From Candidatus Uhrbacteria bacterium (lineage in GTDB: Bacteria; Patescibacteriota; Patescibacteriia; UBA9934), in the NCBI GenBank assembly GCA_943359525.1, contig CALRHV010000004.1:1-62277 (forward strand): a DNA stretch of 62,277 bases. Direction: 5' to 3'. The notes under the pieces were generated by a model. The model searched no databases, had not been told where the DNA came from, and saw only the letters and a list, made by a program, of their open reading frames with translations. Made by a program: the position numbers and the translations under genes. Positions 1 through 62,277 of the stretch are shown here, in pieces (the stretch's first letter is position 1; each line of letters starts with the position of its first letter).

Positions 1-291
1 GGTGCTTTTGCCTTCACCCTTTCCGTTCCTCTTATTTTGATTGGCAACGGCATCGGTGCGCTTGTGGTGCGCCAACTCACCGTAAGCAACATCGAAACGA
101 TTAAAAAGTACATCTACCTCAAAAACGGCGCGATGTACTCACTTCTCATCCTCGGCCTCATGATGATGTGCGAGGCGTTCGGGATCCATCTTCCACAGTG
201 GGGAGCGCCGTTAGCAACGATCCTGATTCTGGTGGCTGCCGTGATGAAGAGTAGGGTGCATATGCGGAATGGTGTGCGAATAGCGAAATAG
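1..291 (+). CDS. DUF475/TerC-like membrane protein, C-terminal part (5' truncated by window)
   Basis: Frame 1 is open from base 1: GAFAFTLSVPLILIGNGIGALVVRQLT...YLKNGAMYS; hydrophobic, resembles DUF475 C-terminus. Confidence 0.6.
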   Translation, partial: GAFAFTLSVPLILIGNGIGALVVRQLTVSNIETIKKYIYLKNGAMYSLLILGLMMMCEAFGIHLPQWGAPLATILILVAAVMKSRVHMRNGVRIAK

Positions 292-314
292 GGTAAGAGC
301 AGGTTGGCGAAAGT

Positions 315-1718
315 TTATTTCAACTGATCCAGCGCCACAATCGCGCTAAACACACCAAAGAAGAGGAAGATGATTGCAAGGACGGCTTTGCGCCAGAGGG
401 ACGCCTGGAAGGGTTTAGGGAGCGTGCGGTGGTTAAGATGGGAGACGAAGCCGATGTGGGCGAACATAGCGAAAGCGTTGATGCAGGCGCCAAGGATGAT
501 GAGAGATTTTGGTTCGGAAATGCCGATAGCAAAGAGGGATATTCCAAACGCGATCTGTGCCCAAAGGAAAATGAAGTAGATCTTTGAGAGATGAACGGAT
601 TTCTTTCCATTCCATTTCATCTGCATGATGGCGGCGTTTTCTGCCATGATGCGCGACGTGGAGTCGAGAACGCCAAGCTGCGTTTGGAAGAGCATGATCG
701 ACACAATAAGGAGGAAGAACCAGCCAACAAATGGGCCAAGGATTCTGCCGATCACTTGGCCTTCGGTGATGACGAAGTTGATTCCTTGAATGTTGCCGTC
801 CATGCCGAATGTTGTCGTGAACGAAAGGAGCGCGAGAAGGGCAATCGATAGCGCGCCAATGAACCAGAAGACAATTCCGTGTTCAATGGAAATGCGTCGC
901 CACCACACGGCGAAGTTTTTCTTTGCTGTGGTATTCATGACGAACGTCTCGCCTTCGAGTTTAATGTCTTGCTGTACGCCATTCGATTTGAAGAGCCCGG
1001 CAATCTTTTGGGAAAATTTTCCCATGCCGTAGCCTTTTTCTCTGACGTAAATGGATTGTGTAAGATTCAAGTTTCCACCAGCGCCAGCATAGGCAAATGC
1101 GGCAAGGAAGGTGGCGAGCGCGATGCCTTCCGGAAGGAGTGTGTATCCGTCGCCACGGCCAATGAATCCTTGAAAGAGCGCGGTCCAATCCGCTTGCGTG
1201 CTGAGAAGTACGGCAAGCACAAAGATGATCGGCACGCAGCACAGAATGACGGTTCTCGTGAGTTTCTCCATCAGCCCGTACACGGTTTTTCCAGAGCTGA
1301 GAATAAGGCCGATCACAATGAGGAAGACAGCGGCGACCCAGCGGAAATCGGGAATGCCGGTGATGGACGCGAAGACTTTTGCAGACGCGGCGATAATTCC
1401 CGGCAGACCGAACCCGGCAAACGTGGAGACGATAAACCAGATTGGTGCGCTTTTCCACAGTTTTGCGATGCCCACAAAAACGCTTTCGCCTTTGACAAGC
1501 GCGTATCGTTCAATCTCCATGTTGATGAAATATTGGAACGTAATGCCAAGAATTGCGCCCCAAATAATTCCTAGTCCGTAGTTGGACGCAAGATACGGCC
1601 AGAGAATAATTTCCCCGGAGCCAAGCCCGAGTGCGAGAATAACAAAGCTTGGACCGATAAGTTTCCGCAGAGGAATTGGTGCAGGGAACTGGTGAACGGC
1701 TCCGCTCTTTTTTGTCAT
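315..1718 (-). CDS. Nramp-like/APC-superfamily membrane transporter
   Basis: GPSFVILALGLGSGEIILWP motif, about 11 hydrophobic segments. Start taken at MTKKSG (1718), preceded on the minus strand by TGCTATACT. Confidence 0.7.
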   Translation of the reverse strand: MTKKSGAVHQFPAPIPLRKLIGPSFVILALGLGSGEIILWPYLASNYGLGIIWGAILGITFQYFINMEIERYALVKGESVFVGIAKLWKSAPIWFIVSTFAGFGLPGIIAASAKVFASITGIPDFRWVAAVFLIVIGLILSSGKTVYGLMEKLTRTVILCCVPIIFVLAVLLSTQADWTALFQGFIGRGDGYTLLPEGIALATFLAAFAYAGAGGNLNLTQSIYVREKGYGMGKFSQKIAGLFKSNGVQQDIKLEGETFVMNTTAKKNFAVWWRRISIEHGIVFWFIGALSIALLALLSFTTTFGMDGNIQGINFVITEGQVIGRILGPFVGWFFLLIVSIMLFQTQLGVLDSTSRIMAENAAIMQMKWNGKKSVHLSKIYFIFLWAQIAFGISLFAIGISEPKSLIILGACINAFAMFAHIGFVSHLNHRTLPKPFQASLWRKAVLAIIFLFFGVFSAIVALDQLK

Positions 1719-1760
1719 AGAATTTCCTGTAGTATAGCAGTTGAAAGATTGTCGCCATTT

Positions 1761-2318
1761 ATGGATTCTGTTGAAAAACCAATCGCATACACCCTTCGAC
1801 GAAAGCGCTTCTCTCGAGTGTTGCGTTTTGCGATTCATCAGGACGGAAGGCTGGTGGTGACGGCACCAGTGTTGATCGGAAAGCGGATGATCGAGAAGAT
1901 GATTCACGAAAAACGGGAATGGATTTTAGAAAAGCTGACGGTTGCGCGGAAGAATGCAAAGCCGGTGGCGCCGAAAAGAACACGAAAGGAAATTGCCGAT
2001 GATAAGGATCGGGCGCTGGAGTTGATCCAATCTCGCATCGAACATTTCAATCTTGTCTATCGATTATCCTGGAAGCGAATTGCCATTCGGAACCAGAAGA
2101 CGCGATGGGGGAGCTGTTCGGGGAAGGGGAATTTAAACTTTAATTACAAGGTCGCGTTGCTGCCTCCGCATCTTGCAGACTACATTATTGTGCACGAACT
2201 CTGTCACCTGGCGCAGATGAATCATTCGAAGAAATTTTGGGATCTCGTCGCGCAAACCATTCCGGATTGGCGAGATCGGCGCAAAGAGATTCGTGAACAC
2301 GAGATTCGATTGCGATAA
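1761..2318 (+). CDS. M48/YgjP (SprT-like) zinc metallopeptidase
   Basis: KTRWGSCS and IIVHELCHLAQMNHSKKFW (HExxH) motifs. Confidence 0.85.
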   Translation: MDSVEKPIAYTLRRKRFSRVLRFAIHQDGRLVVTAPVLIGKRMIEKMIHEKREWILEKLTVARKNAKPVAPKRTRKEIADDKDRALELIQSRIEHFNLVYRLSWKRIAIRNQKTRWGSCSGKGNLNFNYKVALLPPHLADYIIVHELCHLAQMNHSKKFWDLVAQTIPDWRDRRKEIREHEIRLR

Positions 2319-2319
2319 T

Positions 2320-2568
2320 ATGCCAACGTGGTCCGTGTACATGGTTCGTTGCGGCGACGGGAGTCTCTATACGGGGATTGCGATTGATGTTGAAAAGAGA
2401 ATTGCGCTGCACAACGACGGAAAAGGAGCGAAGTACACACGGGCAAGGTTGCCGGTACTGTTGGTGTGGTCGGTAATGATGAAGACGGCGACAGACGCAC
2501 GAAAGGCAGAAGTTGATTTGAAACGACTGACAAAAAGCGAAAAAGAGGAGCTGATCGTCAATGCGTAA
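2320..2568 (+). CDS. GIY-YIG nuclease family protein (UPF0213)
   Basis: WSVYMVRCGDGSLYTGIAIDVEKRIALHNDGKGAKYTRAR. Confidence 0.9.
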   Translation: MPTWSVYMVRCGDGSLYTGIAIDVEKRIALHNDGKGAKYTRARLPVLLVWSVMMKTATDARKAEVDLKRLTKSEKEELIVNA

Positions 2569-2607
2569 ATGGTGTGCTACGATCGTTTTACACAATACGG
2601 GAGGCAC

Positions 2608-3159
2608 ATGGATTCTCGAGTTCAACCTGTGACGGTGAGAGACGTGGAGCGCCGGTTCCTGGCCGACAAGAAGTGGTGGTCGACGCGGCTGATCCTCGCT
2701 GGTGTTGGTGGCGCAGGTGGGTTCATTTTGGCGGTATTGTTGGAGGACATTTTGTCTTCAGCCGTCGTCGCCGTGTTCGTGAGCGCACTGACGCTGATTC
2801 TCATCTTTCGGGAAGACCATCTCTTCTTCGGTCACACGTACAAAATTGGCGCCAAGTCCACCCTGGAAATGAGGAACCGGATCTGGGTGGAGCAGCCCGG
2901 GGAATTCTCCGCTCACGAAGGTTCAGTGATCGTCATCGTTCGTGTGGCAGGAATCTTCCGTCCTCGGCGTTCGATCACCGTATCCGATGGTGGCGAGACG
3001 GATAACCCGTTCGGTCGAACCATGAAGATCATCGACGATGGAACGTTTCTTATAGATCGCCTGATCGCTGGGACGGCGAACGGAAAGCACATCGAAGACG
3101 TGATTTTCCTGCTGCTCGAAGATCAACGAGCTGCGCGGCATACAGGCACGTCGTCGTAA
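2608..3159 (+). CDS. Hypothetical membrane protein (2 TM near N-terminus)
   Basis: Open frame with GGGAGG just upstream of ATG 2608; two hydrophobic segments; no recognised motif. Confidence 0.5.
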   Translation: MDSRVQPVTVRDVERRFLADKKWWSTRLILAGVGGAGGFILAVLLEDILSSAVVAVFVSALTLILIFREDHLFFGHTYKIGAKSTLEMRNRIWVEQPGEFSAHEGSVIVIVRVAGIFRPRRSITVSDGGETDNPFGRTMKIIDDGTFLIDRLIAGTANGKHIEDVIFLLLEDQRAARHTGTSS

Positions 3160-3265
3160 GTGGGGACTGCAGACGAGGGCGCCGGGGAACGAAATTCCCG
3201 GCGCCTTTGCGATATGTGGAAGGAATTTCGTGGGGAAACGGAATCTCCGCTACACTTCCTTCGCT

Positions 3266-5398
3266 ATGAAGGATTTCTTTCTCTCGGACCAACAGCCTTC
3301 ACCAAGTCTCCACATAGACTATCAGACGGAATTAAACGACGAGCAATATCGGGTGGTTTCTGGTGGTGGCGGGCCAATGTTGGTGCTTGCTGGGGCAGGA
3401 AGTGGCAAAACGAGAACTATTACGTATCGCGTGGCCTGGTTGCTCGAACACGGTACGCCAGTGGAAAACATGTTGTTGCTCACATTTACCAACAAAGCCG
3501 CAAAAGAAATGATGACGCGCGTTGAGGGATTGCTGCGGGCGTATCCAACGGGACTGTGGAGCGGAACCTTTCATTCCATCGCGAACCGCATGTTGCGGAT
3601 GTACGGCGCGTACACTGGATTTGGAAGCGACTTCTCTATTTTGGATGAGGAGGACGCGAATGATTTGATGAAGATGTGTATTAAAGAATTGAAGATCGAT
3701 ACGAAAGGCAGGCGATTTCCGAGCGTTGGCGTGTTGCGAGGTTTGCTTTCGTATTCAAACAACGCGCGACGAACATTGCAATCGGTGCTCAACGATCGTG
3801 CAGAGCATTTTGCAGGAATCATTCACGAGGTGACGGCGGTTGCGGAACGATACGCGTCGGCGAAGCGGACGGCGAAGGCGATGGATTTCGACGATTTGCT
3901 CCTCGAGCTTTTAAAACTTCTTCGCGAAAATGACACTGTTCGCTCACAACTCGCACATCGATTTCAATTCGTACTCGTCGACGAGTTTCAAGATACGAAC
4001 ATCATTCAGTCCGACATCGTTGATCTTCTTTCTTCAGGTCATCGCAATCTCCTTGTGGTTGGTGACGATGCGCAGAGTATTTACTCATTCCGCGCTGCAG
4101 AGATTCGGAATATTCTCGATTTTCAAAAGCGATATCCTGAAGCGCAATCGTATCGATTGGTGATGAACTATCGCTCCACGCCGGAGATTCTTGCCGTTGC
4201 CAACGCGGTGATTTCCAACAACAGCGAACAGTTCGCAAAAGAACTTGTTTCTGCACAAAAGCCTGGTGAAAAGCCGAATATTGTTCCAGCGAACGATGCA
4301 CGAGAAGAAGCACAGTATGTTGTTGAACAGATTTTGAAGTTGATCGACGAAGGCATTAAACTTCAAGGGATTGCGGTATTATTTCGTGCGGCGTATCACT
4401 CGCAAGCTCTCGAATTTGAGCTGATGAAACGAGGAATTGTGTACGAATATCGCGGTGGCATGAAGTTTTTTGAACGTGCGCATATCAAGGACGCCGTCGC
4501 GCATCTTCGACTTCTTCGAAACGGTCACGATCTTGTGGCATGGTCGCGGGCGTTGCAAATTCAACCGGGTCTTGGCATGACAACAAGTCAGAAGATTGCC
4601 GAAACCATGAGTCAGTACGACTCTGCTCGTGATGCGATCGATGCGCCGATGAAGCTGTCTCCTCGCGCGCAGTCGGGCTTTGCGGGAACGCGATCGATTC
4701 TCCGTTTGATGCTTGCGGCACCACTTCCGTCGGAGGCTGTTCGTGCATTCGCAAACCATGAATCGTATCGATTGTATCTCGAGGCCGAATATCCGAATGC
4801 TCGAGAGCGTGTTGAGGATTTGGATCAGCTTGCGGTTTTCGCCGAGCAGTACCGCGATCTCGGCGCGTTCTTGGATGCGATGACGCTTGCTGGGGATTTT
4901 GCGGGGCGGATTGATGACGCTGAATCCGGGCAACGCGAAGAAGGTGATCGGAATACACTTGTGTTGTCCACCATCCATCAAGCGAAAGGATTAGAGTGGG
5001 ACGCGGTGTTCGTGTTGCATTGTGCGCAAGGAATGTTTCCGAGCGACAGAAGCATGGGGCAGTCCCGAGAAATTGAGGAAGAACGTCGATTATTTTACGT
5101 TGCGGCAACGCGAGCACGATCGAGGTTATACTTTACGTACCCAATGACCACCGGATATGAATCGGTCGAGCTCCGTCAGCAGTCCATGTTCCTTGATGAA
5201 ATTCCGTTTGGCATGGCGGAGACGGTACGATTACGTCGTGCGATGCCAGCATGGAGCATGCCGTCGTCGTATTCCACGCCATCCGCGTCTCGTCATCGGG
5301 GACATGATGGCTTCGAAGAGCCCACAATCGTTCTCGACGACATGGGGGAGAAAATGGTAAAAAAGAGTGCACCAGGTTCGTTTCTTGGGGATCACTAA
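3266..5398 (+). CDS. uvrD: ATP-dependent DNA helicase UvrD/PcrA (SF1)
   Basis: LVLAGAGSGKT, LVDEFQDTN, VVGDDAQSIYSFR, NYRST, STIHQAKGLEW, EERRLFYVAATRA. Confidence 0.95.
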   Translation: MKDFFLSDQQPSPSLHIDYQTELNDEQYRVVSGGGGPMLVLAGAGSGKTRTITYRVAWLLEHGTPVENMLLLTFTNKAAKEMMTRVEGLLRAYPTGLWSGTFHSIANRMLRMYGAYTGFGSDFSILDEEDANDLMKMCIKELKIDTKGRRFPSVGVLRGLLSYSNNARRTLQSVLNDRAEHFAGIIHEVTAVAERYASAKRTAKAMDFDDLLLELLKLLRENDTVRSQLAHRFQFVLVDEFQDTNIIQSDIVDLLSSGHRNLLVVGDDAQSIYSFRAAEIRNILDFQKRYPEAQSYRLVMNYRSTPEILAVANAVISNNSEQFAKELVSAQKPGEKPNIVPANDAREEAQYVVEQILKLIDEGIKLQGIAVLFRAAYHSQALEFELMKRGIVYEYRGGMKFFERAHIKDAVAHLRLLRNGHDLVAWSRALQIQPGLGMTTSQKIAETMSQYDSARDAIDAPMKLSPRAQSGFAGTRSILRLMLAAPLPSEAVRAFANHESYRLYLEAEYPNARERVEDLDQLAVFAEQYRDLGAFLDAMTLAGDFAGRIDDAESGQREEGDRNTLVLSTIHQAKGLEWDAVFVLHCAQGMFPSDRSMGQSREIEEERRLFYVAATRARSRLYFTYPMTTGYESVELRQQSMFLDEIPFGMAETVRLRRAMPAWSMPSSYSTPSASRHRGHDGFEEPTIVLDDMGEKMVKKSAPGSFLGDH

Positions 5399-5441
5399 TC
5401 TCTTCGGTCATCCCGTACCTTCAGTCATTCCCTTATTTTTT

Positions 5442-5645
5442 CAGTCATCCCCGCGCAGGCGGGGATCCAGCGACTTCACTTCACTCACTCATCAACGGGT
5501 CCTGTCGCCTCGGACCCCGTTACGGTGCTCATTTCGCACGTGACGTTTGTGGTAATCGTCATTGGTATCTGTGCTCGTTGCGCTCCGTACGGGGACCTCC
5601 CTCGGCGCCACCCGTTGATTCGTTCGCTTCGCTCATCTCCCTCTT
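5442..5645. repeat. Structured intergenic element starting with REP family A (CAGTCATCCCCGCGCAGGCGGGGATCCAG)
   Basis: REP at 5442-5470; internal IR ATCAACGGGT/ACCCGTTGAT; motif GTGCTCGTT at 5571; 3' end CCTCGGCGCCACCCGTTGATTCGTTCG closely matches 12240-12270. Confidence 0.75.
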
Positions 5646-5648
5646 CCT

Positions 5649-6797
5649 ATGCCAAATCACGACTACGCACAGCGTTCGATGGATGCGCATAAGCTTCATG
5701 CAGGAAAGTGGGCTATCACGAGCGTGATGCCGCTCGAAACGGCGGACGATTTGAGCATTGCGTACACTCCTGGCGTTGCTGCGCCGTGTTTGGCGATTGC
5801 CGCAGATCCGTTGGCTGCATACGATTTAACAATGAAGGGGCGTGCCGTTGCTGTTGTTTCTGACGGATCGTCCGTGCTCGGTCTTGGCAATATTGGCCCG
5901 ATGGCTGGGTTGCCGGTGATGGAAGGAAAAGCGGTGTTATATAAAAAATACGCGAACATTGACGCGGTGCCAATTGTGCTTGCAAGTCAGAACGCAGATG
6001 AAATTGTGGAAGCGGTGCGCATGATTGCGCCAACATTTGGCGGAATTCATTTGGAAGATATTGCTGCGCCTGCATGTTTTGAAATTGAACGACGGTTAAG
6101 TGAGATGCTCGACATTCCCGTAATGCACGACGATCAGCACGCAACCGCAATCGTCGCCCTCGCAGGGCTCATGAATGCGTCGAAGGTTATGGATCGATCG
6201 TTGGATTCGATGACTGTTGTGGTAAACGGTGCTGGTGCGGCGGGAATCGCAATTACCCGATTGCTCATTGACGCTGGTGTTGCGAATGTCATCCTTGTCG
6301 ACTCAAAAGGTGTCATTGGTCATCATCGATCAGATCTTGCTGGCGAAAAGTCTGTTCTCGTTTCGCTCACGAACAAGAATAGCGTTCAAGGTGGGCTGGC
6401 AGAGGCGATGCACGGAACGGATGTATTCATCGGTGTGAGCAAGCCGAATCTTGTGTCGCAAGACATGGTGAAATCGATGGCGCCGAATCCGATTATTTTT
6501 GCACTAGCAAATCCAGTACCAGAAATTGCATACGACGACGCGAAAGCGGCTGGCGCTGCGGTGATCGCCACCGGACGAAGCGACTATCCAAATCAAATCA
6601 ACAATGTCCTTGTGTATCCGGGCTTGTTCCGTGGGTTGTTGAATCGTCGAGCAAGTAAATTGACGAATACGATGAAGATCGCGGCAGCAATCGCTCTCGC
6701 GGGCATGGTTGCTGAGCCAACGGCAGAGAATATTATTCCGAGAATCATCGAAATGAATCCTGCTGAAGTGATCGCGAAAGCTATTGAAAGCGTATGA
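5649..6797 (+). CDS. NAD(P)-dependent malic enzyme (short, single-domain type)
   Basis: [72 protein letters not shown]. Confidence 0.93.
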
Positions 6798-7333
6798 GGC
6801 AACAAAGCTTCAGACACCGCGGAGGGACACGTTCCGGCCTTGGCGGAGGAATTTTATTTATTATCGCTGTGCTCGCTGGGGCGTTCTTGGTGTATCAACT
6901 TATTCTTTGGTTCCGTTCGAGCAATGCAAAAACCATTGCGGATGACGTGATTGCGGTATCGACCGTTGATGTCGCCGAAGCACAAGCCACGTCAACCGCT
7001 CAGCTGAATAGCACAGCCGTGTTTACAATGCTCGACGGTTCGTCTGTTGGAACGGTTGTTCGTTCAGGCACGCCCGAAGTACCGTCGTACAGCCTAGTAG
7101 CGAATCTTCCCGCCATCGCGCCGGACGTTTCGTACGAAGTGTGGTTGGTGAAAGATGGACTTGCTGATGTGAAGAGTGTTGGCATATTGAGCCCTCGTGC
7201 CGATGGAAGCTGGACAGCGATGTTTACCATGAAAGATCCACTGGAATATCCAACCGTCGTGATCATGCTCGAACCAAACGACGGCAACGCCGAGCCTTCA
7301 GGGAACCGTGTCGCAGAGGGACGATTTGAATAA
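6794..7333 (+). CDS. Membrane-anchored protein with RskA/anti-sigma-like C-terminal domain
   Basis: One TM helix, then YEVWLV...SVGIL...IMLEPNDGNAEPSG pattern typical of the RskA C-terminal domain. Confidence 0.55.
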   Translation: MRQQSFRHRGGTRSGLGGGILFIIAVLAGAFLVYQLILWFRSSNAKTIADDVIAVSTVDVAEAQATSTAQLNSTAVFTMLDGSSVGTVVRSGTPEVPSYSLVANLPAIAPDVSYEVWLVKDGLADVKSVGILSPRADGSWTAMFTMKDPLEYPTVVIMLEPNDGNAEPSGNRVAEGRFE

Positions 7334-7334
7334 T

Positions 7335-8546
7335 ATGACCATCGGCGTCCTTGGTGCGGGATACGTTGGACTTGCGACAGCGGCGAGTTTCGCTGCTCGG
7401 GGATTCGCTGTTGTTTGCGCCGACATTGACGAGAAGAAAATTGCGAAATTGCAGATTGGTGAGCTTCCATTTTTCGAGGAGGGAATGGTTGAGGTGTTTG
7501 CAGCGTCATCGATTCCGGTGGTATTTACTACCGATCTTGCGAAAGCATGTACGTGTGACATCGTGTTCTGTTGTGTTGGTACGCCGAGCGCGGCCGATGG
7601 TTCCGCGGATCTCTTTTTTGTGCGGTCGGCGGCGAAGGCGTGTGCTGACGTTGCGCTAAATGCGATTTTTGTTTTGAAATCGACAGTTCCGCCAGGAACT
7701 TCGCTGTCGATTTCAAAATTCGTCGAAGGAAAGCTGCGCGTTGCAGCGAATCCAGAATTCTTGCGTGAAGGACATGTGATTCAGGATGCGTTGAATCCGT
7801 CGAGGATCGTGATTGGTGCAGACGACGAATCGGTCCTATCGGTCTTATTAGACCTATATTCCGAAACCGAAGCACCGATTGTTTCCACGAACACGGTTAC
7901 CGCCGAAATGATTAAGTACGCGTCGAATAGTTTTCTTGCGACCAAGATTAGTTTCATTAATGACATTGCGAATCTTTGCGACGTGATTGGCGCCGACGTG
8001 CGGTCGGTTGCGACGGGGATGGGACTTGATGATCGTATCGGTGCCAAATTTCTTCAGCCTGGCCCGGGATACGGCGGAAGCTGTTTTCCAAAGGATGTTC
8101 GCGCACTGATCCATCTTGGACGATCCGTGAATGTGCCACTGCGAATCCTCGAGGCAACAACAGCGATTAATGCGGATCGTCAACTATTGCCGTATCGCCA
8201 GCTCGTCGAATCTCTAAGAAACCTAAAAGGAAAACGTATCGCAGTGTGGGGCTTGGCGTTTAAACCTGGAACGGGAGACATCCGCGACGCACCGGCGCTC
8301 GAATTGTTGCGCCGATGTATTGCCGACCACGCCGATCTCGTTGCTTTCGACCCGCGTGTTCGATCGTTGCCTGCAGAATGTGGTGAGGTGAAGATCGCGG
8401 CCGCCGCTATTGATGCACTGCATAACGCCGACGCACTCGTGATTATGACAGACTGGTCCGAGTTCGCTGAGTTCGATCGTGCAGAGATTCTCAAGAGCAT
8501 GCGCGGGAACTGCATTATTGATCCGCGATACGTGTTGCGAGGATGA
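7335..8546 (+). CDS. ugd: UDP-glucose/GDP-mannose 6-dehydrogenase
   Basis: GAGYVG, CVGTPS, KSTVPPGT, NPEFLREG, EMIKYASNSFLATKISFIN, GYGGSCFPKD, GLAFKP. Confidence 0.93.
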   Translation: MTIGVLGAGYVGLATAASFAARGFAVVCADIDEKKIAKLQIGELPFFEEGMVEVFAASSIPVVFTTDLAKACTCDIVFCCVGTPSAADGSADLFFVRSAAKACADVALNAIFVLKSTVPPGTSLSISKFVEGKLRVAANPEFLREGHVIQDALNPSRIVIGADDESVLSVLLDLYSETEAPIVSTNTVTAEMIKYASNSFLATKISFINDIANLCDVIGADVRSVATGMGLDDRIGAKFLQPGPGYGGSCFPKDVRALIHLGRSVNVPLRILEATTAINADRQLLPYRQLVESLRNLKGKRIAVWGLAFKPGTGDIRDAPALELLRRCIADHADLVAFDPRVRSLPAECGEVKIAAAAIDALHNADALVIMTDWSEFAEFDRAEILKSMRGNCIIDPRYVLRG

Positions 8547-8562
8547 TATACTGTTCGTGTCT

Positions 8563-9303
8563 ATGCCGATGTTTCGTAAGACTCCTCCGAATGTACCTTT
8601 GGAGAAGTGTCGATTTCCGTTAAATGACCAGGAGCGTGCGCTTTGTGAACAACAGGGTCTGTTTCCGCATTCCTCGGAAATTACGTGGCGTGTGTTTCGG
8701 ATTATGGCAGAAATTGTGGAAGGTTTTCACTTGCTCACGAAAACGAAGCACGAGATATCCGTCTTTGGATCGGCGCGCTGTGCACCAACCAGCCATTGGT
8801 ATAAGGAATCGTACGCGTTAGGAAAATTGCTCGGCAAAAATGGATTTACCGTGGTTACCGGTGGTGGTCCAGGCATTATGGAGGCAGCGAATAAGGGTGC
8901 TTTCGAGGAAGGCGCGCAGTCGGTTGGTTTGAATATTGAGTTGCCACACGAACAGCGGTTAAACCCGTACGTCACCCTTTCGCATGGGTTTCACTACTTT
9001 TTTACTCGGAAGGTTATGTTGGCTGCCGCGGCGCAGGCCTACGTCTTTTTTCCGGGTGGCTTTGGCACGATGGACGAGCTTTTTGAGCTGTTAACATTGG
9101 TGCAAACAGGGAAGTCGAGCAAAATGCCTATTGTGCTCGTCGGGAAGGATCATTGGGCGCCGCTGATTGCCTGGCTGGAAAACAGCGTGTACGGTACGCA
9201 GGACGCGATTGATCCCGGCGACTTGCGAATCTTTACCGTGGTAGACTCCGCAAAGGAGGCATTCGATATTGTGTCGAAGTCACCAGAGCGCCACCTATTC
9301 TAG
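8563..9303 (+). CDS. LOG family protein (TIGR00730-type Rossmann fold)
   Basis: VFGSAR, TGGGPGIMEAANKGA, YFFTRK, PGGFGTMDELFE. Confidence 0.9.
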   Translation: MPMFRKTPPNVPLEKCRFPLNDQERALCEQQGLFPHSSEITWRVFRIMAEIVEGFHLLTKTKHEISVFGSARCAPTSHWYKESYALGKLLGKNGFTVVTGGGPGIMEAANKGAFEEGAQSVGLNIELPHEQRLNPYVTLSHGFHYFFTRKVMLAAAAQAYVFFPGGFGTMDELFELLTLVQTGKSSKMPIVLVGKDHWAPLIAWLENSVYGTQDAIDPGDLRIFTVVDSAKEAFDIVSKSPERHLF

Positions 9304-9309
9304 ACGATT

Positions 9310-10884
9310 ATGTACGAACGATTAGCGAAACTCGCAGCTGGTATGAAACATCGTGAAAGCGTTGTTTCGGCAACGGACGGTGAAGAAACTATTGAGGTGA
9401 GTGTTCCGGCATCTACCGCCGCATCCATTTACGAAAAAGTTCGGAATACACTCGACTACCAAGAAGAACATCTGCTTCGTCGCAACGCTATTGAGCGTAT
9501 TCTTCGCCGTTACCGTGGCGGGGGAGAATCGCCGGAGCGCATGGCGAGTGAATTACTGAAGGAGTTGGTGTGGGCGAAGTATTTGCCAAACAAAACAATC
9601 CCTCTGTCATTAGGAAATACGATTGCAATTATTTTGGGAAAGTACGAGCCGTTGTTTGCAGCGGTTATGTCCGTGAAGACGAATCGCGAAAGGCTTAATA
9701 CTTGGCTTCTTGATGTTGTTGCAACAGAAGTGGAGTACACACTTGCGCCGCCAATGATCGACGAAGCAATGGCAAGTTTCATGTATGAGGAGATGCGTTC
9801 GCGCGTTGATTGGGATCCAAAGTTTGGGCTGAGCGACGAAACAAAAGACTTGCGCTTGTACACAGCGATTCATCGCACGCTCTTAAAGAGTAACGTCGCA
9901 ACGCTGCGGTTCCGTTTGCTGACGCTCTATTACCCAACATGGGCAGGCGTTCAGGCAACGTCGGCATTGAGCGACGAGCTTGCGGCAAACATTGTTCGCG
10001 TGATTGAAACCATCGAAACGGAGATTTTCCATCCACTTACTGATCGGTTGTCTCGCGTGCTTCGCCGTAAGGCAGGCATTTTTCGCGTGTTGCGCGATGC
10101 ATTCGTTCACGCAAAGGATTCGTCGGCGTTGTTGAACGATGCTGGTGCACTCGATGCGGCCGTGAAGGAATCGTTGCATCATCGTACGGACGACTTCCGT
10201 ATTCGATTGCGACGAACTGTTGTGCGCACGGTACTTTTTCTCTTCATTACCAAGATGTTGCTCGCGTTGGTTCTTGAGGTTCCGTACGATTTGTTCATCG
10301 TGCAGGACGCGTCGTGGTATCCGTTGCTGGTGAATATTACGTTCCATCCGTTGTTCCTTGCGTTGATTGGTTTGACGGTAACTATCCCGGAGAAGAAAAA
10401 CATCGAAGATTATCAGGCTGCCGTTCGCGCAATCGCCGTTGGCGCACAACACCAGCTTCTTACGGTTCGCGTGAAACGTGAAACGCGTGGAGCCTGGTTT
10501 AATGTGTTCTTGGTATTGTACGCGGTACTCTTTGTTGTGGTATTCGGCGTCATTGCTTCCATTCTTCGCGGTTTTGGTTTTCATGCGCTCTCGATTGGAT
10601 TATTCGTATTCTTCCTGTCGCTTGTGACGTTCTTTGGTATTCGTATCCGATCGTCCACGAAGGATGTTGTGGCATCTGATGCACGAAACGGATTCATTGG
10701 AACCGCATTTGATATTCTTCTTCTGCCGATTGTTCGTGCCGGCGCATGGCTCTCTATTCGTGTGGCAAAGATTAACGTGTTCATTTATTTCTTCGATTTT
10801 ATCGTAGAAGCTCCGCTCAAGGTTGCGATTGAATTTGTGGAAAGTTGGCTCACGTTTGTACGAGAAAAAAAGGAAGAAATATAA
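9310..10884 (+). CDS. Hypothetical membrane protein (helical N-domain, about 4 C-terminal TM)
   Basis: 524-aa ORF, coupled to neighbours; no known motif recognised. Confidence 0.6.
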   Translation: MYERLAKLAAGMKHRESVVSATDGEETIEVSVPASTAASIYEKVRNTLDYQEEHLLRRNAIERILRRYRGGGESPERMASELLKELVWAKYLPNKTIPLSLGNTIAIILGKYEPLFAAVMSVKTNRERLNTWLLDVVATEVEYTLAPPMIDEAMASFMYEEMRSRVDWDPKFGLSDETKDLRLYTAIHRTLLKSNVATLRFRLLTLYYPTWAGVQATSALSDELAANIVRVIETIETEIFHPLTDRLSRVLRRKAGIFRVLRDAFVHAKDSSALLNDAGALDAAVKESLHHRTDDFRIRLRRTVVRTVLFLFITKMLLALVLEVPYDLFIVQDASWYPLLVNITFHPLFLALIGLTVTIPEKKNIEDYQAAVRAIAVGAQHQLLTVRVKRETRGAWFNVFLVLYAVLFVVVFGVIASILRGFGFHALSIGLFVFFLSLVTFFGIRIRSSTKDVVASDARNGFIGTAFDILLLPIVRAGAWLSIRVAKINVFIYFFDFIVEAPLKVAIEFVESWLTFVREKKEEI

Positions 10885-10885
10885 T

Positions 10886-11008
10886 AGAACTTTTTCATTT
10901 TAGGCTAGTTTCGATGCGCTAGGAGCAAAGTTCGCGAAACGTACTTCTCGGTACGTTGAGCGAATTTGCGACGCGGCAAGTCGAAAATAGACAAAATGAG
11001 GAAGTTCT
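10886..11008. repeat. 123-bp imperfect foldback (MITE-like hairpin)
   Basis: Nested IRs AGAACTT/AAGTTCT, TCATTTT/AAAATGA, TTTCGA/TCGAAA, GCAAAGTTCGC/GCGAATTTGC, AACGTAC/GTACGTT. Confidence 0.7.
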
Positions 11009-11030
11009 CTATAAGTGGTAAAATACAGTC

Positions 11031-12041
11031 ATGAACGAATGGAAGCATCGCGTGCGGGGGTTGCGCGAGGCTGTGGCATTTGCTGCGGTGTGTTTGATGA
11101 CGCTTGCGGCCGTAGCGTGTATTGGTGCGGTACTTTTGCTTCGCCCTGGCGCGGACAAGCTCGGTGTTACGTTTTCGAGTGCGTACTCTGAAGACTTACA
11201 TCTGAATCCGGAGGACGTGCTCACTGCCATAGTATCGGATCTTGGTGTGAAGCGTGTGCGTATTCCGGTGTATTGGAGTGATCAAGAAACTGCGCCAGGG
11301 GTGTATAACTTTTCTGCGCTGGATTCGTTGATGGCTATCGCCGAAGCACACGATACTGAAGTGACGCTCGTCATTGGTATGAAAGTCCCGCGTTGGCCGG
11401 AATGTTTTTTGCCAACGTTTGTGAATGGTCTGAATGAAGACGAGCTGAACGCTGCGGTGTATCGGTATGAACAGGCGCTTATTGGTCACGCGAAGTTTTA
11501 TCCGGCTCTTGTGCAATGGCAAGTGGAGAATGAGCCCTTGTTTCCGTATGGGAATTGTCCTGCACCGTCGCTTGAACGGTTGAAACATGAAGTTCAGCTT
11601 GTCCGCGGACTTGATACGGCTCATCCTATTATGCTCACGGTGAGCGGGGAGCAGGAGCCATGGCTCGATCTTTCGAGCATTGCGGATACGATTGGTGTGA
11701 GCATGTATCGGTTCGCGTATAACGATATGCTCGGTCCGATTGTGTTTCCGTACGAACCAATCTACTACCGTGCTCACGCAATGATCACAAAGCTTTTCGT
11801 AAACGATGTTGTCATTTCTGAGTTGCAAATGGAACCGTGGTTTACGGGTAATCCGCAGGAATCAGAGTCTATAGCGATTCCGTTCACTGCGAAAGATTTT
11901 GTTGATCACATGGATTTTGTGAAGCGAACGGGAATCCACGAGGTGTTGCTTTGGGGCGCAGAGTGGTGGTATTACCAGAAGGTTCATGGTGATCCTTCGC
12001 TGTGGAATATTGCCAAACAGACGTTCTCTGAATCGAAGTAG
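11031..12041 (+). CDS. Membrane-anchored clan GH-A glycoside hydrolase (GH5/GH42-like)
   Basis: N-terminal TM; VRIPVYWS, GMKVPRWPEC, WQVENEP (acid/base), ISELQMEPW (nucleophile). Confidence 0.75.
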   Translation: MNEWKHRVRGLREAVAFAAVCLMTLAAVACIGAVLLLRPGADKLGVTFSSAYSEDLHLNPEDVLTAIVSDLGVKRVRIPVYWSDQETAPGVYNFSALDSLMAIAEAHDTEVTLVIGMKVPRWPECFLPTFVNGLNEDELNAAVYRYEQALIGHAKFYPALVQWQVENEPLFPYGNCPAPSLERLKHEVQLVRGLDTAHPIMLTVSGEQEPWLDLSSIADTIGVSMYRFAYNDMLGPIVFPYEPIYYRAHAMITKLFVNDVVISELQMEPWFTGNPQESESIAIPFTAKDFVDHMDFVKRTGIHEVLLWGAEWWYYQKVHGDPSLWNIAKQTFSESK

Positions 12042-12045
12042 TCCT

Positions 12046-12290
12046 CAGTCATCCCCGCGACCTGTCCCCCGGAGGGGGAAGGCGGGGATCCAGTGACTGA
12101 CCGCTCGCTAGTGGCTCGGATACATTCTTCTGCACTCCGCGCGAATCCCCTACGCTGCGACGTCTCACTTCGTTCGACTGCAGCTGAGGGGCGCGTGCTC
12201 GTTGGAAGAATACATCCTCGCCACTCACGCTCGCGATGTCCTCGGTGCCACCCTTGATTCGTTCGTTCGCACAATTCATCTCCCCATTTC
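12046..12290. repeat. Structured intergenic element (REP family A with nested hairpin plus long stem)
   Basis: GTCATCCCCGCG[ACCTGTCCCCCGGAGGGGGAA]GGCGGGGATCCA; homologous to the reverse complement of 17107-17291. Confidence 0.85.
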
Positions 12291-12291
12291 T

Positions 12292-12969
12292 ATGCTCACT
12301 TTTGTTCAAGAAAAATTATTACAGCAGCTCACCACCAAGCGAGGGAGACGTGAGACAGAGATGTTTGTGATTGAGGGCGAAAAATTTGTTCGCGATGCTG
12401 GGGGATTGGTGGAGTTTACGTTTACACCTGCCGACACAGCCCGATTTGCAGAATACGTTTCCACGGAGACACCTCAGGGGTTCGCCGCAGTTGCGCGTAT
12501 TCCAAAGGTGACCATGAAGCGTTTTGCGGAGTCGGCAACAATCGTTGTTCTCGATGGCGTTCAAGATCCGGGGAATGTTGGGACGATTCTTCGTGCAGCG
12601 CTTGGCTTTGGCGCGAGCGTTCTCCTGGTCGAATCTGCAGAAGTCACAAACCCGAAGGTTGTTCGTGCATCGGCGAGCGCGATTTTGAGAACACCGTGGA
12701 TGATGGTTGCTCGAGAAGATGCTGGAGCGATCATTGCGTCGTTTTGTAGACCGGTGTATCGGCTCGAGCTTCGTGATGGCGCGCTGCTCCCGAACGATAT
12801 CCGCCCAGAGCCTTGTGTGGTTATTGCGGGAAGCGAAGGGGGCGGCATCACATTACCTGTTGCGGGAACGTCGATTGCGATTCCGCACAACCCAGCACTT
12901 GAATCGTTAAATGTTGGCGTTGCAACATCAATTATTTTGTATGAACGAAGTCGACAGCTCGCCGTTTAG
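12292..12969 (+). CDS. TrmH/SpoU family RNA 2'-O-methyltransferase
   Basis: FVIEGEK, ETPQG, LDGVQDPGNVGTILR, GSEGGG, ESLNVGVA. Confidence 0.9.
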   Translation: MLTFVQEKLLQQLTTKRGRRETEMFVIEGEKFVRDAGGLVEFTFTPADTARFAEYVSTETPQGFAAVARIPKVTMKRFAESATIVVLDGVQDPGNVGTILRAALGFGASVLLVESAEVTNPKVVRASASAILRTPWMMVAREDAGAIIASFCRPVYRLELRDGALLPNDIRPEPCVVIAGSEGGGITLPVAGTSIAIPHNPALESLNVGVATSIILYERSRQLAV

Positions 12970-14116
12970 CATTATTGCGGAGCACGGTGCTGCGCGACGG
13001 GGAACGTTGCGCACAATGCACGGCGCTGTGGAGACGCCGGTGTTTATGCCAATCGCTACAGCCGGCGCGCTTAAAACGCTGCTGCCGAGCGAGGTAGCGA
13101 ATCTTGGCGCGTCGATTATTTTGGGAAACACGTATCATCTTTTGCTCCGCCCCGGCGAGGAAGAGCTGAAAAAATTTGGAGGCGTTCGTCCGTTTATGCA
13201 TTGGGACGGGCCGTTGCTCACCGACAGTGGGGGGTATCAAGTGTTTAGTTTATCGAAGCTAAACAAGACGGATGACGACGGCGTCACGTTTCAGTCGCAC
13301 ATCGATGGCAGCATGCATCGGCTCACTGCGGAACGATCAATGGAAATTCAAGACGCAATTGGTTCGTCAATCCGCATGCAGTTCGACGACGTCGCCGCAG
13401 GGAACTCGTCTCGCGATCGATACACTGAGGCGATGGAGCGTTCGCTCCGTTGGGCTGTGCGGTCGAAAAAACGATTTGATGAGCTCGTCACTGATCCGAC
13501 CAACCGACCACTCCTTTTCGGCATCGTCCAAGGCGGAACGCATCACGATCTTCGAATGCGATCTCTTCAAGGACTCGTCGATATTGGATTCGATGGTTAC
13601 GCGATCGGCGGACTATCGGTCGGAGAGTCTCGTGAAGATACGTTTCGTATTGTGCGATCGTTAGTAAAGGAGATGCCGGCGAATCGTCCACGATATTTTA
13701 TGGGCGGAGGAATGCCAGAGGAAATTGTGGCGTACGTTTCGTTCGGCGTCGATATGTTTGATTGCGTGTTGCCAACGCGCAATGCTCGACATGGTTCGCT
13801 GTTTGTTTGGAAGGGGGATCCGAAGGAGGCGGTGCGTGAAGCGTTTGCGCGAGCAATGGATGGTGCTGCTGATTTTCGTATCGCAGAAGCACTGTACGAA
13901 AAGATTCAAATTACCAATGAGCGGTTTACTGCAGATGAATCTCCGATCGATTCTTGGAACGATGCTGAAACATCGAAAACGTTTTCTCGGGCGTATCTTC
14001 GCCACCTGTTTAAAACTGGTGAAACGCTCGGACTTCGGTTGGCGACCCTGCAAAACCTGGGTTTTTACTTGAGAATGATGCAGGAATTACGTTTGATCAC
14101 AGCGAATCCCTTGTGA
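12941..14116 (+). CDS. tgt: tRNA-guanine transglycosylase (atypical: Zn ligands absent)
   Basis: ETPVFMP, LGNTYHL, TDSGGYQVFSL, FGIVQGG, GGLSVGE, DMFDCVLPTRNARHG, SRAYLRHL. Confidence 0.93.
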   Translation: MNEVDSSPFSIIAEHGAARRGTLRTMHGAVETPVFMPIATAGALKTLLPSEVANLGASIILGNTYHLLLRPGEEELKKFGGVRPFMHWDGPLLTDSGGYQVFSLSKLNKTDDDGVTFQSHIDGSMHRLTAERSMEIQDAIGSSIRMQFDDVAAGNSSRDRYTEAMERSLRWAVRSKKRFDELVTDPTNRPLLFGIVQGGTHHDLRMRSLQGLVDIGFDGYAIGGLSVGESREDTFRIVRSLVKEMPANRPRYFMGGGMPEEIVAYVSFGVDMFDCVLPTRNARHGSLFVWKGDPKEAVREAFARAMDGAADFRIAEALYEKIQITNERFTADESPIDSWNDAETSKTFSRAYLRHLFKTGETLGLRLATLQNLGFYLRMMQELRLITANPL

Positions 14117-14148
14117 AAACTCTCAATTTTGCCTAGAATGCTCGCACT

Positions 14149-16146
14149 ATGAATCGTACTGCGATTGGTGCGTTTTTCCTTGTCGTGTTCGCTGTAGGCG
14201 CCGGTATCCTTTCCTTTCCGAAAGAATGGAACGGTGCAATGGTTGCAATGAAGGACAAGGTGGGTTTCCATCTTCCGTATGTTCCGGAAAATGACTTTAC
14301 GCTTGGGCTCGACCTCAAGGGCGGCGCGCACTTGGTGTACGAGGCCGACATGACGTCGATTGACGAGGCGGAGCGCGAAACGGCGCTTGGTGGAATTCGC
14401 GATGTAGTGGAGCGTCGTGTGAATGCATTCGGTATTTCTGAACCTATCGTGCAAACCAACATTGCCGACGGTCACTACCGTGTGCTCGTAGACCTTCCTG
14501 GTGTTACTGACGTGAAGGACGCTATTGCACAGATTGGCGAAACGCCAGTGTTAACATTCCGTGTTCCCGTTACCGATGTCAGCACAACCCCAACGGCTGA
14601 ACAGCAAGCACAAATCGATGCCGCGCAAAAAACAGAACGTGTCGACGCGCTCGCGGTGATGGATCGCGCGCTTGCCGGCGAAGATTTCACTACGCTCGCA
14701 AAGCAATATTCAATCGATTCCACCACGAAAGACGATGGCGGTTACGTTGGATTTATTGCTGCTGCCGACGCAGAGTACGACGGACTCGTGACGCAGCTTG
14801 AGAAGGGCCGTACAAAGTTTGGTGTGGTGAACGGCTTGTACGAGGGCACGAGCAAAATGCACATCGTGAAGTACATCAGCAAGAAAACAGAATCCGAACC
14901 ACGTATTTCCCACATTCTTATCTGTTACGCTGGCGCGCCGAGCTGTACGCAGTCTCGAACAAAGGAGGAGGCTCTTGCGCTCGCAACACAGCTTCACACA
15001 GAAGCAACCACAAAAAACTTTGCCGACCTCGCGAAAACAAATTCCGACGATGGTGGGAGTAAAGACGCTGGTGGAGACGTCGACTACGTTCCTCGCGGAA
15101 AAATGGTGAAGCCGTTTGAAGACGCGGCATACGCGCTTCGCGACACCAAGATTTCTGAGGTTGTGGAATCAGAGTTCGGGTACCATATTTTGTATCGTGT
15201 CGGTTCTCGTCCATCGCGCAGCTATGAAATTGCGCAGATTGAAATGCCATGGACAACCGCGTCGGATATTCTCGTTGTTGACCCGTGGAAGAATACGGAG
15301 CTTTCTGGAAAAGACGTAAAACACGCATCGGTCGCGTTCGATCAGACCACTGGTGCGCCGTACATTGTGCTCGACTTTAACGAGAACGGAACGCAGCTTT
15401 TTGGCGATCTTACAAAAGAAAACGTTGGAAAGGTTATTGGTATTTTCTTGGACGGTCAGCCAATTACTACTCCAGTAGTTCAGGAGCCAATTTACGGTGG
15501 TCAGGCTTCCATTACCGGAAGCTTCACTATCGCAGAAGCGAAGTTGCTCGCGCAACGATTGAATGCCGGTGCATTGCCAGTGCCAATTTCCGTTGTGAGC
15601 CAGCAAACGATCGGTCCAGCGCTTGGAACCGCGTCGCTTGATCTGAGCGTGAAGGCGGGATTAATCGGATTCTTGCTCGTGGCGCTGTTCGTGGTTGGTT
15701 ACTATCGACTTCCTGGTGTGGTTGCCGTTGGTGCACTTGGCGTGTATGCCATTATCAACTTGGCGCTCTTCAAAATTCTCGGTGTGACCATTACGCTTTC
15801 CGGTATTGCGGGATTCATCTTCTCACTCGGAATTGCGGTTGACGCGAACGTGCTGATCTTTGAGCGATTGAAAGAAGAACTTCGCAGTGGTCGCGATCTC
15901 CCAACGGCAATGGAGGAGGCCTTCCGCCGTGCGTGGCCTTCTATTCGTGACGGAAATGCCACCACACTTATTGCGACGGCGATTTTGTACACGATGACGT
16001 CTGGATCGGTTCGTGGATTCGCTCTGACGTTGGCGCTCGGTGTGTTCGTTTCGTTGTTCTGCGCCTTCGTGGTGGGTCGCTTTGTGCTTCGCAGACTTGC
16101 CCGTATGCCAAAGCTCCGCAAGCCATTCTTCTTCCTTGGTCTCTAA
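14149..16146 (+). CDS. secD: Protein translocase subunit SecD with internal parvulin (rotamase)-like domains
   Basis: LGLDLKGG, RRVNAFGISEP, LNAGALP, GIAVDANVLIFERLKEE, DGNATTLI; inserted ISHILI...SDD.GS...GGD...MVKPFEDAAY...SEFGYHIL. Confidence 0.95.
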   Translation: MNRTAIGAFFLVVFAVGAGILSFPKEWNGAMVAMKDKVGFHLPYVPENDFTLGLDLKGGAHLVYEADMTSIDEAERETALGGIRDVVERRVNAFGISEPIVQTNIADGHYRVLVDLPGVTDVKDAIAQIGETPVLTFRVPVTDVSTTPTAEQQAQIDAAQKTERVDALAVMDRALAGEDFTTLAKQYSIDSTTKDDGGYVGFIAAADAEYDGLVTQLEKGRTKFGVVNGLYEGTSKMHIVKYISKKTESEPRISHILICYAGAPSCTQSRTKEEALALATQLHTEATTKNFADLAKTNSDDGGSKDAGGDVDYVPRGKMVKPFEDAAYALRDTKISEVVESEFGYHILYRVGSRPSRSYEIAQIEMPWTTASDILVVDPWKNTELSGKDVKHASVAFDQTTGAPYIVLDFNENGTQLFGDLTKENVGKVIGIFLDGQPITTPVVQEPIYGGQASITGSFTIAEAKLLAQRLNAGALPVPISVVSQQTIGPALGTASLDLSVKAGLIGFLLVALFVVGYYRLPGVVAVGALGVYAIINLALFKILGVTITLSGIAGFIFSLGIAVDANVLIFERLKEELRSGRDLPTAMEEAFRRAWPSIRDGNATTLIATAILYTMTSGSVRGFALTLALGVFVSLFCAFVVGRFVLRRLARMPKLRKPFFFLGL

Positions 16147-16151
16147 ATCCT

Positions 16152-17054
16152 ATGAAATTCTCCTTAAACGTTATTGGCCACTCAAAACTGTGGTTGGCGA
16201 TCTCTGGCGGTATCATTGTGGTTGCGTTCATTGCGTTGTTTACCTACGGATTGAACTTCGGTATCGACTTTACCGGCGGAAGCTTGCTCCAAGTGAACGC
16301 ACCTGCAACGTCCGTTGAGGCATTGCGCAATGGCGTTGCCACCGCGGGATTCGAATCTGTGGTTCAGCAAGGCGAGGGTGACGCCTATTTCGTTCGTCTT
16401 GCGCCGGTGACTGAAGAAGAGCATCAAGCCATCTTCACTGCGGTAAAAACCGTTTCTCCCGATGCGGCAGAGATTCGTTTTGACACTGTCGGCCCGGTGA
16501 TCGGCGGTGAACTCGAGAGTGCATCCGTGAAGGCAACGGCGCTGATGCTCCTGCTCATCACGCTGTACGTGGCGTGGGCATTCCGAAAGGTCACTCGTCC
16601 TGTTGCGTCGTGGAAATACGGCGTGGTGACGATGATCGCAGCGTTCCACGACGTCATTATTCCGCTTGGCGTGTTCGCTGTTCTTGGTCATTACTTTGGG
16701 TACCAAGTAGACATGGCGTTCGTTGCGGCAGTGCTGACGATTCTTGGATACTCCATTAACGACACTATCGTGGTGCTTGATCGAACGCGTGAGAATCTCA
16801 TTCGTCATCGTCACGGTGATGCGTCGTTCGGGGCTATTGTGAATAAAAGCGTTGTAGAGACGTTTGCTCGTTCAATCAACACCACGTTTGCAACGATGCT
16901 TCCACTTCTCGCCGTTTTTATTGTTGGTGGTGCAACCACTCGTCCATTCGTCCTTGCCCTCATTATTGGTATGCTCTCCGGAGCATATTCATCCATCTTC
17001 GTCGCAAGTCCTTTGCTTGTAGAATGGGAAAAATGGAGAGCTCACCGAACATAG
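16152..17054 (+). CDS. secF: Protein translocase subunit SecF
   Basis: GIDFTGG, VGPVIG, FHDV, GYSINDTIVVLDRTREN, RSINT, GAYSSIFVASP. Confidence 0.95.
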   Translation: MKFSLNVIGHSKLWLAISGGIIVVAFIALFTYGLNFGIDFTGGSLLQVNAPATSVEALRNGVATAGFESVVQQGEGDAYFVRLAPVTEEEHQAIFTAVKTVSPDAAEIRFDTVGPVIGGELESASVKATALMLLLITLYVAWAFRKVTRPVASWKYGVVTMIAAFHDVIIPLGVFAVLGHYFGYQVDMAFVAAVLTILGYSINDTIVVLDRTRENLIRHRHGDASFGAIVNKSVVETFARSINTTFATMLPLLAVFIVGGATTRPFVLALIIGMLSGAYSSIFVASPLLVEWEKWRAHRT

Positions 17055-17077
17055 AAACTTACTCAATTACCTCAAAT

Positions 17078-17104
17078 CGAGCTCGAAAGAGCTCGTTTTG
17101 GTTT
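17078..17104 (+). terminator. Probable intrinsic terminator after secF
   Basis: CGAGCTC-GAAA-GAGCTCG followed by TTTTGGTTT. Confidence 0.65.
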
Positions 17105-17106
17105 GG

Positions 17107-17291
17107 AGGAATCGCGAAGCGCCAGTGGCGAGGATGTGTGATTCAAACGAGCACCCCGCCTCTCGCGAGAGGCGGGGTCGCAGCGTAGGGGATTTGCGCG
17201 GAGTGCAGAATTACACATCCGAGCCACTAGCGTAGCGATAGCTGATGGATCCCCGCCTTCCCCATCCGGGGACAGGTCGCGAGGATGACTG
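17107..17291. repeat. Inverted copy of the 12046 structured element
   Basis: Reverse complement aligns over about 185 bp with 12046-12240. Confidence 0.85.
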
Positions 17292-17334
17292 AAGAGATTT
17301 CTGCCGTGCTATAATCAGGAGGACTTTATCGCCT

Positions 17335-18801
17335 ATGATTGGCATCGCAATTCACCTTCCAACCGTTGTCGTGCACTACCTTAAGGTGACGCCTCTTCCG
17401 CTCATGATGACGCAGGCTCTGCTGCTCATTGGTTGGATTCCAATCCTTGGCGTTATTATTTGGGGTTTAACGCACATTTGGCAAGACTATAAACAGGGCT
17501 TGTACGCAAAAACTCTTAAATGGCAGATTCTCTCAGTGAATGTTCCGCAGGACGCGATCAACACGCCAAAGGGCATGGAGAACTTTTTTGTGAATCTTTC
17601 CGGCGTGAAGTCGGGAATTACCTGGAGAGAAAAGTGGCTTGTTGGAAAAGAACAGGCGTCGTTTAGCTTTGAAATCGTGAGCAACGAAGGAAAGATTCAG
17701 TTCATTATTCGTACGATCGACAAATATCGTGATTTGGTTGAGGCGGCGTTGTATGCGCAGTATCCAGAAGCGCAGATTACCGAAATTCAAGATTACGCCA
17801 TGGCTATTCCACGGGAGTATCCCAACAACGAATACGATGTGTTCGGTGGTGAATTAGCGTTGTCGAATAAAGCATTCTTTCCAATTCGAACATTCGAAGA
17901 CTTTGAACATCAGGGCGAGAAAGACTTCCGTTTTAAGGATCCATTGCTGCCAATTATTGAAATGATGGGAAAAATGCGCGAGAAAGAACACTATTGGATT
18001 CAGTTCATTATTCGTCCCCCAGACGATCAGAGCTGGACGAAGGAAGGCATCGCGTATCTTAATAAAATGATGGGCAAGGAAGAGAAGCATGCGCCGGGCT
18101 TTATGGACGCTATTACGGAAAGCGCGCTATGGCTTCCGAAGGGAGTTGCGGCGCAGTTAATAGGATTTGGTGCCCCAGCAGATGGCCACAAGGAGGAAAA
18201 GAAGGACGACTTCCGCATGTTCCGCATGACTCCTCAGGAGAAAGTGATGCTTGATAGTGTTGCGGATAAAATTTCGAAGGTTGGGTGGAAAACGAAGATT
18301 CGGTTCTTGTACGCTGGTCCAAAAACGGACTTCCGCAAGGGATTGATGGCAAGTTCCATGAAAGGCATGTGGGCGGTATTTACGAATCAAAATTTGAACA
18401 GCTTAAGTTTGCATGGTCCGGCAATTCCGAAGGACGACTACTTCTGGCAGAAATGGAAAATGCCGGAGAAGCAACGGAATCTTGTTGAGCGATATCAGGG
18501 TCGTAAGGGTGGGGCTGGTGGAAGCTGGCAAATGTTGAACACCACAGAGCTCGCGACGTTATTTCACTTTCCAGCAGCAGATGCTCGTACCCCTGTTCTT
18601 TCTACAACTGGAGCGCGCCGTGCGGAGGCTCCAAATACTTTGGAGTTTGCAATACATAATGAGCCGCAGCTTCAAAACTGGAAACTGCAAAATGCCGACG
18701 CGAAGGAGGAAGAGCGTGTACAGAGCCTTCCTATTGCACCACTGCGTGTACCAACCCCAATGTCTCCAACAGAAGACGCGCCACCAAACCTTCCGATGTA
18801 A
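17335..18801 (+). CDS. Hypothetical N-anchored protein partnering the downstream TraD/VirD4-like ATPase
   Basis: N-terminal TM, SFEIVS, LYAQYPEAQITE, LNTTELATLFHFP; immediately upstream of the ATPase. Confidence 0.65.
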   Translation: MIGIAIHLPTVVVHYLKVTPLPLMMTQALLLIGWIPILGVIIWGLTHIWQDYKQGLYAKTLKWQILSVNVPQDAINTPKGMENFFVNLSGVKSGITWREKWLVGKEQASFSFEIVSNEGKIQFIIRTIDKYRDLVEAALYAQYPEAQITEIQDYAMAIPREYPNNEYDVFGGELALSNKAFFPIRTFEDFEHQGEKDFRFKDPLLPIIEMMGKMREKEHYWIQFIIRPPDDQSWTKEGIAYLNKMMGKEEKHAPGFMDAITESALWLPKGVAAQLIGFGAPADGHKEEKKDDFRMFRMTPQEKVMLDSVADKISKVGWKTKIRFLYAGPKTDFRKGLMASSMKGMWAVFTNQNLNSLSLHGPAIPKDDYFWQKWKMPEKQRNLVERYQGRKGGAGGSWQMLNTTELATLFHFPAADARTPVLSTTGARRAEAPNTLEFAIHNEPQLQNWKLQNADAKEEERVQSLPIAPLRVPTPMSPTEDAPPNLPM

Positions 18802-18807
18802 TTTGCT

Positions 18808-20712
18808 ATGCGCTACGAACACGACCACGAAAAAGACATTGTCTATTTTGGCCAAACAAATTTCCGCAATCAAATGCGGAGGTTTGGCATTAAAACAGAC
18901 GACCGTCGTCGCCACATGTATATTGTGGGAAAGACGGGTATGGGAAAGACGGTGCTTTTAGAAAACATGATTCTTGCGGATATTTACGCGGGGCATGGTT
19001 GTGCATACATCGATCCGCACGGAGACACCATCACAAAAATTCTTGATTACATTCCTTCGTGGCGTATTAATGACGTAGTGTATTTTAATCCGGCAGATGC
19101 AGATTTTCCTGTTGCGTTTAACATGCTGGAGAAAACGGAAGGCTGGGAAAACGTAAAAGATTACAATGCGAAAGTGATGTATAGTCTTCTTTCGATTTTT
19201 AAGAAAGTGTGGGAGAACGTGTGGAGTGCCCGCATGGAATACATTCTGCAGTACACGATTCTTGCACTCTTGGACACCCCGGGAACAACGCTCCTTGGTA
19301 TTAACCGCATGTTGTCGGACAAGGAGTATCGCACGGAAATCGTGCAGAACGTAAAGGATCCAATGGTTCAGGCATTCTGGCTCAAGGAATTTGCGCAATA
19401 CGACGTAAAATTTGCTGCAGAGGCTTCTGCGCCAATTCAAAATAAAGTTGGACAGTTCTTGGCGTCAACGATGATGCGAAACATCGTTGCGCAATCAAAA
19501 TCGTCCTTTAATTTCCGTGAAGTGATGGACGGTCAGAAGATCCTTCTTATCAACCTTTCGAAGGGTCAAATAGGTGAAGATGCGATGCGTATTCTTGGCG
19601 GAATGTTGATTACGAAAATCTACATGTCGGCCATGGAGCGTGTGAACATTCGCGACGAAAATGAACGACAAGATTTTTATTTGTACGTGGATGAATTTCA
19701 GAACTTTGCGACGGAATCGTTTGCGGATATTTTGTCTGAAGCCCGAAAGTACCGACTGAATCTGATCATCGCACATCAGTACATCGCGCAGCTCGACAGC
19801 ATGACGTCTACCGCGGTTCGCGACGCCGTGTTTGGTAACGTTGGGAGTTTGATTACATTCCGTATTGGAGCGAAAGATGCGGAATTCTTGGAAAGTGAAT
19901 TCATGCCAAGATTTTTGCCGGAAGACTTGATCAACCTCGCAAAATACAACATTTATTTGAAACTCATGATTGATGGCGTGAGCAGCCAGCCATTCTCGGC
20001 AATGACGCTTCCGCCAATTGGTCAGCGCACAGGAAGCGAGGATAAGGTCGTTGAACAGTCGCGTGAGCGATTCGGCGGAAACCGCAAGATGATTGAAGAC
20101 CATGTGATGACGTGGAGTGGGTTTGATCCAAATATTAATGTTGGTGAGGCGTTAGCGAAGGTTGCCGCAGAAAAGAAGGAAGCAAAAAAGGCACGATTCG
20201 CTCATGAGTACACCTGTGCTCGTTGTGAAAAATTATTTACGTTGCCAGTAGAGCTCGATAAGAGCAGACCAATTTATTGCGACGATTGCCATGCGCTCAT
20301 CGTTGAGGAACGGAAGAAGAAGGGGTCATCAAAACCGCCACAGGGAAAACAGTACGCTCCTGAACCGCCAAAGATTTCAACGAGCGAAATGATTGTGAAA
20401 CCAACGCCAGGGGAGGCCTCACTTGAGGAGCTTCAGCCACGTCCAGCGACGCCAGCTCCAGCAGCTCCGATTGTGCCGATTCCTAGGCCTATTCCTCCTG
20501 TGTTGTCGGCTCCGATTGTGCCAACCACAGAAGGCCAGCCGGCAAAGAAAAAGCGTCGTCGGAAGAAGAAACCATCAGGTCTTGGTTCATCGATGACGCC
20601 AATCCCAAACCCAGCGCCTCGACCAGTTAAAGATTCTGTTGCCGCGGCAATGTCTGCCGGCCCTGTTCCAACTCCCGTTGCTCCCGGTGAGCGGATTAGT
20701 TTCGACGCGTAA
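18808..20712 (+). CDS. TraD/TrwB/VirD4-like (DUF87/HerA) ATPase with CxxC-x17-CxxC domain and Pro/Lys-rich tail
   Basis: IVGKTGMGKT (Walker A), IDPHGD, YVDEFQNF (Walker B), EARKYRL..AHQY, CARC...YCDDC. Confidence 0.85.
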   Translation: MRYEHDHEKDIVYFGQTNFRNQMRRFGIKTDDRRRHMYIVGKTGMGKTVLLENMILADIYAGHGCAYIDPHGDTITKILDYIPSWRINDVVYFNPADADFPVAFNMLEKTEGWENVKDYNAKVMYSLLSIFKKVWENVWSARMEYILQYTILALLDTPGTTLLGINRMLSDKEYRTEIVQNVKDPMVQAFWLKEFAQYDVKFAAEASAPIQNKVGQFLASTMMRNIVAQSKSSFNFREVMDGQKILLINLSKGQIGEDAMRILGGMLITKIYMSAMERVNIRDENERQDFYLYVDEFQNFATESFADILSEARKYRLNLIIAHQYIAQLDSMTSTAVRDAVFGNVGSLITFRIGAKDAEFLESEFMPRFLPEDLINLAKYNIYLKLMIDGVSSQPFSAMTLPPIGQRTGSEDKVVEQSRERFGGNRKMIEDHVMTWSGFDPNINVGEALAKVAAEKKEAKKARFAHEYTCARCEKLFTLPVELDKSRPIYCDDCHALIVEERKKKGSSKPPQGKQYAPEPPKISTSEMIVKPTPGEASLEELQPRPATPAPAAPIVPIPRPIPPVLSAPIVPTTEGQPAKKKRRRKKKPSGLGSSMTPIPNPAPRPVKDSVAAAMSAGPVPTPVAPGERISFDA

Positions 20713-20721
20713 AAACAACGT

Positions 20722-21495
20722 ATGGAGATGATTTTTGCGCTGATTCTTGGGCTTGTTGAAGGAATCACCGAGTTCTTGCCTGTATCATCAACAGGTCACC
20801 TCATTCTCTTTAATGAGTGGTTTGCGTTCGCGCCAGATTTCACAAAGATGTTTGACATCGTGATTCAACTTGGAGCAATTCTCGCAGTACTTGTGGTGTT
20901 TTCAAAGCGCATTCTTCCGCGAACGCCTTCGAATAAGAAACTCTGGAAACGATTTGTTGTTTCGGTTATTCCAGCATTACTCATTGGCGCGTTGTTCGGA
21001 TCAGCAATTCAGAAGGCGCTGTTTAATCCAACCGTTGTCGCGGTCGCGTTGATTATCGGTGGCGTTCTGTTGTTGGTTGCCGAGCATGCGCGGCCAAAAC
21101 AGACGCTCACCGATCTCGGACAGATGAGTTATGGAAAGGCGTTCGCGATTGGATGTATTCAGTGCTTTGCCTTCATTCCAGGGACATCTCGATCTGCCGC
21201 GACCATTATCGGCGCAATGTTTCTTGGTGCATCAAGAACCGCAGCGACTGAGTATTCCTTTTTCCTTGCGGTGCCGACGATTGCGGCTGCATCGGTCTAT
21301 TCGATGTTGAAGAATCCGATTTCCCTGGGCGGAAACGATTTGATGATACTCACGATCGGATTTGTGACGGCATTCCTCTCTGCGCTCGTCATCATTCGCC
21401 TGTTCCTGCAATACATTCGCAATAAAACGTTCGCACCGTTCGCGTATTATCGGATTGTGCTTGGTGTCATCGTATTGCTTTTCTTTGCTCGATAA
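20722..21495 (+). CDS. uppP: Undecaprenyl-diphosphatase
   Basis: GLVEGITEFLPVSSTGHL, IQLGAILA, PGTSRSAATI, EYSFFLAVP. Confidence 0.95.
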   Translation: MEMIFALILGLVEGITEFLPVSSTGHLILFNEWFAFAPDFTKMFDIVIQLGAILAVLVVFSKRILPRTPSNKKLWKRFVVSVIPALLIGALFGSAIQKALFNPTVVAVALIIGGVLLLVAEHARPKQTLTDLGQMSYGKAFAIGCIQCFAFIPGTSRSAATIIGAMFLGASRTAATEYSFFLAVPTIAAASVYSMLKNPISLGGNDLMILTIGFVTAFLSALVIIRLFLQYIRNKTFAPFAYYRIVLGVIVLLFFAR

Positions 21496-21521
21496 GCGTT
21501 TTTCCAGTACCGTAGCGAAAT

Positions 21522-22382
21522 ATGTCTACCCCCGTTGTTCGCGAATCTGCAGTGTGGAGCGAAATTGCGCTTCTGGATTCTGGCAATTTCGAAAAGTGTG
21601 AACGATACGGCGACATCGTTATGGTTCGTCCAGAACCGCAGGCGCTGTGGGACATCGGCGGCACATCGATCTGGCAGTCTGCGCATTTGGCGTATAAACG
21701 ACAGGGCCGTGAGGGGGAATGGACCATTCACAAATCCGTTCCAGAATCGTGGAATGTGTCGTGGGAAAATCTTACATTCCGTATTCGTCCAACGTCATTT
21801 AAGCACACAGGGCTTTTTCCTGAACAGGCGAGCAATTGGAAATGGATTCGGGAGAATGTGAAGCCGGGAATGACTGTGCTGAACCTTTTTGGCTACACTG
21901 GTGGCGCAACATTGGCCGCGGCGAGCGTTGGAGCCGACGTAACACATTGCGACGCGAGCAAGCCGGTGGTGACGTGGGGCAAGGAAAACGCGGAACTCTC
22001 TGGCCTCGGCGCCGCTCCGATTCGGTGGATTGTGGACGACGTGCAGAAGTTCGTTGCTCGTGAAATTCGTCGCGGAAATTTCTATGACGTTATTATGCTC
22101 GATCCGCCGGCATTTGGTCGCGGACCAGAAGGTGAGTTGTGGCAATTTGAGGAACATCTTCCGGCGTTGCTTGCGGATTGTGCGAAGTTGTTGAAGCCAG
22201 AAGCGGGAATGCTCTTGTTGAATGCGTATTCCTTGGGATTCCCAGCGCTGGCTCTCGAGAACCTCGTTCGAACCACGATGCCGTTCGTGAAAAATATCGC
22301 CGCGGTTGAACTCACATTGAAAGAAGAATCGCCTCGGGCATTTGAGTTGCCGACAGGAATTGTTATTCGTGCAACGTGGTAA
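21522..22382 (+). CDS. Class I SAM-dependent methyltransferase (RlmI/RlmK-like)
   Basis: FKHTGLFPEQ, VLNLFGYTGGAT, IMLDPPAFG. Confidence 0.85.
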   Translation: MSTPVVRESAVWSEIALLDSGNFEKCERYGDIVMVRPEPQALWDIGGTSIWQSAHLAYKRQGREGEWTIHKSVPESWNVSWENLTFRIRPTSFKHTGLFPEQASNWKWIRENVKPGMTVLNLFGYTGGATLAAASVGADVTHCDASKPVVTWGKENAELSGLGAAPIRWIVDDVQKFVAREIRRGNFYDVIMLDPPAFGRGPEGELWQFEEHLPALLADCAKLLKPEAGMLLLNAYSLGFPALALENLVRTTMPFVKNIAAVELTLKEESPRAFELPTGIVIRATW

Positions 22383-22440
22383 TTGTTCGTGTTGATAATC
22401 GGTGGCTCGGAACTGATTCCTTTGATACGATGAAAGAACT

Positions 22441-22863
22441 ATGACCAATGTCGAACAAGGGCAAATGAAAGAGATTGCAGATACTGTCCAAAATGTGGAA
22501 CATGCGTTCGTGGTTGTACAGCAAAATATGCTCGGCATGCAGAAAAGTATGTTTGGTTTACAGAAAACGATGCTCGAGATGCAGAAAAACATTGCCACGA
22601 AGGATGATATTGCCGCGGTCCGATCCGAAATGGCCACGAAGGATGATATTGCTGCAATTCAAGAAGATATCGAGTTCCTTAAAGAAAACATAGCCACAAA
22701 GGAAGACCTCGCTGAGTTCAAATCGGAGGTTGTTAAGCATATTGACGGTTTTGCTCAGCAGAATCAGAAGTTCGATATTGAATTGGTCGCTGCACAATCA
22801 AAGTTCAGCCGAGTCGAGGCGCGGGTAGAGGTTTTAGAACTGAAGGTGGGAATTGGGGCGTAA
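22441..22863 (+). CDS. Coiled-coil hypothetical protein with ATKDD/ATKED repeats
   Basis: IATKDDIAAVRSE-MATKDDIAAIQED..IATKEDL; 20-bp DNA repeat at 22594 and 22633. Confidence 0.6.
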   Translation: MTNVEQGQMKEIADTVQNVEHAFVVVQQNMLGMQKSMFGLQKTMLEMQKNIATKDDIAAVRSEMATKDDIAAIQEDIEFLKENIATKEDLAEFKSEVVKHIDGFAQQNQKFDIELVAAQSKFSRVEARVEVLELKVGIGA

Positions 22864-22864
22864 T

Positions 22865-23437
22865 ATGAATGATATTGTTTTAGATATTGAAACGCAGAAT
22901 ACATTTGAAGAGGTTGGCGGCTACTTCACGGACAAGCTGAAAGTTTCGCTGGTGGTGGCCTATTACTACGCCACCGATACGTATGAATCGTACCTCGAGA
23001 ACGAGCTTCCGATCATGTTTAAGAAACTCGAGACCGGCGGACGAATTATTGGCTACAACTCGATCGGCTTCGACATGCCCGTGCTGAATAACTATTACGC
23101 AGGGGACCTTTTGAAATTGCCACAGCTCGATATTTTGAAGGAGATCGAAAAGTCTCTTGGCTATCGTATTAAACTCGATGACGTCGCCGCGGCCACAATC
23201 GGAACTCGGAAATCGAGTCATGGTCTTCAGGCGGTGGCATGGTGGAAAGAGGGGAAAATCGAGGAAATTCGTGAGTATTGTCAGCAAGATGTGAAGGTGA
23301 CGAAAGAAGTATACGAATTTGGTTTGAAAAATGGGTATGTATTGTTCGATGATCGATCAGGGGAGCGGCGATTGATTCCGGTGAACTTTACTCCAGTGCC
23401 AGAGAAAACCATCGTGAATCTGACGATGGGTTTCTAG
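22865..23437 (+). CDS. RNase H-like (YprB/DEDD) exonuclease domain protein
   Basis: VLDIET, IGYNSIGFD, YCQQDV acidic motifs. Confidence 0.8.
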   Translation: MNDIVLDIETQNTFEEVGGYFTDKLKVSLVVAYYYATDTYESYLENELPIMFKKLETGGRIIGYNSIGFDMPVLNNYYAGDLLKLPQLDILKEIEKSLGYRIKLDDVAAATIGTRKSSHGLQAVAWWKEGKIEEIREYCQQDVKVTKEVYEFGLKNGYVLFDDRSGERRLIPVNFTPVPEKTIVNLTMGF

Positions 23438-23570
23438 GGACTTATCCCCGTGGATATGTTCCCTTGACCGCGCCTCGGAACACTCCGGAGCGCGTTTTTT
23501 CTTGATTTTTTTCGGGTGGAAAATAGGCAACAGCGTTATCCACTTTTTCGATGCAGCGTTCGCCTGCGTA

Positions 23571-23618
23571 CCACTAGATGTAGTGCTATACTCGCCAATG
23601 CACCACAAGCGATTGTGT
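23571..23618 (+). promoter_or_regulatory. Tandem NrdR boxes overlapping an extended -10 promoter of nrdJ
   Basis: CCACTAGATGTAGTGC (23571-23586) and CCACAAGCGATTGTGT (23603-23618), 32 bp apart, fit acaCwAtATaTwGtg; TGCTATACT at 23584-23592. Confidence 0.8.
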
Positions 23619-23642
23619 TGCGTCGTCGATAGGAAGAGTCCA

Positions 23643-23669
23643 CCCAGATTCTTCTTCTGGGATTTTTTT
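23643..23669 (+). terminator. Terminator-like hairpin inside the nrdJ leader
   Basis: CCCAGA-TTCTTCT-TCTGGG followed by ATTTTTTT, between promoter and ATG 23728. Confidence 0.45.
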
Positions 23670-23727
23670 ATCCCAAATTCGCGAACAATCGTGTTTCATT
23701 TATTTAGTTCAAACGCCGAAGACTTCT

Positions 23728-26700
23728 ATGTCCGCATCTATTGTGAAGGAGGGGGCCGTTAAAACACGTGAAGCTGACGTTACGTCTGCCGTATACGGCT
23801 ACATGACGTCGGTGAAGGAGGTTATTAAACGTGATGGCACGCATGCGGCGTTCTCTTCGGAGAAGCTTGAACGATCGGTGATCCGGTCGCTTCTTGCTGC
23901 AGGGTTTAAGGAAAAAGATCTTGTCCGATACGTGAGCCGTATCACCGGGAATATCCTTTCTCGCATTCAACGTCGATTTGATGGGCACAGCACACCAACA
24001 TCAAGCATTGTCCGTGAGATGGTCGCTGTCGCGTTTATCGACAACAACCTTGTTCACGTTGCTCGTGTCTATTTGTCGTATCGGAAGTCCGATGTTGTGA
24101 TTGCTGGCGAACAATACGGTAAGGGCATTTCCATGGATCGATATTTCACCAAGGAAGGCGTCCATCCGTACGATTTGCTCACCTGGGAGAAGCGAACGGC
24201 AATTATTACCAATGAAAAAGGTGCAACGGTGTTTGAACAGCGTGATATTGAGGTGCCAAGCACCTGGAGCCAAACATCGGTGAATATTGTTGCGCAGAAG
24301 TATTTCCGCGGAAAAGTCGGCACACCAGAACGCGAGACGTCCATGAAACAACTCATGAGCCGTGTCGCCGTCACGATGGCGAACTGGGGCCGAAAGGATG
24401 GCTATTTCACCACCGCAAAGGATGCACAGGTGTTCGAGGACGAATTGACGTGGATCCTTGTGAACCAAATGGCCGCATTCAACTCGCCGGTGTGGTTCAA
24501 CGTTGGTATCAATCCGCATCCACAATGTTCGGCGTGTTTTATTAACAGCGTTGAGGACGACATGCGTTCGATTCTTCACCTTACGGCAACGGAGAGCATG
24601 TTGTTCAAGCAAGGTTCGGGAACGGGTTCCAACCTTTCAAATCTTCGATCGTCTCAGGAATATCTTGGCGGAAGCAACGGCCGATCGTCTGGTCCGGTCA
24701 GTTTCATGAAAGGTCTCGATTCATTTGCTGGTATTGTGAAGTCCGGTGGAAAGACGCGTCGTGCAGCAAAAATGGTCATTTTAAACGTTGGTCATCCAGA
24801 CATCATGACCTTTATTGAGTGTAAGGCAAAGGAAGAGCGCAAGGCGTGGACGTTGGTGGATGCTGGCTACGATAGTGGCATGGATGGCGAAGCATACGGA
24901 TCCATTTACTTCCAAAACGCAAACAACTCGGTACGTGTGACGGACGATTTTATGCGCGCTGTTGAGGCTGACGCTGAATGGGTTACTCACGAGGTGACGA
25001 CGGGGAAGCCGTCACTGACCTACAAGGCGCGAGAAGTGATGCGGAGCATGGCGGAGTGTGCGTGGCAGTGTGGTGATCCTGGCGTGCAGTACGATACGAC
25101 CTCAAACCGTTGGCACACGTCAAAGAACACGGGTCGCATTAACGCGAGTAACCCATGTTCCGAATATATGTTCTTGGACGACACCGCGTGTAACTTGTCG
25201 TCGCTCAACTTGATGAAGTTCCGCAAAGAAGTGAATGGCGTCATGGAATTTGACGTTCCATCATTTATTCGCGCAGCAAAGGTGATGATCACGGCGATGG
25301 AGATCACCGTCGGCAATTCCAGCTACCCAACGCCGTCCATCGAGCAGAACAGCCACGACTTCCGTCCACTGGGCATCGGATTTGCAAACCTTGGAGCGCT
25401 CCTCATGAGTCGTGGTGTTGCATACGATTCTGACGAAGGACGAAACATCGCTGGAGGAATCATGTCGTTGCTTTCCGGATGTACGTACGAACAAAGCGCA
25501 CACATCGCAGAGAAGATCGGAGCCTTCGCCGGTTTCGAACTCAACAAAGAGCCATGTATGGAGGTGATGCGTATGCATCGTGACGCAACGTATGCCATGA
25601 ACCTCGAGGCGCTTCCAGCCGACATTGCTGCTGCTGCGCGAACTGCTTGGGACAACGTGGTAACGGAAGGTGACAAACATGGTTTGCGCAACGCGCAGAT
25701 TTCCGTACTTGCTCCAACGGGAACCATCGCGTTCTTAATGGATTGCGACACCACAGGAATTGAACCAGACATCGCTATCGTCAAATACAAATGGTTGGTG
25801 GGCGGCGGAATGCTCAAGATGGTGAATCAGACGGTTCCGGAAGCGTTGACACGTTTGAGATACACGTCCGATGAGCGTAAGGCGATCCTTGAGTTCATCG
25901 ATACGCAAGACACCATTGAAGGCGCACCATTCGTGAAGCCGGAACATCTTTCCGTATTTGATTGTGCGTTCAAGGCAAAGAATGGCGTGCGTTCGATTCA
26001 CTATATGGGCCACCTTCGCATGATGTCTGCAGTCCAGCCGTTTATTTCCGGCGCAATCAGCAAAACGGTGAACATGCCAAACGAAGCAACCGTCGAAGAG
26101 ATCGAGAAGGTGTACATGGAGGGCTGGAAGATGGGCTTGAAGGCGATTGCTATTTATCGCGATGGCAGCAAGCGTCAGCAGGCGCTCACCACAAGTAAAG
26201 AGAAGGACTCTGGAAAGGCACATGAATCCGTACCAACCGTGAAGGTCGCGCCAATCTCGGAGAGCACGAACGCGCCACGTCGCCGCCGGTTGCCAGATGA
26301 GCGTCGCGCAATCAACCACAAGTTCTTAGTTGGTGGACACAAAGGATTCATCACCGTTGGTTTGTACGACGACGGAACACCTGGAGAAATGTTCATCACC
26401 ATGGCGAAGGAAGGATCCGTGATCAGCGGCTTGATGGACGCATTCGCAACGTCGGTTTCCATTGGCTTGCAGTACGGTGTGCCAATCCAGGTGCTCGTAA
26501 ACAAGTTCGTGCACATGCGCTTCGAGCCATCCGGCTTCACGAACAATCCAAACATTCGCATTGCAAAATCCATCGTTGACTACATCTTCCGTTGGATGGC
26601 GCTCAAGTTCCTTTCGCCACAAGAGCAAATTGCAGTCGGAATTAATATCGTTCCTGCGATTAGTGATTCGGTCGCTGGTGATCGTTCAGCCGATCCTACG

Positions 26701-26925
26701 GATTCTTCTGTGCCATCGGCGGAGCTTCAACCAACAATCTTTGCAACAGCGACTGATGCGAATCCAACAATGACTCCAGGCACAGCGCCACAGAAAACAG
26801 CGCTTACCTCCACCTTCAACAACACCGCCGACGCCCCAGCCTGCGACACCTGCGGCAACATCATGGTGCGCAACGCGGCCTGCTACAAATGCTTGAACTG
26901 TGGGAGTACGAGTGGATGCTCCTGA
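23728..26925 (+). CDS. nrdJ: Class II (adenosylcobalamin-dependent) ribonucleotide reductase with ATP-cone and TSCPD/Zn-ribbon C-terminus
   Basis: VIKRDG ATP-cone, FNSPVWFN, SACFIN, QNANNSVRV, ASNPCSEY, LAPTGTI, QPFISGAISKTVN, CDTC..CLNC. Confidence 0.96.
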   Translation: MSASIVKEGAVKTREADVTSAVYGYMTSVKEVIKRDGTHAAFSSEKLERSVIRSLLAAGFKEKDLVRYVSRITGNILSRIQRRFDGHSTPTSSIVREMVAVAFIDNNLVHVARVYLSYRKSDVVIAGEQYGKGISMDRYFTKEGVHPYDLLTWEKRTAIITNEKGATVFEQRDIEVPSTWSQTSVNIVAQKYFRGKVGTPERETSMKQLMSRVAVTMANWGRKDGYFTTAKDAQVFEDELTWILVNQMAAFNSPVWFNVGINPHPQCSACFINSVEDDMRSILHLTATESMLFKQGSGTGSNLSNLRSSQEYLGGSNGRSSGPVSFMKGLDSFAGIVKSGGKTRRAAKMVILNVGHPDIMTFIECKAKEERKAWTLVDAGYDSGMDGEAYGSIYFQNANNSVRVTDDFMRAVEADAEWVTHEVTTGKPSLTYKAREVMRSMAECAWQCGDPGVQYDTTSNRWHTSKNTGRINASNPCSEYMFLDDTACNLSSLNLMKFRKEVNGVMEFDVPSFIRAAKVMITAMEITVGNSSYPTPSIEQNSHDFRPLGIGFANLGALLMSRGVAYDSDEGRNIAGGIMSLLSGCTYEQSAHIAEKIGAFAGFELNKEPCMEVMRMHRDATYAMNLEALPADIAAAARTAWDNVVTEGDKHGLRNAQISVLAPTGTIAFLMDCDTTGIEPDIAIVKYKWLVGGGMLKMVNQTVPEALTRLRYTSDERKAILEFIDTQDTIEGAPFVKPEHLSVFDCAFKAKNGVRSIHYMGHLRMMSAVQPFISGAISKTVNMPNEATVEEIEKVYMEGWKMGLKAIAIYRDGSKRQQALTTSKEKDSGKAHESVPTVKVAPISESTNAPRRRRLPDERRAINHKFLVGGHKGFITVGLYDDGTPGEMFITMAKEGSVISGLMDAFATSVSIGLQYGVPIQVLVNKFVHMRFEPSGFTNNPNIRIAKSIVDYIFRWMALKFLSPQEQIAVGINIVPAISDSVAGDRSADPTDSSVPSAELQPTIFATATDANPTMTPGTAPQKTALTSTFNNTADAPACDTCGNIMVRNAACYKCLNCGSTSGCS

Positions 26926-26945
26926 TCGGTGATTGATTCTTAATC

Positions 26946-26976
26946 GATAAGCGGGGCCTACCGTGCCTCGCTTATC
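26946..26976. repeat. Palindromic hairpin shared with 45012-45040 (terminator/REP-like)
   Basis: GATAAGCGGGGC-CTACCGT-GCCTCGCTTATC. Confidence 0.55.
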
Positions 26977-26983
26977 TGTTTCT

Positions 26984-27571
26984 ATGACCGATTCCTCAAA
27001 ACCCATTCTCGACGAACGAATCAAGGGCCGACAAGGTTACGGGCTGATTCAACTCATTCATGGTCATGGGAAGGGAAAGACCACGGCGGCCCTTGGGCAG
27101 GCGGTGAGGTGTGTTGGTGCGGGGAAGAAGGTGATGATTGTGTATTTTGATAAGGGAGGCACGTCGCACTACAGCGAACGTTGCATCATTGATCAGATTG
27201 ATGGCATCGATTATGTTGCAACAGGGCGCGATCGGATTGACCCGGTGACGAATCGATTTGATTTTTCGATTAACGATACTGATCGGAGTGAAGCAGAACG
27301 GGGAATCGATCTTGCGAAAAAAGCGATGATGTCGGGGGAATATGATCTTGTGATTCTTGACGAGATCAACTCTACGCAGAACTTGGGAATGCTTTCCGCC
27401 GATTCCGTGCTCGATGCAATACAGTCCAAAAGCGAGAATGTTGAGGTGATTTTGACTGGACGTAATCCGGCGCAAGAATTTCTTGATGCTGCACATCTTG
27501 TCACAGAAATGCAATTACAAAGGCATTATTTCTATTCTGGTGTTCAGGCGAGAGCTGGACTTGATTTTTAA
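26984..27571 (+). CDS. cobO: Cob(I)alamin adenosyltransferase (CobO/BtuR)
   Basis: GHGKGKTTAALG, FDKGG, LVILDEI, EVILTGR, AHLVTEM, ARAGLDF. Confidence 0.9.
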   Translation: MTDSSKPILDERIKGRQGYGLIQLIHGHGKGKTTAALGQAVRCVGAGKKVMIVYFDKGGTSHYSERCIIDQIDGIDYVATGRDRIDPVTNRFDFSINDTDRSEAERGIDLAKKAMMSGEYDLVILDEINSTQNLGMLSADSVLDAIQSKSENVEVILTGRNPAQEFLDAAHLVTEMQLQRHYFYSGVQARAGLDF

Positions 27572-27657
27572 TCGGATTCTGTGGATACTCGTGACTTCCG
27601 CTCCCTTGGAGCCGGGTATACTGACTCCGATCATCGTCGTCCTTCATCAAATTTTTT

Positions 27658-28086
27658 ATGACCATTGCCGAGATTGTTGCCGCACTTCAGGAGGGAAACA
27701 GCGTTATTGTTCGTGACAAAACCTTCCATCCACGTTCTGTTGATACTGTTATTCTCGATACCGGCGAGAACGTGTTCTGGGCATATGGCGATGCCGGCAT
27801 GTGGCTTTCGGTGGATCCAGGTGGAGAAGAAATTATGCAGTTCGAGGACATTGATGAGGAACTGGAGCCGGAAGACGATGTCGTGGTGTATAGCGGAAAC
27901 GACTTCGAATTTTCATACGAAGGTTCTGCAACATTGAAAGACGACGAAACAGCCGCGACATATACCTTCCGTGAATTTGAGAACGCTGACGGCCATAGAA
28001 TTCGTATAACTTCAGATGAGGGAAACGGCGACACAACCGTTTCGTCTGGAACGGTGGTGACAGAGGAGGAGATTCAGGAGGCATAA
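27658..28086 (+). CDS. Acidic hypothetical protein (possibly DUF4178-like)
   Basis: Very D/E-rich beta-strand pattern; own terminator. Confidence 0.5.
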   Translation: MTIAEIVAALQEGNSVIVRDKTFHPRSVDTVILDTGENVFWAYGDAGMWLSVDPGGEEIMQFEDIDEELEPEDDVVVYSGNDFEFSYEGSATLKDDETAATYTFREFENADGHRIRITSDEGNGDTTVSSGTVVTEEEIQEA

Positions 28087-28095
28087 ACAGAATTT

Positions 28096-28118
28096 GGACG
28101 CTTCGGCGTCCTTTTTTG
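28096..28118 (+). terminator. Intrinsic terminator
   Basis: GGACGC-TTCG-GCGTCC followed by T6. Confidence 0.8.
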
Positions 28119-28131
28119 TTATACTTGGTTC

Positions 28132-30066
28132 ATGGTCTCTCTCCGTGAACGTGACAACGGAACAAATGGGAAACGCCTCCGAATGTTGCGTGGGGTTCTT
28201 TTTGCGGTGTTTGGCGTGATTTGGGTTCGATTGTTTGTGCTGCAGGTGGTCTCCGCACAGTTTTATCAAGACGCTGCAAACGGAAAATCTTCCTTGTACG
28301 AAGTGTTGGTTCCGGAGCGCGGCAAGATTACGGTTCACGACTTTGATGACGACACGCCATACGATGTCGCGACGAATGAGCCGCGCGCTGTCGTTATCGC
28401 GAATCCGAGTAAGATTACGGATGCGGCAGATTCTGGAAAACGTATTGCTCAGGCGTTGGGATGGGAAGGCGTCGATGCGTATGATCGCTACGCCCTCATT
28501 GCGAGTCTAGAATCTCAAGGAAAACAGGACGAAGCTGATTCGCTCCGATCATTAACAGCGTGTGCTCCTGTTCCCGAGCCTTCAGTCGATATCTCTCCCC
28601 CTTCACAAGGGGGAGTCGGAGGGGGTGTTGCCGAGATCGCGCCGGTCGCCGAGTCTGCTGAGTGTGCTCAAGAATCCACAGCCGTCAAAAAAATTACTGA
28701 TTTTATTACTCGCCTTGGAAAGCACGACGACCCTTGGGAGCCGGTGGCACAGGGTGTTGATGCAGAGTCGCTCGATCGATTATTGGCGTTGAAGATTGAG
28801 GGGATTTCGTATGTGCTCAAGGATTCTCGGTCGTATCCGGAAAAAGGTTTTGGTGGCCATGTTTTGGGGTTCGTAGGCAGAAACGATGCGGACAGTGCGG
28901 TTGGACAATACGGCCTTGAAGGATATTTCGATGACTTCTTGGCAGGAAAGCCTGGTGAAATCTTTTCTCAGCTCGGAAGCAGGGCCTACACCCCGGCGAT
29001 CGACGGAGGGTCGTTGGTGTTAACTATTGATCGCACCGTCCAATACACTGCGTGTAAAATGCTTCGTGAAGCTGTTGCAAAGTACAGCGCCGATAGCGGT
29101 ACGCTCGTTATTGTTGAGCCATCAACGGGCCGTGTGCTTGCAATGTGCGGTGCGCCAGATTTTGATCCTGGCGTGTATTCGGAAGTCGATAGTATTGCCA
29201 CGTACAACAACCAAGCGATCTTTACGCCGTACGAGCCTGGTTCTATTTTTAAACCATTTACACTTGCTGCCGGAATTGACGCTGGCGCGATTACGCCAAA
29301 TACCACGTTTAATGATCCTGGATTCGTGAAAGTTGATGACCGAACGATTCGCAACGCGTCGGATAAGACGCACGGATTGATTACTATGACTTTTGGCTTG
29401 GAGGAGTCTGTGAACACCGCAATGGTCTATGCAATGCAGCGCACCGGTCGGGATACATTTACGCAGTATGTAAAGAACTTTGGATTCGGAACGCTGACGG
29501 GCATTACGCTGAATTCCGAGGTTGCTGGCACCATCGCCTCCCTCGACGAACCGGGAATTGTGTATGCAGCAACGGCGAGTTTCGGACAAGGAATTACCGT
29601 AACTCCACTCCAGGTGGCTATGGCATATGCCGCAATCGCGAATGGCGGGGCGCTGATGGTTCCGCAGATTGTTGATGAAATGCAATATTCCGACGGCACC
29701 GTTGATACAATTCTGCCAGAAAAAATTCGGCACGTTATTGACGCAAAAACTGCAGTGACTGTTGGCGGCATGTTGGTGTCGGTGGTGGAGAATGGACACG
29801 GAAAGCGCGCAAAGGTTCCGGGGTATTGGATTGCGGGGAAGACGGGAACCGCGCAGATTGCTCAAAGCGGAGGATATTCGGAAACAGCGTTTAACGGATC
29901 GTTTGCCGGATTCGGGCCGGTTGAAGATCCAAAATTCGCGATGGTGGTGAAAATCGAAAATCCAAAGTCCGACACTATTCTTTTTGCTGAAAGCACAGCC
30001 GCCCCTCTCTTTGGCCAGATTGCGAAATTCCTCCTTGAGTATTATCGGATTGCACCGACGAGGTGA
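28132..30066 (+). CDS. ftsI: Class B penicillin-binding protein (FtsI/PBP2-like)
   Basis: PERGKI, RSYP, GQYGLEGYFD, YEPGSIFK (SxxK), ESVN (SxN), FGQG, GKTGTAQ (KTG). Confidence 0.9.
   Translation: MVSLRERDNGTNGKRLRMLRGVLFAVFGVIWVRLFVLQVVSAQFYQDAANGKSSLYEVLVPERGKITVHDFDDDTPYDVATNEPRAVVIANPSKITDAADSGKRIAQALGWEGVDAYDRYALIASLESQGKQDEADSLRSLTACAPVPEPSVDISPPSQGGVGGGVAEIAPVAESAECAQESTAVKKITDFITRLGKHDDPWEPVAQGVDAESLDRLLALKIEGISYVLKDSRSYPEKGFGGHVLGFVGRNDADSAVGQYGLEGYFDDFLAGKPGEIFSQLGSRAYTPAIDGGSLVLTIDRTVQYTACKMLREAVAKYSADSGTLVIVEPSTGRVLAMCGAPDFDPGVYSEVDSIATYNNQAIFTPYEPGSIFKPFTLAAGIDAGAITPNTTFNDPGFVKVDDRTIRNASDKTHGLITMTFGLEESVNTAMVYAMQRTGRDTFTQYVKNFGFGTLTGITLNSEVAGTIASLDEPGIVYAATASFGQGITVTPLQVAMAYAAIANGGALMVPQIVDEMQYSDGTVDTILPEKIRHVIDAKTAVTVGGMLVSVVENGHGKRAKVPGYWIAGKTGTAQIAQSGGYSETAFNGSFAGFGPVEDPKFAMVVKIENPKSDTILFAESTAAPLFGQIAKFLLEYYRIAPTR
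28588..28625 (+). repeat. REP-like repeat family D inserted in-frame in ftsI
   Basis: GATATCTCTCCCCCTTCACAAGGGGGAGTCGGAGGGGG; encodes ISPPSQGGVGGG; homolog at 57861. Confidence 0.75.
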
Positions 30067-30097
30067 TGGACCTGAACTGATTTTTTGAATGGTATAT

Positions 30098-30175
30098 CAG
30101 TCATCCCCGCGCAGGCGGGGATCCAGACTGTTCGATCCTGTGTGTTATGGATCCCCGCCTGCGCGGGGATGACTG
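30098..30175. repeat. Inverted doublet of REP family A
   Basis: CAGTCATCCCCGCGCAGGCGGGGATCCA ... TGGATCCCCGCCTGCGCGGGGATGACTG. Confidence 0.9.
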
Positions 30176-30234
30176 AGGGTGAACATAGATGCATGTCTTC
30201 CGATTTCGCCTTTTTTCACATACACTTCCCACAT

Positions 30235-31524
30235 ATGAAGCCTCTCATTATCCGCGTGCTCCGATACCTCGCCAAGCGCCAAATTGCCACGTTTCATCCA
30301 ATGGTTATTGCAGTTACTGGGTCTGTCGGAAAAACGAGCACGAAAAATGCCATCGCGATTGCGTTGGGTTCTGAACATGACGTGCGATCGGCAAACAAGA
30401 ATTACAACAACGAGTTTGGGGTGCCGTTGGCGATTATGGGGGAGATGAGTCCGGGGAAAAATGTTTGGGAGTGGTTGAAGCTTTTTGTGCGCCAGTACAG
30501 CGTAAAGACATTCCCAACGCATCTTGTTCTTGAATACGGCGCCGATCGTCCTGGAGATATTCAAGCGTCGTGCGACATTGTAAAACCAAATGTTGCGGTG
30601 CTCACAGCAATCTCTCCAGTTCACGTATCGAATTACACCAACTTTGGTGCACTCGCCGATGAAAAAGCAACAATCGGTGATAATGTTGCAGAAGATGGTC
30701 TGGTCATTTTGAACGCCGACGATCAAACGGTGAATCTCATGCGTGATCGTTTCGCGGCAACAACAGCGACGTACGGAAAGTCTGGACGCCAAGCGAACAT
30801 TAAAGATATTTATGTAAAGACCGCGCTCGACGACCACTACGCGCCAAACGATGTTGCGGTGCTCACAAAAGCCGCGATTGAGATCGACGGCGAAACGGTC
30901 GATCTCAAACTTCCAAATTGTTTAGGCGATACTCCGGTGTTTGCGTGTGCTGCGGCGTTGCTTGTTGCGAAGCATTGTGACGTTCCGTTGAAAAAGGCGG
31001 CGAAAGCATTGAGCGAGTCGTTTGCTCCGGCGCCAGGACGACTCCGACCACTCGCGGGGATTAAGGGATCGCTCATCCTCGACGACACGTACAACGCTGC
31101 GCCAGCATCAACGATCGCCGCGCTCGATGCTCTCGCATTATTCACTGCAGATCGACCGGGTAGTCGTCGCATCGCAGCCCTTGGAAAAATGGCAGAGCTT
31201 GGTCAATACTCGGAAGCGGAACACGCAGCGGTCGGTCGCCGAGTCTCCGAGGTCACCGATATCTTTGTTGCGACCGGTAGCGAGATGCAGGGTGCCGCCG
31301 ATGAAGCCGAACGGATGGGAATGAAATCAACCACGGTGATTCGTGTGCACGACGCGGTGGAGGCCGGCCGATGGCTTGATGCGAACATCAAAGAAGGCGA
31401 TATCGTTCTCGTCAAAGGTTCACAATCTGCACGAATGGAAAAAGCGGCAAAAGACATCATCGCCGAGCCCCTCCGCGCATCGGAACTTCTTGTTCGTCAG
31501 GAAGAATACTGGATGAAGAATTAA
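30235..31524 (+). CDS. murF: UDP-MurNAc-tripeptide--D-Ala-D-Ala ligase
   Basis: AVTGSVGKTSTK, NNEFGVP, LEYGAD, LDDTYNAAP, LGKMAELG, VLVKGS. True start taken at MKPL because the ORF-track extension is REP-derived. Confidence 0.9.
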   Translation: MKPLIIRVLRYLAKRQIATFHPMVIAVTGSVGKTSTKNAIAIALGSEHDVRSANKNYNNEFGVPLAIMGEMSPGKNVWEWLKLFVRQYSVKTFPTHLVLEYGADRPGDIQASCDIVKPNVAVLTAISPVHVSNYTNFGALADEKATIGDNVAEDGLVILNADDQTVNLMRDRFAATTATYGKSGRQANIKDIYVKTALDDHYAPNDVAVLTKAAIEIDGETVDLKLPNCLGDTPVFACAAALLVAKHCDVPLKKAAKALSESFAPAPGRLRPLAGIKGSLILDDTYNAAPASTIAALDALALFTADRPGSRRIAALGKMAELGQYSEAEHAAVGRRVSEVTDIFVATGSEMQGAADEAERMGMKSTTVIRVHDAVEAGRWLDANIKEGDIVLVKGSQSARMEKAAKDIIAEPLRASELLVRQEEYWMKN

Positions 31525-31531
31525 AATATTC

Positions 31532-32671
31532 ATGAATTTGGATATGTTGTCGTACGATGTTGCAATTATTGGTGCTGGAATGGCAGGGCTTGCTTGTGCG
31601 AGAACTCTCGAAGAAAGAGGGGTTAATTTTGTACTGATCGCACCAAATATTGGTGGAGATGTGCGGGCAGATCATGGGGCAAATATGGGGGCATATCTTC
31701 TTACCCCGTCTGCGCAAAAACTCATCCCAAGCATGAAGGCAGAAAAGCGAGTCTGGCTAGGAAACACCATCTTTTGGGGAGATACAGTTCAACCAATTTA
31801 TAAACGAGCACTCTCGCCTCATCTGTTGTCCTTGTATAAAAAACTTCGTCATTTTCGAAAGCAATTTCTTCAATTCCAACAGGACGAGGCACAGATCGGT
31901 TTGATTTCTGCACTATCTCGGTCTCCAGACCTTCAAGGTCTTCAGCGTGTTGCATTCGTTGACTATGCAGGAGATGCGTTCTCCGTGGCAGAACGTTTGC
32001 TTCTTTCGGTTGCAGTAGATCCTGTGGTGCGAATGTGTACACTTGCCGAACCAGCGGAACTTTCTGCTTTTGAATATTTGCATGTAGCGATGCATATCGA
32101 TATTCCTGTACACACATTTATTTTCGATGCTGATACTTTTATTCAGCCTTTTGCTGAACGGTACATTAAAGAGAGTGTAACGGCCGTGGAGCATACTTCT
32201 TGCGGATGGCGAATTACTACACAACATGGAGAATGCGTTACTGCGAATTCCCTTGTTGCCGCGAATGGAGCGCATCATTCCCCTCATCTTTTTGCCGAGC
32301 TTCCTGTTTCGGATACACGGTTTGCGTCATGCATACTCTTTCATGTTCGTGGAACGATTCGTTCTCAGTTTTCTGGCCAGTTACATGTGTTTCCGGTGGG
32401 ACATCCCGTATATTTTTTACAGGATCAAGGAGACGGAACGGTGATTATTGCCTTGAAGGACGATGGGGATTCATATGAAAATTTTGTTCGTGTTGAGGAG
32501 GTATTGAGTAAGGCTACATGGAAAAAAGCTTTTCCAATTGGTCCTAGGGAATGGACTAATCCAAAGATTTCTGAAAATCTTTACATATTAAATGATCGAA
32601 ATATTGTCGGCATAGAAGATTCCTATCGTTCTGGCTTGTGGGTGGGAAGAGCGCTCGTAGACTCACGATAA
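31532..32671 (+). CDS. FAD-dependent oxidoreductase, unknown substrate
   Basis: DVAIIGAGMAGLACA Rossmann motif; visibly AT-richer than flanks. Confidence 0.7.
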   Translation: MNLDMLSYDVAIIGAGMAGLACARTLEERGVNFVLIAPNIGGDVRADHGANMGAYLLTPSAQKLIPSMKAEKRVWLGNTIFWGDTVQPIYKRALSPHLLSLYKKLRHFRKQFLQFQQDEAQIGLISALSRSPDLQGLQRVAFVDYAGDAFSVAERLLLSVAVDPVVRMCTLAEPAELSAFEYLHVAMHIDIPVHTFIFDADTFIQPFAERYIKESVTAVEHTSCGWRITTQHGECVTANSLVAANGAHHSPHLFAELPVSDTRFASCILFHVRGTIRSQFSGQLHVFPVGHPVYFLQDQGDGTVIIALKDDGDSYENFVRVEEVLSKATWKKAFPIGPREWTNPKISENLYILNDRNIVGIEDSYRSGLWVGRALVDSR

Positions 32672-32673
32672 AT

Positions 32674-33279
32674 ATGCGCATTACAACGAACCTCGATGCT
32701 GCGATTGCGTGTTTGAAATCTGGTGGCATTGTCGTCTATCCCACAGAAACATCGTATGGAATTGGGTGTGATGCTACGAATGCTGCTGCGGTCGCCAAAG
32801 TATTTTCAATCAAGAATCGCCCTTTGGATAAGGGTGTGACGGTGCTTTTGTCTGCGAATGATCCTTTCGGTGATGTGCATGTGCTTTGGCGATCGGAGCT
32901 TCACGATCTTGCAGCTAAACATTGGCCGGGTCCGTTGAATATTGTCTGTTCGATTACGGCAACCTCATCGATTGCGCCACAGTGTCTCACTAATGGAACG
33001 ATCGCCACACGCCGATCAAGCCATCTCATCGCAAACGCTCTCGTCGACGCGCTTGGCGTTCCCCTTGTTTCTACGAGTGCGAATATTTCTGGAGAATCCG
33101 AACTTTACAGCGCCCAAGGAATCTACGATCGATTGAGTAGTGAGTCGATTCAGCCAGATGTGATTTTCGATGTAGGTGAATTACCAAAACGCGCACCGTC
33201 CACACTCGTTACGTGGGACGATGCGCGGGGTGAGGTAAAGGTGTTGTGGCAAGGGGAGATTGTTCTTGCGAATTGTTAG
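32674..33279 (+). CDS. tsaC: L-threonylcarbamoyladenylate synthase (Sua5/YrdC/TsaC)
   Basis: YPTETSYGIG, IKNRP, HWPGPL, LVSTSANISG, PST. Confidence 0.9.
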   Translation: MRITTNLDAAIACLKSGGIVVYPTETSYGIGCDATNAAAVAKVFSIKNRPLDKGVTVLLSANDPFGDVHVLWRSELHDLAAKHWPGPLNIVCSITATSSIAPQCLTNGTIATRRSSHLIANALVDALGVPLVSTSANISGESELYSAQGIYDRLSSESIQPDVIFDVGELPKRAPSTLVTWDDARGEVKVLWQGEIVLANC

Positions 33280-33680
33280 GAGTTCCCGACGTTGCCCCTC
33301 GTTTCAACCAGGTCTCCGAACTGGTTTAACGTTGATATCCTGGAAAGTATTTCTTGAATTTTCTCGCCGTAAGGTTCGGTTGATTGATAAACGCTGCGGA
33401 TTTTTTCGGACAATGCGTCCCACTGCTCAGCGAGTTTCTTTTTAGATTCTGAATCCACGTCAGTATTTTGGAGTGCGACGGTTACAGCATTCTGAGCGGC
33501 GGATAGCTCATTCAAATTCAGATGTAGTTCGAGTGCATCCCTTTCATTTCGTATCGTGTCAATCAATGTAAAGAGTCGTTCTACCTCCTTTGTTGTTTTT
33601 TTAAGGTGCGTTGTCGCATTATTTATCCGTTCGGTTGTCGCTTGAACCATTGCGAGCTTTTCTTGATCGATCGGCTTCAT
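33276..33680 (-). CDS. Coiled-coil hypothetical protein
   Basis: MKPIDQEK...; heptad-like, AT-rich; ORF-track upstream extension lies in the glmS duplicate. Confidence 0.55.
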   Translation of the reverse strand: MKPIDQEKLAMVQATTERINNATTHLKKTTKEVERLFTLIDTIRNERDALELHLNLNELSAAQNAVTVALQNTDVDSESKKKLAEQWDALSEKIRSVYQSTEPYGEKIQEILSRISTLNQFGDLVETRGNVGNS

Positions 33681-33691
33681 ATAAAAATAGT

Positions 33692-33790
33692 TTAGTCCAC
33701 TGTCACAGCCTTCGCAAGATTGCGGGGACGGTCGGGGTTGATATCTTTGAGCACGGCAAGTTCGTAAGCAAGGATTTGAAGGGGGATGTT
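33692..33790 (-). pseudogene. Duplicated 3' end of glmS (99 bp), att-like direct repeat
   Basis: Encodes [32 protein letters not shown]; 91/99 nt identical to 34510-34608. Confidence 0.9.
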
Positions 33791-33886
33791 GGTACAACAG
33801 AAGAGGCATTGATTAGCCCGATAAAAACATCATCGGCGCCCCCCGCGTTATGCGAAGGGCGCCGTTGTCGTACGTGACGGGCGGTT

Positions 33887-34435
33887 CTACTGTGTTTCCC
33901 GCCAGGTGAGGAAGTCGAGGATGATCTCGACGAGCTGGCCGGTGGTCACCCGACTCTCCATTCCTCTCAGCTTGATGTCCTCGAGGAACCGCTGCAGCCT
34001 TGGGTTCAGCGGCCGCTCCATCCCGTCGCCGTCGGAACACTCCCAGGTTCCTGAGGTGTCCTTTGGCCGCAAGAAGAAATCGTGCCCGTTGAGCGTTACG
34101 GTCAGGAGAACCGGATGCGTGTTCATCCAGAATCCGCCGTAGAGATCCGGCGTCTGGTAGTTGATGCCCACCATGACGCAGAACGCTCCATTAAACCTCA
34201 ATTCCGGGCGGTCGATTTCGCGAGGCTCGGTCCAGCAGACTTCAGAATGTTGTTCTCCGATTCCTTCGTGTTCGATCGCCTGCTCGCTCTGCTCTCGGTT
34301 GTAGCCCATTCGGGCTTCGACGATGCCGATGATCATGCGGGCGGTGCTCACGAGGTAGTTCAGTTCGACCAGCGTGGGGAGGATGGTGTCGTCGGTATTA
34401 GAATCGGTGTCGTTGTTCACGGGAACTCCAGTCAT
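33887..34435 (-). CDS. Hypothetical protein (cargo between the glmS repeats)
   Basis: Open frame, GC3-rich codons, own promoter; start taken at MTGVPV. Confidence 0.6.
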   Translation of the reverse strand: MTGVPVNNDTDSNTDDTILPTLVELNYLVSTARMIIGIVEARMGYNREQSEQAIEHEGIGEQHSEVCWTEPREIDRPELRFNGAFCVMVGINYQTPDLYGGFWMNTHPVLLTVTLNGHDFFLRPKDTSGTWECSDGDGMERPLNPRLQRFLEDIKLRGMESRVTTGQLVEIILDFLTWRETQ

Positions 34436-34478
34436 GGTGTGGGTTGGCGATGCATCGATGACGAATCGATGACCAGAG

Positions 34479-34507
34479 ATTATCGCATAGATTAGCGAAA
34501 AAGTCAA
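34479..34507 (-). promoter_or_regulatory. Sigma-70 promoter of the cargo gene
   Basis: TTGACT-N17-GATAAT on the minus strand, starting 2 nt after the glmS stop. Confidence 0.7.
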
Positions 34508-34509
34508 TC

Positions 34510-36333
34510 TTAATCCACGGTTACAGCCTTCGCAAGATTGCGGGGACGGTCTGGGTTGATATCTTTGAGCACGGCAAGTTCGTAGGCGAGGAGTTGGAGG
34601 GGGATGTTCGCCACAAGGCCGGTGAGGACACCGTTTTTTGGAACGATGATGGTTTCTGAGGCAACGCGTTCTGCGAGCTTTGGATTGTCGGTGATAATGA
34701 TGGTTCGTGCGCCACGAGCTCGTACTTCTTCGGCGGCGGTTCGCATGAGCTGACCATGTTGATCATCGAAGATACAGAGAATCACCGGCGTGTTTTCCAC
34801 GATGAGTGCGAATGGCCCGTGCTTCAGCGCGCCGCCAGCATACCCTTCGGCATGGAGATAGGTAATCTCTTTAATCTTTAGCGCACCTTCTCGAGCAATT
34901 GATTCGCATGGCCCTTTTCCGAGCACGAAGCAATGCTCGGCATCCACGAGGGTTTTTGCGATCTCCTTACACGTTTCGCGAGTGTTGAGCGCGATTTTCA
35001 CGAGCGTTGGCAAGCGACGAAGTTCGTCGATGAGATGACGGCGACGCTCAGCTTCGGTACCGCGATGCATGCTGAACCACGCGGCAATCATTTCGAGTGC
35101 GACGACTTGCGTGCTAAATGCTTTCGTCGATGCTACTGCATGTTCGCGACCAGCGTTGAGGTACACGCCACATTTTGTGCTTCGCGCAATGAGCGATCCA
35201 ACCGCGTTTATCACCGAGAATGTTGGCACACCGCGATCTTGGGCAATGACGAGCGCGCGATGGGTGTCCTTTGTTTCGCCGGATTGTGAAATCACGAGTA
35301 GGCCGGCGCCGTGTGGAGCGAAGTGATGTTCGGTGATTTCGGATGCGTCGACTACTTGCACGGTGTCGAAGGCCTTCAACGCTCGCATACCAAGTGCACC
35401 GTACATGCCGGCGTGAAGCGATGTTCCGCACGCGGCGATGACCAGGTGTTTTATGCCGAGGAGTGTTTCTTTGTTGCGTTCCAGTCCGCCGAGCTTCATC
35501 TCGAGATCCGTTGGAATACGTGCGCCGTGGTTGAGTGTTCGTGCAAGCGCGTCGGGTTGCTCCATGATTTCCTTGATGGTCCAGTGTGGAAAAGGAGCGG
35601 GGGAGAGCTCGATGACTTCTTCTGGCGCAAGCTCGACTCGTGAAGTATCGAGTGTGGTGCCTTCCGGAGTGATCAGCGCGAACTCGCCGTTTTGTAATGC
35701 GATGAACTCGCGGGTGTGATTGTTGAATGCCGACGGTTCGCTCGCAACGTACATGGTTCCTTTTCCAACGCCAACCACCAGAGGACTGCCGTTTCGAGCT
35801 GCCAGAATCGTATTTGGCATCAGCGGAGAGACGACTGCGACGCCCCACGTGCCTTCAAGTTTCGCAAGGGCGTGCTTCGTCGCCACGTCCAATCCCTCGC
35901 CGTCGTCGAGGTATTTTCCGATGAGTTGGGCGATGATTTCTGTATCAGTTTGAGATTTGAAAACAATTCCCAAGGCTTCGAGATCGGCCTTGAGCATGTG
36001 CGCGTTCTCGATAATGCCGTTGTGGACGAGGGCAAGACGATTCTTCATGTCCGAGTGGGGATGGGCGTTGGCATCCGTTTTTCCACCATGTGTTGCCCAA
36101 CGGGTATGGCCAATGCCAGATCGATTCCCGACGTGGTCGGCGATATGTTCTCGAAGTTTCACGATGGCATCGGGAGCAACGCCGCTCGCGAACTTTGTCG
36201 TGACAATCGTTCCAGCGTCCGAAACCGTCGCCACGCCAGCAGAATCGTATCCACGGCTTTCCAAAATCGAAAGCCCGTCAATAATTATGCTGACACTATT
36301 TGTATCCCCAACAACCCCGATGATTCCACACAT
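34510..36333 (-). CDS. glmS: Glutamine--fructose-6-phosphate aminotransferase
   Basis: [57 protein letters not shown]. Confidence 0.97.
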   Translation of the reverse strand: MCGIIGVVGDTNSVSIIIDGLSILESRGYDSAGVATVSDAGTIVTTKFASGVAPDAIVKLREHIADHVGNRSGIGHTRWATHGGKTDANAHPHSDMKNRLALVHNGIIENAHMLKADLEALGIVFKSQTDTEIIAQLIGKYLDDGEGLDVATKHALAKLEGTWGVAVVSPLMPNTILAARNGSPLVVGVGKGTMYVASEPSAFNNHTREFIALQNGEFALITPEGTTLDTSRVELAPEEVIELSPAPFPHWTIKEIMEQPDALARTLNHGARIPTDLEMKLGGLERNKETLLGIKHLVIAACGTSLHAGMYGALGMRALKAFDTVQVVDASEITEHHFAPHGAGLLVISQSGETKDTHRALVIAQDRGVPTFSVINAVGSLIARSTKCGVYLNAGREHAVASTKAFSTQVVALEMIAAWFSMHRGTEAERRRHLIDELRRLPTLVKIALNTRETCKEIAKTLVDAEHCFVLGKGPCESIAREGALKIKEITYLHAEGYAGGALKHGPFALIVENTPVILCIFDDQHGQLMRTAAEEVRARGARTIIITDNPKLAERVASETIIVPKNGVLTGLVANIPLQLLAYELAVLKDINPDRPRNLAKAVTVD

Positions 36334-36531
36334 ATTCTTCTATTTAATAGAGAACAACCATATGACAATATCTCTCTCGAAACTACCAAGCAAGTTTGTC
36401 TGAGGATAAGTTGACGAAATATTGTTGTATCGTGTATCTGGCGTGGACGTGGATAAGGCCCCATTTCTCTTTGAGAAGTCTGGTAAGCTATTCGTATTCA
36501 GTCACGGTGTAGCGTAATAATGTAGCAAAAT

Positions 36532-36825
36532 ATGTCCCACGACATGCCGTTACCATCTGAGGCTCCTATCACATTACGTGAAATGGTCATGCTCACAAAT
36601 AAAAAAAATGAAGAAATGTTTATGGACCTTGTGTTCGAGGGAAAATCTGGAAATCATTTCATTTCTCTTGTTCCAGTGGGTGTAGAGCCAAATATGAGAA
36701 TAGCGATTCAGGGATCAAGGGCAAGGGTGATGAAAATTTTTGAGGACGCGAAGGAGATGAAGGGAAAAACATACAACGAAATCGACGAGTTTCTTCAAAA
36801 AAGTTCAAGAGAATCAAAAGTATAA
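36532..36825 (+). CDS. Small hypothetical protein
   Basis: 97-aa AT-rich ORF between glmS promoter region and tRNA-Glu terminator. Confidence 0.45.
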   Translation: MSHDMPLPSEAPITLREMVMLTNKKNEEMFMDLVFEGKSGNHFISLVPVGVEPNMRIAIQGSRARVMKIFEDAKEMKGKTYNEIDEFLQKSSRESKV

Positions 36826-36849
36826 TTTTGACGCAACCTCGTATTTACG

Positions 36850-36879
36850 CAAAAAGGCCACCAAAGGGTGGTCTTTTTG
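36850..36879. terminator. Bidirectional terminator downstream of tRNA-Glu
   Basis: CAAAAAGGCCACC-AAAG-GGTGGTCTTTTTG. Confidence 0.75.
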
Positions 36880-36880
36880 A

Positions 36881-36955
36881 TGGTGACTCCACGGAGAATC
36901 GAACTCCGATTAAAGGCTTGAGAAGCCTCTGTCCTAACCGTTAGACGATGGAGCC
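36881..36955 (-). tRNA. tRNA-Glu (CTC)
   Basis: GGCTCCA acceptor, anticodon arm AGGC-TTCTCAA-GCCT, GTTCGATTC T-loop, encoded CCA. Confidence 0.95.
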
Positions 36956-37066
36956 GTATTGAACGGGAGGAGCGTATCAAAAATCGTCACTAGGGTCAAA
37001 GTCTCCCCAAAACAACGCGATGTGATACGATCATCGTATTCAATCTATTCTTCACAAGAAACGCGT

Positions 37067-37429
37067 ATGTCATTGTACAACGAAACAGAAGATCGATTTT
37101 CAGCCCCAGATCGCGCAGAAAGAAGTTCTTCAGCATCGTCACCTAGTGAAATCGAAGAGCGTGGTGGGGGTATCGGAAAGAGCGCCGCGGGATTCCTGCC
37201 ATCTGAAACGCGTGCTGCGGATGTTCCAGAATCACAGATTGCACCATTGTCTGGCGAAACGGTGATTCATCTTGGTGAGGCAGAAGCCGATGACGACGAT
37301 ATGCTTGAGGCATTACCGGATGAAGACGAAGTGGCCTTGGGCGAACCTATTTCTACGGAAGGAGGAGGCGTTGGTGAAATTATTGACGACGAAGATGACG
37401 AAATCGATGGGGATCAATCGGCGGCGTAA
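37067..37429 (+). CDS. Highly acidic, probably disordered protein
   Basis: D/E-rich 120-aa ORF; overlaps the convergent gene by 16 bp. Confidence 0.5.
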   Translation: MSLYNETEDRFSAPDRAERSSSASSPSEIEERGGGIGKSAAGFLPSETRAADVPESQIAPLSGETVIHLGEAEADDDDMLEALPDEDEVALGEPISTEGGGVGEIIDDEDDEIDGDQSAA

Positions 37430-38274
37430 CTCCATCCGGTTCGTTCTTCACGAGGAAGTCGCTCGATAGAATACGAAATTGGTTCGTCTGGATTGACGGT
37501 TTGGGTGATCCACGGCGTCTTTGTCGCTTCCTTGATAAAGTCGGTGATTGATCCGTCTTTGGTGTACGGCGGTTTTGTATTTGGGATTGCGAACTCTTCG
37601 AATGTATCAATACCGCCGGAGGCAATACATCCATCGGTCAGCGTTACAGCGAAGCTCATCGTAAGTTCGGTCGCGCTTTCCGGCACCGCAACGATCGGTC
37701 CGAATGGATGAACGTAGCCGTGTGCGTTTGGTGGAATGGTAAATGTGGATCCTGGCGCAAGGTCGTGAAGATACGATCCCCAGTCTGCGGTGTCCGTTCC
37801 ATCGGTAAGAAACTGCACGCCGTTTACGTCGGACGTAAGAATTGTGCGCGTGGTACTCGTGCGGTCTTCGGATTCCGATCGGTAGCTCAGTTCGAGGCGT
37901 GTAATCGTCGCGCTACAGGTTTCGTTGCCGGCATTCGCAATCGCCAACCACGCTGCAGCAGCAGGATTCGTTTCGGAATAGCCCGTCCATTGTTGTGTGC
38001 CGCATTCGTCTGGAGCGTGTGCCGGTTTTGCCTTGCCGCAGTCTGGCGCTACCACTTTAGCAATTTCCGATGATAAAGATTGTGATTCGATCTGTTTTAC
38101 ATTGACGGGAAGATCCGGGCTTCCGGAAACAACAATCTCGGCGGGTGTTTCGTTCGCTATCTGTACCGTGTTCGAAAACATCTTTTCTACAGAAAACCCA
38201 AAGCCAGCAAACGCCAAACTCGCCGCAGCAATATGCAGATGGTAGCGTTTTTTGATCTTTTTCTTCGGCTTCAT
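37414..38274 (-). CDS. Hypothetical exported/membrane-anchored protein
   Basis: Basic N-terminus (KPKKKIKKR) then hydrophobic segment; beta-rich body with 4 Cys. Confidence 0.6.
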   Translation of the reverse strand: MKPKKKIKKRYHLHIAAASLAFAGFGFSVEKMFSNTVQIANETPAEIVVSGSPDLPVNVKQIESQSLSSEIAKVVAPDCGKAKPAHAPDECGTQQWTGYSETNPAAAAWLAIANAGNETCSATITRLELSYRSESEDRTSTTRTILTSDVNGVQFLTDGTDTADWGSYLHDLAPGSTFTIPPNAHGYVHPFGPIVAVPESATELTMSFAVTLTDGCIASGGIDTFEEFAIPNTKPPYTKDGSITDFIKEATKTPWITQTVNPDEPISYSIERLPREERTGWSYAAD

Positions 38275-38424
38275 TCCCGCACTCTAACATCTCACCGAAA
38301 AAGGTGGATAATTTTTGTCCCCAGCGCGTTTGCACCAACGGCGATAGTGGATGCAATGCCGGTGAGAACGAAAGGAACAATGGGCCTGTGAATGTTTGGT
38401 CTTAATCTGCTATACTTCCTTCAT

Positions 38425-38691
38425 ATGTTTGGATTTTTTCAGCCGGTGTTTCGATATGATTCTACGCTTCGGCGTGAACAACAGAGTCCTACTGCGACTT
38501 GGCGACGGGAGGGGAAGACGGTTGTGTTTGGGCCGGAGTATGCCGCGAACGTGCTTAACCAAGAACAGGGATCGATTAAACACGGAACGTCGTCGGAGCA
38601 CGCGCAGCATGAAGAATGGGTGATGGGTGTTTCTGCATCTCGGCTCCGAGAAGAATTTCCACAAGCGGTCGTTGACGCTCAGCAATTATGA
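38425..38691 (+). CDS. Small hypothetical protein
   Basis: TGCTATACT 8 nt before ATG; stop overlaps the start of the antiporter (ATGA). Confidence 0.55.
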   Translation: MFGFFQPVFRYDSTLRREQQSPTATWRREGKTVVFGPEYAANVLNQEQGSIKHGTSSEHAQHEEWVMGVSASRLREEFPQAVVDAQQL

Positions 38692-40352
38692 TCAATTCCT
38701 TGTTCCTCGAAATTGCGGCGGTCATGATGACTGCGGGGTTGTTTTCGCTCATTGCGTATAGACTTCGTCAGCCGTTGATCATCGCATACATCGCCACGGG
38801 AATTGTGGTGGGGCCGGGGCTGTTTAATCTTGCGCAGTCGGTGGACGTGTTTGAAACGATGTCGAGTATTGGTATTGCATTCCTGCTGTTCATTGTTGGG
38901 CTGAACTTGAACTGGCGGAATGTGAAGGACGTTGGCCGCGTCGCGCTTGTTGCGGGTTCTGCGCAGGTGATCGTTACATCGATCATCGGAACCGGCATCG
39001 CGCTTGCACTTGGCGTGCCATTGCCGACGGCGATTTTTCTTGGCGTTGCGTTCTCGTTTTCGTCCACGATTATCATCGTGAAGCTCCTCACGGATAAAGA
39101 GGACCTTGATCGCTTGTACGGCCGCATTGCCGTGGGAATGCTTATCGTTCAAGACATCATTGCGATGCTCATTCTCCTCGTGCTCTCTGCAATGCAAAGC
39201 GGACAAGACTTGCGCGCGATTCTCACATTCTCGCTCGGTAAAGGTTTGGTGACGGTGTTCGTGTTGTGGTTGCTTGCAAAGCTCGTCGTGCCAAAAGTAT
39301 TTTCGTATGCCGCACGAAGTCAGGAGCTTTTGTTCCTCATTGCGCTGGGTTGGTGTTTTGCGGTGGCGAGTGCGCTGCAGTATTTTGGATTCGGAATCGA
39401 AAGCGGTGCGTTGCTCGCTGGCGTGTCCCTCGCCGGTACAGGATTCCAGCATGAAATTGAAGCAAAGATTCGTTCGTTGCGTGATTTCTTCTTGATTATC
39501 TTTTTCATCGTGCTCGGAACGAACCTCACCATCAGTTCATTCGACCAGGTCCTCATTCCAGCGATCGTACTCAGCGTGTACGTGCTTATTGGCAATCCAC
39601 TTATTGCGCAAGTGATTATGCGATTTATGGGGTATCACTCACGCACCGCTTTTCTTGCGGGAACAACGGTTGCACAAATTAGCGAATTTTCTTTCATTAT
39701 GCTTGCTGCGGGGATTGCCGGAGGCTTTGTGTTACCCGAAGCCATGACGCTTGCAACTATCGTCGGCCTTGTCACCATTGCCGGTTCCTCGTATCTCGTT
39801 GCGTACAATGAGAGAATTTACGAAAAACTTTCGCGGTTCTTTCCGTCAAAAAAACATGAACATGACGACGTGAAGCATGTGGGGAGCGATGTCGTCTTGT
39901 TTGGATTCGATCGCATGGGTGTTGAAATTCTGCCAAAGATCGAGGAGATGACTAACGAGTATCGTATTATTGATTTTAATCCGGCGGTTGTTGAGCGGCT
40001 TCTTGTGGAAGGAAAGCCGGTGATGTACGGCGATGTGGGGAATGAGGATGTGCTTATGTTGGCGCATGTGGATAAGGCGAAGCTAGTGATTTCCACGATT
40101 CCCGACATGAGCGTGAACGATGCGATTCTGGATTTCTTCCGTCATCGGCACAGCAAGGCGTCGATTGTGGTTACCGTGAAGTCGTCGGACGATGCAAAGC
40201 GGTGCTATGATTTAGGTGCGACGTTCGTGATTGTGCCAAGTATTTTGTCTGGCGAACGATTTGGAGAGTTTTTGACGAAGCGAAAGGAAAAAAAGACAGC
40301 GTGGAGTGCGTTGGCAAAGACGTACATGCATTGGACGGCTGATCGAAGATAA
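38688..40352 (+). CDS. CPA2 cation/proton antiporter with TrkA-N (KTN) domain (KefB/KefC-like)
   Basis: LRQPLIIAYIATG, FSSTIIIVKLL, LIVQD, FFLIIFF, QISEFS, FGFDRMG, YGDV. Confidence 0.9.
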   Translation: MINSLFLEIAAVMMTAGLFSLIAYRLRQPLIIAYIATGIVVGPGLFNLAQSVDVFETMSSIGIAFLLFIVGLNLNWRNVKDVGRVALVAGSAQVIVTSIIGTGIALALGVPLPTAIFLGVAFSFSSTIIIVKLLTDKEDLDRLYGRIAVGMLIVQDIIAMLILLVLSAMQSGQDLRAILTFSLGKGLVTVFVLWLLAKLVVPKVFSYAARSQELLFLIALGWCFAVASALQYFGFGIESGALLAGVSLAGTGFQHEIEAKIRSLRDFFLIIFFIVLGTNLTISSFDQVLIPAIVLSVYVLIGNPLIAQVIMRFMGYHSRTAFLAGTTVAQISEFSFIMLAAGIAGGFVLPEAMTLATIVGLVTIAGSSYLVAYNERIYEKLSRFFPSKKHEHDDVKHVGSDVVLFGFDRMGVEILPKIEEMTNEYRIIDFNPAVVERLLVEGKPVMYGDVGNEDVLMLAHVDKAKLVISTIPDMSVNDAILDFFRHRHSKASIVVTVKSSDDAKRCYDLGATFVIVPSILSGERFGEFLTKRKEKKTAWSALAKTYMHWTADRR

Positions 40353-40362
40353 TATCTTTTTT

Positions 40363-40806
40363 ATGGTGATGGGATTTGAAGCTCCAAAAACATCCGGCGT
40401 GCATTACGACATTGCGCCGCCGCCAATGATTAAACGCACCCCGGAACAGGTTGCGGCGTCGCGTGCAAAAATGGCTGCGGCGATGGAGACGTCAGGAAGA
40501 AATGCAGCGGCAGAGAATGTTGTGGAGGCGCCTGAAGCGGCTGTTGAAGTACCAAAGTCGGCGGAAGAAACAGAAGCCGCAGAACGATTGGAATACCAGA
40601 AGCTTTATGCGAAGGCGATGAGATTAAAGAAGGAGCGCGCTGAGGCAGAGGCAATTCGGATGCGACTTGGTGGTGTTGGAGAGATGCCAAAATATAGAGA
40701 TTTTGCTCCGCTCAGAGAAGAGCAGGCGAATACAGCACCTGTAGAGCAGGCTGAACCGACAGAACGAAGCCCACAGTGGGCAAATCGATATCGTCCCGCG
40801 GCGTAG
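40363..40806 (+). CDS. Hypothetical low-complexity (A/E-rich) protein
   Basis: Open frame followed by a terminator. Confidence 0.5.
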   Translation: MVMGFEAPKTSGVHYDIAPPPMIKRTPEQVAASRAKMAAAMETSGRNAAAENVVEAPEAAVEVPKSAEETEAAERLEYQKLYAKAMRLKKERAEAEAIRMRLGGVGEMPKYRDFAPLREEQANTAPVEQAEPTERSPQWANRYRPAA

Positions 40807-40814
40807 GAACCGTT

Positions 40815-40856
40815 ACAAAACACACGAACGGCGTTGACCGTTCGTGTGTTTTTGTG
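40815..40856 (+). terminator. Intrinsic terminator
   Basis: ACAAAACACACGAACGG-CGTTGA-CCGTTCGTGTGTTTTTGT. Confidence 0.8.
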
Positions 40857-40885
40857 TATAGTCGGGTTCCATTTCAGGAGGCAGC

Positions 40886-41404
40886 ATGACCGCTGCAAAC
40901 TCTCGTGTTCCCGTTTCTCTCGAGTCTACGCCGGTAGAATATCCGGAAGACTGTGCTATCTGGGTGTCGGACGGCTTGAGCGGTTCGTTTCGATTCAACA
41001 TGAGTGCACCAAAGGAAACTCGTGGCGATCGTTGCTGCTGGAGGTTCGTCCTTCAGCCTGGCAATGGCCAGCGTCCGCAGCAAGAGCGGTTGAAGTCCGC
41101 AGGTCACGATCATGTGGCAATGTTCTTCTTCTTTGACGGAGAGGTGTTTCGCTTCACCATGATGAGTGCCGCTGGTCCGCGCCTGCGCTTCCGTGATTAC
41201 GGTCCGTGTGCAGTGCTTACGCTCTACAACGACGACAGCGTCGTGAAAATGACGAAGATGGCCAAAAACCTCTTTACCCGTGATATTCCACGTTTGAACG
41301 GCACGGTCGTCGTTGCCACCTGGAACCGGCTTCGTTCGTCCGAACGTTGCCGACACGTGGCTATCGTTCCCGCGCTCACTATTAACTGGTCGGCCCGCAA
41401 ATGA
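40886..41404 (+). CDS. Hypothetical protein
   Basis: AGGAGG 4 nt before ATG; 172-aa ORF; no recognised motif. Confidence 0.5.
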   Translation: MTAANSRVPVSLESTPVEYPEDCAIWVSDGLSGSFRFNMSAPKETRGDRCCWRFVLQPGNGQRPQQERLKSAGHDHVAMFFFFDGEVFRFTMMSAAGPRLRFRDYGPCAVLTLYNDDSVVKMTKMAKNLFTRDIPRLNGTVVVATWNRLRSSERCRHVAIVPALTINWSARK

Positions 41405-41474
41405 AGCGGTGCTACCGCAACGCACACCTCGAGCTCTGACGCAGAGCCCGGGGTGTTGCCGTTTCTGGGGACAA

Positions 41475-41712
41475 AAAGAAACTGACCTTGGAATGGGTTG
41501 TGACGGAACGGCTGGGATTTGCATCTTCGGCGACTTGGCATGTTCGATTTTGAATATTGCGAGTGTAAAGACCTCTTTACACTTTTCTGATGGAAAACCT
41601 CAATAAAAGTGTAGATTGATATGTAAAGAGGTCTTTACACTCACGGATTGGGAAATCGAGTACCCCAAGCTCACAAGTCCCTTCTTTTTTCAAAGAATCA
41701 GTTTCAGATCCA
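41475..41712. repeat. Structured intergenic element with GTGTAAAGAGGTCTTTACAC palindrome doublet
   Basis: 82-bp core 41561-41642 matches the reverse complement of 58217-58298; flanks also homologous. Confidence 0.85.
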
Positions 41713-41734
41713 TTTCTTTGGGGACAACTCAGTT

Positions 41735-41775
41735 TTGACATCACCGAGTTAGCACTCTATACTTGAGACTGCTAA
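41735..41775 (+). promoter_or_regulatory. Sigma-70 promoter with overlapping CIRCE operator
   Basis: TTGACA(41735)-N17-TATACT(41758); TTAGCACTC-N9-GACTGCTAA at 41749-41775 (1 mismatch to CIRCE). Confidence 0.93.
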
Positions 41776-41777
41776 TT

Positions 41778-42473
41778 ATGAATGTCCGCCAAAGTCACAT
41801 TCTCCAGCTTGTGGTGGACGAATACGTCCGTACGGCTGAGCCAGTCAGTTCCCAGGCCTTGTGTGCTGGGTTCGACTTGGATTGTTCCCCGGCCACGGTT
41901 CGAAACGACATGGTTTCGTTGGAAGAGGAGGGATTCCTCCATCAGCCGCACACCTCGGCTGGTCGAGTTCCTACAGAAGAAGGTTATCGGTACTACCTCG
42001 CAAACGTTGTACAGGCCAAGCAGCCGAAAGTCGCAACCGAACTCCGAAGCGCCATGGAAGAGATTCGATCGCTCGAATCCAAAATCCAGTTCCTTGGTCG
42101 CCGACTCGCCGATCTTTCTGGCGACGCCGTTATCGTCACCAACGAACACCAAACCTCGGCGCTGGGCGTGGCGAACCTTCTGAGAAAGCCAGACTTTCAA
42201 GAAGAGAACATGCTCCTTGCGCTTGCCGAAGACATCGAACGCCTTGAGCGTGATGCCACAAGTGTGATGAGCGTTGCGCCAAGCGAAGTACGAATCTTGC
42301 TTGGCGAAGAAAGCCCTATGGGCAAACGCCTCGCCACCGTCATCGTTCGCCACCAACTTCCCAACGGCGAAATTGGCGTTCTCTCCATCGTCGGCCCACT
42401 CCGCATGAACTACGCCCGAAACGTTGCATTACTTTCTGAAGCGAAGAGAATTTTAGAAGAAAACGATTTGTAA
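41778..42473 (+). CDS. hrcA: Heat-inducible transcription repressor HrcA (shortened)
   Basis: EYVRTAEPVSS, SPATVRNDM, QPHTSAGRVPT..GYRYY, IVGPLRMNY. Confidence 0.92.
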   Translation: MNVRQSHILQLVVDEYVRTAEPVSSQALCAGFDLDCSPATVRNDMVSLEEEGFLHQPHTSAGRVPTEEGYRYYLANVVQAKQPKVATELRSAMEEIRSLESKIQFLGRRLADLSGDAVIVTNEHQTSALGVANLLRKPDFQEENMLLALAEDIERLERDATSVMSVAPSEVRILLGEESPMGKRLATVIVRHQLPNGEIGVLSIVGPLRMNYARNVALLSEAKRILEENDL

Positions 42474-42476
42474 ATT

Positions 42477-43079
42477 ATGACGCAAGACGAATCACAGAAT
42501 CCAGGATCGAATTTGGTCGGGGACAAGGAAGCGAATGTCAGTCATCCTGAGCATAGCGAAGGATCTCCCGCAGATTCCGGTCATCCCCGCGCAGGCGGGG
42601 ATCCATCATCAGATCTCGAAGCCCTTCAAACCAAATGCGCCGAATACCTCTCCGGCTGGAAGCGTGCTCTCGCAGACTACGAAAACCTTCAAAAGCAAAA
42701 CTCCAGCGCCCGCGATGATGATCGCCGACGCGTTCGATCGAATCTCGCAGAAGACTTGCTCCCCGTCGTCGACAACTTCGGCTACGTCACGAAGCACGTT
42801 CCCGACATCAGCGAGTGTCCTGAAGAGTTCAAGAAAAAGTTCGACACCTGGTTCCAAGGCATCGGCCATATTGAACGCCAATTCGCGGAAGCGATGAAAG
42901 GACTCGGCGTTGAGCCGATTGAAAGCATCGGCACGATCTTCGACCCGAACCTTCACGAAAGCGGCGGCTCGCGATCGGAACCTGGAAAGAAAGAACACGA
43001 GATCGTGGAAGAACTCATCAAGGGCTGGAAGATCGGTGACGTTGTTCTGCGACCTGCAAAAGTAATCGTTAATGAATAA
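42477..43079 (+). CDS. grpE: Nucleotide exchange factor GrpE with REP-derived N-terminal insert
   Basis: [41 protein letters not shown]. Confidence 0.93.
42541..42605 (+). repeat. Two REP units (family B and family A) in-frame in grpE
   Basis: GTCATCCTGAGCATAGCGAAGGATCTC (42541-42567) and GTCATCCCCGCGCAGGCGGGGATCCA (42580-42605). Confidence 0.9.
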
Positions 43080-43083
43080 TTCT

Positions 43084-45003
43084 ATGTCAAAGATCCTCGG
43101 TATCGATTTAGGGACAACAAACTCATGTGTAGCAATCATGGAAGGCGGACAGCCGAAGGTGTTGGAGAATAAGGAGGGAATGCGAACCACGCCATCCATC
43201 ATCGCGGTTGCGAAGAATGGTGAGCGACTTGTGGGGCAACCTGCAAAGCGACAGGCGGTGACGAATCCAAAAAACACTCTTTATTCGATTAAGCGATTGA
43301 TCGGACGACGGTTTAAGGATGAGGAAGTACAGCGCGATATCAAACTGATGCCGTTTGCGATTGTGGCGCGGGGTGAGGGAATTGCGATCAAGATGGGAGA
43401 GAAGGATTTTTCTCCGCAGGAAATCGCGGCAATGGTGCTTGGAAAGATTAAGGCGGATGCGGAGGAGAAGACGGGGGAGAAGATTACTGAAGCCGTCATC
43501 ACCGTTCCTGCATATTTCGATGATGCGCAGCGTCAGGCAACGAAAGATGCTGGTGAGATCGCAGGTTTGAAAGTCTTGCGTATTATCAACGAACCAACCG
43601 CTGCTGCATTGGCGTATGGTTTTGATAAGAAGGTTGGTCAAAAAATCGTTGTGTACGATCTTGGTGGAGGAACGTTCGATGTGTCGGTGCTCGATGTTTC
43701 CGAGGGAACTGTCGAAGTTCTCGCAACAAACGGTGACACGCATCTTGGTGGCGACGACTTCGATCTGACCATCATGAAGTGGATTCTTGATGAGTTTAAG
43801 AAGCTTGAAGGAATCGACCTTTCTGGTGATGCATTGGCGATGCAGCGTATTAAGGACGCGGCAGAACGTGCGAAGATTGAATTATCTACCGCGCAAACAA
43901 CGGAAATCAACCAACCATTCATCACGTCCGGAGCTGAAGGGCCAAAGCATTTGGTGATGTCGCTTTCACGATCGAAACTCGAGGAACTTGTTGGCGGACT
44001 CGTCGATAAAACGATGGAGCCAGTGAAGAAAGCGCTTGCGGATGCGAAGATGGATGCGAAGGCAATCGGCGAGATCGTGATGGTGGGAGGTATGACCCGT
44101 ATGCCACTCGTGCTTTCGAAAGTTGAAGCGTTCTTTGGAAAGAAACCAAACGTGACGGTGAACCCAGATGAGGTCGTCGCTGTTGGCGCTGCGGTGCAGG
44201 CTGGTGTGATGCAGGGCGATGTGAAGGATGTGCTGTTGCTCGATGTTGCCCCACTGAGCCTTGGAATCGAAACCATGGGAAGCGTGTTCACAAAGTTGAT
44301 CGATCGCAACACCACGATTCCAACCAGCAAGTCGCAGGTGTTCTCGACTGCTTCCGACAACCAGCCAGCCGTAACGATTCGCGTCGGCCAGGGCGAGCGC
44401 CCAATGTTTAATGACAACAAAATTCTTGGTCAGTTCGATCTCTCTGGAATCCCGCCAGCACCTCGCGGTGTTCCGCAGATTGAGGTGAAGTTCGATATCG
44501 ATGCGAACGGAATCTTGCACGTATCAGCAACAGACAAGGCGACGAATAAAGCACAGACGATTACGATCACGTCATCGTCAGGCTTGAGCAAGGAAGAAAT
44601 TGAGAAGATGAAGGCCGATGCAGAATCGCACGCCACCGAAGACAAGGCAAAGCAAGAACTCATCGAAGCGCGCAATATTGCGGATACCATGATGTACACC
44701 GTGGAGAAAATGCTTGTCGATAATAAGGACAAGGTTTCTGAAGAGGACAAAAAGATTCTCGAGGAGAAGATGGAGGCAGTAAAGAAAGTGAAGGATACTG
44801 ATGATCTGGAAGCAATCAAAGCTGCTGGCGATGATCTTTCAAAAGAGGCTCAGCGTGTTGGTGGCGCGATGTATTCCAAGGACGACGCTGCAAAGAATGC
44901 TGACGCGAGTCATCCTGAGGGCACCGAAGGATCTCCGTTGGAATCAGAGGCGAAAGATGCAGAGTTCACGGAGAAGAAGGACGATGGTGCTTCGCAGAGT
45001 TAA
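43084..45003 (+). CDS. dnaK: Chaperone DnaK (Hsp70)
   Basis: [56 protein letters not shown]. Confidence 0.98.
44909..44935 (+). repeat. REP family B unit in-frame in the dnaK C-terminal tail
   Basis: GTCATCCTGAGGGCACCGAAGGATCTC encodes SHPEGTEGS. Confidence 0.85.
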
Positions 45004-45011
45004 TTTTTAAA

Positions 45012-45040
45012 TATAGGCGGGGCCACCGTGCCCCGCTTAT
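45012..45040. repeat. Palindromic hairpin after dnaK, related to 26946-26976
   Basis: TATAGGCGGGGC-CACCGT-GCCCCGCTTAT. Confidence 0.55.
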
Positions 45041-45048
45041 GCCATACT

Positions 45049-45435
45049 ATGACCACCAATAAAGAATACGCATTACTTTGCGAGTTTGCGACGCAGTCCA
45101 CGAATGGATTGAATAGCTTCATGCACGTGTTCGATCGCACCATGTTCCCAGCCGGCGAGCAGCCAGTTCTCCGTGGATTCCTTGCGATGCGCTTAACGCA
45201 TCTTCCAGAAGCACCGAACGTTGAGGTGTATGTTACCGATGGATCGAATACGCTCGTCGAAAAAGGAACAATGTTCAAGCAGCAGATCAAAGGACCAAAC
45301 GCCAACTTGCTCGTCCGCATTGGCGGCATGACGGTGCCAAAGGCGGGGGAGTATCGCATTTGGTCACGCGTTGACGGATCGGAGCCGCTTGAGCTCTGTA
45401 CTTGGTACGCGGAAGAGAAACCAAAGCAAGCTTAG
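45049..45435 (+). CDS. Hypothetical beta-sandwich protein (DUF6941-like)
   Basis: ALLCEFA...LNSFMHVFDR...PKAGEYRI pattern. Confidence 0.55.
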   Translation: MTTNKEYALLCEFATQSTNGLNSFMHVFDRTMFPAGEQPVLRGFLAMRLTHLPEAPNVEVYVTDGSNTLVEKGTMFKQQIKGPNANLLVRIGGMTVPKAGEYRIWSRVDGSEPLELCTWYAEEKPKQA

Positions 45436-45453
45436 ATTTTTACTCATCTTCAT

Positions 45454-45612
45454 ATGAAAATCCTCGATCGCATCAAGCTCATGTTTGTGAAAGGTGGTTC
45501 GCCAGACGAAAAGCGTCCGGACGACATGACATCGAAAAAAGAATCTGGGTGTTGCCAAATGCCATCGGTGGAATCGAGATCATGTTGCGGCGGGGATTGT
45601 GATTGCAAATAA
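45454..45612 (+). CDS. 52-aa Cys-rich microprotein (metallothionein-like tail)
   Basis: MKILDRIKLMFVKGGSPDEKRPDDMTSKKESGCCQMPSVESRSCCGGDCDCK*; stop is 1 nt before the next ATG; absent from the ORF track (<60 aa). Confidence 0.65.
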   Translation: MKILDRIKLMFVKGGSPDEKRPDDMTSKKESGCCQMPSVESRSCCGGDCDCK

Positions 45613-45613
45613 T

Positions 45614-45781
45614 ATGGGAGGACAATTACGAAAACTTCTATCGGGAACATTGAAGACGATACTCGCAGGTTTTTTGTACGTTCTCGCTCTTCCTGCGGTA
45701 CGGAACTGGTTGATGAATTTGCTTCTTGGTAAGCGCAAGGTGAATCAGAAAGTGGTTGATGTTGAGGCCAAGAAAGAATAA
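45614..45781 (+). CDS. 55-aa single-TM microprotein
   Basis: MGGQLRKLLSGTLKTILAGFLYVLALPAVRNWL...VVDVEAKKE; fills the gap before dnaJ. Confidence 0.6.
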   Translation: MGGQLRKLLSGTLKTILAGFLYVLALPAVRNWLMNLLLGKRKVNQKVVDVEAKKE

Positions 45782-45788
45782 GTCGATT

Positions 45789-46865
45789 ATGGCCGGTAAA
45801 GATTTCTACAAAATTCTCGGAGTCCCCAAGTCTGCATCGCAGGACGATGTTAAGCGTGCGTTCAGAAAGCTGGCGCACGAGCACCATCCGGATAAGGGTG
45901 GAAAGGAAGAGAAGTTTAAAGAGATTAATGAGGCGTACCAGGCACTTGGCGACGAGCAGAAGCGCGCGCAGTACGACCAGTTTGGTTCTGCGGCGTTTGA
46001 TGGAAGCGGCGGAGGAAATCCGTTCGCTGGTGGGAATCCATTCGGCGGTGGAGGTGGATTCGATTTTAGTGGCGCGGGGTTTGAAGATCTTGGCGACATT
46101 CTCGGCGGAATGTTCGGCGGAGGCGCTCGTCAGCAACGCGAGCCAAAGGGTGAAGACCTTGAGGTTGGTATTCGCTTGAAGTTCTCGGAAGCAGTGTTTG
46201 GTGTTGAAAAAGAAATTCCACTGACGAAGCATTCAAAATGTGCGCGATGCGCAGGAACAGCGGCAGACCCTGGAACAAAAATGAAAACGTGTACTATGTG
46301 CGATGGAAAGGGATTCCGTGTGGTGATGCAGCGCACGATGCTTGGCGCGATGCAGATGAAGACGGCGTGTACGGAATGTCATGGACGCGGTGAGAAGCCA
46401 GAGAAGGATTGCACGGAGTGTCATGGTAAAGGCGCGGTGCACGGCCGAACCACGGTTCGCGTTGATATTCCAGCAGGAGTTGATGACGGTATGAGCGTTC
46501 GCGTTCGCGGAGAAGGCGAAAGCATTGGCGCACAAGGCGAGCCGGGGGATTTGTATCTTCGATTGCGCGTTGAGCCAGACCCACGATTCAAGCGCGATGG
46601 ATTTACGATTTACGTCACAAAGAATATCGGTTTCACTCAAGCTGCACTCGGCGATACCGTCGATGTCGATACGGTTGATGGGAAAGTCGAACTCAAGATT
46701 CCGCAAGGCACACAAAGTGGCGATGAGCTGAGGCTCCGAGGAAAAGGTGTACCGTCGAACCGTGGTCGTGGGGATCAGATTGTGATTGTGAAAGTGATTA
46801 CACCGACGAAGATGGATAAGAAAACGCAGGAGTTGTTGAAAGAGATGAATTTGCGGGAGAAGTAG
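45789..46865 (+). CDS. dnaJ: Chaperone DnaJ
   Basis: J-domain HPD, G/F region, four CxxCxG repeats, GDLY, LRLRGKG. Confidence 0.97.
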   Translation: MAGKDFYKILGVPKSASQDDVKRAFRKLAHEHHPDKGGKEEKFKEINEAYQALGDEQKRAQYDQFGSAAFDGSGGGNPFAGGNPFGGGGGFDFSGAGFEDLGDILGGMFGGGARQQREPKGEDLEVGIRLKFSEAVFGVEKEIPLTKHSKCARCAGTAADPGTKMKTCTMCDGKGFRVVMQRTMLGAMQMKTACTECHGRGEKPEKDCTECHGKGAVHGRTTVRVDIPAGVDDGMSVRVRGEGESIGAQGEPGDLYLRLRVEPDPRFKRDGFTIYVTKNIGFTQAALGDTVDVDTVDGKVELKIPQGTQSGDELRLRGKGVPSNRGRGDQIVIVKVITPTKMDKKTQELLKEMNLREK

Positions 46866-46897
46866 ATCGAATACTGATGAGATATACTGTTCCTTGT

Positions 46898-47380
46898 ATG
46901 TCTTTTGATTTCTCTCAGTTGTTCGTCTTTGACGCGATGATTGCTGCGGGCGTTATTGCGGCATCATTTCTTTTTGTGTACACCATCGGTCGCTTCTCAC
47001 TCGTGCCGATGATTGCGGCTCTTGGTATGGGTGCGACGTTCGCGGCATTAGCGCCGTATGCTGGGAAAATTCCCGGCATCAATATCTGGCCAGCGTATCA
47101 GCAACACATTTTCGTTTTTATCGTCATTGCACTTGCGGCATTCTTTATTTTCCGACGACACTCGTACTTTGAGCCAAGTGTCGCGCCACGAAAGATCGAA
47201 CTCGCAGTTTGTGCAATGCTTATCGCTGGATTTATCTTAGCGGTTCTTGGATCATTTCTTCCCACCGATGTCATCACGATCCTTTCAACACACACGAAAG
47301 TTTTATTCGTCGACGACCTTCCTCGGACCCTGTGGCTGATCGCTCCGGTGGCTGTGTTTGCGGCAATGAAAGGCAGATAA
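46898..47380 (+). CDS. Hypothetical membrane protein
   Basis: About 5 hydrophobic segments; TATACT 9 nt before ATG. Confidence 0.55.
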   Translation: MSFDFSQLFVFDAMIAAGVIAASFLFVYTIGRFSLVPMIAALGMGATFAALAPYAGKIPGINIWPAYQQHIFVFIVIALAAFFIFRRHSYFEPSVAPRKIELAVCAMLIAGFILAVLGSFLPTDVITILSTHTKVLFVDDLPRTLWLIAPVAVFAAMKGR

Positions 47381-47437
47381 AAACCATCCTCAGGCCAGCT
47401 CGCCGATTCTGGAATTCCGGGCTACAATCTGGGAACT

Positions 47438-49078
47438 ATGGCCGAAACGCTTTATCGAAAATATCGTCCACAACGCTTTGCTGATGTTGCGGAACAGGAG
47501 CATGTTTTGCGGACGATCCAGCAACAGTTGGCAAAGAATACGGTTGCGCACGCATACCTCTTTTCTGGTCCACGGGGAACAGGAAAGACGACGATTGCGC
47601 GATTGCTAGCCAAAGCGTTGAACTGTGAGAACCGAAAGTCTGGGGAATCCGAACCATGCAACACGTGTTCGGCGTGTACCGATTTTGCATCTGGTCGATT
47701 CATGTCATGCATCGAGATTGATGCCGCGTCACAAACCGGTGTCGATAATGTTCGTGACAACATTATTGAGAACGCACGCTTTGCTCCAAGTAGAGGATCA
47801 TTCAAAGTGTTTATTCTCGACGAGGTGCACATGCTCTCCGGTTCATCATTTAATGCGCTCTTGAAAACGCTCGAAGAGCCACCGGCACATGCAATTTTTA
47901 TCCTCGCGACAACCGAACTTCACAAAATTCCTGCCACGATCGCGTCGCGTTGTCAGCGTTTCGAGTTCCATCGTGTACCACCAGTCGTGATGATGCCACG
48001 GCTCAAGAAGATCTCGGAAGCGGAAGGATTTGCTATCGACGACGACGTTCTTGCGCAGATTTCTCGCTTGAGCGAAGGGTGTTTGCGTGATGCGGAAAGC
48101 TTGCTCGGACAAGTGCTCGCACTCGGCGAAAAGAATGTCACGCTCGCCGTTGCATCGCTCGTGTTGCCAATGACGAATATCGCCGTCGTTACCGATGTCG
48201 TCGATGCTGTTGCGGCGAACGACGCACAGAAAGCGTTGAAGATTGTTGGAACATTTGTTGCTGACGGGGGATCGGTGAAACATCTCGTGGAAGAACTCCT
48301 CGAATACGTCCGTACGGTCATGTTCGCGGCATTCGGCGACACGACGATGGACGCATACGATGCAAAGACGATTGAGCGACTGAAAGCAGCAGGATCCATC
48401 TTCGGCGTTGCACGATCGCAAATGTTCCTCGATGCGTTGCTTTCCGCGCGAACACGATCGAGTTTACCGGCAATTCCGCAGATTCCACTCGAGATCGCAA
48501 TTTTGGATGCGTGTAGCGTGAAATCGATTACGGCACTGGAGCCACCGGCATCATCGATCCCGCATCCGATTCCAATAACCCCGGCGCCAGTTCAGCGATC
48601 GGTTGAACCCGCTCCAGTTCCTCGAGCGATTCCTGTGCTTCCTCCATCACGCGTGATCGAAGAGCCTGCGAATCCCGACGCTCCAATCCGTTACGATTTC
48701 TCGCCGATTCAGCAGATCGAATCGGTAATTGCCGATCAGCCGTCCGTATCATCGGAGACGCCAATCTTTGCGCTCGAGGAAATCGTAAATAAATGGGAAC
48801 GATGTATCGCGATCATCGCGGAAGACAACGTGGCGTTGCCGCTCGTGCTTCGCGGAGCAGTGCCGGTGAAGGTTGAAGGATCAGTGGTAACAATTTCTTG
48901 TGCGTATGCGTTTCATGCTGATGCGCTGAAAGAGTCAAAAGCAAGAACGTTGGTTGAAGATGCGATTGAAAAAGTATTGCAGAAACGTGTAACGATCACA
49001 TCGGTTCACGTTCCGTTGAAGGAAACAAGCGATGCGGTGACGGATTTTGTGAGCCAGCTCGGAGGAAGCTTGGCGTAA
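47438..49078 (+). CDS. dnaX: DNA polymerase III subunit gamma/tau
   Basis: LYRKYRPQ, GPRGTGKTT, EIDAAS, ILDEVHML, FNALLKTLEEPP, SRCQRF. Confidence 0.97.
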   Translation: MAETLYRKYRPQRFADVAEQEHVLRTIQQQLAKNTVAHAYLFSGPRGTGKTTIARLLAKALNCENRKSGESEPCNTCSACTDFASGRFMSCIEIDAASQTGVDNVRDNIIENARFAPSRGSFKVFILDEVHMLSGSSFNALLKTLEEPPAHAIFILATTELHKIPATIASRCQRFEFHRVPPVVMMPRLKKISEAEGFAIDDDVLAQISRLSEGCLRDAESLLGQVLALGEKNVTLAVASLVLPMTNIAVVTDVVDAVAANDAQKALKIVGTFVADGGSVKHLVEELLEYVRTVMFAAFGDTTMDAYDAKTIERLKAAGSIFGVARSQMFLDALLSARTRSSLPAIPQIPLEIAILDACSVKSITALEPPASSIPHPIPITPAPVQRSVEPAPVPRAIPVLPPSRVIEEPANPDAPIRYDFSPIQQIESVIADQPSVSSETPIFALEEIVNKWERCIAIIAEDNVALPLVLRGAVPVKVEGSVVTISCAYAFHADALKESKARTLVEDAIEKVLQKRVTITSVHVPLKETSDAVTDFVSQLGGSLA

Positions 49079-49088
49079 TATCTTGGTT

Positions 49089-49156
49089 CGTCATCCCCGC
49101 GTAGGCGGGGATCCATCACTCCGAACAATCTGGATCCCCGCCTACGCGGGGATGAC
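49089..49156. repeat. Inverted doublet of REP family A between convergent genes
   Basis: CGTCATCCCCGCGTAGGCGGGGATCCA ... TGGATCCCCGCCTACGCGGGGATGAC. Confidence 0.9.
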
Positions 49157-49166
49157 CGGAGTTCAG

Positions 49167-49535
49167 TTACGCGAAATGTTTTTGCGATGCGAAGTACACG
49201 CGCGCGCGATTCACGTCGTTCGCAACTTTTTTGCGCATGGCTTCTTCGCCGGTCCATGGAACAAGTTCCGAAAGTTTCGATCGAACATCAACACTGAGCC
49301 GTGTGCCGTAGAGGTCGCCGGTGAAATCGAAAAGATGCACTTCGAATTTGCCATGACGGTCCGCGTCGAAACAAATAAGGCATTCAAATTGTGTGTCGCC
49401 CCACATGGCATAGCCGGCATACACGCCCGGCGCCAAATCGGGCCGTTCAAGTAGCGAAATATTCGCCGTTGGAACGCCGTAGCCTTCCGCAGCAAATCCA
49501 TCGCCATGAATCACGTTTCCAGTAAGCATCGCCAT
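49167..49535 (-). CDS. Stand-alone riboflavin kinase (RibF C-terminal domain only)
   Basis: GNVIHGDG...YGVPTANI, PGVYAG, FEVHLFDFTGDLYG; no FAD-synthetase domain. Confidence 0.85.
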   Translation of the reverse strand: MAMLTGNVIHGDGFAAEGYGVPTANISLLERPDLAPGVYAGYAMWGDTQFECLICFDADRHGKFEVHLFDFTGDLYGTRLSVDVRSKLSELVPWTGEEAMRKKVANDVNRARVYFASQKHFA

Positions 49536-49561
49536 AGTCAAATCACTGTAGCACAAATTAT

Positions 49562-50821
49562 TTAGAATAGCCGATTCACGAGATCGTTCGCGTGTTCGGA
49601 GGCGAGGCCGACGGTGCTGAAGTTGAGGGATTCGCCGATATAATACGTGTGCTTTGAGCCTTGGATCGATTCGATGCGATCAAAGAGCCCGCCTTTCATC
49701 GCTTCCGATGACACGTGGGGGAAATACTTCCAGTGCGTGATGCTGTGGACGGTGCTTACAGTGCCGCCCATCTTTTTCACCAGATCGGTCATATGATCGG
49801 TGAGATCGGCGTCGGTCTGCCCTGTATCGGCCAACGCATAAAACGTGTACACCTTTGCATCGGCATGACGATGATGCCAGAACACCGGATGCCCAGCGCG
49901 ACGCGGAGTGAAATTGCTCGGAACATATCCGTCGCCGTCGAGAATTCCATTTATCGTGCAGGCGATGGTGACGTAATCGACGTATTGAATTTTCGAAAAG
50001 AGACTTTGTTCATCTTCGGTTGCATCGAGGTAGCGCAGAGCTTCATCGAGCGCCGATGCAATGATGAGCGTATCGAATTCTTCTGTTCCTCGTTCGGTCG
50101 TAACAGAAACCGATGTTGCCGATCGTTCAATGCGCGAGATTGTTGTATTCAATCGAACGATATGCGCCGCGGCAACTGCTGTCCACAAATGCTGAATGCC
50201 GTTGGGTAGCCGATACACCTTTCGTTGCATAAACGCTAAAAGCGTTGACCATCGATAATATTTCAGAACGTACGCTGCCGGAATGCGTTCGAAGTAGTCG
50301 TAACCGAAACCAGTAAAGAACAGCGCGAATTCTCGTGCGAGATGTTCAATGTGATGCGTTTTTGCGAATTCGGAGAATGGAATAGTGAGTGCAGCATCGG
50401 TATTCATGAGTCCCGGTTTTCCCGTGGCACGGAATTTCCAGGTGAGCGCTCGATACTTCAGTACTTCGCACATGAGCGTGATTGTTTCTCTTTCGGTACG
50501 CTTCGCTAATGCCTTTCCAGTTTCACCATTTACGTTTACGCTCCGTCCAAAGGGCAATCGCGTGAGTGGAACATCGAATTCCTTCGCCAGTTTGAGCACA
50601 ACGGAATTGTCTTCGGCGACGATGCCCGCTCCAAGCTCGTAGTCCCTCCCATCGATCTCCACAGTGCAGCATTTTCCGCCAACGCGATGTGCACGCTCGA
50701 AGATGGTGATATTGATATATCCCTTTGTCTTGAGCGCATGAGCTGCCGAAAGTCCGGCTGCACCTGCGCCAACGACGGCGATGCGCTTGCCTAGCCTTTG
50801 ATCGTTTTTTGAATGGTCCAT
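49562..50821 (-). CDS. FAD-dependent oxidoreductase resembling polyunsaturated fatty acid isomerase (PAI)
   Basis: RIAVVGAGAAGL...ITIFER..VGGKC...YELGA and C-terminal W.YFPHVSSE...IQG...TYYIGE, recalled as close to Cutibacterium acnes PAI. Confidence 0.7.
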   Translation of the reverse strand: MDHSKNDQRLGKRIAVVGAGAAGLSAAHALKTKGYINITIFERAHRVGGKCCTVEIDGRDYELGAGIVAEDNSVVLKLAKEFDVPLTRLPFGRSVNVNGETGKALAKRTERETITLMCEVLKYRALTWKFRATGKPGLMNTDAALTIPFSEFAKTHHIEHLAREFALFFTGFGYDYFERIPAAYVLKYYRWSTLLAFMQRKVYRLPNGIQHLWTAVAAAHIVRLNTTISRIERSATSVSVTTERGTEEFDTLIIASALDEALRYLDATEDEQSLFSKIQYVDYVTIACTINGILDGDGYVPSNFTPRRAGHPVFWHHRHADAKVYTFYALADTGQTDADLTDHMTDLVKKMGGTVSTVHSITHWKYFPHVSSEAMKGGLFDRIESIQGSKHTYYIGESLNFSTVGLASEHANDLVNRLF

Positions 50822-52395
50822 ATCACGTTCTTTTTGAGGATAGCAGATGCGCACAGAACGCCGCCCATCACGCCGCCAGAAATACTTGCGATCATTGCGT
50901 CCTGGCCGGTGAGGAAAAGATTTTTTACTGGTGTGTATGGTTTTAAGAACGTCTGGCGGAAGCGTTTTGGTGTGTGCGACGTGCCGTAGATTTCGCCAGA
51001 CGGATGGCCAACATAATGCTTTGCCGAGATTGGAGATGAAACTTCGTAATACTCCACCTTGCCACGAAGTTGTGGTGCAGCACGGAACAAGATGTCGAAC
51101 ATTTTTTCTGCAACGCGCGCTTTCATTGCTTCATAATCCTCGCCGCGTTTGTGTTTTTCTGTTCCTTGCCACTTTTTGAACCAATCAAACGGTGTGAGAA
51201 TGATCACTTCGGCAGTTGTGCGGCCTGGGTGCGTGGTTTGTGACAGTGGATCTTTTGCCGATGGGAACGATGCGAATGCCACAGGAAGCGGTGCGTCGAG
51301 CGACGCTGCAGCGTGCTGATTCGCAACGTGATCGTACACGTCGGGGAAGATCCAGTAGTTGCATTTTGGAAGCTCGAATGTTTCTTTGAATCCAACATAC
51401 AATCCCATGTGCGCCAATGACGGCGTGAGGTTCTTGAGCATGTCGTCCAGCTTGTGTTTGCGAATGATGTCTTGCGGCAACAATGATGAGAAAGTATTCA
51501 CTACGCCGGCATCGGAAATAATCCGTTTTCCGCGAAGTACCGTTCCGTCTGCCATGCGCACGCCGACCGCAGTGTTTCCTTCAACGACGATCTCGTTCAC
51601 GCGCGCAGAGAAAACGACTGCTCCTCCAGCTTGTTCGATCACTGGCACGGTCGTCTCCGCGAACCGCGGTGCGCCGCCAACCGGATATCCTGCGCCTTCC
51701 ATGTAGTGGTTCGCTAACACGGCGTGCATGTAGAAGCTGCTTTCCGACGGTTGTAATCCGTAGTCGCCGTACTGCGCCGTCAACACGCCGATGAGTTTCT
51801 CGTTCTTCGTGATCGCTTTGAGCGCTTCAAGCGTGGTCTGATCAGAATATTTCAACGTGCCTTCGCGCATCAGTCCGCCGAAGAATTTTGCAAGGAATGG
51901 CGGAAGAACTTTTTCGGCATAGTACATGGTGCCGAGCGCATCGACATCGGAGAGAAGCTTGAAATATGCATCGATCGATGCGCGGTCTTCTGTGGTAGGG
52001 AAGTATTCTTTGAGCGCGCTCATTAAGTTCTTTCGACCGCGAGGAAACACGTATTCCTTATCCCCGAAGATTGCTCTATCATAAATATCATCGAGCGGTG
52101 CCCATTCCAGTTGTTCCTTTGTGAGGTATCGAAAGACTTTGTTGAGCAATGTGCCTTTGATGTGCACTTGGCCAACGTAGTGCAATCCCACGTCCCATAT
52201 ATAGCCCTTTCGCTGAAACGCATGAGTGTAGCCGCCGATGACGAAGTGTTGCTCGAGGACGAGGACGCGTTGCCCAGCTTGCGACAAAATCGACGCCACG
52301 CTCAGCCCACCCGTTCCAGACCCAATAACAATGGCGTCATATACGCCTTTACTCGCTTCCTGCTTCCGAAACGTGAGATAGGAAAGCCCAGGCAT
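50791..52395 (-). CDS. Phytoene desaturase/all-trans-retinol 13,14-reductase (RetSat)-like flavoprotein
   Basis: YDAIVIGSGTGG, VLEQH..GGYTHAF, WDVGLHYVG, YPVGG, FPSAKDP, NLFLTGQD. Confidence 0.8.
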   Translation of the reverse strand: MPGLSYLTFRKQEASKGVYDAIVIGSGTGGLSVASILSQAGQRVLVLEQHFVIGGYTHAFQRKGYIWDVGLHYVGQVHIKGTLLNKVFRYLTKEQLEWAPLDDIYDRAIFGDKEYVFPRGRKNLMSALKEYFPTTEDRASIDAYFKLLSDVDALGTMYYAEKVLPPFLAKFFGGLMREGTLKYSDQTTLEALKAITKNEKLIGVLTAQYGDYGLQPSESSFYMHAVLANHYMEGAGYPVGGAPRFAETTVPVIEQAGGAVVFSARVNEIVVEGNTAVGVRMADGTVLRGKRIISDAGVVNTFSSLLPQDIIRKHKLDDMLKNLTPSLAHMGLYVGFKETFELPKCNYWIFPDVYDHVANQHAAASLDAPLPVAFASFPSAKDPLSQTTHPGRTTAEVIILTPFDWFKKWQGTEKHKRGEDYEAMKARVAEKMFDILFRAAPQLRGKVEYYEVSSPISAKHYVGHPSGEIYGTSHTPKRFRQTFLKPYTPVKNLFLTGQDAMIASISGGVMGGVLCASAILKKNVIWTIQKTIKG

Positions 52396-52509
52396 GAAAG
52401 GGGGTTAAGGAATGATTTGGGAGAAGTCTAGCATATTTGGGGGAAAAAGTGGGCTTTCTGAGATGTATGGCGATTCGCGTGTGGCGAGCGAGCTCGCCGC
52501 GCGAACCGC

Positions 52510-52611
52510 ATCCATGTCTCGTGCGCCGCGATGCGGCTGGCCAGCTTGCGCTGGCGAACCACAAAAAGACAACCCAGGTGGGTTGTCTTTTTGTGGTTCC
52601 GAGACATGGAT
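52510..52611. repeat. Long inverted repeat/terminator incorporating the tRNA-Gln 3' end
   Basis: Arms 52556-52575/52580-52599 (20 bp perfect) and 52510-52521/52600-52611 (12 bp), with a 34-nt insert in one arm. Confidence 0.75.
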
Positions 52612-52667
52612 TCGAACCATGATTAAGAGATTCAGAGTCTCTCGTCCTGCCGTTAGACGATCTCGGA
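52594..52667 (-). tRNA. tRNA-Gln (CTG)
   Basis: TCCGAGA/TCTCGGA acceptor, anticodon arm AGAGA-CTCTGAA-TCTCT, GTTCGAATC, encoded CCA. Confidence 0.95.
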
Positions 52668-52747
52668 TTAATTGTTGCAACGCCGGGAATATACCTATTT
52701 TGGGACGCTTCGTCAATTGGTTGCGCGCTACTTCTTTTTGGCTTTTT

Positions 52748-53134
52748 TCAGTTTTTTGTATATGCATCACAATCCACCGCATCAAACACCGTTCCGGCAA
52801 GAAGGCTTCCTTCTGGCCACGTCAATTTTTCGTCGTCAAAGGCAAGTGTTGTGCCGTCTACCAGTACAACAGCATTCTTTTCCAACGTTCCGGGGCCAGT
52901 TGATGGTGGTACGATGTCTTTTCCGTTTTGTTGTTCAAGAATGGTGATAGACGCATTCGGCGATCCATCCTCGATAACGACATATGTGCGTACATCTCCC
53001 TCTTCTAAAACAAAGCAGAGTTTCGTTTGAAACGCATCACGAGGCCATTGGAAGGCGATGAGGAAGAAGATGATGAACATTCCGATTGCACTGAGTATTC
53101 CGTAGAGAACGCGATGTGATTGCATATTAAACAT
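52748..53134 (-). CDS. Hypothetical membrane-anchored protein
   Basis: N-terminal TM, two Cys; directly follows rimK. Confidence 0.55.
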   Translation of the reverse strand: MFNMQSHRVLYGILSAIGMFIIFFLIAFQWPRDAFQTKLCFVLEEGDVRTYVVIEDGSPNASITILEQQNGKDIVPPSTGPGTLEKNAVVLVDGTTLAFDDEKLTWPEGSLLAGTVFDAVDCDAYTKN

Positions 53135-53135
53135 T

Positions 53136-54077
53136 TTACTCCTTCATTGCCTTCTTCTTCAATCCAACACCGCGGTTTCCATGGCGCTCCACGCGACGCT
53201 CCAAGAAATCCACCACTTTGCCGGCAACGTTGATGCCGGTTGCTTTGCTGATGCCTTCCAGCCCTGGGTTGCTGTTGACTTCGATAATTTTTGGTCCAGA
53301 TTTCGTACGCAAGATATCAACGCCGGCAATATCGAGGCCAAGGATGAGGGTGGCCTTGATCGCGAGCCTCTTTTCCTCATCGGAGAGATCAACTGGCCCA
53401 ACACTTCCGCCTTTATGAAAGTTTGCACGGAACTCGCCAGCCTTCGCCGAACGCTCCATTGACGCTAACACTCGCTTGCCGGCCACGAACACGCGAATAT
53501 CTTTTCCTTGCGCCTCTTCAATATACTCCTGCAACTTTACCGGACCGTGTTCTTTCTTGGTGAGGTAATCGACGATTGGAGAGAGCGATCGCATCGACTC
53601 GGCGATGAACACACCGGTGCCGTGCGTGCCGTAAATCGTTTTGACAATAACTGGAAAGGTGAATTCTTCAGCCGCGACTTTCAAAAGCGACGCATCGCCT
53701 ACCACGTGGGTTCGTGGAACGGGAAGACCGAAGTGGTTGAGCATTTGCAACGTACGAATTTTATTCTTTGCGCGAAACACGCCAATGTACGTGTTGATGA
53801 CGTAAAAGTTCGCCAACTGGAATTGTTTAATGATGGACGCGTTCACGCTAGGATCCGCGGTGAATCCTGGCCGAACCAAGATGACGTCGAAATCCTCGGG
53901 ATTCAGTACTTCTCCCTTGTATGTGAGCGTCTTGCCGTTGCCGAAGACAAGGCCGACATTATGCGCATACAACATTTTCACGCTGTGCCCGCGGCCCTTT
54001 GCTTCGTCGACGATGCTTTTCGTTCCAACAGCGATTTGTTCCTTTCCTGCCACGAAACTGAGAATTCCGATCCTCAT
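53136..54077 (-). CDS. rimK: RimK family ATP-grasp alpha-L-glutamate ligase
   Basis: AKNKIRTLQML, PVIVKTIYGTHGTGV, QEYIEEAQGKDIRVFV, FRANFHKGG, GVDILR, EVNSNPG. Confidence 0.88.
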   Translation of the reverse strand: MRIGILSFVAGKEQIAVGTKSIVDEAKGRGHSVKMLYAHNVGLVFGNGKTLTYKGEVLNPEDFDVILVRPGFTADPSVNASIIKQFQLANFYVINTYIGVFRAKNKIRTLQMLNHFGLPVPRTHVVGDASLLKVAAEEFTFPVIVKTIYGTHGTGVFIAESMRSLSPIVDYLTKKEHGPVKLQEYIEEAQGKDIRVFVAGKRVLASMERSAKAGEFRANFHKGGSVGPVDLSDEEKRLAIKATLILGLDIAGVDILRTKSGPKIIEVNSNPGLEGISKATGINVAGKVVDFLERRVERHGNRGVGLKKKAMKE

Positions 54078-54098
54078 ATCTATGATGCAACCTGAGTA

Positions 54099-55070
54099 TT
54101 AAAGGGTAACCAGTATTTCGTCGAGCACCGCTTCAATCTCCTCGCGTGTTTTCACCGTCATCATCTTTTCGCGGTGCGATTTTACGTGAGGCAAACCTTT
54201 GAAATACCAGGACATGTGCTTGCGGAATGTGGTTACCGATTCTGGTCCGTACTGCTCAAGATGTAATGCAAGATGCATTTTTACGACACGAATACGTTCC
54301 TTGAGTGTGACTGGTTCGGGTGTTTTCCCTGCAGCAATTTCCTTGAACTGTTTAAAAATCCACGGATTGCCTAGCGCGCCGCGAGCAATGAGTACGCCGT
54401 CGCAACTGGAAATATCGATTGCCGTTTGAATGAGTTCTGCTTTGTGTACGTCGCCATTACATAATACCGGAATTGAAACGGCCTGTTTTACTTTACCCAC
54501 CGCTTCCCAGTCCGCAACACCAGAGTATCCTTGCATTCGCGTTCGGCCGTGAACGGTGAGGAGATCTACTCCTGCGTCCTCGAGCACCTTCGCAAAGGTT
54601 ATTGCGTCTGTTGGATCAGACCAGCCCAATCGAATCTTTACCGATATCGGCACCGATGTGACCGATCGCATTGCCTTAACAATCGCCGCGGCACGTTCTG
54701 GTTCCTTCATGAGCGCGGCGCCATTGAAGTTGCTCACAATCTTGTACACCGGGCAACCCATGTTCACGTCGAAACCTTCGGGATGATGTTCGGCCTCGAT
54801 GATACGCGTCGCTTCAGCCATCGTTGCGGGATCGCTTCCAAAGAGTTGCTGTACGAGTGGCCGCTCGTCGTCGTGAATCGCGGCCATGCCGAGCGTTTTG
54901 TCGTTTCCACGAATCACCGCCTCAGACGACACCATTTCGCGGAACATGATGAGCGGAGTCTCGCCGGTGACCGCCTTCACCACACGGCAAAACGCACTGT
55001 CGGTCATGTCCGCCATGGGGGAGAGGGCGACGATAGGTCGCGGAAGGGTTTTCCAATCGAGGATAGCCAT
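54099..55070 (-). CDS. dusB: tRNA-dihydrouridine synthase (DusB-like)
   Basis: LSPMADMTD, QLFGSDP, DVNMGCP, VKIRLG, LTVHGRT, NGDV, IARGALGNPW. Confidence 0.93.
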   Translation of the reverse strand: MAILDWKTLPRPIVALSPMADMTDSAFCRVVKAVTGETPLIMFREMVSSEAVIRGNDKTLGMAAIHDDERPLVQQLFGSDPATMAEATRIIEAEHHPEGFDVNMGCPVYKIVSNFNGAALMKEPERAAAIVKAMRSVTSVPISVKIRLGWSDPTDAITFAKVLEDAGVDLLTVHGRTRMQGYSGVADWEAVGKVKQAVSIPVLCNGDVHKAELIQTAIDISSCDGVLIARGALGNPWIFKQFKEIAAGKTPEPVTLKERIRVVKMHLALHLEQYGPESVTTFRKHMSWYFKGLPHVKSHREKMMTVKTREEIEAVLDEILVTL

Positions 55071-55103
55071 AGAAGAACCTCTAGTATGCTACAATCCGGA
55101 CAT

Positions 55104-55328
55104 ATGACGCAAATGATTGAGTTTAATGAAGAAGAGCTTTTCGAGACAATCGTTGAGGAAGGGCATGTACAAGGGATTGCCGACGAAGCAGCGTATTTTG
55201 ATCTTATCGATGAAACCATCGAAGATTTGCGCAGTGTCGCAGAATTGAACGACGATCAGAATCTTGATAGTCATGCCGAGCACCTGAAGGCGCGGTTCCG
55301 GGAATACATGGATCGGCAAGCAGAATAG
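55104..55328 (+). CDS. Small acidic hypothetical protein
   Basis: MTQMIEFNEE...; TGCTACAAT 8 nt upstream; abuts the next gene. Confidence 0.55.
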   Translation: MTQMIEFNEEELFETIVEEGHVQGIADEAAYFDLIDETIEDLRSVAELNDDQNLDSHAEHLKARFREYMDRQAE

Positions 55329-55333
55329 TGATT

Positions 55334-56695
55334 ATGCGCCTCACCTTTTACGGTGCCGTGGAAAGCGTGACTGGATCATGTTTTTTGCTGGAAACGCCAA
55401 AGGGGAAGCTCCTTATTGATTGCGGGATGCATCAGGGTGAGCGCATGTGTTCGAAGGTGAATCTCGAACCGTTCGGATTTCAACCGGAGCATATTGACGC
55501 CGTGGTCGTCACACATGCACATTTCGATCATACCGGTCGCTTGCCAGATCTCGTGAAGCAAGGCTACAAGGGAAAGATTTTCATGACGCCGCCGACTAAG
55601 GCGTTGATGCAGCTTGTTCTTGAGGACTCCGTGCACATCATGGCGGAGAACGCCAAGAAGTGCGGGGATCCGGTGGTGTATGAGAAGGCGGATCTTCATG
55701 CGATGCTCGAGCAGGTTGTGACCGTTCCGTATCATCACATTACATCGCCACTCGAGGGAGTGAGCGTGGAGTTTTTTGACGCCGGACATATTCTTGGATC
55801 GTCGTTCATTCGTGTGGTGGTAGACGACACTGGCGAATCAAAAACGCTTATCTTCAGCGGTGACGTGGGAAATGACGACGTACCGATTTTGCCGGATACA
55901 GAGATCCGACCTGAAGCGGATTACGTAATCTGTGAATCAACGTACGGCGCGAAAGATCATGAAAAATCTGCAGTGCGTGAACCGATGCTTGCGGATTTTG
56001 TAAAAAAGGTTATTGGACGAGGAGGGACGTTGATGATCCCGGCGTTTTCAATTGAGCGTACACAGGAATTGTTGTTCGCGCTCGATCAGCTGCTCCAGCG
56101 CGGTGAGATCCCATCGATCCCAATGTACCTTGATAGCCCACTCGCGATTCGTGCCACGGAGCTTTATCGTTTCTTTAGCGAGTATCTTTCCTTCGAGCAT
56201 CCTGCTGCGCCAGGGAAGGATGGCGACTGGTTCCGATTCCCGTCGCTTACTGAAACACTCACCCCAGATGCTTCGAAAATAATCAACGATGATAAGCGTC
56301 CAAAAGTCATCATCGCCGGCAACGGCATGATGACTGGTGGCAGAATATTGCATCACATGGCGCGCTACATCGACGACGCGAAATCCGGCCTGCTCATCAT
56401 TGGCTATCAAGCCGACCATACACTCGGTCGAAAAATTCAGAACGGTGCAACTGACATCAATATTTACGGAGAAAAACACTCGGTTCGCGCCGAGTTACTC
56501 ACGATCGACGCTTTCTCGGCACATGGCGACCAAAAGAAACTTACGACGTTTGTTCGTGGAAACGGTGTGCCACCAAAGCGGGTATTCTTGGTGCACGGCG
56601 AGGGGCCAATTAAAGATACATTCGCAACGCACCTTCGTGCTTCACTTGGCGTTGAAGTTGAGGTTCCTCATGTGATGCAAACGTATGAGCTTTAA
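55334..56695 (+). CDS. MBL-fold/beta-CASP ribonuclease (Ysh1/Cft2-like)
   Basis: IDCGMHQG, THAHFDHTG, AGHILGS, SGDVG, ESTYG, FSIERTQE, FSAHGD, VHGE. Confidence 0.92.
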   Translation: MRLTFYGAVESVTGSCFLLETPKGKLLIDCGMHQGERMCSKVNLEPFGFQPEHIDAVVVTHAHFDHTGRLPDLVKQGYKGKIFMTPPTKALMQLVLEDSVHIMAENAKKCGDPVVYEKADLHAMLEQVVTVPYHHITSPLEGVSVEFFDAGHILGSSFIRVVVDDTGESKTLIFSGDVGNDDVPILPDTEIRPEADYVICESTYGAKDHEKSAVREPMLADFVKKVIGRGGTLMIPAFSIERTQELLFALDQLLQRGEIPSIPMYLDSPLAIRATELYRFFSEYLSFEHPAAPGKDGDWFRFPSLTETLTPDASKIINDDKRPKVIIAGNGMMTGGRILHHMARYIDDAKSGLLIIGYQADHTLGRKIQNGATDINIYGEKHSVRAELLTIDAFSAHGDQKKLTTFVRGNGVPPKRVFLVHGEGPIKDTFATHLRASLGVEVEVPHVMQTYEL

Positions 56696-57251
56696 AGCGA
56701 TCATCGCAAATAAAACTTTTGTTCTCGCCGGGATGGTGATTGTACTTTCGGCGGTGTTGGTTATTGGCAGACACTTTGATGCGAGCTGGGCTGGGGGAGA
56801 AGGGTATCGTGCACGATCGGAGATTGTTGTGGTTGAACAGACCGATCCATCATCTGACATCGGATGTGAGGAGGTCGATGCATCGAGGAAAAATATATTG
56901 TCGTGTGGATCGATGATGAAGATTGCTTTTGGCTCGTCGATCATTTGGATGGACGCAAAGACATCACTCGTCGTGATCAATGATCGTGAGGGAAAAGAAG
57001 AGCTCGCGTTGTATGGTGGTCGAATCGTTGTCGATGGTCCGGTTGTTGTCGATGTTCGAGATCAGCAGTTTTCGGCATCGGAACCGATGAGTATTGTGAA
57101 TTATGGTTGGTTGTATCGCGTTGATGTGTTATTGATGGAGCAAGATACTGCGAAGAGTTTTGACACGTTGCCGCCGTATGACGAACCAAAAGACATCGAA
57201 TTCAGCACGCAAAGCGAAAGCGTCAAAGACTTCTACGACTGGGCGCATTGA
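56685..57251 (+). CDS. Hypothetical membrane-anchored protein (possible FecR-like beta domain)
   Basis: N-terminal TM followed by beta-strand-rich sequence. Confidence 0.5.
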   Translation: MSFKAIIANKTFVLAGMVIVLSAVLVIGRHFDASWAGGEGYRARSEIVVVEQTDPSSDIGCEEVDASRKNILSCGSMMKIAFGSSIIWMDAKTSLVVINDREGKEELALYGGRIVVDGPVVVDVRDQQFSASEPMSIVNYGWLYRVDVLLMEQDTAKSFDTLPPYDEPKDIEFSTQSESVKDFYDWAH

Positions 57252-58131
57252 GGAATTTCATAAGATTGTTTTTGATTGGTTCAGGGTTCATCGGCGCGAC
57301 CTTCCTTGGCGGAGAACCACCGATCCGTACGCTATTGCACTTTCCGAGATCATGCTCCAGCAAACACAAGTCGATCGCGTTATTCCAAAATGGCGTGCAT
57401 TTCTTTTGGCGTTTCCCACGTGGAGTGATCTTGCGAGTGCATCCACGGCGGATGTGATCCGATTGTGGCAGGGGCTTGGCTACAACCGTCGTGCCGTTAT
57501 GCTTCATCGATTAGCGAAGGCCGTGATCGATCTCGGCAGGGAGCTTCCCGATGATATCGATGCAATGAAGAAGCTTCCTGGTATTGGCGACTACACCGCG
57601 AACGCAATCGCAGCCTTTGCATTTCGCAATCCCGACGCTGCACCAGTCGATACAAATATTTCGAGAATCTTCCGTCGCGTATTTCCTCGTCATCGATCTG
57701 ACCCGAAGTCGATGCAGCGACTAGCTCGATCGATCCGTCCAGCCGATGTCTGGACGTGGAATCACGCACTCATGGACATCGGAGCGCTTCACTGCTCGGC
57801 GCGAGGTCATGTTTGGGGTTTATGTCCGTTGGCTCCTCTTCATGGATCGAAAGAGCCTAAGATATCTCTCCACCCATTTATGGGGGGAGTCGGAGGGGGG
57901 CTTGTACGTGCGAAGAAGGCGATCAAATTCGAATCCACCGATCGCTACTTCCGCGGCCGAATCGTCGATGCCCTCCGCGAATCGCCGATGATGCTGAAGA
58001 AACTTCGTCTCCGATCGGAGCTTGCGGGCCTCGAAGAAGCTCGATTTCAGACCTTGATTTCGAAGCTTGTGCATGGCGGTGTCGTCGAACAGTACAAAAG
58101 TACGGTATTCTTGGCGGGTGATCGGGACTGA
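57178..58131 (+). CDS. mutY: A/G-specific adenine glycosylase (MutY-like HhH-GPD), degenerate Fe-S motif
   Basis: RRDLPWRR, SEIMLQQTQV, GLGYNRRA, LPGIGDYTA, PVDTNISR, ALMDIGA; start uncertain. Confidence 0.85.
   Translation: MTNQKTSNSARKAKASKTSTTGRIEEFHKIVFDWFRVHRRDLPWRRTTDPYAIALSEIMLQQTQVDRVIPKWRAFLLAFPTWSDLASASTADVIRLWQGLGYNRRAVMLHRLAKAVIDLGRELPDDIDAMKKLPGIGDYTANAIAAFAFRNPDAAPVDTNISRIFRRVFPRHRSDPKSMQRLARSIRPADVWTWNHALMDIGALHCSARGHVWGLCPLAPLHGSKEPKISLHPFMGGVGGGLVRAKKAIKFESTDRYFRGRIVDALRESPMMLKKLRLRSELAGLEEARFQTLISKLVHGGVVEQYKSTVFLAGDRD
57861..57900 (+). repeat. REP-like repeat family D inserted in-frame in mutY
   Basis: GATATCTCTCCACCCATTTATGGGGGGAGTCGGAGGGGGG; encodes ISLHPFMGGVGGG. Confidence 0.75.
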
Positions 58132-58139
58132 AATGGAGC

Positions 58140-58370
58140 GGAATCTTGGATGGGGTTGGGAGGGGCGCTGAAGGAAGATTATCGGCGAGGGTGGGGTGCT
58201 CGTTTGCCCAATCTCCGAGTGTAAAGAGGACTTTACATATCAACGTGCGCTTTTACTGGGGTTTTCGATCAGAAAAGTGTAAAGAGGTCTTTACACTCTC
58301 AAAACGTAAAAACACACGCGGTGCCGAAGCATTCTCTCCGTCCCAACCCATTCAAAGGATCAGTTTCAGT
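58140..58370. repeat. Inverted copy of the 41475 structured element
   Basis: Core 58217-58298; outer IR TTGGATGGGGTTGGGA / TCCCAACCCATTCAA; GGGGTGCTCGTTT at 58193. Confidence 0.85.
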
Positions 58371-58393
58371 TCAAAGATTATTATTTCTCTTTT

Positions 58394-58681
58394 ATGTCCC
58401 TTCTCGAATTCTACGGTGACACGTGCCCACATTGCGTTGAAATGAAGCCGATGGTTGAGAAAGTTGAAAAGGATCTTGGAATTTCGATTGAGAAGCTTGA
58501 GGTGTGGAACAACGAGGCAAATGCGAAGCGCATGGAAGAGATCGACAAAGGCTTGTGTGGCGGCGTGCCATTTTTCTATAACACGGAAACAAAAGGATTC
58601 ATTTGTGGTTCCAGCGACGAAGCAGCGGTGACTGCGTGGGCAAAAGGTAAAAAGGCAAACGGAATTGGTGAGGGAAAATAA
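58394..58681 (+). CDS. Thioredoxin/glutaredoxin-like protein
   Basis: EFYGDTCPHC (CxxC), GVPFF. Confidence 0.85.
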   Translation: MSLLEFYGDTCPHCVEMKPMVEKVEKDLGISIEKLEVWNNEANAKRMEEIDKGLCGGVPFFYNTETKGFICGSSDEAAVTAWAKGKKANGIGEGK

Positions 58682-58685
58682 ACTT

Positions 58686-58767
58686 CAGTCATTGCGAGGA
58701 GGGTAATCCCGACGCGGCAATCTTGGTGAACCTAGATTGCTTCGGCCGATTACAGCCTCGCAAAGAC
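58686..58767. repeat. Inverted doublet of REP family C
   Basis: GTCATTGCGAGGAGGGTAATCCCGACGCGGCAATCT ... AGATTGCTTCGGCCGATTACAGCCTCGCAAAGAC. Confidence 0.85.
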
Positions 58768-58776
58768 GCAGTCCTT

Positions 58777-59055
58777 ATGAGATTAATTATTCTCATCATG
58801 ATGCTTGCTCTTGTCGGCGCTGGATGCACCGAGGGCTTTGCGTCGTCGATGCAAAACACCACGAACACTATAAAAACAAAAGCCGCGGAGATTTCCGCGA
58901 CCTTTGCGAAGGCGAAAGCCGTGTACGATATTTTGTATCCGACTACTCCATCCGTTCCACCCACCGCGGATCAACCGCAACCTGTAACTGTAGAAAATAC
59001 TTCTTCCCCGTCACCGTCTCCAGTTCCCGACGCGTCGACTGTCCAATCTCCTTAA
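58777..59055 (+). CDS. Small putative lipoprotein with P/S/T-rich tail
   Basis: MRLIILIMMLALVGAGC lipobox-like leader; 3' end overlaps era on the opposite strand. Confidence 0.6.
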   Translation: MRLIILIMMLALVGAGCTEGFASSMQNTTNTIKTKAAEISATFAKAKAVYDILYPTTPSVPPTADQPQPVTVENTSSPSPSPVPDASTVQSP

Positions 59056-59797
59056 TGCCTCGTCCGCCAGCGCCGATGATCATCGGCTTGTAGCGTTCAG
59101 AGTGTGTGTAGATCGTCGCATCAACGAATACGGTGCCGTTGTCTTGAATGTCGATGCTGTTTACCTCAACGTGGGTTGAGTACGGCACTTCCTCGCGCAA
59201 ACGGAGGAAAAGCTTTTCGCGAATCAATTCCGCGAGCCATTCTTCGTTCCCCATGCTGGTAAGCTGGAATTCTGGATAGAGGAACTCGCCCTCTGGCATT
59301 TGCTCCCAAATCCATTTCTCGATGAGATCAGTGTTCTTCGACGTCATAGCCGACACTTCCACGTACGCACTGAACTTTGAACCAAGGTCGCGGTAGTAAT
59401 CGATGAAATTCTTGGACGATGGATCGTCGATCTTGTTGATGACGAGCAACTTTGGAATCGTGATTTTTTCCACGAGACGGAACGCTTGCTTCTCCTCATC
59501 CCCAATCGGGCGCGTAGGATCGACAACGTACATCACAGCATTCACGCCGCGCAACGAATCCTTGGCGTACGCATTGAGCTTATTCGTCAGCGTATCCCGA
59601 GCCTTCTGCATGATTCCCGGGGTGTCCACGAAAACAACTTGGCCCTCCTCGCGAGTGATAATTCCTTGAATTGGCCGACGAGTCGTTTGCGGCTTTGGTG
59701 TGGTAATTGCAACCTTCGTCCCAACCATCGTGTTAATTAACGTGGATTTTCCTACATTCGAACGTCCCACAATCGCAACCATTCCAGACTTTTTCAT
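58943..59797 (-). CDS. era: GTPase Era
   Basis: GRSNVGKSTL, KPQTTR, DTPG, NKID, REKLFLRLREEVPYS, IIGAGGRGIKEIG. Confidence 0.96.
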   Translation of the reverse strand: MKKSGMVAIVGRSNVGKSTLINTMVGTKVAITTPKPQTTRRPIQGIITREEGQVVFVDTPGIMQKARDTLTNKLNAYAKDSLRGVNAVMYVVDPTRPIGDEEKQAFRLVEKITIPKLLVINKIDDPSSKNFIDYYRDLGSKFSAYVEVSAMTSKNTDLIEKWIWEQMPEGEFLYPEFQLTSMGNEEWLAELIREKLFLRLREEVPYSTHVEVNSIDIQDNGTVFVDATIYTHSERYKPMIIGAGGRGIKEIGQSTRRELETVTGKKYFLQLQVAVDPRWVERME

Positions 59798-59825
59798 AGG
59801 TGATCCCTCGCTATCGATCCTTTTT

Positions 59826-59902
59826 CGTCATTGCGAGGCTGTAATCGGCCGCGCAATCTAGGCCTAGATTGCCGCGTTGGGATTACCCTCCTCGCAATGA
59901 CG
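59826..59902. repeat. Inverted doublet of REP family C, reverse complement of 58686-58767
   Basis: CGTCATTGCGAGGCTGTAATCGGCCGCGCAATCT ... AGATTGCCGCGTTGGGATTACCCTCCTCGCAATGACG. Confidence 0.88.
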
Positions 59903-59986
59903 GAAGGAACGAACCGCGAGAACAAATAATTATTCACCAAGATTAGCGGAAAAAGAGGGTTTAGTCAATAATGTTATTATACGTTC

Positions 59987-62277
59987 ATGGCGAAGCGGAC
60001 GTTGGATATTCCGAGCGTTGGTACTGTCGACGAGACTGCGGCGGAGTTTTTGCGTGCGCAGGAAGTGCGGCGTCCTTTGGACATCGAAGAGCTGCAACAG
60101 GCGACGACTTCGGCGAACGACGATATTGAACGTGTGTTGTTTCATCGGGATCGTTGGCGTGGAATGAAGGAGGGAGATGCTGAGGAATCATCTGAACCGG
60201 AAGGATTGTATGACGAATGGGTTGATGTGATGCTCGACTTGGAAGACGCGTTCATCGATGAAAACGATGGCGCGCTTGGCAAACGTGTTATTGCGCTTCT
60301 CGCGCTCGATCCTGCTGCATTCGCAAAATGCGCCGAAGAGGCGCTATTCATCGTTCAGCAGACAACCCCGATGGCGCTGCGCGTATATCCATTTACGCAT
60401 CGGCTTGTGGACATCGGCGTCGCTCACGATCGCACCGGTGTCGTGGAACGATTGTCGAGTGGAGATTTAGTGAAACAGGAAAAGGTTCATAACGTCTCGG
60501 TGACGCCGCGTCGCAGAACCATCATCGGGCTGCTTCGCGATTTGGACGCTCGATTATCAGCTGAACAACAGACTGATATTTGGTCGCTCGAAGTCGCGCC
60601 AGAGCTTCCGGCTACTGCGGTGATTTCTGACCCGTTTCAATCCGGGGATGAAAATCTTTCCGCGTACTGGCGACAGAGAATTTCTGCGGCGCACGAAATG
60701 TACGGTGGGGAAGTAACGATTCTTTCGTTGAGTGGTGAGAAAACCACGGCAGCGATGTACGAGCTCGAGAATATCGCCGAAAGCGCTGGGGACGACGTAC
60801 TTAAAAAGGCTGCACGATCGATCGCGACGTGGCTCGAAGGAAAGCAGATGTATTACACGGATCCCGATCCCCGTGACTTCGAGCTCTACCATCTAGGCAT
60901 GGAGGATCCGCAGCAGCTCATGGAAATAATGCGATCGCTCGACGTCATTAAGCATCTTGATCCGGAATTATTCTTCGAGTTGATCGGCATCGATCCTTCT
61001 CAAGGCGGACGAAGCCTGTATTTTGGATCGTTTTTGCACAAAGCGCTCTACAACACGCAACGTACCATCGACCAGGCTAGCCCAGAGATCGGAACGATGG
61101 CGATTCAGACGATGATGAGTCAACTCCTCACGCTCGACGAACGAGTCCAGACCTACTCCGCGGTCGTCTCTCAAGAATCGTTAAAAGCGATGGCGGGGGA
61201 GATGAAGAAATCGGTCGATTCATCGGCGACCCCGCAGTCCAAAGCACAAGCACTCATGATGATGGCGGTCCCATTTTCCCGCATGGCCATCGATGCCGAA
61301 GTGCGCCGTCAGCATGAAGCAATGCGCGAAGCGAGTCCGGAGAACATCGTAGAGGAACTTCGCCGACGGATTGATGACATCGAACATCCGTTGAAGCTAG
61401 CGGACTATTTGAAGGGAATCCCAAAACACGCAACAGACAACGTGGCAGTTCGCCGCGAGCTCCGAAAAATACTTTCTGAAGAGCAGATCGATAGTGGCGC
61501 GTTTCGAAGGATCACGAACTTTGAGTATGGCGAATATGGCATAAAGCGATATAAATTCGATTTACCCAGCATTCTTCCAGAACTCTATAATCGCATTCCA
61601 CTCATCGATGAGACGAGAGACGATCTAGGATTTGCATTGCGCATTCGTGTTGCAATTCGCGACGCGGTTTCGCTCGCGGATTCTATAGATGAGCTTCGAG
61701 TTGTATCTCATTCAGAAAAAACACGCGCTCGACAGTTCTTGAAATTCATCATGCCTGATAATTTGTATCGGGAAGACTTTGAGGCAGTAAAGGATCAGTT
61801 GAGGTTTTGGGAAATACGAACCGCAGAAAGGTTTAATTATGCGTTGCGGTCTCATGAAGAAAGTGTTAGTGGCGCTGTGATGTCAACAGGATTTTATATA
61901 GGATCAGCTTGGAGTAAAGAGGATAAGGCGTTCTTTCTTGGGCAAGCGTTTGTGGGATGGGGAAACAGTGCTCGTGATCGAGGATATGATTATCCTGGTG
62001 AACTTTTGGAAAGAGCGAAAGAGTACCGACCCGATCTCGTTTTCCTATCCATCATTGCCCACCCCCAAGGAAAAGAAATCGCATTCAAATATTTCGACAA
62101 GTTTTGCGAGATAATCCCGGCGGAGCGGATAGTGGAGATGTTGAAATTGAATGCGGGAAAGGTAAGGGAATTTCTCAGTTTGTTTAACAGGATCCCTTCG
62201 GATGCCTCAAGAACGTATTTGGAACACTTGAAAAAAGAACTGGATATTAAGTCTACGGATTCTGATTCGTACGTTCC
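59987..62277 (+). CDS. Large hypothetical helical protein (>760 aa, 3' truncated; not in the ORF track)
   Basis: MAKRTLDIPSVG... frame read open in all stretches checked up to the window end; TGTTATTAT 6 nt before ATG. Confidence 0.75.
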   Translation, partial: MAKRTLDIPSVGTVDETAAEFLRAQEVRRPLDIEELQQATTSANDDIERVLFHRDRWRGMKEGDAEESSEPEGLYDEWVDVMLDLEDAFIDENDGALGKRVIALLALDPAAFAKCAEEALFIVQQTTPMALRVYPFTHRLVDIGVAHDRTGVVERLSSGDLVKQEKVHNVSVTPRRRTIIGLLRDLDARLSAEQQTDIWSLEVAPELPATAVISDPFQSGDENLSAYWRQRISAAHEMYGGEVTILSLSGEKTTAAMYELENIAESAGDDVLKKAARSIATWLEGKQMYYTDPDPRDFELYHLGMEDPQQLMEIMRSLDVIKHLDPELFFELIGIDPSQGGRSLYFGSFLHKALYNTQRTIDQASPEIGTMAIQTMMSQLLTLDERVQTYSAVVSQESLKAMAGEMKKSVDSSATPQSKAQALMMMAVPFSRMAIDAEVRRQHEAMREASPENIVEELRRRIDDIEHPLKLADYLKGIPKHATDNVAVRRELRKILSEEQIDSGAFRRITNFEYGEYGIKRYKFDLPSILPELYNRIPLIDETRDDLGFALRIRVAIRDAVSLADSIDELRVVSHSEKTRARQFLKFIMPDNLYREDFEAVKDQLRFWEIRTAERFNYALRSHEESVSGAVMSTGFYIGSAWSKEDKAFFLGQAFVGWGNSARDRGYDYPGELLERAKEYRPDLVFLSIIAHPQGKEIAFKYFDKFCEIIPAERIVEMLKLNAGKVREFLSLFNRIPSDASRTYLEHLKKELDIKSTDSDSYV

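Follow-up and report, generated by a model that had tools for sequence, protein, structure and literature searches.

Among the described repeat systems, REPINs, NIMEs and MITEs come closest to the elements studied here. In REPINs, two inverted, highly conserved palindromes stand at a fixed distance around a less conserved spacer (71 nt in the GI family), compensatory changes are common along the hairpins, and RAYT transposases move the unit (Bertels & Rainey 2011, PMC3116915). In Neisseria, dRS3 is a 20-bp inverted repeat (ATTCCC-N8-GGGAAT) with a proposed recombinase-binding role, and the RS bodies of NIMEs (neisserial intergenic mosaic elements) have dRS3 on either side, often in arrays (PMC1797815). 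Correia elements (CREE), ERIC and BIMEs are examples of MITEs. For Patescibacteria, the literature that we searched contained no description of repeats of the REP, REPIN or MITE type.

Two Families of Dispersed Hairpin Repeats

The elements analysed here belong to a single narrow group of Uhrbacteria-like Patescibacteria, and lie between housekeeping genes in a 62,277-nt stretch of DNA (the window) from a groundwater bacterium. An earlier, sequence-only reading had taken five structured stretches, E1 to E5, for a single family built on a conserved core, GTGCTCGTT. All five are present at the positions that it gave, with the start of E1 corrected from 5442 to approximately 5404, but the single family had to be given up. 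Instead, the five loci represent two unrelated families (A and B) of non-coding, hairpin-forming dispersed repeats, which are probably non-autonomous mobile elements of the REPIN/MITE/NIME type. Family A (E1, E2, E3) is a mosaic whose head is a dRS3/REP-like hairpin of 20 bp, whose bodies (A1, A2) are long imperfect hairpins, and whose 3' tail is shared. Family B (E4, E5) consists of terminal inverted repeats of ∼35 nt around an inverted doublet of a perfect 20–22-nt palindrome with a spacing of 58 nt, a doublet architecture that is REPIN-like inside a MITE-like frame. The dRS3/REP-like hairpin (ATCCCC-N8-GGGGAT, flanks GTC...CCAG) is a third, separate repeat, joined to the three family-A copies.

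None of E1–E5 contains an ORF, and no promoter or terminator consensus was found within them. The gene layout confirms that each is flanked by co-directional + genes and that both element orientations occur, as previously described. Self-BLAST also recovers the relationships proposed earlier: E2 and E3 are inverted homologs (12042-12243 with the reverse complement of 17106-17295; 78%, 204 nt), as are E4 and E5 (41478-41667 with the reverse complement of 58192-58367; 77%, 191 nt), and the 3' ends of E1 and E2 are alike in front of an ATG (5600-5652 and 12240-12295; 81%, 58 nt). Sequence overlap between the two families is restricted to a single 14-mer, GGGGTGCTCGTTTG, present in E3 and E5; it is longer than any found in 300 shuffles (maximum 13), and is not kept in the remaining members of family A or B.

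The supposed core occurs exactly on the + strand at 5571, 12195 and 58196 and on the − strand at 17146, so that three of the positions reported earlier (5571, 12195, 17146) stand, while the copy placed at 58193 is shifted to 58196 and the E4 copy falls. This last "variant" (41655-41663, reverse complement GTACTCGAT) carries two mismatches and was rejected as not distinctive, since already at ≤1 mismatch the window yields 32 matches (17.6 expected). The exact motif does exceed background frequency in the window (7 occurrences versus 0.61 expected; 0 of 100 shuffles reach 7), with three of the seven being intragenic (20216, 30333, 31803). Family A conserves GTGCTCGTT as a sub-motif of the 3' arm, at its inner foot, and the motif is therefore a candidate recognition or cleavage site. 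In family B, the "core" is a weakly conserved segment of one arm, and its occurrence in E5 would be a local feature of that single arm.

Family A and the dRS3/REP-Like Head

E1 (5404..5636, + strand) is an A1 composite, in which two degenerate head starts (5404-5440) precede the REP/dRS3-like head TCAGTCATCCCCGCGCAGGCGGGGATCCAG (5441-5470) and the long imperfect A1 hairpin body with its tail (5484-5632), the latter carrying GTGCTCGTT at 5571-5579 (fold z-score of E1, −4.3). Its likeness to E2 is limited to modules, the REP head and the tail, and the bodies differ. The entire E1 unit, triple head included, recurs at locus L014 (86% over 233 nt) and the body at L017 (90% over 147 nt), two loci of another Uhrbacteria genome whose neighbouring genes differ from those of E1; this 86–90% identity between A1 copies is an absolute figure, not one scaled to how far the window genome has diverged from the CAIKHN genome. 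Where E1 separates the UvrD and malic-enzyme genes in the window, the spacer is only 13 nt long in L036, whose malic enzyme is 92% identical to the window's, and 12 nt in L037/L038, which are therefore empty sites.

E2 (12042..12291, + strand) is an A2 composite made of a REP head with a nested additional hairpin (12042-12093), the long A2 hairpin (12098-12239, containing GTGCTCGTT at 12195-12203) and, lacking its 5' partner, the remnant of an A1-type tail (12240-12291). In relatives, the same junction reads TAA-TAGT-ATG (L007), TAA-TATT-ATG (L009) or TAA-ATT-ATG (L011), and given stop-start gaps of only 3–4 nt these are empty sites as well; in L005, it is occupied by a 214-nt A2 element. E3 (17106..17295, − strand) is an A2 copy with the REP head at its high-coordinate end, an exact GTGCTCGTT at 17146-17154, and a perfect apex palindrome of 24–26 nt, CCCCGCCTCTCGCGAGAGGCGGGG (17153-17178), which takes the place of E2's inner stem. 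E3 falls exactly into the interval that separates the SecF terminator (17078-17095) from the following gene's TGCTATAAT promoter. This SecF|DUF8128 junction shows turnover, its content changing by genome: a reversed A2-arm/A1 composite in L005, family-B frames in L007 and L009, and in L011 an unclassified element with ends only partly like the B frame. The stems of E2 and E3 had been said to differ in both arms yet still pair, and this is what the A2 alignment displays: in four sequences from two lineages, 9 of 30 pairs are changed on both sides, a level reached by none of 500 shuffles (slid controls, 0–2).

The head differs from dRS3 by one base per arm (ATCCCC-N8-GGGGAT versus ATTCCC-N8-GGGAAT), and the resemblance extends to the neisserial context (CGTCATTCCCGCGCAGGCGGGAATCTAGC against CAGTCATCCCCGCGCAGGCGGGGATCCAGC): BLAST aligns it to gonococcal copies at 87% over 31 nt in at least 40 places, with flanks in common. 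It is shared almost base for base by this Patescibacterium, Neisseria, Photobacterium and Coxiella. Family A resembles NIMEs (PMC1797815) in its 20-bp inverted repeat with 6-bp arms, eight central bases and near-gonococcal flanks, in the joining of this head to variable 50–200-bp bodies of several families, and in mosaics that differ between close relatives. Unlike NIMEs, E1, E2 and E3 carry the head at one end only and form no long arrays, their bodies are themselves long hairpins, and neither a dRS3-integrating phage nor a recombinase is known for them. The head is also found as inverted doublets at 30097..30176 (GTCATCCCCGCGCAGGCGGGGATCC, 22 nt between the arms) and 49087..49160 (15 nt between the arms). 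Both fit the REPIN scheme, the first with no family-A body attached, whereas the family-A bodies are single long hairpins and not REP doublets.

Family B and its Orthologues

E4 (41472..41713, − strand) lies upstream of CIRCE and of the promoter of hrcA, and comprises outer terminal inverted repeats, inner inverted arms of 48 nt (41534-41581 and 41622-41669) and the palindromes GTGTAAAGACCTCTTTACAC and TGTAAAGAGGTCTTTACAC (41563-41582 and 41622-41640). E5 (58126..58375, + strand) lies between a MutY-like HhH-GPD gene and thioredoxin, with palindromes at 58220-58237 and 58278-58295, 58 nt apart, and GTGCTCGTT at 58196-58204 within the left inner arm; its left inverted repeat provides the stop codon of the upstream gene. 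The terminal inverted repeats of the family read ...CTGAACTGATyCTTTGAnGGGGTTGGGA... at one end and ...TCCCAACCCAyTCAAAGGATCAGTTTC at the other. Hainich contigs contain at least five family-B loci, whose neighbours include topA, clpB/CIRCE and a surface protein.

With two inverted, highly conserved palindromes around a less conserved spacer at a fixed start-to-start distance (58 nt in E4 and E5, 56 nt in L034), family B closely follows the REPIN plan. A copy is predicted to fold either into a single long hairpin or into a clover, though almost no pairs vary. The elements are likewise extragenic, occur in several copies, and show compensatory changes in A2. They differ from REPINs in the added ∼35-nt terminal-inverted-repeat frame of family B, in their patescibacterial host, in having no gene for RAYT, a Y1 HUH transposase usually flanked by the REPs, among the window ORFs scanned, and in showing no sequence similarity to described REPINs. 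The family-B palindromes are conserved in sequence, not in structure (covariation term +2.17, unfavourable). The covariation that the sequence-only reading had put forward as a check is seen in the A2 stem (9/30, four sequences) and not in family B.

The E5 site is occupied in L021/L030 (96.6% over 262 nt), has lost one palindrome in L031, carries ATGTTAGGTCGACCTAACAT twice, 56 nt apart, in place of GTGTAAAGAGGTCTTTACAC twice, 58 nt apart, in L034, and is empty in L032, L033 and L035. The flanking genes are only 81–84% identical between the orthologous loci, and the 96.6% tract coincides with the element. Neutral selfish DNA accounts for this less well than purifying selection or a recent recombination patch would, and such unusual conservation leaves room for a function. 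E4 and its orthologue in L028, a Hainich groundwater contig, share 79% identity, versus 82–86% for the flanks.

Insertion, Dispersal and Probable Mobility

The proposal that these are non-autonomous mobile elements is supported by empty sites in sister genomes (E1, E2, E5), a check suggested at the outset, by copies at non-orthologous loci of other genomes and by the lack of internal ORFs. The "swappable nested cargo" noticed earlier is real too, palindromes being nested, exchanged or deleted between relatives. Junctions at the empty sites measure 3–13 nt, and 56 nt at one E5 site; the elements have gone into very short spacers, of the form stop-4 nt-start or stop-13 nt-start, or into the gap between a terminator and the next promoter. 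The 62 kb contain three family-A and two family-B elements, and there are 3–4 tail matches per GTDB genome. The family-A tail pattern has seven occurrences, in two GTDB genomes only, beside unrelated housekeeping genes (Mur ligase, ABC-F protein, YqeY/HflX).

Like MITEs, the elements are ∼190–250 bp long, lack ORFs, are intergenic in either orientation and are polymorphic for presence at orthologous sites (E1, E2, E5), and the internal-deletion variant L031 resembles the short form of CREE. Terminal inverted repeats complete this likeness in family B, family A having a long hairpin rather than short terminal repeats. In contrast to MITEs, a consistent target-site duplication was not seen (none is evident for E1, E2, E5 or L024, and flanking direct repeats, TTGTCCCCA(A)AGAAA, were found only at E4 and its orthologue L028), no parent insertion sequence with equal ends is known, and neither an internal promoter or terminator consensus nor sequence similarity to CREE, ERIC or BIMEs was detected.

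No transposase of any kind gave a Pfam match among the window ORFs scanned (most of them), no autonomous insertion sequence with matching ends was seen among 40 loci, and plasmid and phage searches with the elements returned no match. A linked HUH, HNH or GIY-YIG gene had been suspected: the first two are absent among the tested window ORFs, and a small GIY-YIG ORF does exist at 2293-2568, ∼3 kb upstream of E1, as the sole nuclease-type match, but it is not linked to E1, because the syntenic L036 has the ORF without the element. We infer that an unlinked enzyme acts on the elements in trans and moves them, most plausibly an HUH/Y1 transposase of the RAYT/IS200 type recognising single-strand-DNA hairpins, or alternatively a site-specific recombinase as put forward for dRS3. 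Nested insertion, recombination between inverted copies and hairpin-templated correction would have reshaped them later. The compensatory changes would then reflect upkeep of the hairpin for that machinery, or tolerance within mRNAs, and not an RNA gene.

RNA, Regulatory DNA or Artefact

A multi-copy structured ncRNA, the other possibility raised from the sequence, found no positive support. In Rfam, a search suggested together with it, only two tRNAs reach the gathering score in the window, and at E ≤ 10 the elements give only matches that stay far under the gathering scores, to generic long-hairpin microRNA models and a few unrelated ones (CRISPR repeat, sRNA, cis-regulatory, snoRNA, lncRNA); family B lacks covariation, and that of A2 lends no specific support because REPIN hairpins show the same (PMC3116915). 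A related reading, compatible with a mobile origin, is unlikely but deserves weighing: the elements could be cis-acting structured RNA modules in mRNAs (sites of RNase III or other processing, 3'-end stabilisers, insulators) that spread as repeats. Every copy lies within or between co-directional transcription units, the folds are strong (z-scores −3.1 to −7.1), the A2 stem has compensatory changes, and in seven of nine tail-bearing copies the tail of family A is directed at the start codon downstream, so that its orientation is not random. Yet elements occur in either orientation relative to transcription (E3, E4, L016), and the strand asymmetries contradict each other. The better-folding A2 strand is the element antisense regardless of transcription direction. 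In family B, the sense strand is the more stable one in several copies (G-U pairs 16 vs 5 in L026, 12 vs 3 in L029), an excess that strand-biased C-to-T mutation could also yield; its stems are sequence-invariant, and the palindrome centre flips between GG and CC from copy to copy, which is neutral for double-stranded DNA but alters an RNA loop. The conservation of E5 beyond that of its neighbouring genes would suit an RNA, but the orthologous pairs E4/L028 and E2/L015 change at least as rapidly as their coding flanks, and the adjoining genes are functionally unrelated.

That family B, or E5, is an exapted module under purifying selection and that, separately, the dRS3-like head marks a widespread hairpin-recognising enzyme appears quite unlikely. 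In such a case, family B, or at least the E5 copy between the MutY-like gene and thioredoxin, may work as a strand-specific structured RNA, or as a pair of palindromes bound by a protein, that strong purifying selection maintains in the Uhrbacteria clade, and the head may be the mark of a very widely distributed enzyme, uncharacterised in these organisms.

We consider it very unlikely that a protein (a site-specific recombinase, a nucleoid protein or a regulator acting as a dimer) binds the invariant palindromes, GTGTAAAGAGGTCTTTACAC twice in family B and the ATCCCC-N8-GGGGAT head, as double-stranded DNA, with some copies co-opted as regulatory or recombination sites. The palindrome is perfectly conserved amid variable flanks, its spacing stays at 56–58 bp even after palindrome replacement, the centre flips are orientation-neutral, and a recombinase has been proposed to bind dRS3 in Neisseria (PMC1797815). 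Three of five independent family-B loci also adjoin stress genes (hrcA-grpE-dnaK, clpB/CIRCE, thioredoxin), an association that concerns five loci only. However, the sites do not occupy an operator position, being 100–280 bp upstream of start codons and also upstream of the mapped promoter-like site of hrcA; the L026 copy lies between convergent genes, the palindrome of an orthologous site has disappeared in L031 and been exchanged in L034, and no candidate protein was identified. Finally, although the link between A and B is only a short motif and repeats are known to mislead metagenome assemblers, chance similarity or an assembly artefact is practically excluded by repeat statistics far above those of shuffles, by homologues in several other genomes and by identical elements in L001 and L002, two independent assemblies of the same species.

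Implications for Patescibacterial Genomes

As mobile repeats, the elements are a fresh example of a known selfish or semi-domesticated repeat type, and constitute neither a new RNA gene nor a new RNA family. Patescibacteria have tiny, tightly packed genomes, and these repeats have entered 4–13-nt spacers between essential genes again and again, are nested, and turn over between genomes at 80–92% protein identity. They could serve as strain-tracking markers, are a cause of broken assemblies, and offer a concrete place to seek the enzyme that moves hairpin repeats in Patescibacteria. The near-identity of the head to neisserial dRS3 suggests a single class of machinery at work in phyla that are very distant from one another.

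Small GTCAT...ATC hairpins were also observed in frame inside genes of this genome, at the GrpE N-terminus and in the C-terminal tail of DnaK. Rickettsia palindromic elements were reportedly described by Ogata et al. in 2000; it is these small palindromic repeats inside coding genes, and not E1–E5, that resemble them, at a much shorter length.

Two families of hairpin-forming intergenic repeats

All five intergenic stretches picked out by the sequence-only reading are present, but their assignment to a single family with a common core over-unified a feature that is itself real: we distinguish two new repeat families, intergenic, hairpin-forming and non-autonomous, together with a dRS3-like hairpin. 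Family A consists of E1 (5404-5636, plus strand; type A1) and of E2 (12042-12291, plus) and E3 (17106-17295, minus; both type A2), and family B of E4 (41472-41713, minus) and E5 (58126-58375, plus). Self-BLAST recovered both proposed pairs of inverted homologues, E2/E3 (12042-12243 versus 17106-17295, 78% over 204 nt) and E4/E5 (41478-41667 versus 58192-58367, 77% over 191 nt), as well as the 58-nt 3' end shared by E1 and E2 (81%), which reaches up to the start codons. Outside shared modules, E1, E2/E3 and E4/E5 could not be aligned (MAFFT, BLAST), E1 being alignable with E2 or E3 in the head and tail modules only, and nhmmer profiles of A1, A2 and B gave neither cross-matches nor additional copies in the window. 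The supposed core motif GTGCTCGTT is enriched in the window (7 occurrences versus 0.61 expected) but is not common to all five elements: four of the seven sites lie in E1, E2, E3 and E5, and three within genes. The "variant" ascribed to E4 has two mismatches and carries no weight, since the window already holds 32 matches, versus 17.6 expected, at one mismatch. The two families have only one 14-mer in common, GGGGTGCTCGTTTG (in E3 and E5), which is longer than any found in 300 shuffles and is missing from all other members of both.

The window (50.7% G+C) is dense in mostly co-directional genes, and the closest named relatives of its SecF, malic enzyme and MutY-like proteins belong to Patescibacteria or Candidatus Uhrbacteria. 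The E2-E3 region is identical base for base in two independent assemblies, an ENA contig and GCA_943356565.1 (same species), so the repeats are not assembly artefacts. One of the genomes compared, GCA_964425965.1 (CAYROW01; loci L015, L016, L018 and L019), is titled "uncultured Gammaproteobacteria bacterium"; judging from its synteny with the window at ∼77-80% DNA identity (SecF 90% at the protein level), it looks like a mislabelled Patescibacteria genome. The start codons at E1, E2, L013, L015 and L019 follow pyrimidine-rich leaders that end in (C/T)TATG and have no Shine-Dalgarno sequence, and the same leaders occur at the empty sites in L036 and L037, i.e., with or without an element; AGGAGGA precedes other genes, the DUF8128 gene among them.

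Modular structure and distribution

Family A is built from modules. The head is a 20-bp hairpin, ATCCCCGC-GCAG-GCGGGGAT, with (TCA)GTC on its 5' side and CCAG on its 3' side. The A1 body of E1 forms a long, imperfect hairpin (CATCAACGGGTCC...GGACCCCGTTACGG / CCGTACGGGG...CCACCCGTTGATTCG) with a variable apex and the motif GTGCTCGTTGCG at the inner foot of its 3' arm. The A2 body of E2 and E3 is a distinct long hairpin (GCTAGTGGCTCGGAT... / ...ATCCTCGCCACT) in which this motif occupies the corresponding position; perfect palindromes of 24-26 nt in its apex differ between E3 and L016/L018. In E2, a head with a nested extra hairpin is followed by the A2 body and an orphan A1 tail. In L016 and L017, an A1 body follows an A2 5' arm, and L013 is a short family-A remnant. 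A complete E1 unit, with two degenerate extra head starts, was found beside an ABC-F gene in L014 (86% over 233 nt), and the E1 body at 90% in L017, between yqeY and hflX; neither locus, both from another Uhrbacteria genome (CAIKHN), has coding similarity or orthologous coding overlap with the window. The tail pattern retrieved seven loci from only two genomes in a scan of GTDB (one genome per species), and no match in the JGI metagenome and viral contig scans. A reading of the A1 arms as integron attC sites was rejected, the core sites being unfitting and the neighbours housekeeping genes.

Family B, aligned from eight sequences representing five independent loci, has outer terminal inverted repeats of ∼35 nt and inner inverted arms of ∼38 nt, each inner arm terminating in the palindrome GAGTGTAAAGA-GG/CC-TCTTTACACTC, whose centre switches between GG and CC among copies. 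The two palindromes, spaced 58 nt apart, enclose the asymmetric, conserved spacer TTTyATTGGGGTTTTCGATCAGAAAAG. In E5, GTGCTCGTTTG is a portion of the left inner arm, and it is not a core of the family, because other copies read GTACTCGATTT, ATGCTCGATTT, GTGCTCGGTTT, GTGCCCGTTTG, GTATGGGTTTT or GTGTGTGTTTTT at that position. A metagenome scan with the palindrome led to Hainich groundwater contigs (H41; ERZ1292630/33) with the orthologues of E4 and E5 and three further copies, adjoining topA, a surface protein gene and clpB/CIRCE. At the SecF/DUF8128 junction, the elements of L007 and L009 have the outer family-B frame in common but not the core, and that of L011 resembles the frame only partially. 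Exact 19-mer palindrome matches in L020, L022, L023, L025 and L027 were discarded as isolated and in unrelated contexts, as was the single, unrelated match among viral contigs. The palindrome also resembles the TyrR box, TGTAAA-N6-TTTACA, a likeness that in this phylum was dismissed as coincidence. A short way 3' of E4, a CIRCE operator, TTAGCACTC-N9-GACTGCTAA (41749-41775), overlaps a TTGACA-17-TATACT promoter directly 5' of hrcA-grpE-dnaK-dnaJ. The CIRCE observation also takes in L028 and L029 (about 8089-8115), and a second family-B copy in the Hainich genome likewise abuts a CIRCE, beside clpB.

Insertion and turnover at orthologous sites

The elements are insertions. The spacer occupied by E2, between a GH42-like gene and spoU, reads TAA-TAGT-ATG, TAA-TATT-ATG and TAA-ATT-ATG in three relatives (SecF identity 81-84%), and holds an A2 element in a relative with 90% SecF identity. 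The E1 spacer (UvrD/malic enzyme) measures 13 nt in a relative with 92% malic-enzyme identity, an arrangement common to 18 contigs, and 12 nt in another. The E5 site contains an element in the window and in L021/L030, L031 and L034, and none in L032, L033 and L035; through its left end, E5 provides the stop codon of the upstream gene. The SecF terminator and the TGCTATAAT promoter of the following gene bracket E3 exactly; in other genomes this slot is taken by family-B frames, by an A2-arm/A1 composite in reverse or by a further, unclassified element. Target-site duplications showed no consistent pattern across copies. The swappable palindrome cargo that had been proposed is borne out at the E5 site, where L034 keeps the outer frame and carries a different doublet (ATGTTAGGTCGACCTAACAT twice, 56 nt apart), and L031 has lost one palindrome and the spacer.

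No transposase, HUH or HNH domain was found by Pfam in the window ORFs tested (most of the larger ones). Of the linked genes envisaged earlier, the only Pfam match is one small GIY-YIG ORF (2293-2568), which stands alone (91 aa), adjoins a YgjP-like gene and is not linked to the repeats, since L036, which lacks E1, has it in the same syntenic position. We infer that the elements would be mobilised in trans by an unlinked, hairpin-recognising enzyme. A 284-aa ORF (58943-59797), considered as a transposase for its flanking 86-nt inverted repeats, encodes the Era GTPase and stands between REP doublets. These repeats (58683-58768 and 59826-59906, 88%) belong to a third hairpin type (GTCATTGCGAGG...GCAATC), arranged in doublets, and enclose the Era gene and a small ORF; the left one is missing from the orthologous Hainich region L021 and so represents another insertion polymorphism.

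DNA repeats or structured RNAs

The compensatory stem changes pointed out earlier are real: in an A2 alignment of four sequences from two lineages, 9 of 30 pairs changed on both sides, a number reached by no shuffle (slid controls, 0-2). The REPIN paper describes such changes as common in REPIN hairpins (PMC3116915). In family B, RNAalifold found hardly any pair to vary and returned a positive covariation term; here the sequence is conserved, not the structure. The antisense strand of A2 elements always folds better, regardless of the direction of transcription, and in family B the sense strand often does, with more G-U pairs. This strand asymmetry is contradictory between A2 and B, and a strand bias in C-to-T mutation could equally give rise to it. 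None of the five elements contains a promoter or terminator consensus, and Rfam, searched with the whole window at gathering score and with each element at E ≤ 10, returned nothing usable.

The possibility of a function rests mainly on E5, which is 96.6% identical to its Hainich orthologue over 262 nt, with flanking genes at 81% and 84%; the high-identity tract comprises the element and a short, generally conserved gene end. Other orthologous pairs behave differently: the corresponding values are 79% for E4/L028 (flanks 82-86%) and 71% for E2/L015 (flanks 77-78%), and E5 is only ∼50% identical to the L031 and L034 versions. Copies inside the Hainich genome are only 72-77% alike, which rules out a recent burst of copying. 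The conservation of E5 would then reflect purifying selection specific to this locus, or else a recombination patch of recent origin.

Relation to known repeats and other repeats of the window

The family-B core has the structure that defines a REPIN, set within a MITE-like frame; the partner transposase of REPINs was not found among the window ORFs tested, a comparison that covers the window only. Family A is similar to neisserial intergenic mosaic elements, but unlike them it has bodies with a head at a single end. Each arm of the head departs from dRS3 at one base, and the flanks are in common with gonococcal copies; taken together, head and flanks (CAGTCATCCCCGCGCAGGCGGGGATCCAGC) are nearly identical to neisserial dRS3 as it usually stands (CGTCATTCCCGCGCAGGCGGGAATCTAGC). 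Comparable multi-copy hairpins are present in Photobacterium (at least 40 sites within a single replicon), Coxiella, Azospirillum and Novosphingobium, and the head is a small repeat common to several phyla. BLAST of E1, E2 and E5 against plasmid and phage collections found nothing similar to the bodies. The literature searched contained no report of such repeats in Patescibacteria, where this type apparently has been undescribed so far.

Head copies lie in the window at 5441-5470, 30097-30176, 42577-42606 and 49087-49160, and the likeness to dRS3 also involves L039 and L040. Some of the window copies are inverted doublets, and with two sibling hairpin types sharing a GTCAT...ATC frame they amount to roughly a dozen hairpins. 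GTCAT...ATC repeats also stand in frame within chaperone genes, translated as 10- and 12-residue stretches at the GrpE N-terminus (42541-42606) and as 11 residues in the DnaK C-terminal tail (44909-44932); they are retained in the orthologues L028 and L031 and recall the Rickettsia palindromic elements. A 99-nt direct repeat (33692-33790 and 34510-34608, 92%) doubles the end of glmS, namely its final 33 codons and the stop codon. The 818-bp segment that it encloses, with one 206-aa ORF (33887-34507, no Pfam match), looks like a small element integrated at the 3' end of glmS, restoring the gene end. Finally, a 44-nt near-perfect palindrome (52556-52599, 95%) overlaps the last few 3' bases of tRNA-Gln (52594-52667, minus strand) and continues downstream of this gene; it is possibly a terminator, or else a further repeat.

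Follow-up and report, generated by a model that had tools for sequence, protein, structure and literature searches.

Can a tRNA guanosine(34) transglycosylase (Tgt) dispense with every ligand of its structural zinc and still be an ordinary enzyme, or does such a loss go along with a change of substrate? The question is raised by a gene in a 62,277-nucleotide stretch of Candidatus Uhrbacteria DNA (contig CALRHV010000004.1; the whole stretch is hereafter called the window), for which a zinc-independent Tgt, possibly salvaging a different deazaguanine from the host, was the original prediction. As a drug target Tgt has been studied extensively, and its Zn(Cys3His) site is a textbook example of an absolutely conserved feature. 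The site (Cys318, Cys320, Cys323, His349) has been described as such across the three domains of life, in a study from whose dataset sequences without zinc ligands were removed (PMC3074131).

Identity of the tgt gene

12941..14116, + strand: tgt (matches to PF01702 and TIGR00430; start at Met11 as in relatives)

The longest open reading frame (ORF) spans 12911..14116 on the + strand and encodes 401 amino acids, while the true tgt start is likely Met11 at 12941, matching the start of 391-residue relatives; residues 1-13 of the 401-residue ORF have pLDDT values below 50 in the AF2 model. The ORF scores 422 bits against the TIGR00430 equivalog, above the bacterial Tgt cut-off of 306.75, and 431 bits against PF01702. 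Z. mobilis Tgt is matched with an E-value of about 1e-106 and ~45% identity, and the HMMER alignment falls into two blocks (query residues 18-302 and 332-394). The AF2 model (pLDDT 90.5) is a (beta/alpha)8 barrel with a C-terminal subdomain that can be superposed on solved Tgt, and Foldseek comparison with Z. mobilis Tgt structures gave TM scores of 0.89-0.91, so that the TIM-barrel fold is common to this protein and the Z. mobilis/E. coli type Tgt (EC 2.4.2.29; PDB 1pud, 1q2r and others) at an rmsd of 1.6-2.0 Å. Membership in the DpdA family (NF041059) is not supported, with 16.9 bits against a cut-off of 200, and archaeosine TgtA (TIGR00432) reached 110 bits against 350, matching the N-terminal 114 residues alone. 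The window contained a single recognisable Tgt homologue. The ORF is a bacterial Tgt orthologue by descent, a variant that lacks one hallmark, namely the zinc site.

The former zinc knuckle and the preceding insert

13817..13903, + strand: lineage-specific insert DPKEAVREAFARAMDGAADFRIAEALYEK, aa 303-331 (alignment gap; AF2 model)
13958..14053, + strand: former zinc knuckle, N350/A352/S355/Q381 (alignment to Z. mobilis; pLDDT 97-98; kept in relatives)

In the HMMER alignment, Z. mobilis DSECHCAVCQKW...TEHN pairs with DSWNDAETSKTF...TLQN in the Uhrbacteria Tgt, and the zinc ligands C318, C320, C323 and H349 are replaced by N350, A352, S355 and Q381, respectively, which bears out the claim that all four are absent. 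A survey of Tgt alignments from CPR bacteria had been proposed along with that claim; it found the ligand loss, and with it the insert and the pocket described below, in 120/120 closest relatives (66-100% identity, Patescibacteria/Uhrbacteria). None of these carries CxCxxC, and the structural Zn(Cys3His) hallmark of bacterial Tgt is missing throughout, while S355 and Q381 are invariant (120/120). As these features recur in all of the relatives, which come from independent assemblies, they are not due to chance or assembly error. The dimer-interface helix FSRAYLRHLFKTGE sits between the former ligand loop and Q381. In the mature protein, C285, which adjoins the catalytic Asp284, is the sole Cys, and therefore no alternative Cys site is possible; no lineage-specific conserved His or Cys able to rebuild the site was found in the alignment of the zinc-less clade either, where S355 and Q381 are the only invariant positions among the residues specific to the clade. 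As far as the sequence goes, zinc independence is thus supported.

Far from decaying, the gene is kept under strong purifying selection. The dN/dS values are 0.024-0.091 for the whole gene, 0.02-0.18 for the former zinc subdomain (aa 332-394) and 0-0.25 for the insert, all of them approximate because dS is saturated (1.1-2.5). A pseudogene, with a dN/dS near 1, had been named as an outcome that would overturn the prediction, and it is rejected by these values.

The zinc-less proteins form a monophyletic group (100/98) whose sister (100/99) is a zinc-retaining pair composed of P0312 and L006, the latter from Ca. Uhrbacteria bacterium GW2011_GWC2_41_11. The two sister proteins share 59-61% identity with the zinc-less Uhrbacteria Tgt and have an identical pocket (FDDVA.G, GGLSVGE, YFMGGGMPEE), but they keep CxCxxC...H, unlike the zinc-less clade. 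They also carry an insert at the same site that ends in FY.K(I/M), but it measures ~17 aa and does not have the first helix. Replacement of all four ligands goes back to one ancestor of the Uhrbacteria-type clade, a single origin within this clade. A scan of genome contigs returned at least four Uhrbacteria-type loci among the matches listed, which were mostly from Proteobacteria.

Loss of the zinc motif is not confined to this clade. For 141 family representatives, no fewer than 6 independent changes of the motif have to be assumed, with 20 in the most parsimonious case; the motif-less lineages include, from the Alphaproteobacteria, Devosia (a cluster of 358 members), Pelagibacterium, Sphingosinicella, Caulobacterales, Hyphomonadaceae and Beijerinckiaceae, and also Phycisphaerales, and they are independent, as they form separate, supported clades. 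Tgt sequences without the motif also occur in several further metagenomic clades. Like the Uhrbacteria Tgt, the other motif-less proteins have lost CxCxxC with their catalytic residues intact, and often carry Gln or Asn at the His349 position, although some keep His349; P0221, from an unrelated zinc-less lineage, has the same Ser...Gln pair. They differ in that most have no insert and keep a classical FDEC(T/V)P pocket, as exemplified by P0139 and P0221 with FDECTPY/GGLAVGE. These many independent losses within the Tgt family undermine the premise that zinc is structurally required. Ligand mutants of E. coli Tgt are nonetheless said, in work of Chong et al. from 1995, to lose both zinc and activity. 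Our literature searches for Tgt free of zinc, or for queuosine in Patescibacteria, gave no relevant result, and the zinc-free Tgt is a previously unreported structural variant of an enzyme already known.

Proteome-wide avoidance of zinc or Cys was considered and rejected, since the CxxCxGxG motifs of the DnaJ zinc finger are intact in the window proteome, the Cys content of which is 0.93%. Zinc-independent 'C-minus' paralogues are known for the L31/L33/L36/S14 ribosomal proteins, and further examples are DksA2, QueD2 and FolE2 (in part from PMC9894224). The likeness lies in a structural or catalytic zinc site that is swapped for metal-free residues with function kept; yet C-minus paralogues are extra copies induced by zinc starvation, whereas the zinc-free Tgt is the only one seen locally and is fixed in its lineage.

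An insert of approximately 25 residues ahead of the zinc site had been predicted as well. Its presence is confirmed, while its length is 29 aa by alignment, an addition relative to the Z. mobilis and E. coli Tgt that lies ahead of the C-terminal subdomain. Residues 303-331 are predicted to form a two-helix hairpin (helices 304-316 and 321-328; pLDDT 95-98; AF2, DSSP) at the turn of the beta-hairpin with which this subdomain begins, before the former zinc knuckle, with a conserved hydrophobic face made up of P304, V308, A311, A315, I324, A325, L328 and Y329. Besides, some zinc-containing Tgt carry inserts of 13-27 aa. The idea that the insert is an in-frame copy of a DNA repeat of the genome was rejected: no other DNA copy was found in the window, the insert is conserved as protein, and its synonymous divergence is saturated. 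It is also absent from other zinc-less lineages and is therefore not a general requirement for a zinc-free Tgt or for zinc loss.

Catalytic residues, substrate pocket and gene neighbourhood

13223..13225, + strand: Asp105 (= Z. mobilis Asp102) in LTDSGGYQV (alignment; invariant in the clade)
13382..13402, + strand: pocket loop FDDVAAG (D159 = Z. mobilis D156, V161 = Z. mobilis C158; invariant in 120 relatives)
13607..13627, + strand: substrate loop GGLSVGE (L235/S236/V237/E239 = Z. mobilis L231/A232/V233/E235; invariant)
13694..13723, + strand: YFMGGGMPEE (Z. mobilis YLMGVGKPDD; V262 to G, K264 to M; invariant in the clade)
13760..13762, + strand: Asp284 (= Z. mobilis nucleophile Asp280) in DMFDC, followed by C285 (alignment; invariant)

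The catalytic Asp motifs are intact, as had been claimed: D105 and D284 align with Asp102 and Asp280 of the Z. mobilis enzyme and are invariant in the relatives. The same holds for the pocket residues D159, Q207, G234, L235, V237 and E239 (Asp156, Gln203, Gly230, Leu231, Val233 and Glu235 in Z. mobilis), for R290 and R293 (R286 and R289), and for K55, Y362, H365 and E371, which correspond to the dimer hot-spot residues K52, Y330, H333 and E339. Two further positions of the dimer interface vary, as the W326 position is occupied by Phe or Tyr and the F92 position by L, F or M. The pocket is a hybrid, again in line with the prediction, in that FDDV places V161 at the position of Z. mobilis C158 while GGLSVGE retains V237 at that of V233. 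It differs from the Z. mobilis and E. coli Tgt not only by C158V and A232S but also by T159A, P160A and Y161G (A162, A163 and G164 of the pocket loop) and by V262G and K264M, five changes to which the prediction had not drawn attention. The pairing of Val158 with Val233 is also found in other, zinc-containing bacterial Tgt (representatives P0150 and P0159).

Mutagenesis showed that queuine needs Gly233 for productive binding and that C158V does no more than weaken preQ1 binding, with an increase of KM(preQ1) by about 16-fold in the Z. mobilis variant (Biela et al., 2013; PMC3660597). The queuine-type signature of QTRT1 and C. trachomatis-type TGT (Val158 together with Gly233), with which the pocket is enlarged to take the cyclopentenediol, is not found here, as V161 is present and V237 is invariant. 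QTRT1, the catalytic subunit of the eukaryotic queuine tRNA-ribosyltransferase, likewise has a DDV stretch that puts Val at the Cys158 position, but it has Gly233 (GGLSGGE), keeps the zinc site and forms a heterodimer with QTRT2; its PDB match to the Uhrbacteria Tgt is also much weaker (E-value 7e-72 versus 1e-106). Since Val233 is retained and queuine needs Gly233, the pocket sequence argues against queuine and points to preQ1 as the base that is most likely inserted. Nevertheless, Val161 and the other pocket changes may alter the affinity for preQ1 and leave the preferred base uncertain.

12202..12969, + strand: SpoU/TrmH-family RNA 2'-O-methyltransferase, RlmB-like (TIGR00186, 68.9 bits, below cut-off)
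14149..17054, + strand: secD (with parvulin PPIase domains) and secF, directly downstream of tgt

The 3' end of the SpoU gene overlaps the tgt start by 29 nt, and the pair is kept with overlapping ends throughout the zinc-less clade while both flanks vary. At the zinc-retaining L006 locus, no SpoU gene lies upstream of tgt and mraZ-rsmH-ftsL is found there instead, while the downstream ClpB-like/GT4/DUF192 context is common to some zinc-less members. The tgt-secDF order resembles the tgt-yajC-secDF operon of E. coli, from which the Uhrbacteria locus differs in the overlapping methyltransferase gene and in having neither queA nor yajC adjoining tgt. In the bacterial pathway, QueA and QueG/QueH act after Tgt has inserted preQ1. 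No queuosine gene was detected among about 50 ORFs of the window (Pfam/NCBIfam) or beside tgt in relatives, and in DNA of the clade (about 160 kb) tblastn with a Leclercia QueA query (from L065) gave no match. When the window and L003-L006 were scanned with Rfam, tRNAs were the only matches and no preQ1 riboswitch appeared, and ARAGORN found no GUN-anticodon tRNA in the DNA examined. The window amounts to about 6% of a genome, and que genes missing from it say little.

Alternative explanations and implications

We consider it probable that this protein is an ordinary tRNA guanosine(34) transglycosylase with a zinc-free knuckle held by ordinary packing and with preQ1 as its most likely base. 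The Uhrbacteria Tgt retains the fold, the two catalytic aspartates, the 7-deazaguanine pocket and the arginines that contact the anticodon loop, together with the hot-spot residues of the homodimer. It is therefore expected to form a homodimer and to replace G34 in tRNAs with GUN anticodons (Asp, Asn, His, Tyr) by a 7-deazaguanine, presumably via a covalent Asp284-ribose intermediate. The C-terminal subdomain would no longer be cross-linked by Zn(Cys3His), and two candidate buttresses may take part in the packing of the metal-free knuckle: a pairing of the side chains of Ser355 and Gln381, both invariant and both at positions once held by ligands, and the amphipathic two-helix insert, which was lengthened on the same branch as the ligand loss.

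The prediction had further coupled the zinc loss to a different deazaguanine derived from the host, be it queuine, preQ0 or some other base. In favour of this, CPR bacteria generally depend on a host, genes for que biosynthesis are missing from the window and from the vicinity of tgt in relatives, and the pocket departs from that of Z. mobilis and E. coli (C158V, T159A, P160A, Y161G, V262G, K264M), with C158V being the exchange that reduces preQ1 affinity in Z. mobilis (PMC3660597). Yet the zinc-retaining sister has the same pocket, so that zinc loss and pocket signature are evolutionarily uncoupled, and the zinc-less P0139 and P0221 keep the classical one. Val233 is invariant where productive queuine binding requires Gly233 (PMC3660597), and the absence of que genes from about 6% of a genome carries little weight. 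Such a shift is thus unlikely, and its coupling to the zinc loss is not supported. We speculate more freely, and with less confidence still, that the zinc-free Tgt and the overlapping SpoU methyltransferase could act as a functional pair in which the remodelled pocket (V161, A162, A163, G164, G266, M268) installs a salvaged 7-deazaguanine as the final or 2'-O-methylated wobble base instead of queuosine, and that, more broadly, recurrent knuckle loss could be selected zinc-sparing or streamlining and not neutral drift.

That a structural metal is still bound via non-canonical ligands (His, Asp, Glu, or across the dimer) seems very improbable. Conserved acidic or polar residues (D347, D351, T354, S355) do line the former ligand loop, with H365 near in sequence, but D347, H365, H76 and H130 are also present in aligned zinc-containing Tgt (H294 is the exception), the only clade-specific invariants, S355 and Q381, would be poor zinc ligands, and a single Cys is left. 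Recruitment to a different nucleic acid, either rRNA or, as with DpdA, DNA, and perhaps jointly with the SpoU methyltransferase, would fit the overlapping gene pair that is kept across the zinc-less clade and absent from L006; an overlap can, however, lock two genes together by itself, the protein passes the cut-off of the Tgt equivalog and falls far short of those of DpdA (16.9 vs 200) and TgtA (110 vs 350), its anticodon-loop-binding arginines and pocket are invariant, and the window holds a single tgt homologue, which makes this reading remoter still. Least credible is a decaying or catalytically dead enzyme. The loss of a hallmark site and the inactivation by zinc-site mutation that Chong reportedly observed in 1995 for E. 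coli Tgt could be taken to favour it, but dN/dS is 0.02-0.09, more than 120 relatives have an undisrupted frame, no catalytic or substrate residue varies, and the predicted fold has high confidence.

The zinc loss leaves the class of the enzyme unaltered and, so far as is apparent, its reaction too. A natural and strongly conserved zinc-free Tgt would show that the enzyme can fold, dimerise and bind tRNA without the knuckle, and would correct annotation and alignment filters that count ligand-less sequences as errors. Motif-less Tgt, present in a CPR clade and of separate origin in genera that can be cultivated, Devosia among them, offers ready material on the role of zinc. For the biology of CPR bacteria, it would be a further instance of a tRNA-modification enzyme that is retained while its cofactor requirement is simplified.

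Identity of the gene and fate of the zinc ligands

The open reading frame passes the NCBI equivalog model for bacterial tRNA guanosine(34) transglycosylase (TIGR00430, 422 bits vs a cut-off of 306.75) and matches Pfam TGT (PF01702) with 431 bits, while it fails the archaeosine TgtA (110 vs 350) and DpdA (16.9 vs 200) models. Among solved structures, those of Z. mobilis Tgt match it best (E about 1e-106). Since its relatives, 391-393 aa long, start at the equivalent of Met11 (12941) and residues 1-13 are disordered in the AlphaFold2 model, the gene most likely spans 12941..14116 and overlaps the upstream gene by 29 nt.

12911-14116, + strand: tgt open reading frame, 401 aa
13817-13903, + strand: 29-residue insert (aa 303-331), the gap between the two HMMER blocks against Z. 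mobilis Tgt
12202-12969, + strand: SpoU/TrmH-family methyltransferase (RlmB-like, score below cut-off), upstream of tgt, overlap 12941-12969

The HMMER alignment with Z. mobilis Tgt, which covers query residues 18-302 and 332-394 as separate blocks, places Z. mobilis DSECHCAVCQKWSRAYIHHL...MTEHNIAFY opposite DSWNDAETSKTFSRAYLRHL...ATLQNLGFY, so that Cys318, Cys320, Cys323 and His349 correspond to Asn350, Ala352, Ser355 and Gln381. All four ligands are replaced, as the original prediction stated, and the insert that it had put at about 25 residues before the former zinc site was found with 29. Its readings of the active site were likewise borne out: both catalytic Asp motifs are intact, LTDSGGYQV with the Asp102 equivalent and DMFDC with the nucleophile Asp280 equivalent, and the pocket is a hybrid in which FDDVAAG carries Val161 at the Cys158 position and GGLSVGE retains Val233 (as Val237). 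Further pocket differences from Z. mobilis, absent from that prediction, are T159A, P160A, Y161G, V262G, and K264M, with YFMGGGMPEE in place of YLMGVGKPDD.

From 5.8 billion proteins searched, 120 relatives with 66-100% identity were recovered, and those bearing names are Patescibacteria or Candidatus Uhrbacteria. The insert is present in 120/120 of them and CxCxxC in 0/120. Ser355 and Gln381 are invariant, as are FDDVA, GGLSVGE, YFMGGGMPEE, both catalytic Asp residues, Gln207, Arg290, Arg293, and the dimer hot-spot equivalents Lys55, Tyr362, His365, and Glu371. A decaying pseudogene, for which dN/dS near 1 had been named as the sign, is refuted by Nei-Gojobori comparison of the window gene with five relatives (zinc-less loci L001 and L083-L086): dN/dS was 0.024-0.091 over the full gene, with 0-0.25 in the insert and 0.02-0.18 in the former zinc subdomain, values that are approximate because dS is saturated (1.1-2.5), yet far from 1. 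Nor did alternative Cys/His ligands, another refuting circumstance foreseen, emerge. The mature window protein has exactly one Cys; Cys285, the only conserved Cys in the clade, adjoins the nucleophile and occurs in canonical Tgt as well. The invariant His76, His130, and His365 are shared with zinc-containing Z. mobilis Tgt, and the invariant His294 (Asn in Z. mobilis) sits next to the nucleophile strand of the barrel, outside the zinc subdomain. Lineage-specific residues cannot build a replacement Cys/His site.

The AlphaFold2 model, computed from 64 clade members, reached a mean pLDDT of 90.5 and a pTM of 0.90, and its superposition on Z. mobilis Tgt structures gave TM 0.89-0.91 at an rmsd of 1.6-2.0 Å. 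In the former ligand loop (aa 341-360) pLDDT is 97-98. For the insert the model predicts two helices (304-316 and 321-328, pLDDT 95-98) at the turn joining strands 296-300 and 329-333, and the conserved insert positions P304, V308, A311, A315, D321, I324, A325, L328, and Y329 fall on one face per helix, as would be expected for a helical hairpin packed onto the protein. The former zinc knuckle is probably held by ordinary packing, with a putative Ser355-Gln381 hydrogen bond and a putative contact between insert and knuckle. The insert DNA has no second copy anywhere in the window, which excludes it as one of the genome's known in-frame repeat elements.

Origin of the loss and base specificity

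Maximum-likelihood analysis groups the zinc-less sequences in a single clade (support 100/98) that is sister to Ca. Uhrbacteria bacterium GW2011_GWC2_41_11 (L006), whose Tgt is 59% identical to the window Tgt, and the metagenomic protein P0312 (enclosing clade 100/99). Both retain the zinc motif as PLDPFCDCVTCK...TIHN. The sister lineage has the same pocket as the zinc-less clade (SFDDVAAG/CFDDVAEG, GGLSVGE, YFMGGGMPEE), and at the same site an insert that is shorter (about 17 aa) with the same FY.K(I/M) ending. The ligands therefore disappeared a single time, on the same branch on which the insert acquired its first helix, and the unusual pocket predates this loss. Pocket signature and zinc loss are thus separate events, and the suggestion that zinc loss was coupled to a changed pocket or substrate is not supported. 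The combination of Val158 and Val233 is also found in zinc-containing bacterial Tgt (P0150, P0159). A substrate change is possible, yet not tied to the zinc loss.

In Z. mobilis Tgt, C158V raises KM(preQ1) from 0.9 to 16 µM and leaves guanine unaffected, and Val233Gly opens the pocket for queuine (Biela et al., PMC3660597). As Val233 is invariant in the clade, queuine is an unlikely substrate, and preQ1 (or preQ0) is the most likely one, although Val161 and the residues A162, A163, G164, G266, and M268 may modify its affinity. No que genes or known Q-precursor transporters were found among about 50 window ORFs, about 160 kb of clade DNA gave no QueA match, and there was no preQ1 riboswitch in the window and L003-L006 and no GUN tRNA in the DNA scanned. 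Because the genome measures roughly 1 Mb and little of it is covered here, these absences carry little weight.

Gene neighbourhood

All zinc-less loci examined (L001-L005, L083-L088 and the locus of P0064) have the SpoU-tgt pair, even those with other flanks (FtsX or DUF6938 upstream; a small ORF and ClpB downstream). The two genes are neighbours without overlap in L004, where the SpoU match stops about 0.8 kb short of tgt on its upstream side. Zinc-retaining L006 lacks the pair and has mraZ-rsmH-ftsL upstream of tgt instead. The pairing may reflect simple locking by overlap, or a functional link. L004 (CAZORP010000004.1) is labelled 'uncultured Gammaproteobacteria bacterium' and bears the Uhrbacteria-type zinc-less tgt with the SpoU gene; the label of this MAG looks wrong, or the contig mis-binned.

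Downstream of tgt lie secD, with parvulin domains, and secF. SecD (14149-16146, +) carries parvulin-type PPIase domains within its periplasmic region (PrsA/SurA-like matches, aa 150-400), an architecture common to all relatives. Just 3' of secF, 17335-20712 (+) encodes a DUF8128 protein and, after it, a TraG/VirD4-like coupling ATPase, an arrangement also kept in L001 and L087. A class II (B12-dependent) ribonucleotide reductase with ATP-cone and TSCPD domains adjoins a BtuR/CobO corrinoid adenosyltransferase (23728-27571, +). The HhH-GPD (MutY/Nth-like) glycosylase (57160-58131, +) has the C-terminal Cys cluster CSARGHVWGLCPLAPLH and, 15 residues downstream, a GGVGGG segment, and its usual 4-Cys iron-sulfur motif therefore looks degenerate in sequence. 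General metal economy was rejected as an explanation, because the window DnaJ keeps its four CxxC motifs, of which three are full CxxCxGxG, the window also encodes a beta-CASP metallo-beta-lactamase RNase, and Cys accounts for 0.93% of about 18,900 residues.

Zinc-motif loss across the Tgt family

From a profile-free search of 1.84 billion proteins, the best 150 cluster representatives were examined, none sharing more than 51% identity with the query; CxCxxC is present in 106 full-length representatives and missing in about 30. On a family tree built without the zinc-subdomain columns, the motif changes 20 times by parsimony, and at least six changes are forced by well-supported branches. Loss of the zinc motif is thus recurrent in the Tgt family. 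Zinc-less Tgt is found in Devosia (a 90% cluster of 358 members, cultured species), in Phycisphaerales and, among the 80 genome loci listed, in Pelagibacterium, Sphingosinicella, and MAGs of Sphingomonadales, Caulobacterales, Hyphomonadaceae, and Beijerinckiaceae. These proteins mostly lack the insert and have the classical FDEC(T/V)P pocket, and Gln or Asn recurs at the His349 position.

The losses in Devosia, Pelagibacterium, Sphingosinicella, other Alphaproteobacteria MAGs, and Phycisphaerales are independent, and several fall in cultivable genera. Zinc-less examples are P0272 with cluster-mates P0275, P0277, P0280, P0281, and P0284, as well as L056, L082, L022, L055, L075, L079, and P0190 (with P0314, P0315, P0317, and P0318). 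Some of these retain His349. P0221, from an unrelated metagenomic zinc-less lineage, has the ligand pattern S-A-S-Q; its Ser at the Cys323 position and Gln at the His349 position match those of the window Tgt, which suggests convergence on a Ser-Gln replacement.

Tgt is counted as a zinc metalloenzyme in zinc-starvation work (PMC9894224), and Chen et al. (PMC3074131), who describe the zinc site as absolutely conserved, removed Tgt sequences without the ligands. The literature searched contained nothing on Tgt lacking zinc, nor on queuosine in Patescibacteria, and reports elsewhere are possible. The window Tgt is most plausibly a working orthologue of the bacterial enzyme without the zinc site, one that would still exchange tRNA G34, most likely for preQ1. 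It represents a new structural form of an established enzyme and not a new kind of enzyme, and the loss of its zinc site is one that has been repeated elsewhere in the family.

Follow-up and report, generated by a model that had tools for sequence, protein, structure and literature searches.

Sequence identity of the two window copies

The window analysed here, 62,277 nucleotides of a Candidatus Uhrbacteria genome, carries almost the same C-run and G-run sequence in a penicillin-binding protein (PBP) gene and in a MutY-like gene, raising the question of whether a useful peptide or a mobile stretch of DNA is what the two genes have in common. We consider it probable (roughly 0.8) that both belong to a dispersed repeat that is selfish at the level of DNA and of the BoxC/PIT/TMECO kind, surviving between genes or in linker-coding DNA, with its spread tied to DUF559. 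The positions of the copies, their arms and their host segments are listed in Table 1.

Table 1. Repeat copies, arms and host features in the window.
Feature	Position	Strand	Remark
Class B penicillin-binding protein (FtsI/PBP2-like, 644 aa)	28132..30066	+	Pfam PBP_dimer, Transpeptidase
Hypervariable PBP loop Cys144-Cys178, tolerant site with copy 1	28561..28665	+	Orthologue alignment, AlphaFold coil
Repeat copy 1 (GATATC prefix + putative triplex motif)	28588..28627	+	In frame in PBP gene (DISPPSQGGVGGG)
Copy 1 pyrimidine (Y) arm CTCCCCCTT	28595..28603	+	Watson-Crick partner of 28607-28615
Copy 1 purine (R) arm AAGGGGGAG	28607..28615	+	Loop 1 = CAC, 28604-28606
Copy 1 mirror (reverse-Hoogsteen-type) arm GAGGGGGTG	28619..28627	+	After linker TCG, 28616-28618
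HhH-GPD glycosylase, MutY-type catalytic + non-NUDIX C-terminal domain	57178..58131	+	Pfam, PDB matches, homologues
Disordered inter-domain linker of glycosylase, tolerant site with copy 2	57844..57927	+	AlphaFold, orthologues
Repeat copy 2 (putative triplex motif)	57861..57900	+	In frame in MutY-like gene (ISLHPFMGGVGGG)
Copy 2 Y arm CTCCACCC	57868..57875	+	Loop 1 = ATTTAT, 57876-57881
Copy 2 R arm GGGGGGAG	57882..57889	+	Explicit finder
Copy 2 mirror arm GAGGGGGG	57893..57900	+	After linker TCG, 57890-57892

Both copies follow the pattern GATATCTCTCC(C/A)CC-loop-GGGGGAGTCGGAGGGGG; copy 1 reads GATATC TCTCCCCCTT CAC AAGGGGGAG TCG GAGGGGGTG and copy 2 reads GATATC TCTCCACCC ATTTAT GGGGGGAG TCG GAGGGGGG. 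The shared stretch is 38–40 nt, and the likeness breaks off sharply at both element ends. A structure-based finder, whose parts are in order Y arm, loop, R arm, linker and mirror arm, returned exactly two sites over the 62 kb, in agreement with the initial annotation both on their positions (28588 and 57861) and on the lack of an intergenic copy in the window. The same finder detected zero motifs in 100 second-order Markov surrogates, and the 16-mer GGGGGAGTCGGAGGGG occurs twice exactly, against a chance expectation of 0.20 even with three mismatches permitted. Chance likeness of low-complexity G/C runs, for which the richness of the sequence in such runs and the non-significant RNA folding of 56-nt windows (z = −1.2 to −1.6) might speak, is already refuted by these counts, by the sharp edges, and by the recurrence of the exact subfamily in the same metagenome-assembled genome (MAG) and in related metagenome contigs. 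The PBP gene with its element is present both in an NCBI MAG and in a Logan assembly made independently, which rules out an assembly artefact. Copy 2 is slightly decayed, a C-to-A change in its Y arm producing an A/G mismatch; an intact sister lies at L140:2784-2818.

Arm architecture and triplex code

In both copies the arms stand on one strand in the order 5'-Y, loop, R, loop, reverse-Hoogsteen-3', and the third arm mirrors the R arm under the code G.G:C, A.A:T and T.A:T. Set antiparallel to the R arm, the mirror arm of copy 1 gives 6 G.G, 1 A.A, 1 T.A and 1 mismatch (8/9 triplets), while in copy 2 all 8 of 8 triplets fit, one lying over a Watson-Crick mismatch. Copy 1, with 9-nt stems, loops of 3 and 3 nt and one mismatch, and copy 2, with 8-nt stems, loops of 6 and 3 nt and one mismatch, both lie within the ITxF limits of 6–15 nt stems, at most one mismatch in stems longer than 7 nt and loops of 1–6 nt (PMC4666352). 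The DNA hairpins of the 41-nt cores are modestly significant (copy 1, −9.6 kcal/mol, z = −2.6; copy 2, −7.5 kcal/mol, z = −3.0); the DNA and RNA folding tools used cover hairpins only, triplexes lying outside both models.

The mirror rule was assessed in 82 sites with a hairpin and a G-rich tail, comprising about 38 arm types and picked independently of the search pattern. The tail fits the R-arm mirror better than a direct repeat in 61 sites and worse in 8 (sign test, 3e-11), and a perfect tail fit (G to G, A to A/T) was obtained for the mirror in 50/82 sites versus 10/82 for the direct repeat. On the mirror symmetry, which is statistically strong and the sole structural evidence here, we class the element as a class II purine-motif intrastrand triplex motif of the BoxC/PIT/TMECO kind, present in a Patescibacteria (Uhrbacteria-like) MAG with a sequence of its own. 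The initial annotation had described a CCCC/GGGG palindrome; the repeat family stands, but it is more than a palindrome, as the mirror tail makes the motif tripartite. A single strand so designed could form a hairpin, with the tail occupying its major groove. For TMECO, which is built in the same way, CD and NMR are reported to show a stable triplex of the isolated single strand (Holder 2015, PMC4666352); no stable triplex was found in double-stranded DNA or by in vivo DMS footprinting (PMC4666352).

Reading frames and polymorphism of coding copies

Translation confirmed the earlier observation that the 3' halves of the two copies share a frame, GGVGGG being encoded in both, whereas the conserved 5' halves are read in two frames because the loops differ by 1 nt. 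This MAG has a third near-identical copy, translated as LSPHLWGESEGG, in a GT4 glycosyltransferase gene on a different contig; it differs from the MutY copy by 1 nt, yet the two are read in different frames. At the GT4 site of a relative the element is in reverse orientation, and in the GT4 gene and in orthologues the element DNA is translated as GESEGG, GESEGV or GEVEGV. Five of the six reading frames of the element are free of stops, and GGVGGG merely arises from one of these open frames as a by-product.

Copies 1 and 2 and the GT4 copy all lie inside ORFs with Pfam domains on either side, and two further repeat families of the window are carried in frame in GrpE and DnaK. The claim that in-frame carriage is general in this genome is borne out by the GT4 copy and by these other families. 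In other phyla, in-frame motifs were found in LigA, PheT, a CCA-adding enzyme, a TonB-dependent receptor and, at one and the same linker in two phyla, MetH. Alignment of orthologues, which the initial annotation had proposed for the inserts, demonstrated that the same sites may lack the element or carry it in other, nested or reversed form. The polymorphism in presence, orientation and frame shows that the entry or turnover of copies took place in the DNA and did not depend on the protein; the two frames of the window copies, the different reading in GT4 and the orthologue polymorphism uphold the proposal that an independent C-run/G-run family has invaded coding DNA.

Selection at the protein level, by which the two enzymes would have gained convergently from a Gly-rich GGVGGG loop and codon choice would account for the DNA likeness, could draw on the in-frame GGVGGG of both copies and on the commonness of Gly/Pro-rich linkers. 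It is already contradicted by the two frames of the 5' half, by the alternative peptides from the same DNA, by the reverse copy at the GT4 site, by close orthologues that lack the element and by copies elsewhere that flank or separate genes, and we regard it as very improbable. The mirror covariation, a property of nucleic acid, likewise speaks against it. Under the preferred reading of a DNA-level repeat, insertions in a gene-dense Patescibacteria genome would survive only in intergenic or linker-coding DNA, and linker copies would give rise to Pro/Ser...Gly-rich peptides that do no harm, GGVGGG itself having no function of its own.

Host loops and linkers

AlphaFold models of the two hosts have mean pLDDT values of 90.6 and 91.0, with the elements in their sole low-confidence internal segments; modelling had been suggested as a test of surface-loop placement, and both sites are predicted as loops between folded parts. 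In the PBP, whose gene is followed downstream by a Mur ligase gene, DISPPSQGGVGGG corresponds to residues 153-165, within a predicted coil at 140-175 (pLDDT ~60-63 at residues 151-170). The insert had been described as about 60 aa flanked by two Cys; the Cys flanks are there, but Cys144-Cys178 encloses 33 residues, and what this lineage has in excess of short PBPs extends beyond the Cys loop, to ~70 aa. No copy could be recognised in the nearest PBP orthologue (86% identity), which might nevertheless contain a decayed remnant (CCCCTTCCGAGGAGG). Other PBP orthologues carry different, nested or inverted copies within the same loop, including an insertion of another repeat family nested inside a motif.

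The glycosylase ORF is open from 57160 and its start is uncertain, giving a 323-codon ORF and a 317-aa form; (K)ISLHPFMGGVGGG occupies residues 234-247 of the former. In 317-aa numbering, the model has a coil at 223-250 with pLDDT <50 at 235-243, and PDB matches stop at about residue 218-224. The assignment as MutY holds for the catalytic domain but not for the whole protein, the C-terminal domain being non-NUDIX and the clade retaining only 2/4 cluster cysteines. The linker is indel-rich among orthologues, where five or more distinct states were seen at this one site.

No target-site duplication or clean empty-site/filled-site pair could be defined at the PBP, MutY and GT4 sites because the host linkers are too variable; given this and the possible PBP remnant, insertion as opposed to long residence with turnover is unproven for each single site. 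The known destabilising tendency of the repeat may add to the extreme indel variability of these linkers. Linkers of housekeeping proteins tolerate these motifs, which are renewed there time and again and may be a source of length variation; in genomes that are small and dense in genes they may also cause assembly breaks. Annotators who meet a Pro...Gly-rich "low-complexity" peptide in a metagenomic protein may be looking at a translated repeat.

Position and orientation of copies with respect to an RNA role

If the element worked mainly as RNA, the hairpin with its two Shine-Dalgarno-like GGAGG boxes would make ribosomes pause where domains meet, or would protect transcripts, and would be retained on that account. 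RNA is able to form the hairpin, GGAG/GGAGG occurs twice, and coding copies lie at domain boundaries, the G-rich strand being the sense strand in most of those examined. Nevertheless, both orientations occur at the GT4 site and in other genes (L070, L048), and A-to-T changes in the tail match the purine-motif triplex code rather than anti-SD pairing. E. coli copies favour neither strand and act neither as promoters nor as terminators, and the purine-motif triplex type does not form in RNA (PMC4666352). Rfam, at gathering and permissive thresholds, gave no match at the 28588 or 57861 site. We therefore consider an RNA role improbable.

Range of the motif family

The family is pan-bacterial and elsewhere mostly intergenic. 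A scan of genome contigs yielded at least 120 motif loci across many phyla, in which copies flank genes or lie between them, with inverted doublets in Gallionellaceae, Alphaproteobacteria and others; in this MAG, about 68 kb contain five copies or more. Stop-to-stop ORF cover overestimates coding in high-GC genomes and was used only comparatively, individual cases being judged by Pfam. A 5' GTAG-type tetranucleotide is not conserved in the flanks of about 130 copies, the prefix in this clade being GATAT(C). A metagenome scan demanding the GATATC prefix gave 13 loci, only two of which (L130 and L132) belong to this subfamily; the remainder, high in GC and from soil, are tandem units of a different type.

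Association with DUF559 nuclease genes

BoxC/PIT/TM repeats have been known since the 1990s and are abundant in enterobacteria, cyanobacteria, Neisseria and, from the present scan, many uncultured phyla; we are not aware of any function, any origin or any means of spread established for these repeats. We likewise know of no role for DUF559, a very widespread family. DUF559 genes adjoin motifs or lie between them in this MAG, other Patescibacteria, Alphaproteobacteria (two loci with the same adjacency), IMG/VR contigs and E. coli (ycjD); none was found in the window itself. In L140, a contig of the window's MAG, and in L130, the gene lies between two inverted motifs, with its start and stop inside element sequence, and it is DUF559 (PF04480 + PF18741), not a Y1 transposase. 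Element-encoded termini recur in 5/6 nearest homologues (P0243-P0247, not P0242). PDB matches of DUF559 were 3HRL and, weakly, 3R3P, a homing-endonuclease domain.

Among 70 IMG/VR loci selected solely for DUF559, 11/19 motifs are no more than 300 bp away from the gene, although just 18.8% of bases are that close (binomial, 1.8e-4), and the gene is bracketed on both sides at 0–26 bp in 3 loci. Counting against the association, 66/70 of these loci have no motif beside the gene and 65/70 no motif at all, and only 3/140 motif-selected loci contain a DUF559 gene. The last count indicates that the link runs from DUF559 to a motif neighbour and not the reverse, and DUF559 as a general neighbour of motifs was discarded on it.

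In E. coli, a TMECO lies ~170 bp downstream of ycjD and a degenerate one spans its stop codon. The gene is present in 3378/5426 genomes. In an evenly spaced genome sample, ycjD+ chromosomes have 13–30 query-matching places, mostly TMECO-like (median 21, n = 37), and ycjD− chromosomes 1–21 (median 6, n = 20; Mann-Whitney, 5e-9), a correlation confounded by phylogroup; some ycjD− genomes still have 12–21 motifs. As to whether ycjD and TMECO were lost as one clean unit, ~38% of E. coli genomes break colinearity beside the TMECO, and the one genome inspected has an unrelated island at the break.

We infer that DUF559 mobilises the motifs because the gene adjoins them in this genome and in distant lineages, most clearly between inverted copies. 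Spread would then depend on the DUF559 (Vsr-like PD-(D/E)XK) gene, in an arrangement that resembles a RAYT gene between its REPs, and we conjecture that the nuclease nicks folded single-stranded DNA in a structure-specific way and that copying or insertion through repair then follows. A more specific proposal, which we advance tentatively and at less than even odds, is that intrastrand-triplex repeats have their cognate nucleases in the DUF559 proteins (E. coli YcjD and its many homologues). The autonomous unit would be the nuclease gene together with its position next to inverted motifs or between them, and the hundreds of solo motifs (among them those translated in FtsI, MutY, MetH, LigA and others) would be non-autonomous offspring. 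If true, this would be a counterpart of RAYT/REP that mobilises DNA by means of a Vsr-like PD-(D/E)XK fold, acting structure-specifically on folded single-stranded DNA. Literature searches on DUF559, on BoxC plus YcjD and on intrastrand triplexes returned no paper connecting them, and the reproducible physical link offers a handle both on the spreading of BoxC/PIT/TM repeats and on the role of DUF559.

The strongest competing explanation is that an IS200/IS605- or RAYT-type single-strand transposase moves the element, or that no dedicated enzyme does (replication slippage, template switching or ectopic gene conversion), with DUF559 a mere neighbour that, for example, inserts into motif doublets. 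It is consistent with the REP-like size and hairpin form, with the inverted doublets in several lineages, with the predominance of motif loci that lack DUF559, and with the nested repeat insertion, which suggests that motifs are themselves targets. Against it stand the absence of a conserved GTAG-type 5' tetranucleotide, the recurrence of DUF559 bracketing at 0–26 bp across unrelated lineages and the tracking of motif number with ycjD in E. coli, and we judge it unlikely, if a serious contender.

Comparison with known repeat systems

REP/REPIN sequences resemble the window repeat as short (20–40 nt), G/C-rich hairpins that often form inverted doublets, and the single-copy RAYT gene resembles DUF559 as a putative cognate enzyme flanked by inverted repeat copies. 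REPs, however, are extragenic imperfect palindromes with a 5' GTAG-like tetranucleotide and an HUH/Y1 transposase, whereas the window repeat has a third mirror arm, lacks that tetranucleotide and is accompanied by a Vsr-like PD-(D/E)XK nuclease; it was not assigned to REP/REPIN-RAYT.

Rickettsia palindromic elements (RPE) share in-frame insertion into unrelated protein genes of a small genome and tolerance in surface or linker segments free of stop codons. They are ~100-150 bp long, confined to Rickettsia, unlike the present element in sequence and translated into a longer peptide, with no triplex-type mirror arm or known partner gene; in-frame carriage alone is common to them and the 38–40 nt element, which is not an RPE. 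Coxiella QMITEs are MITEs that contribute coding sequence (PMC5896051), and like the window repeat they are non-autonomous, lie inside ORFs and add peptide segments. MITEs are longer and have IS-derived terminal inverted repeats and target-site duplications, features absent from the window repeat; no direct repeats flank the element at six aligned copies, and at just 38–40 nt it was not placed among MITEs.

The closest relatives are BoxC/PIT/TMECO (Hoyne & Maher 2000; PMC4666352), which share the Y arm, the loop of 3–6 nt, the R arm, the loop of ~3 nt and the mirror arm, the same pairing code, a comparable overall length (37–40 nt), and highly conserved dispersed copies, some in inverted doublets, amid unusually variable DNA. 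The arms differ, being CTCTCCCCC/GGGGGAG/GAGGGGG in the window repeat and CCCTCNCCC/GGGNGAGGG/GGGNGAGGG in TMECO, so that the element is not TMECO sensu stricto (CCCTCNCCC N3-6 GGGNGAGGG N3 GGGNGAGGG). E. coli TMECO were reported as always intergenic and no mobile-element link was found for them (Holder et al., PMC4666352), whereas the window and GT4 copies lie inside ORFs and the present repeat is translated within essential-type genes of Patescibacteria. BoxC/PIT/TMECO have no reported gene partner, in contrast to the DUF559 gene beside or between the present motifs. The class itself is already described; the DUF559 neighbourhood is a new lead. As a control, the same scripts recognised a true TMECO in E. 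coli.

Two unrelated genes carry copies of one DNA-level repeat

The initial annotation held that a repeat family encoding a GGVGGG peptide had entered the FtsI and MutY genes, and both copies were confirmed: the 16-mer GGGGGAGTCGGAGGGG occurs exactly twice in the window, with 0.2 occurrences expected even when three mismatches are allowed. Aligned with their flanks, the two copies have about 40 nt in common, with sharp edges and no likeness beyond them. The first host is a 644-aa class B penicillin-binding protein (PBP) with PBP_dimer and Transpeptidase domains, and a Mur ligase gene lies directly downstream. The second host is a glycosylase whose catalytic domain matches MutY structures; these PDB matches stop at about residue 218–224 of the 317-aa form, and the protein lacks a NUDIX-type C-terminal domain. 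Copy 1 is not an assembly artefact: the NCBI MAG GCA_943356565.1 and an independent Logan assembly both carry the PBP gene with its element. By its homologues the host organism belongs to Patescibacteria, close to Candidatus Uhrbacteria.

The encoded peptides and the shared reading frame of the 3′ halves were correct as originally described. The 5′ half GATATCTCTCC is conserved, yet its frames differ between the PBP and glycosylase genes, which points to a nucleotide-level element; a 1-nt loop difference sets the 5′ halves apart and brings the 3′ halves back into a common frame. Each copy is free of stop codons in five of its six reading frames.

Table. Positions and sequences of the triplex-type motif and of other repeats in the window and its MAG.
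Feature	Position	Sequence	Location or character
Motif, copy 1	28588-28627	GATATCTCTCCCCCTTCACAAGGGGGAGTCGGAGGGGGTG	within class B penicillin-binding protein gene
Motif, copy 2	57861-57900	GATATCTCTCCACCCATTTATGGGGGGAGTCGGAGGGGGG	within HhH-GPD glycosylase gene
Motif, 38-mer form		ATCTCTCCCCCTTCACAAGGGGGAGTCGGAGGGGGTG	
Motif, third copy	L140:2784-2818 (other contig of the same MAG)		GT4 glycosyltransferase gene
Tail repeat	42525-42568, 44893-44936	(A)GTCATCCTGAG..GCGAAGGATCTCC	GrpE N-terminal tail, DnaK C-terminal tail
Hairpin repeat	5441-5470, 30097-30126, 42577-42606, 49087-49116	GTCATCCCCGCGCAGGCGGGGATCC	simple hairpin, no mirror tail
Paired palindrome, 22 nt	41560-41581, 41620-41641, 58216-58237, 58274-58295	AGTGTAAAGAGGTCTTTACACT	near-perfect; pairs 58 nt apart
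99-nt duplication	33692-33790, 34510-34608		92% identical; 3′ ends of two minus-strand ORFs (33276-33809, 177 aa; 34510-36333, 607 aa)
Tandem 21-nt units	22517-22588		three 7-codon repeats inside ORF 22441-22863

The repeat is built like a class II intrastrand triplex

The hairpin arms of copy 1 pair as CTCCCCCTT/AAGGGGGAG; those of copy 2, CTCCACCC/GGGGGGAG, contain a single mismatch. After a TCG linker follows the tail GAGGGGG(TG), the purine arm reversed, which reads as a mirror repeat and not as an inverted repeat. To examine this pattern more widely, all fetched loci were scanned for perfect pyrimidine/purine hairpins with a G-rich tail, and sites matching the original search pattern were left out to avoid circularity. 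Among the resulting 82 unique sites, with about 38 arm sequences, 61 had a tail closer to the mirror of the purine arm than to a direct copy, and 8 a tail less close to it (sign test 3e-11), and a perfect fit (G opposite G, A opposite A/T) was obtained for 50/82 mirror pairings vs 10/82 direct copies. Examples of arm and tail are GGAGGGG with GGGGAGG, AGGGAGAAGG with GGAAGAGGG, and GGGGGAGAGGG with GGGTGAGGGGG. This mirror pattern is the code predicted for an antiparallel purine-motif triplex. An architecture finder returned exactly two sites in the 62-kb window, both already reported, and no motif in 100 second-order Markov surrogates, so that the match is better than expected from G/C runs by chance.

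The E. coli BoxC repeats were later re-described as "potential intrastrand triplex" elements, named TMECO by Holder et al. 2015, with the form CCCTCNCCC N3-6 GGGNGAGGG N3 GGGNGAGGG (PMC4666352). CD and NMR showed a stable triplex for TMECO as an isolated strand; stable triplexes were undetected in vivo, and in RNA purine-motif triplexes do not form (PMC4666352). Comparison of strains shows unusual rearrangement at the motif loci, and TMECO was tied neither to mobile elements nor to a common function of flanking genes (PMC4666352). The window copies fit the structural definition of this triplex class. Unlike TMECO, whose 23 copies in E. coli MG1655 are all intergenic (PMC4666352), they have another sequence, which does not match the TMECO consensus, and they lie inside ORFs rather than between genes. 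We show that the two belong to a dispersed repeat built on the class II intrastrand triplex plan. The kind of repeat is known; its sequence variant, its host group and its genomic niche, translated linkers, are new.

Orthologues differ in the presence, frame and orientation of the motif

In the PBP, the element lies between Cys144 and Cys178, both conserved in the near clade, and even orthologues that are 80–86% identical differ in the length and sequence of the intervening segment. Locus DNA was compared in four of these. The closest, P0002 (86%), has no recognisable motif at the locus, where a decayed remnant is possible; P0004 has ACTCCCCCTTTCGAAGGGGGAGATGGAGGGGGTATC. In P0007, a GATATC-prefixed copy is split by a second, unrelated palindrome, a nested insertion. 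P0031 has two copies, one reversed with arm and tail types swapped and the other read in a different frame as SPPFMGEVEGV. The orthologue alignment of the PBP insert revealed a hypervariable loop, with the motif unrecognised in the closest relative and other, nested or reversed copies elsewhere.

The glycosylase linker, just past the catalytic domain, likewise occurs in several states among orthologues. It may contain the same insert, as in P0121 (88% identity), a related motif read as PPPYEGGGRGEV, the same tail DNA encoding GESEGV, a different repeat family (SHASLSHPERSEGSP), short remnants, or no insert at all. One genome probably encodes both P0121 and P0005, a PBP orthologue free of the motif; in that case the insertion in MutY would predate that in the PBP.

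AlphaFold models built from 118-sequence alignments place both elements in low-confidence coil, in line with the proposed loop placement. The PBP model has a mean pLDDT of 90.6, falling to about 60–63 at residues 151–170, between helices 132–139 and 176–195; the glycosylase model has a mean of 91.0, with values below 50 at residues 235–243, within the linker 223–250.

The third copy, 1 nt different from the MutY copy, lies in the linker that joins the two domains of a GT4 glycosyltransferase and is read as LSPHLWGESEGG. There, the motif is reversed in two related assemblies, whose contigs end inside it; one other relative has a GGAAAAT tandem, and another has nothing. Taken together, these comparisons show that the window copies and related motifs are gained and lost as DNA in linker-coding segments that tolerate them, whatever the orientation and whichever open frame is used, and that the encoded peptides are by-products. 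The earlier interpretation is supported and sharpened. In a gene-dense genome, selection would keep insertions only where they are harmless, and the reported instability of the motif may help to explain why indels in these proteins are most frequent in exactly these linkers.

The glycosylase belongs to a MutY-like clade that has two of the four [4Fe-4S] loop cysteines, in the form HCSARGHVWGLCPLAPLHG (window 57160-58131, aa about 205–225), vs C..C..C..C in the cluster loop of more distant homologues. Its C-terminal domain is helical and winged-helix-like in place of a NUDIX-type domain.

The motif family is pan-bacterial

A scan of a genome collection with a loose pattern yielded at least 120 motif loci. 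The listed motif-bearing taxa comprise Gallionellaceae, Bacteroidales, Alphaproteobacteria, Planctomycetota, Anaerolineae, Nitrospiria, Omnitrophica and several Patescibacteria lineages, and matches across so many lineages make the family pan-bacterial. In other genomes, motifs are rarer inside long ORFs (34–50%) than random positions are (64–82%) by a crude ORF measure. In-frame cases nevertheless recur: MetH carries independent motifs in Prevotella (L006:3431-3461) and Anaerolineaceae (L079:1703-1735), both in the linker from the pterin-binding to the B12-binding domain. Further examples were found in a TonB-dependent receptor, NAD-dependent DNA ligase, CCA-adding enzyme and Wzy-type ligase, and PheT has two in-frame copies.

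A Bacteroidales contig (L081:6749-7687) has three triplex motifs spaced 453–454 nt apart, a long tandem unit with one motif per unit. Three soil metagenome contigs (L127, L131, L134) have tandem 64-nt units with GATATCCCTCCCCCC..GGGGGAGGAGG and a second G/C-rich block, a different kind of repeat caught by the GATATC-anchored scan.

A DUF559 nuclease gene is associated with the motif

In L130, a metagenome contig with the same exact subfamily, two inverted motifs 390 bp apart enclose a 156-codon DUF559 (Vsr-like PD-(D/E)XK) gene, whose start MIEAPSDSPINGGEK and end DDISPPFMGESEGALV are element sequence. Five of its six nearest homologues (P0243–P0247, 55–58% identity) have the same element-encoded termini, which are absent from the called protein of the sixth, P0242 (63%). 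The window's own MAG encodes P0243; its gene lies between Wzy_C and GT4 genes and is likewise flanked by inverted motifs. Among 140 motif-selected loci, three have a DUF559 gene, all within 9–130 bp of motifs.

The DUF559 gene of E. coli K-12, ycjD, is followed on the same strand, after about 170 bp, by a canonical TMECO, and its stop codon is overlain by a degenerate BoxC-like hairpin. At 23 motifs per 4.6 Mb, any one gene would have a motif no more than 400 bp away with a probability of about 0.004. An independent sample selected for DUF559 only (70 IMG/VR loci, 397 kb in total) contained 19 motifs, 11 of them no more than 300 bp from the gene, in a zone covering 18.8% of bases (binomial 1.8e-4), and in L152, L161 and L156 the gene is bracketed by motifs on both sides at 0–26 bp. 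The ycjD gene is accessory in E. coli (3378/5426 complete genomes, 62%). In an evenly spaced genome sample, places matching a query of ycjD and its TMECO numbered 13–30 in chromosomes with the gene (median 21, n=37) and 1–21 in those lacking it (median 6, n=20; Mann-Whitney 5e-9), a proxy for TMECO-like copies rather than a motif census and a comparison confounded by phylogroup. Solo motifs and DUF559 genes mostly occur apart.

DUF559 matches PDB 3HRL and, weakly, 3R3P, the catalytic domain of a homing endonuclease. We hypothesize that the enzyme of the element would be the DUF559 nuclease, whose gene is next to inverted motifs or enclosed by them, a placement like that of RAYT genes between REPs; the support for this is consistent but indirect. 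A literature search found no link of DUF559 or YcjD with BoxC or triplex repeats, and the association seems to be new. Through it, the old question of how these repeats are spread becomes open to direct tests.

At L149 (E. coli K-12 1351.0–1351.8 kb) and L150, K-12 colinearity breaks less than about 40 bp from TMECO in the 38% of genomes without ycjD; one inspected genome has a TetR and RND efflux island at the break beside the ycjD TMECO.

Other repeat families of the window

The repeat GTCATCCTGAGC...GCGAAGGATCTCC is translated in both the GrpE and DnaK tails. One relative of this family fills the MutY linker elsewhere (SHASLSHPERSEGSP), and another splits the PBP triplex motif of P0007. One copy of the hairpin repeat is in frame in the GrpE N-terminal tail. 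The translations VIPAQAGIQ ... WIPACAGMT suggest inverted doublets of this repeat in two intergenic regions, between ftsI and the mur ligase gene and after dnaX. The NCBI contig of the MAG stops just short of the former doublet, and these repeats therefore probably break short-read assemblies.

One pair of the 22-nt palindrome lies upstream of the ORFs preceding grpE-dnaK and the other just past the glycosylase gene; it could be a candidate operator of a heat-shock-type regulon. Of the two ORFs sharing the 99-nt duplication, the longer is GlmS-like by synteny with locus L125, and the shorter may be a partial duplicate.
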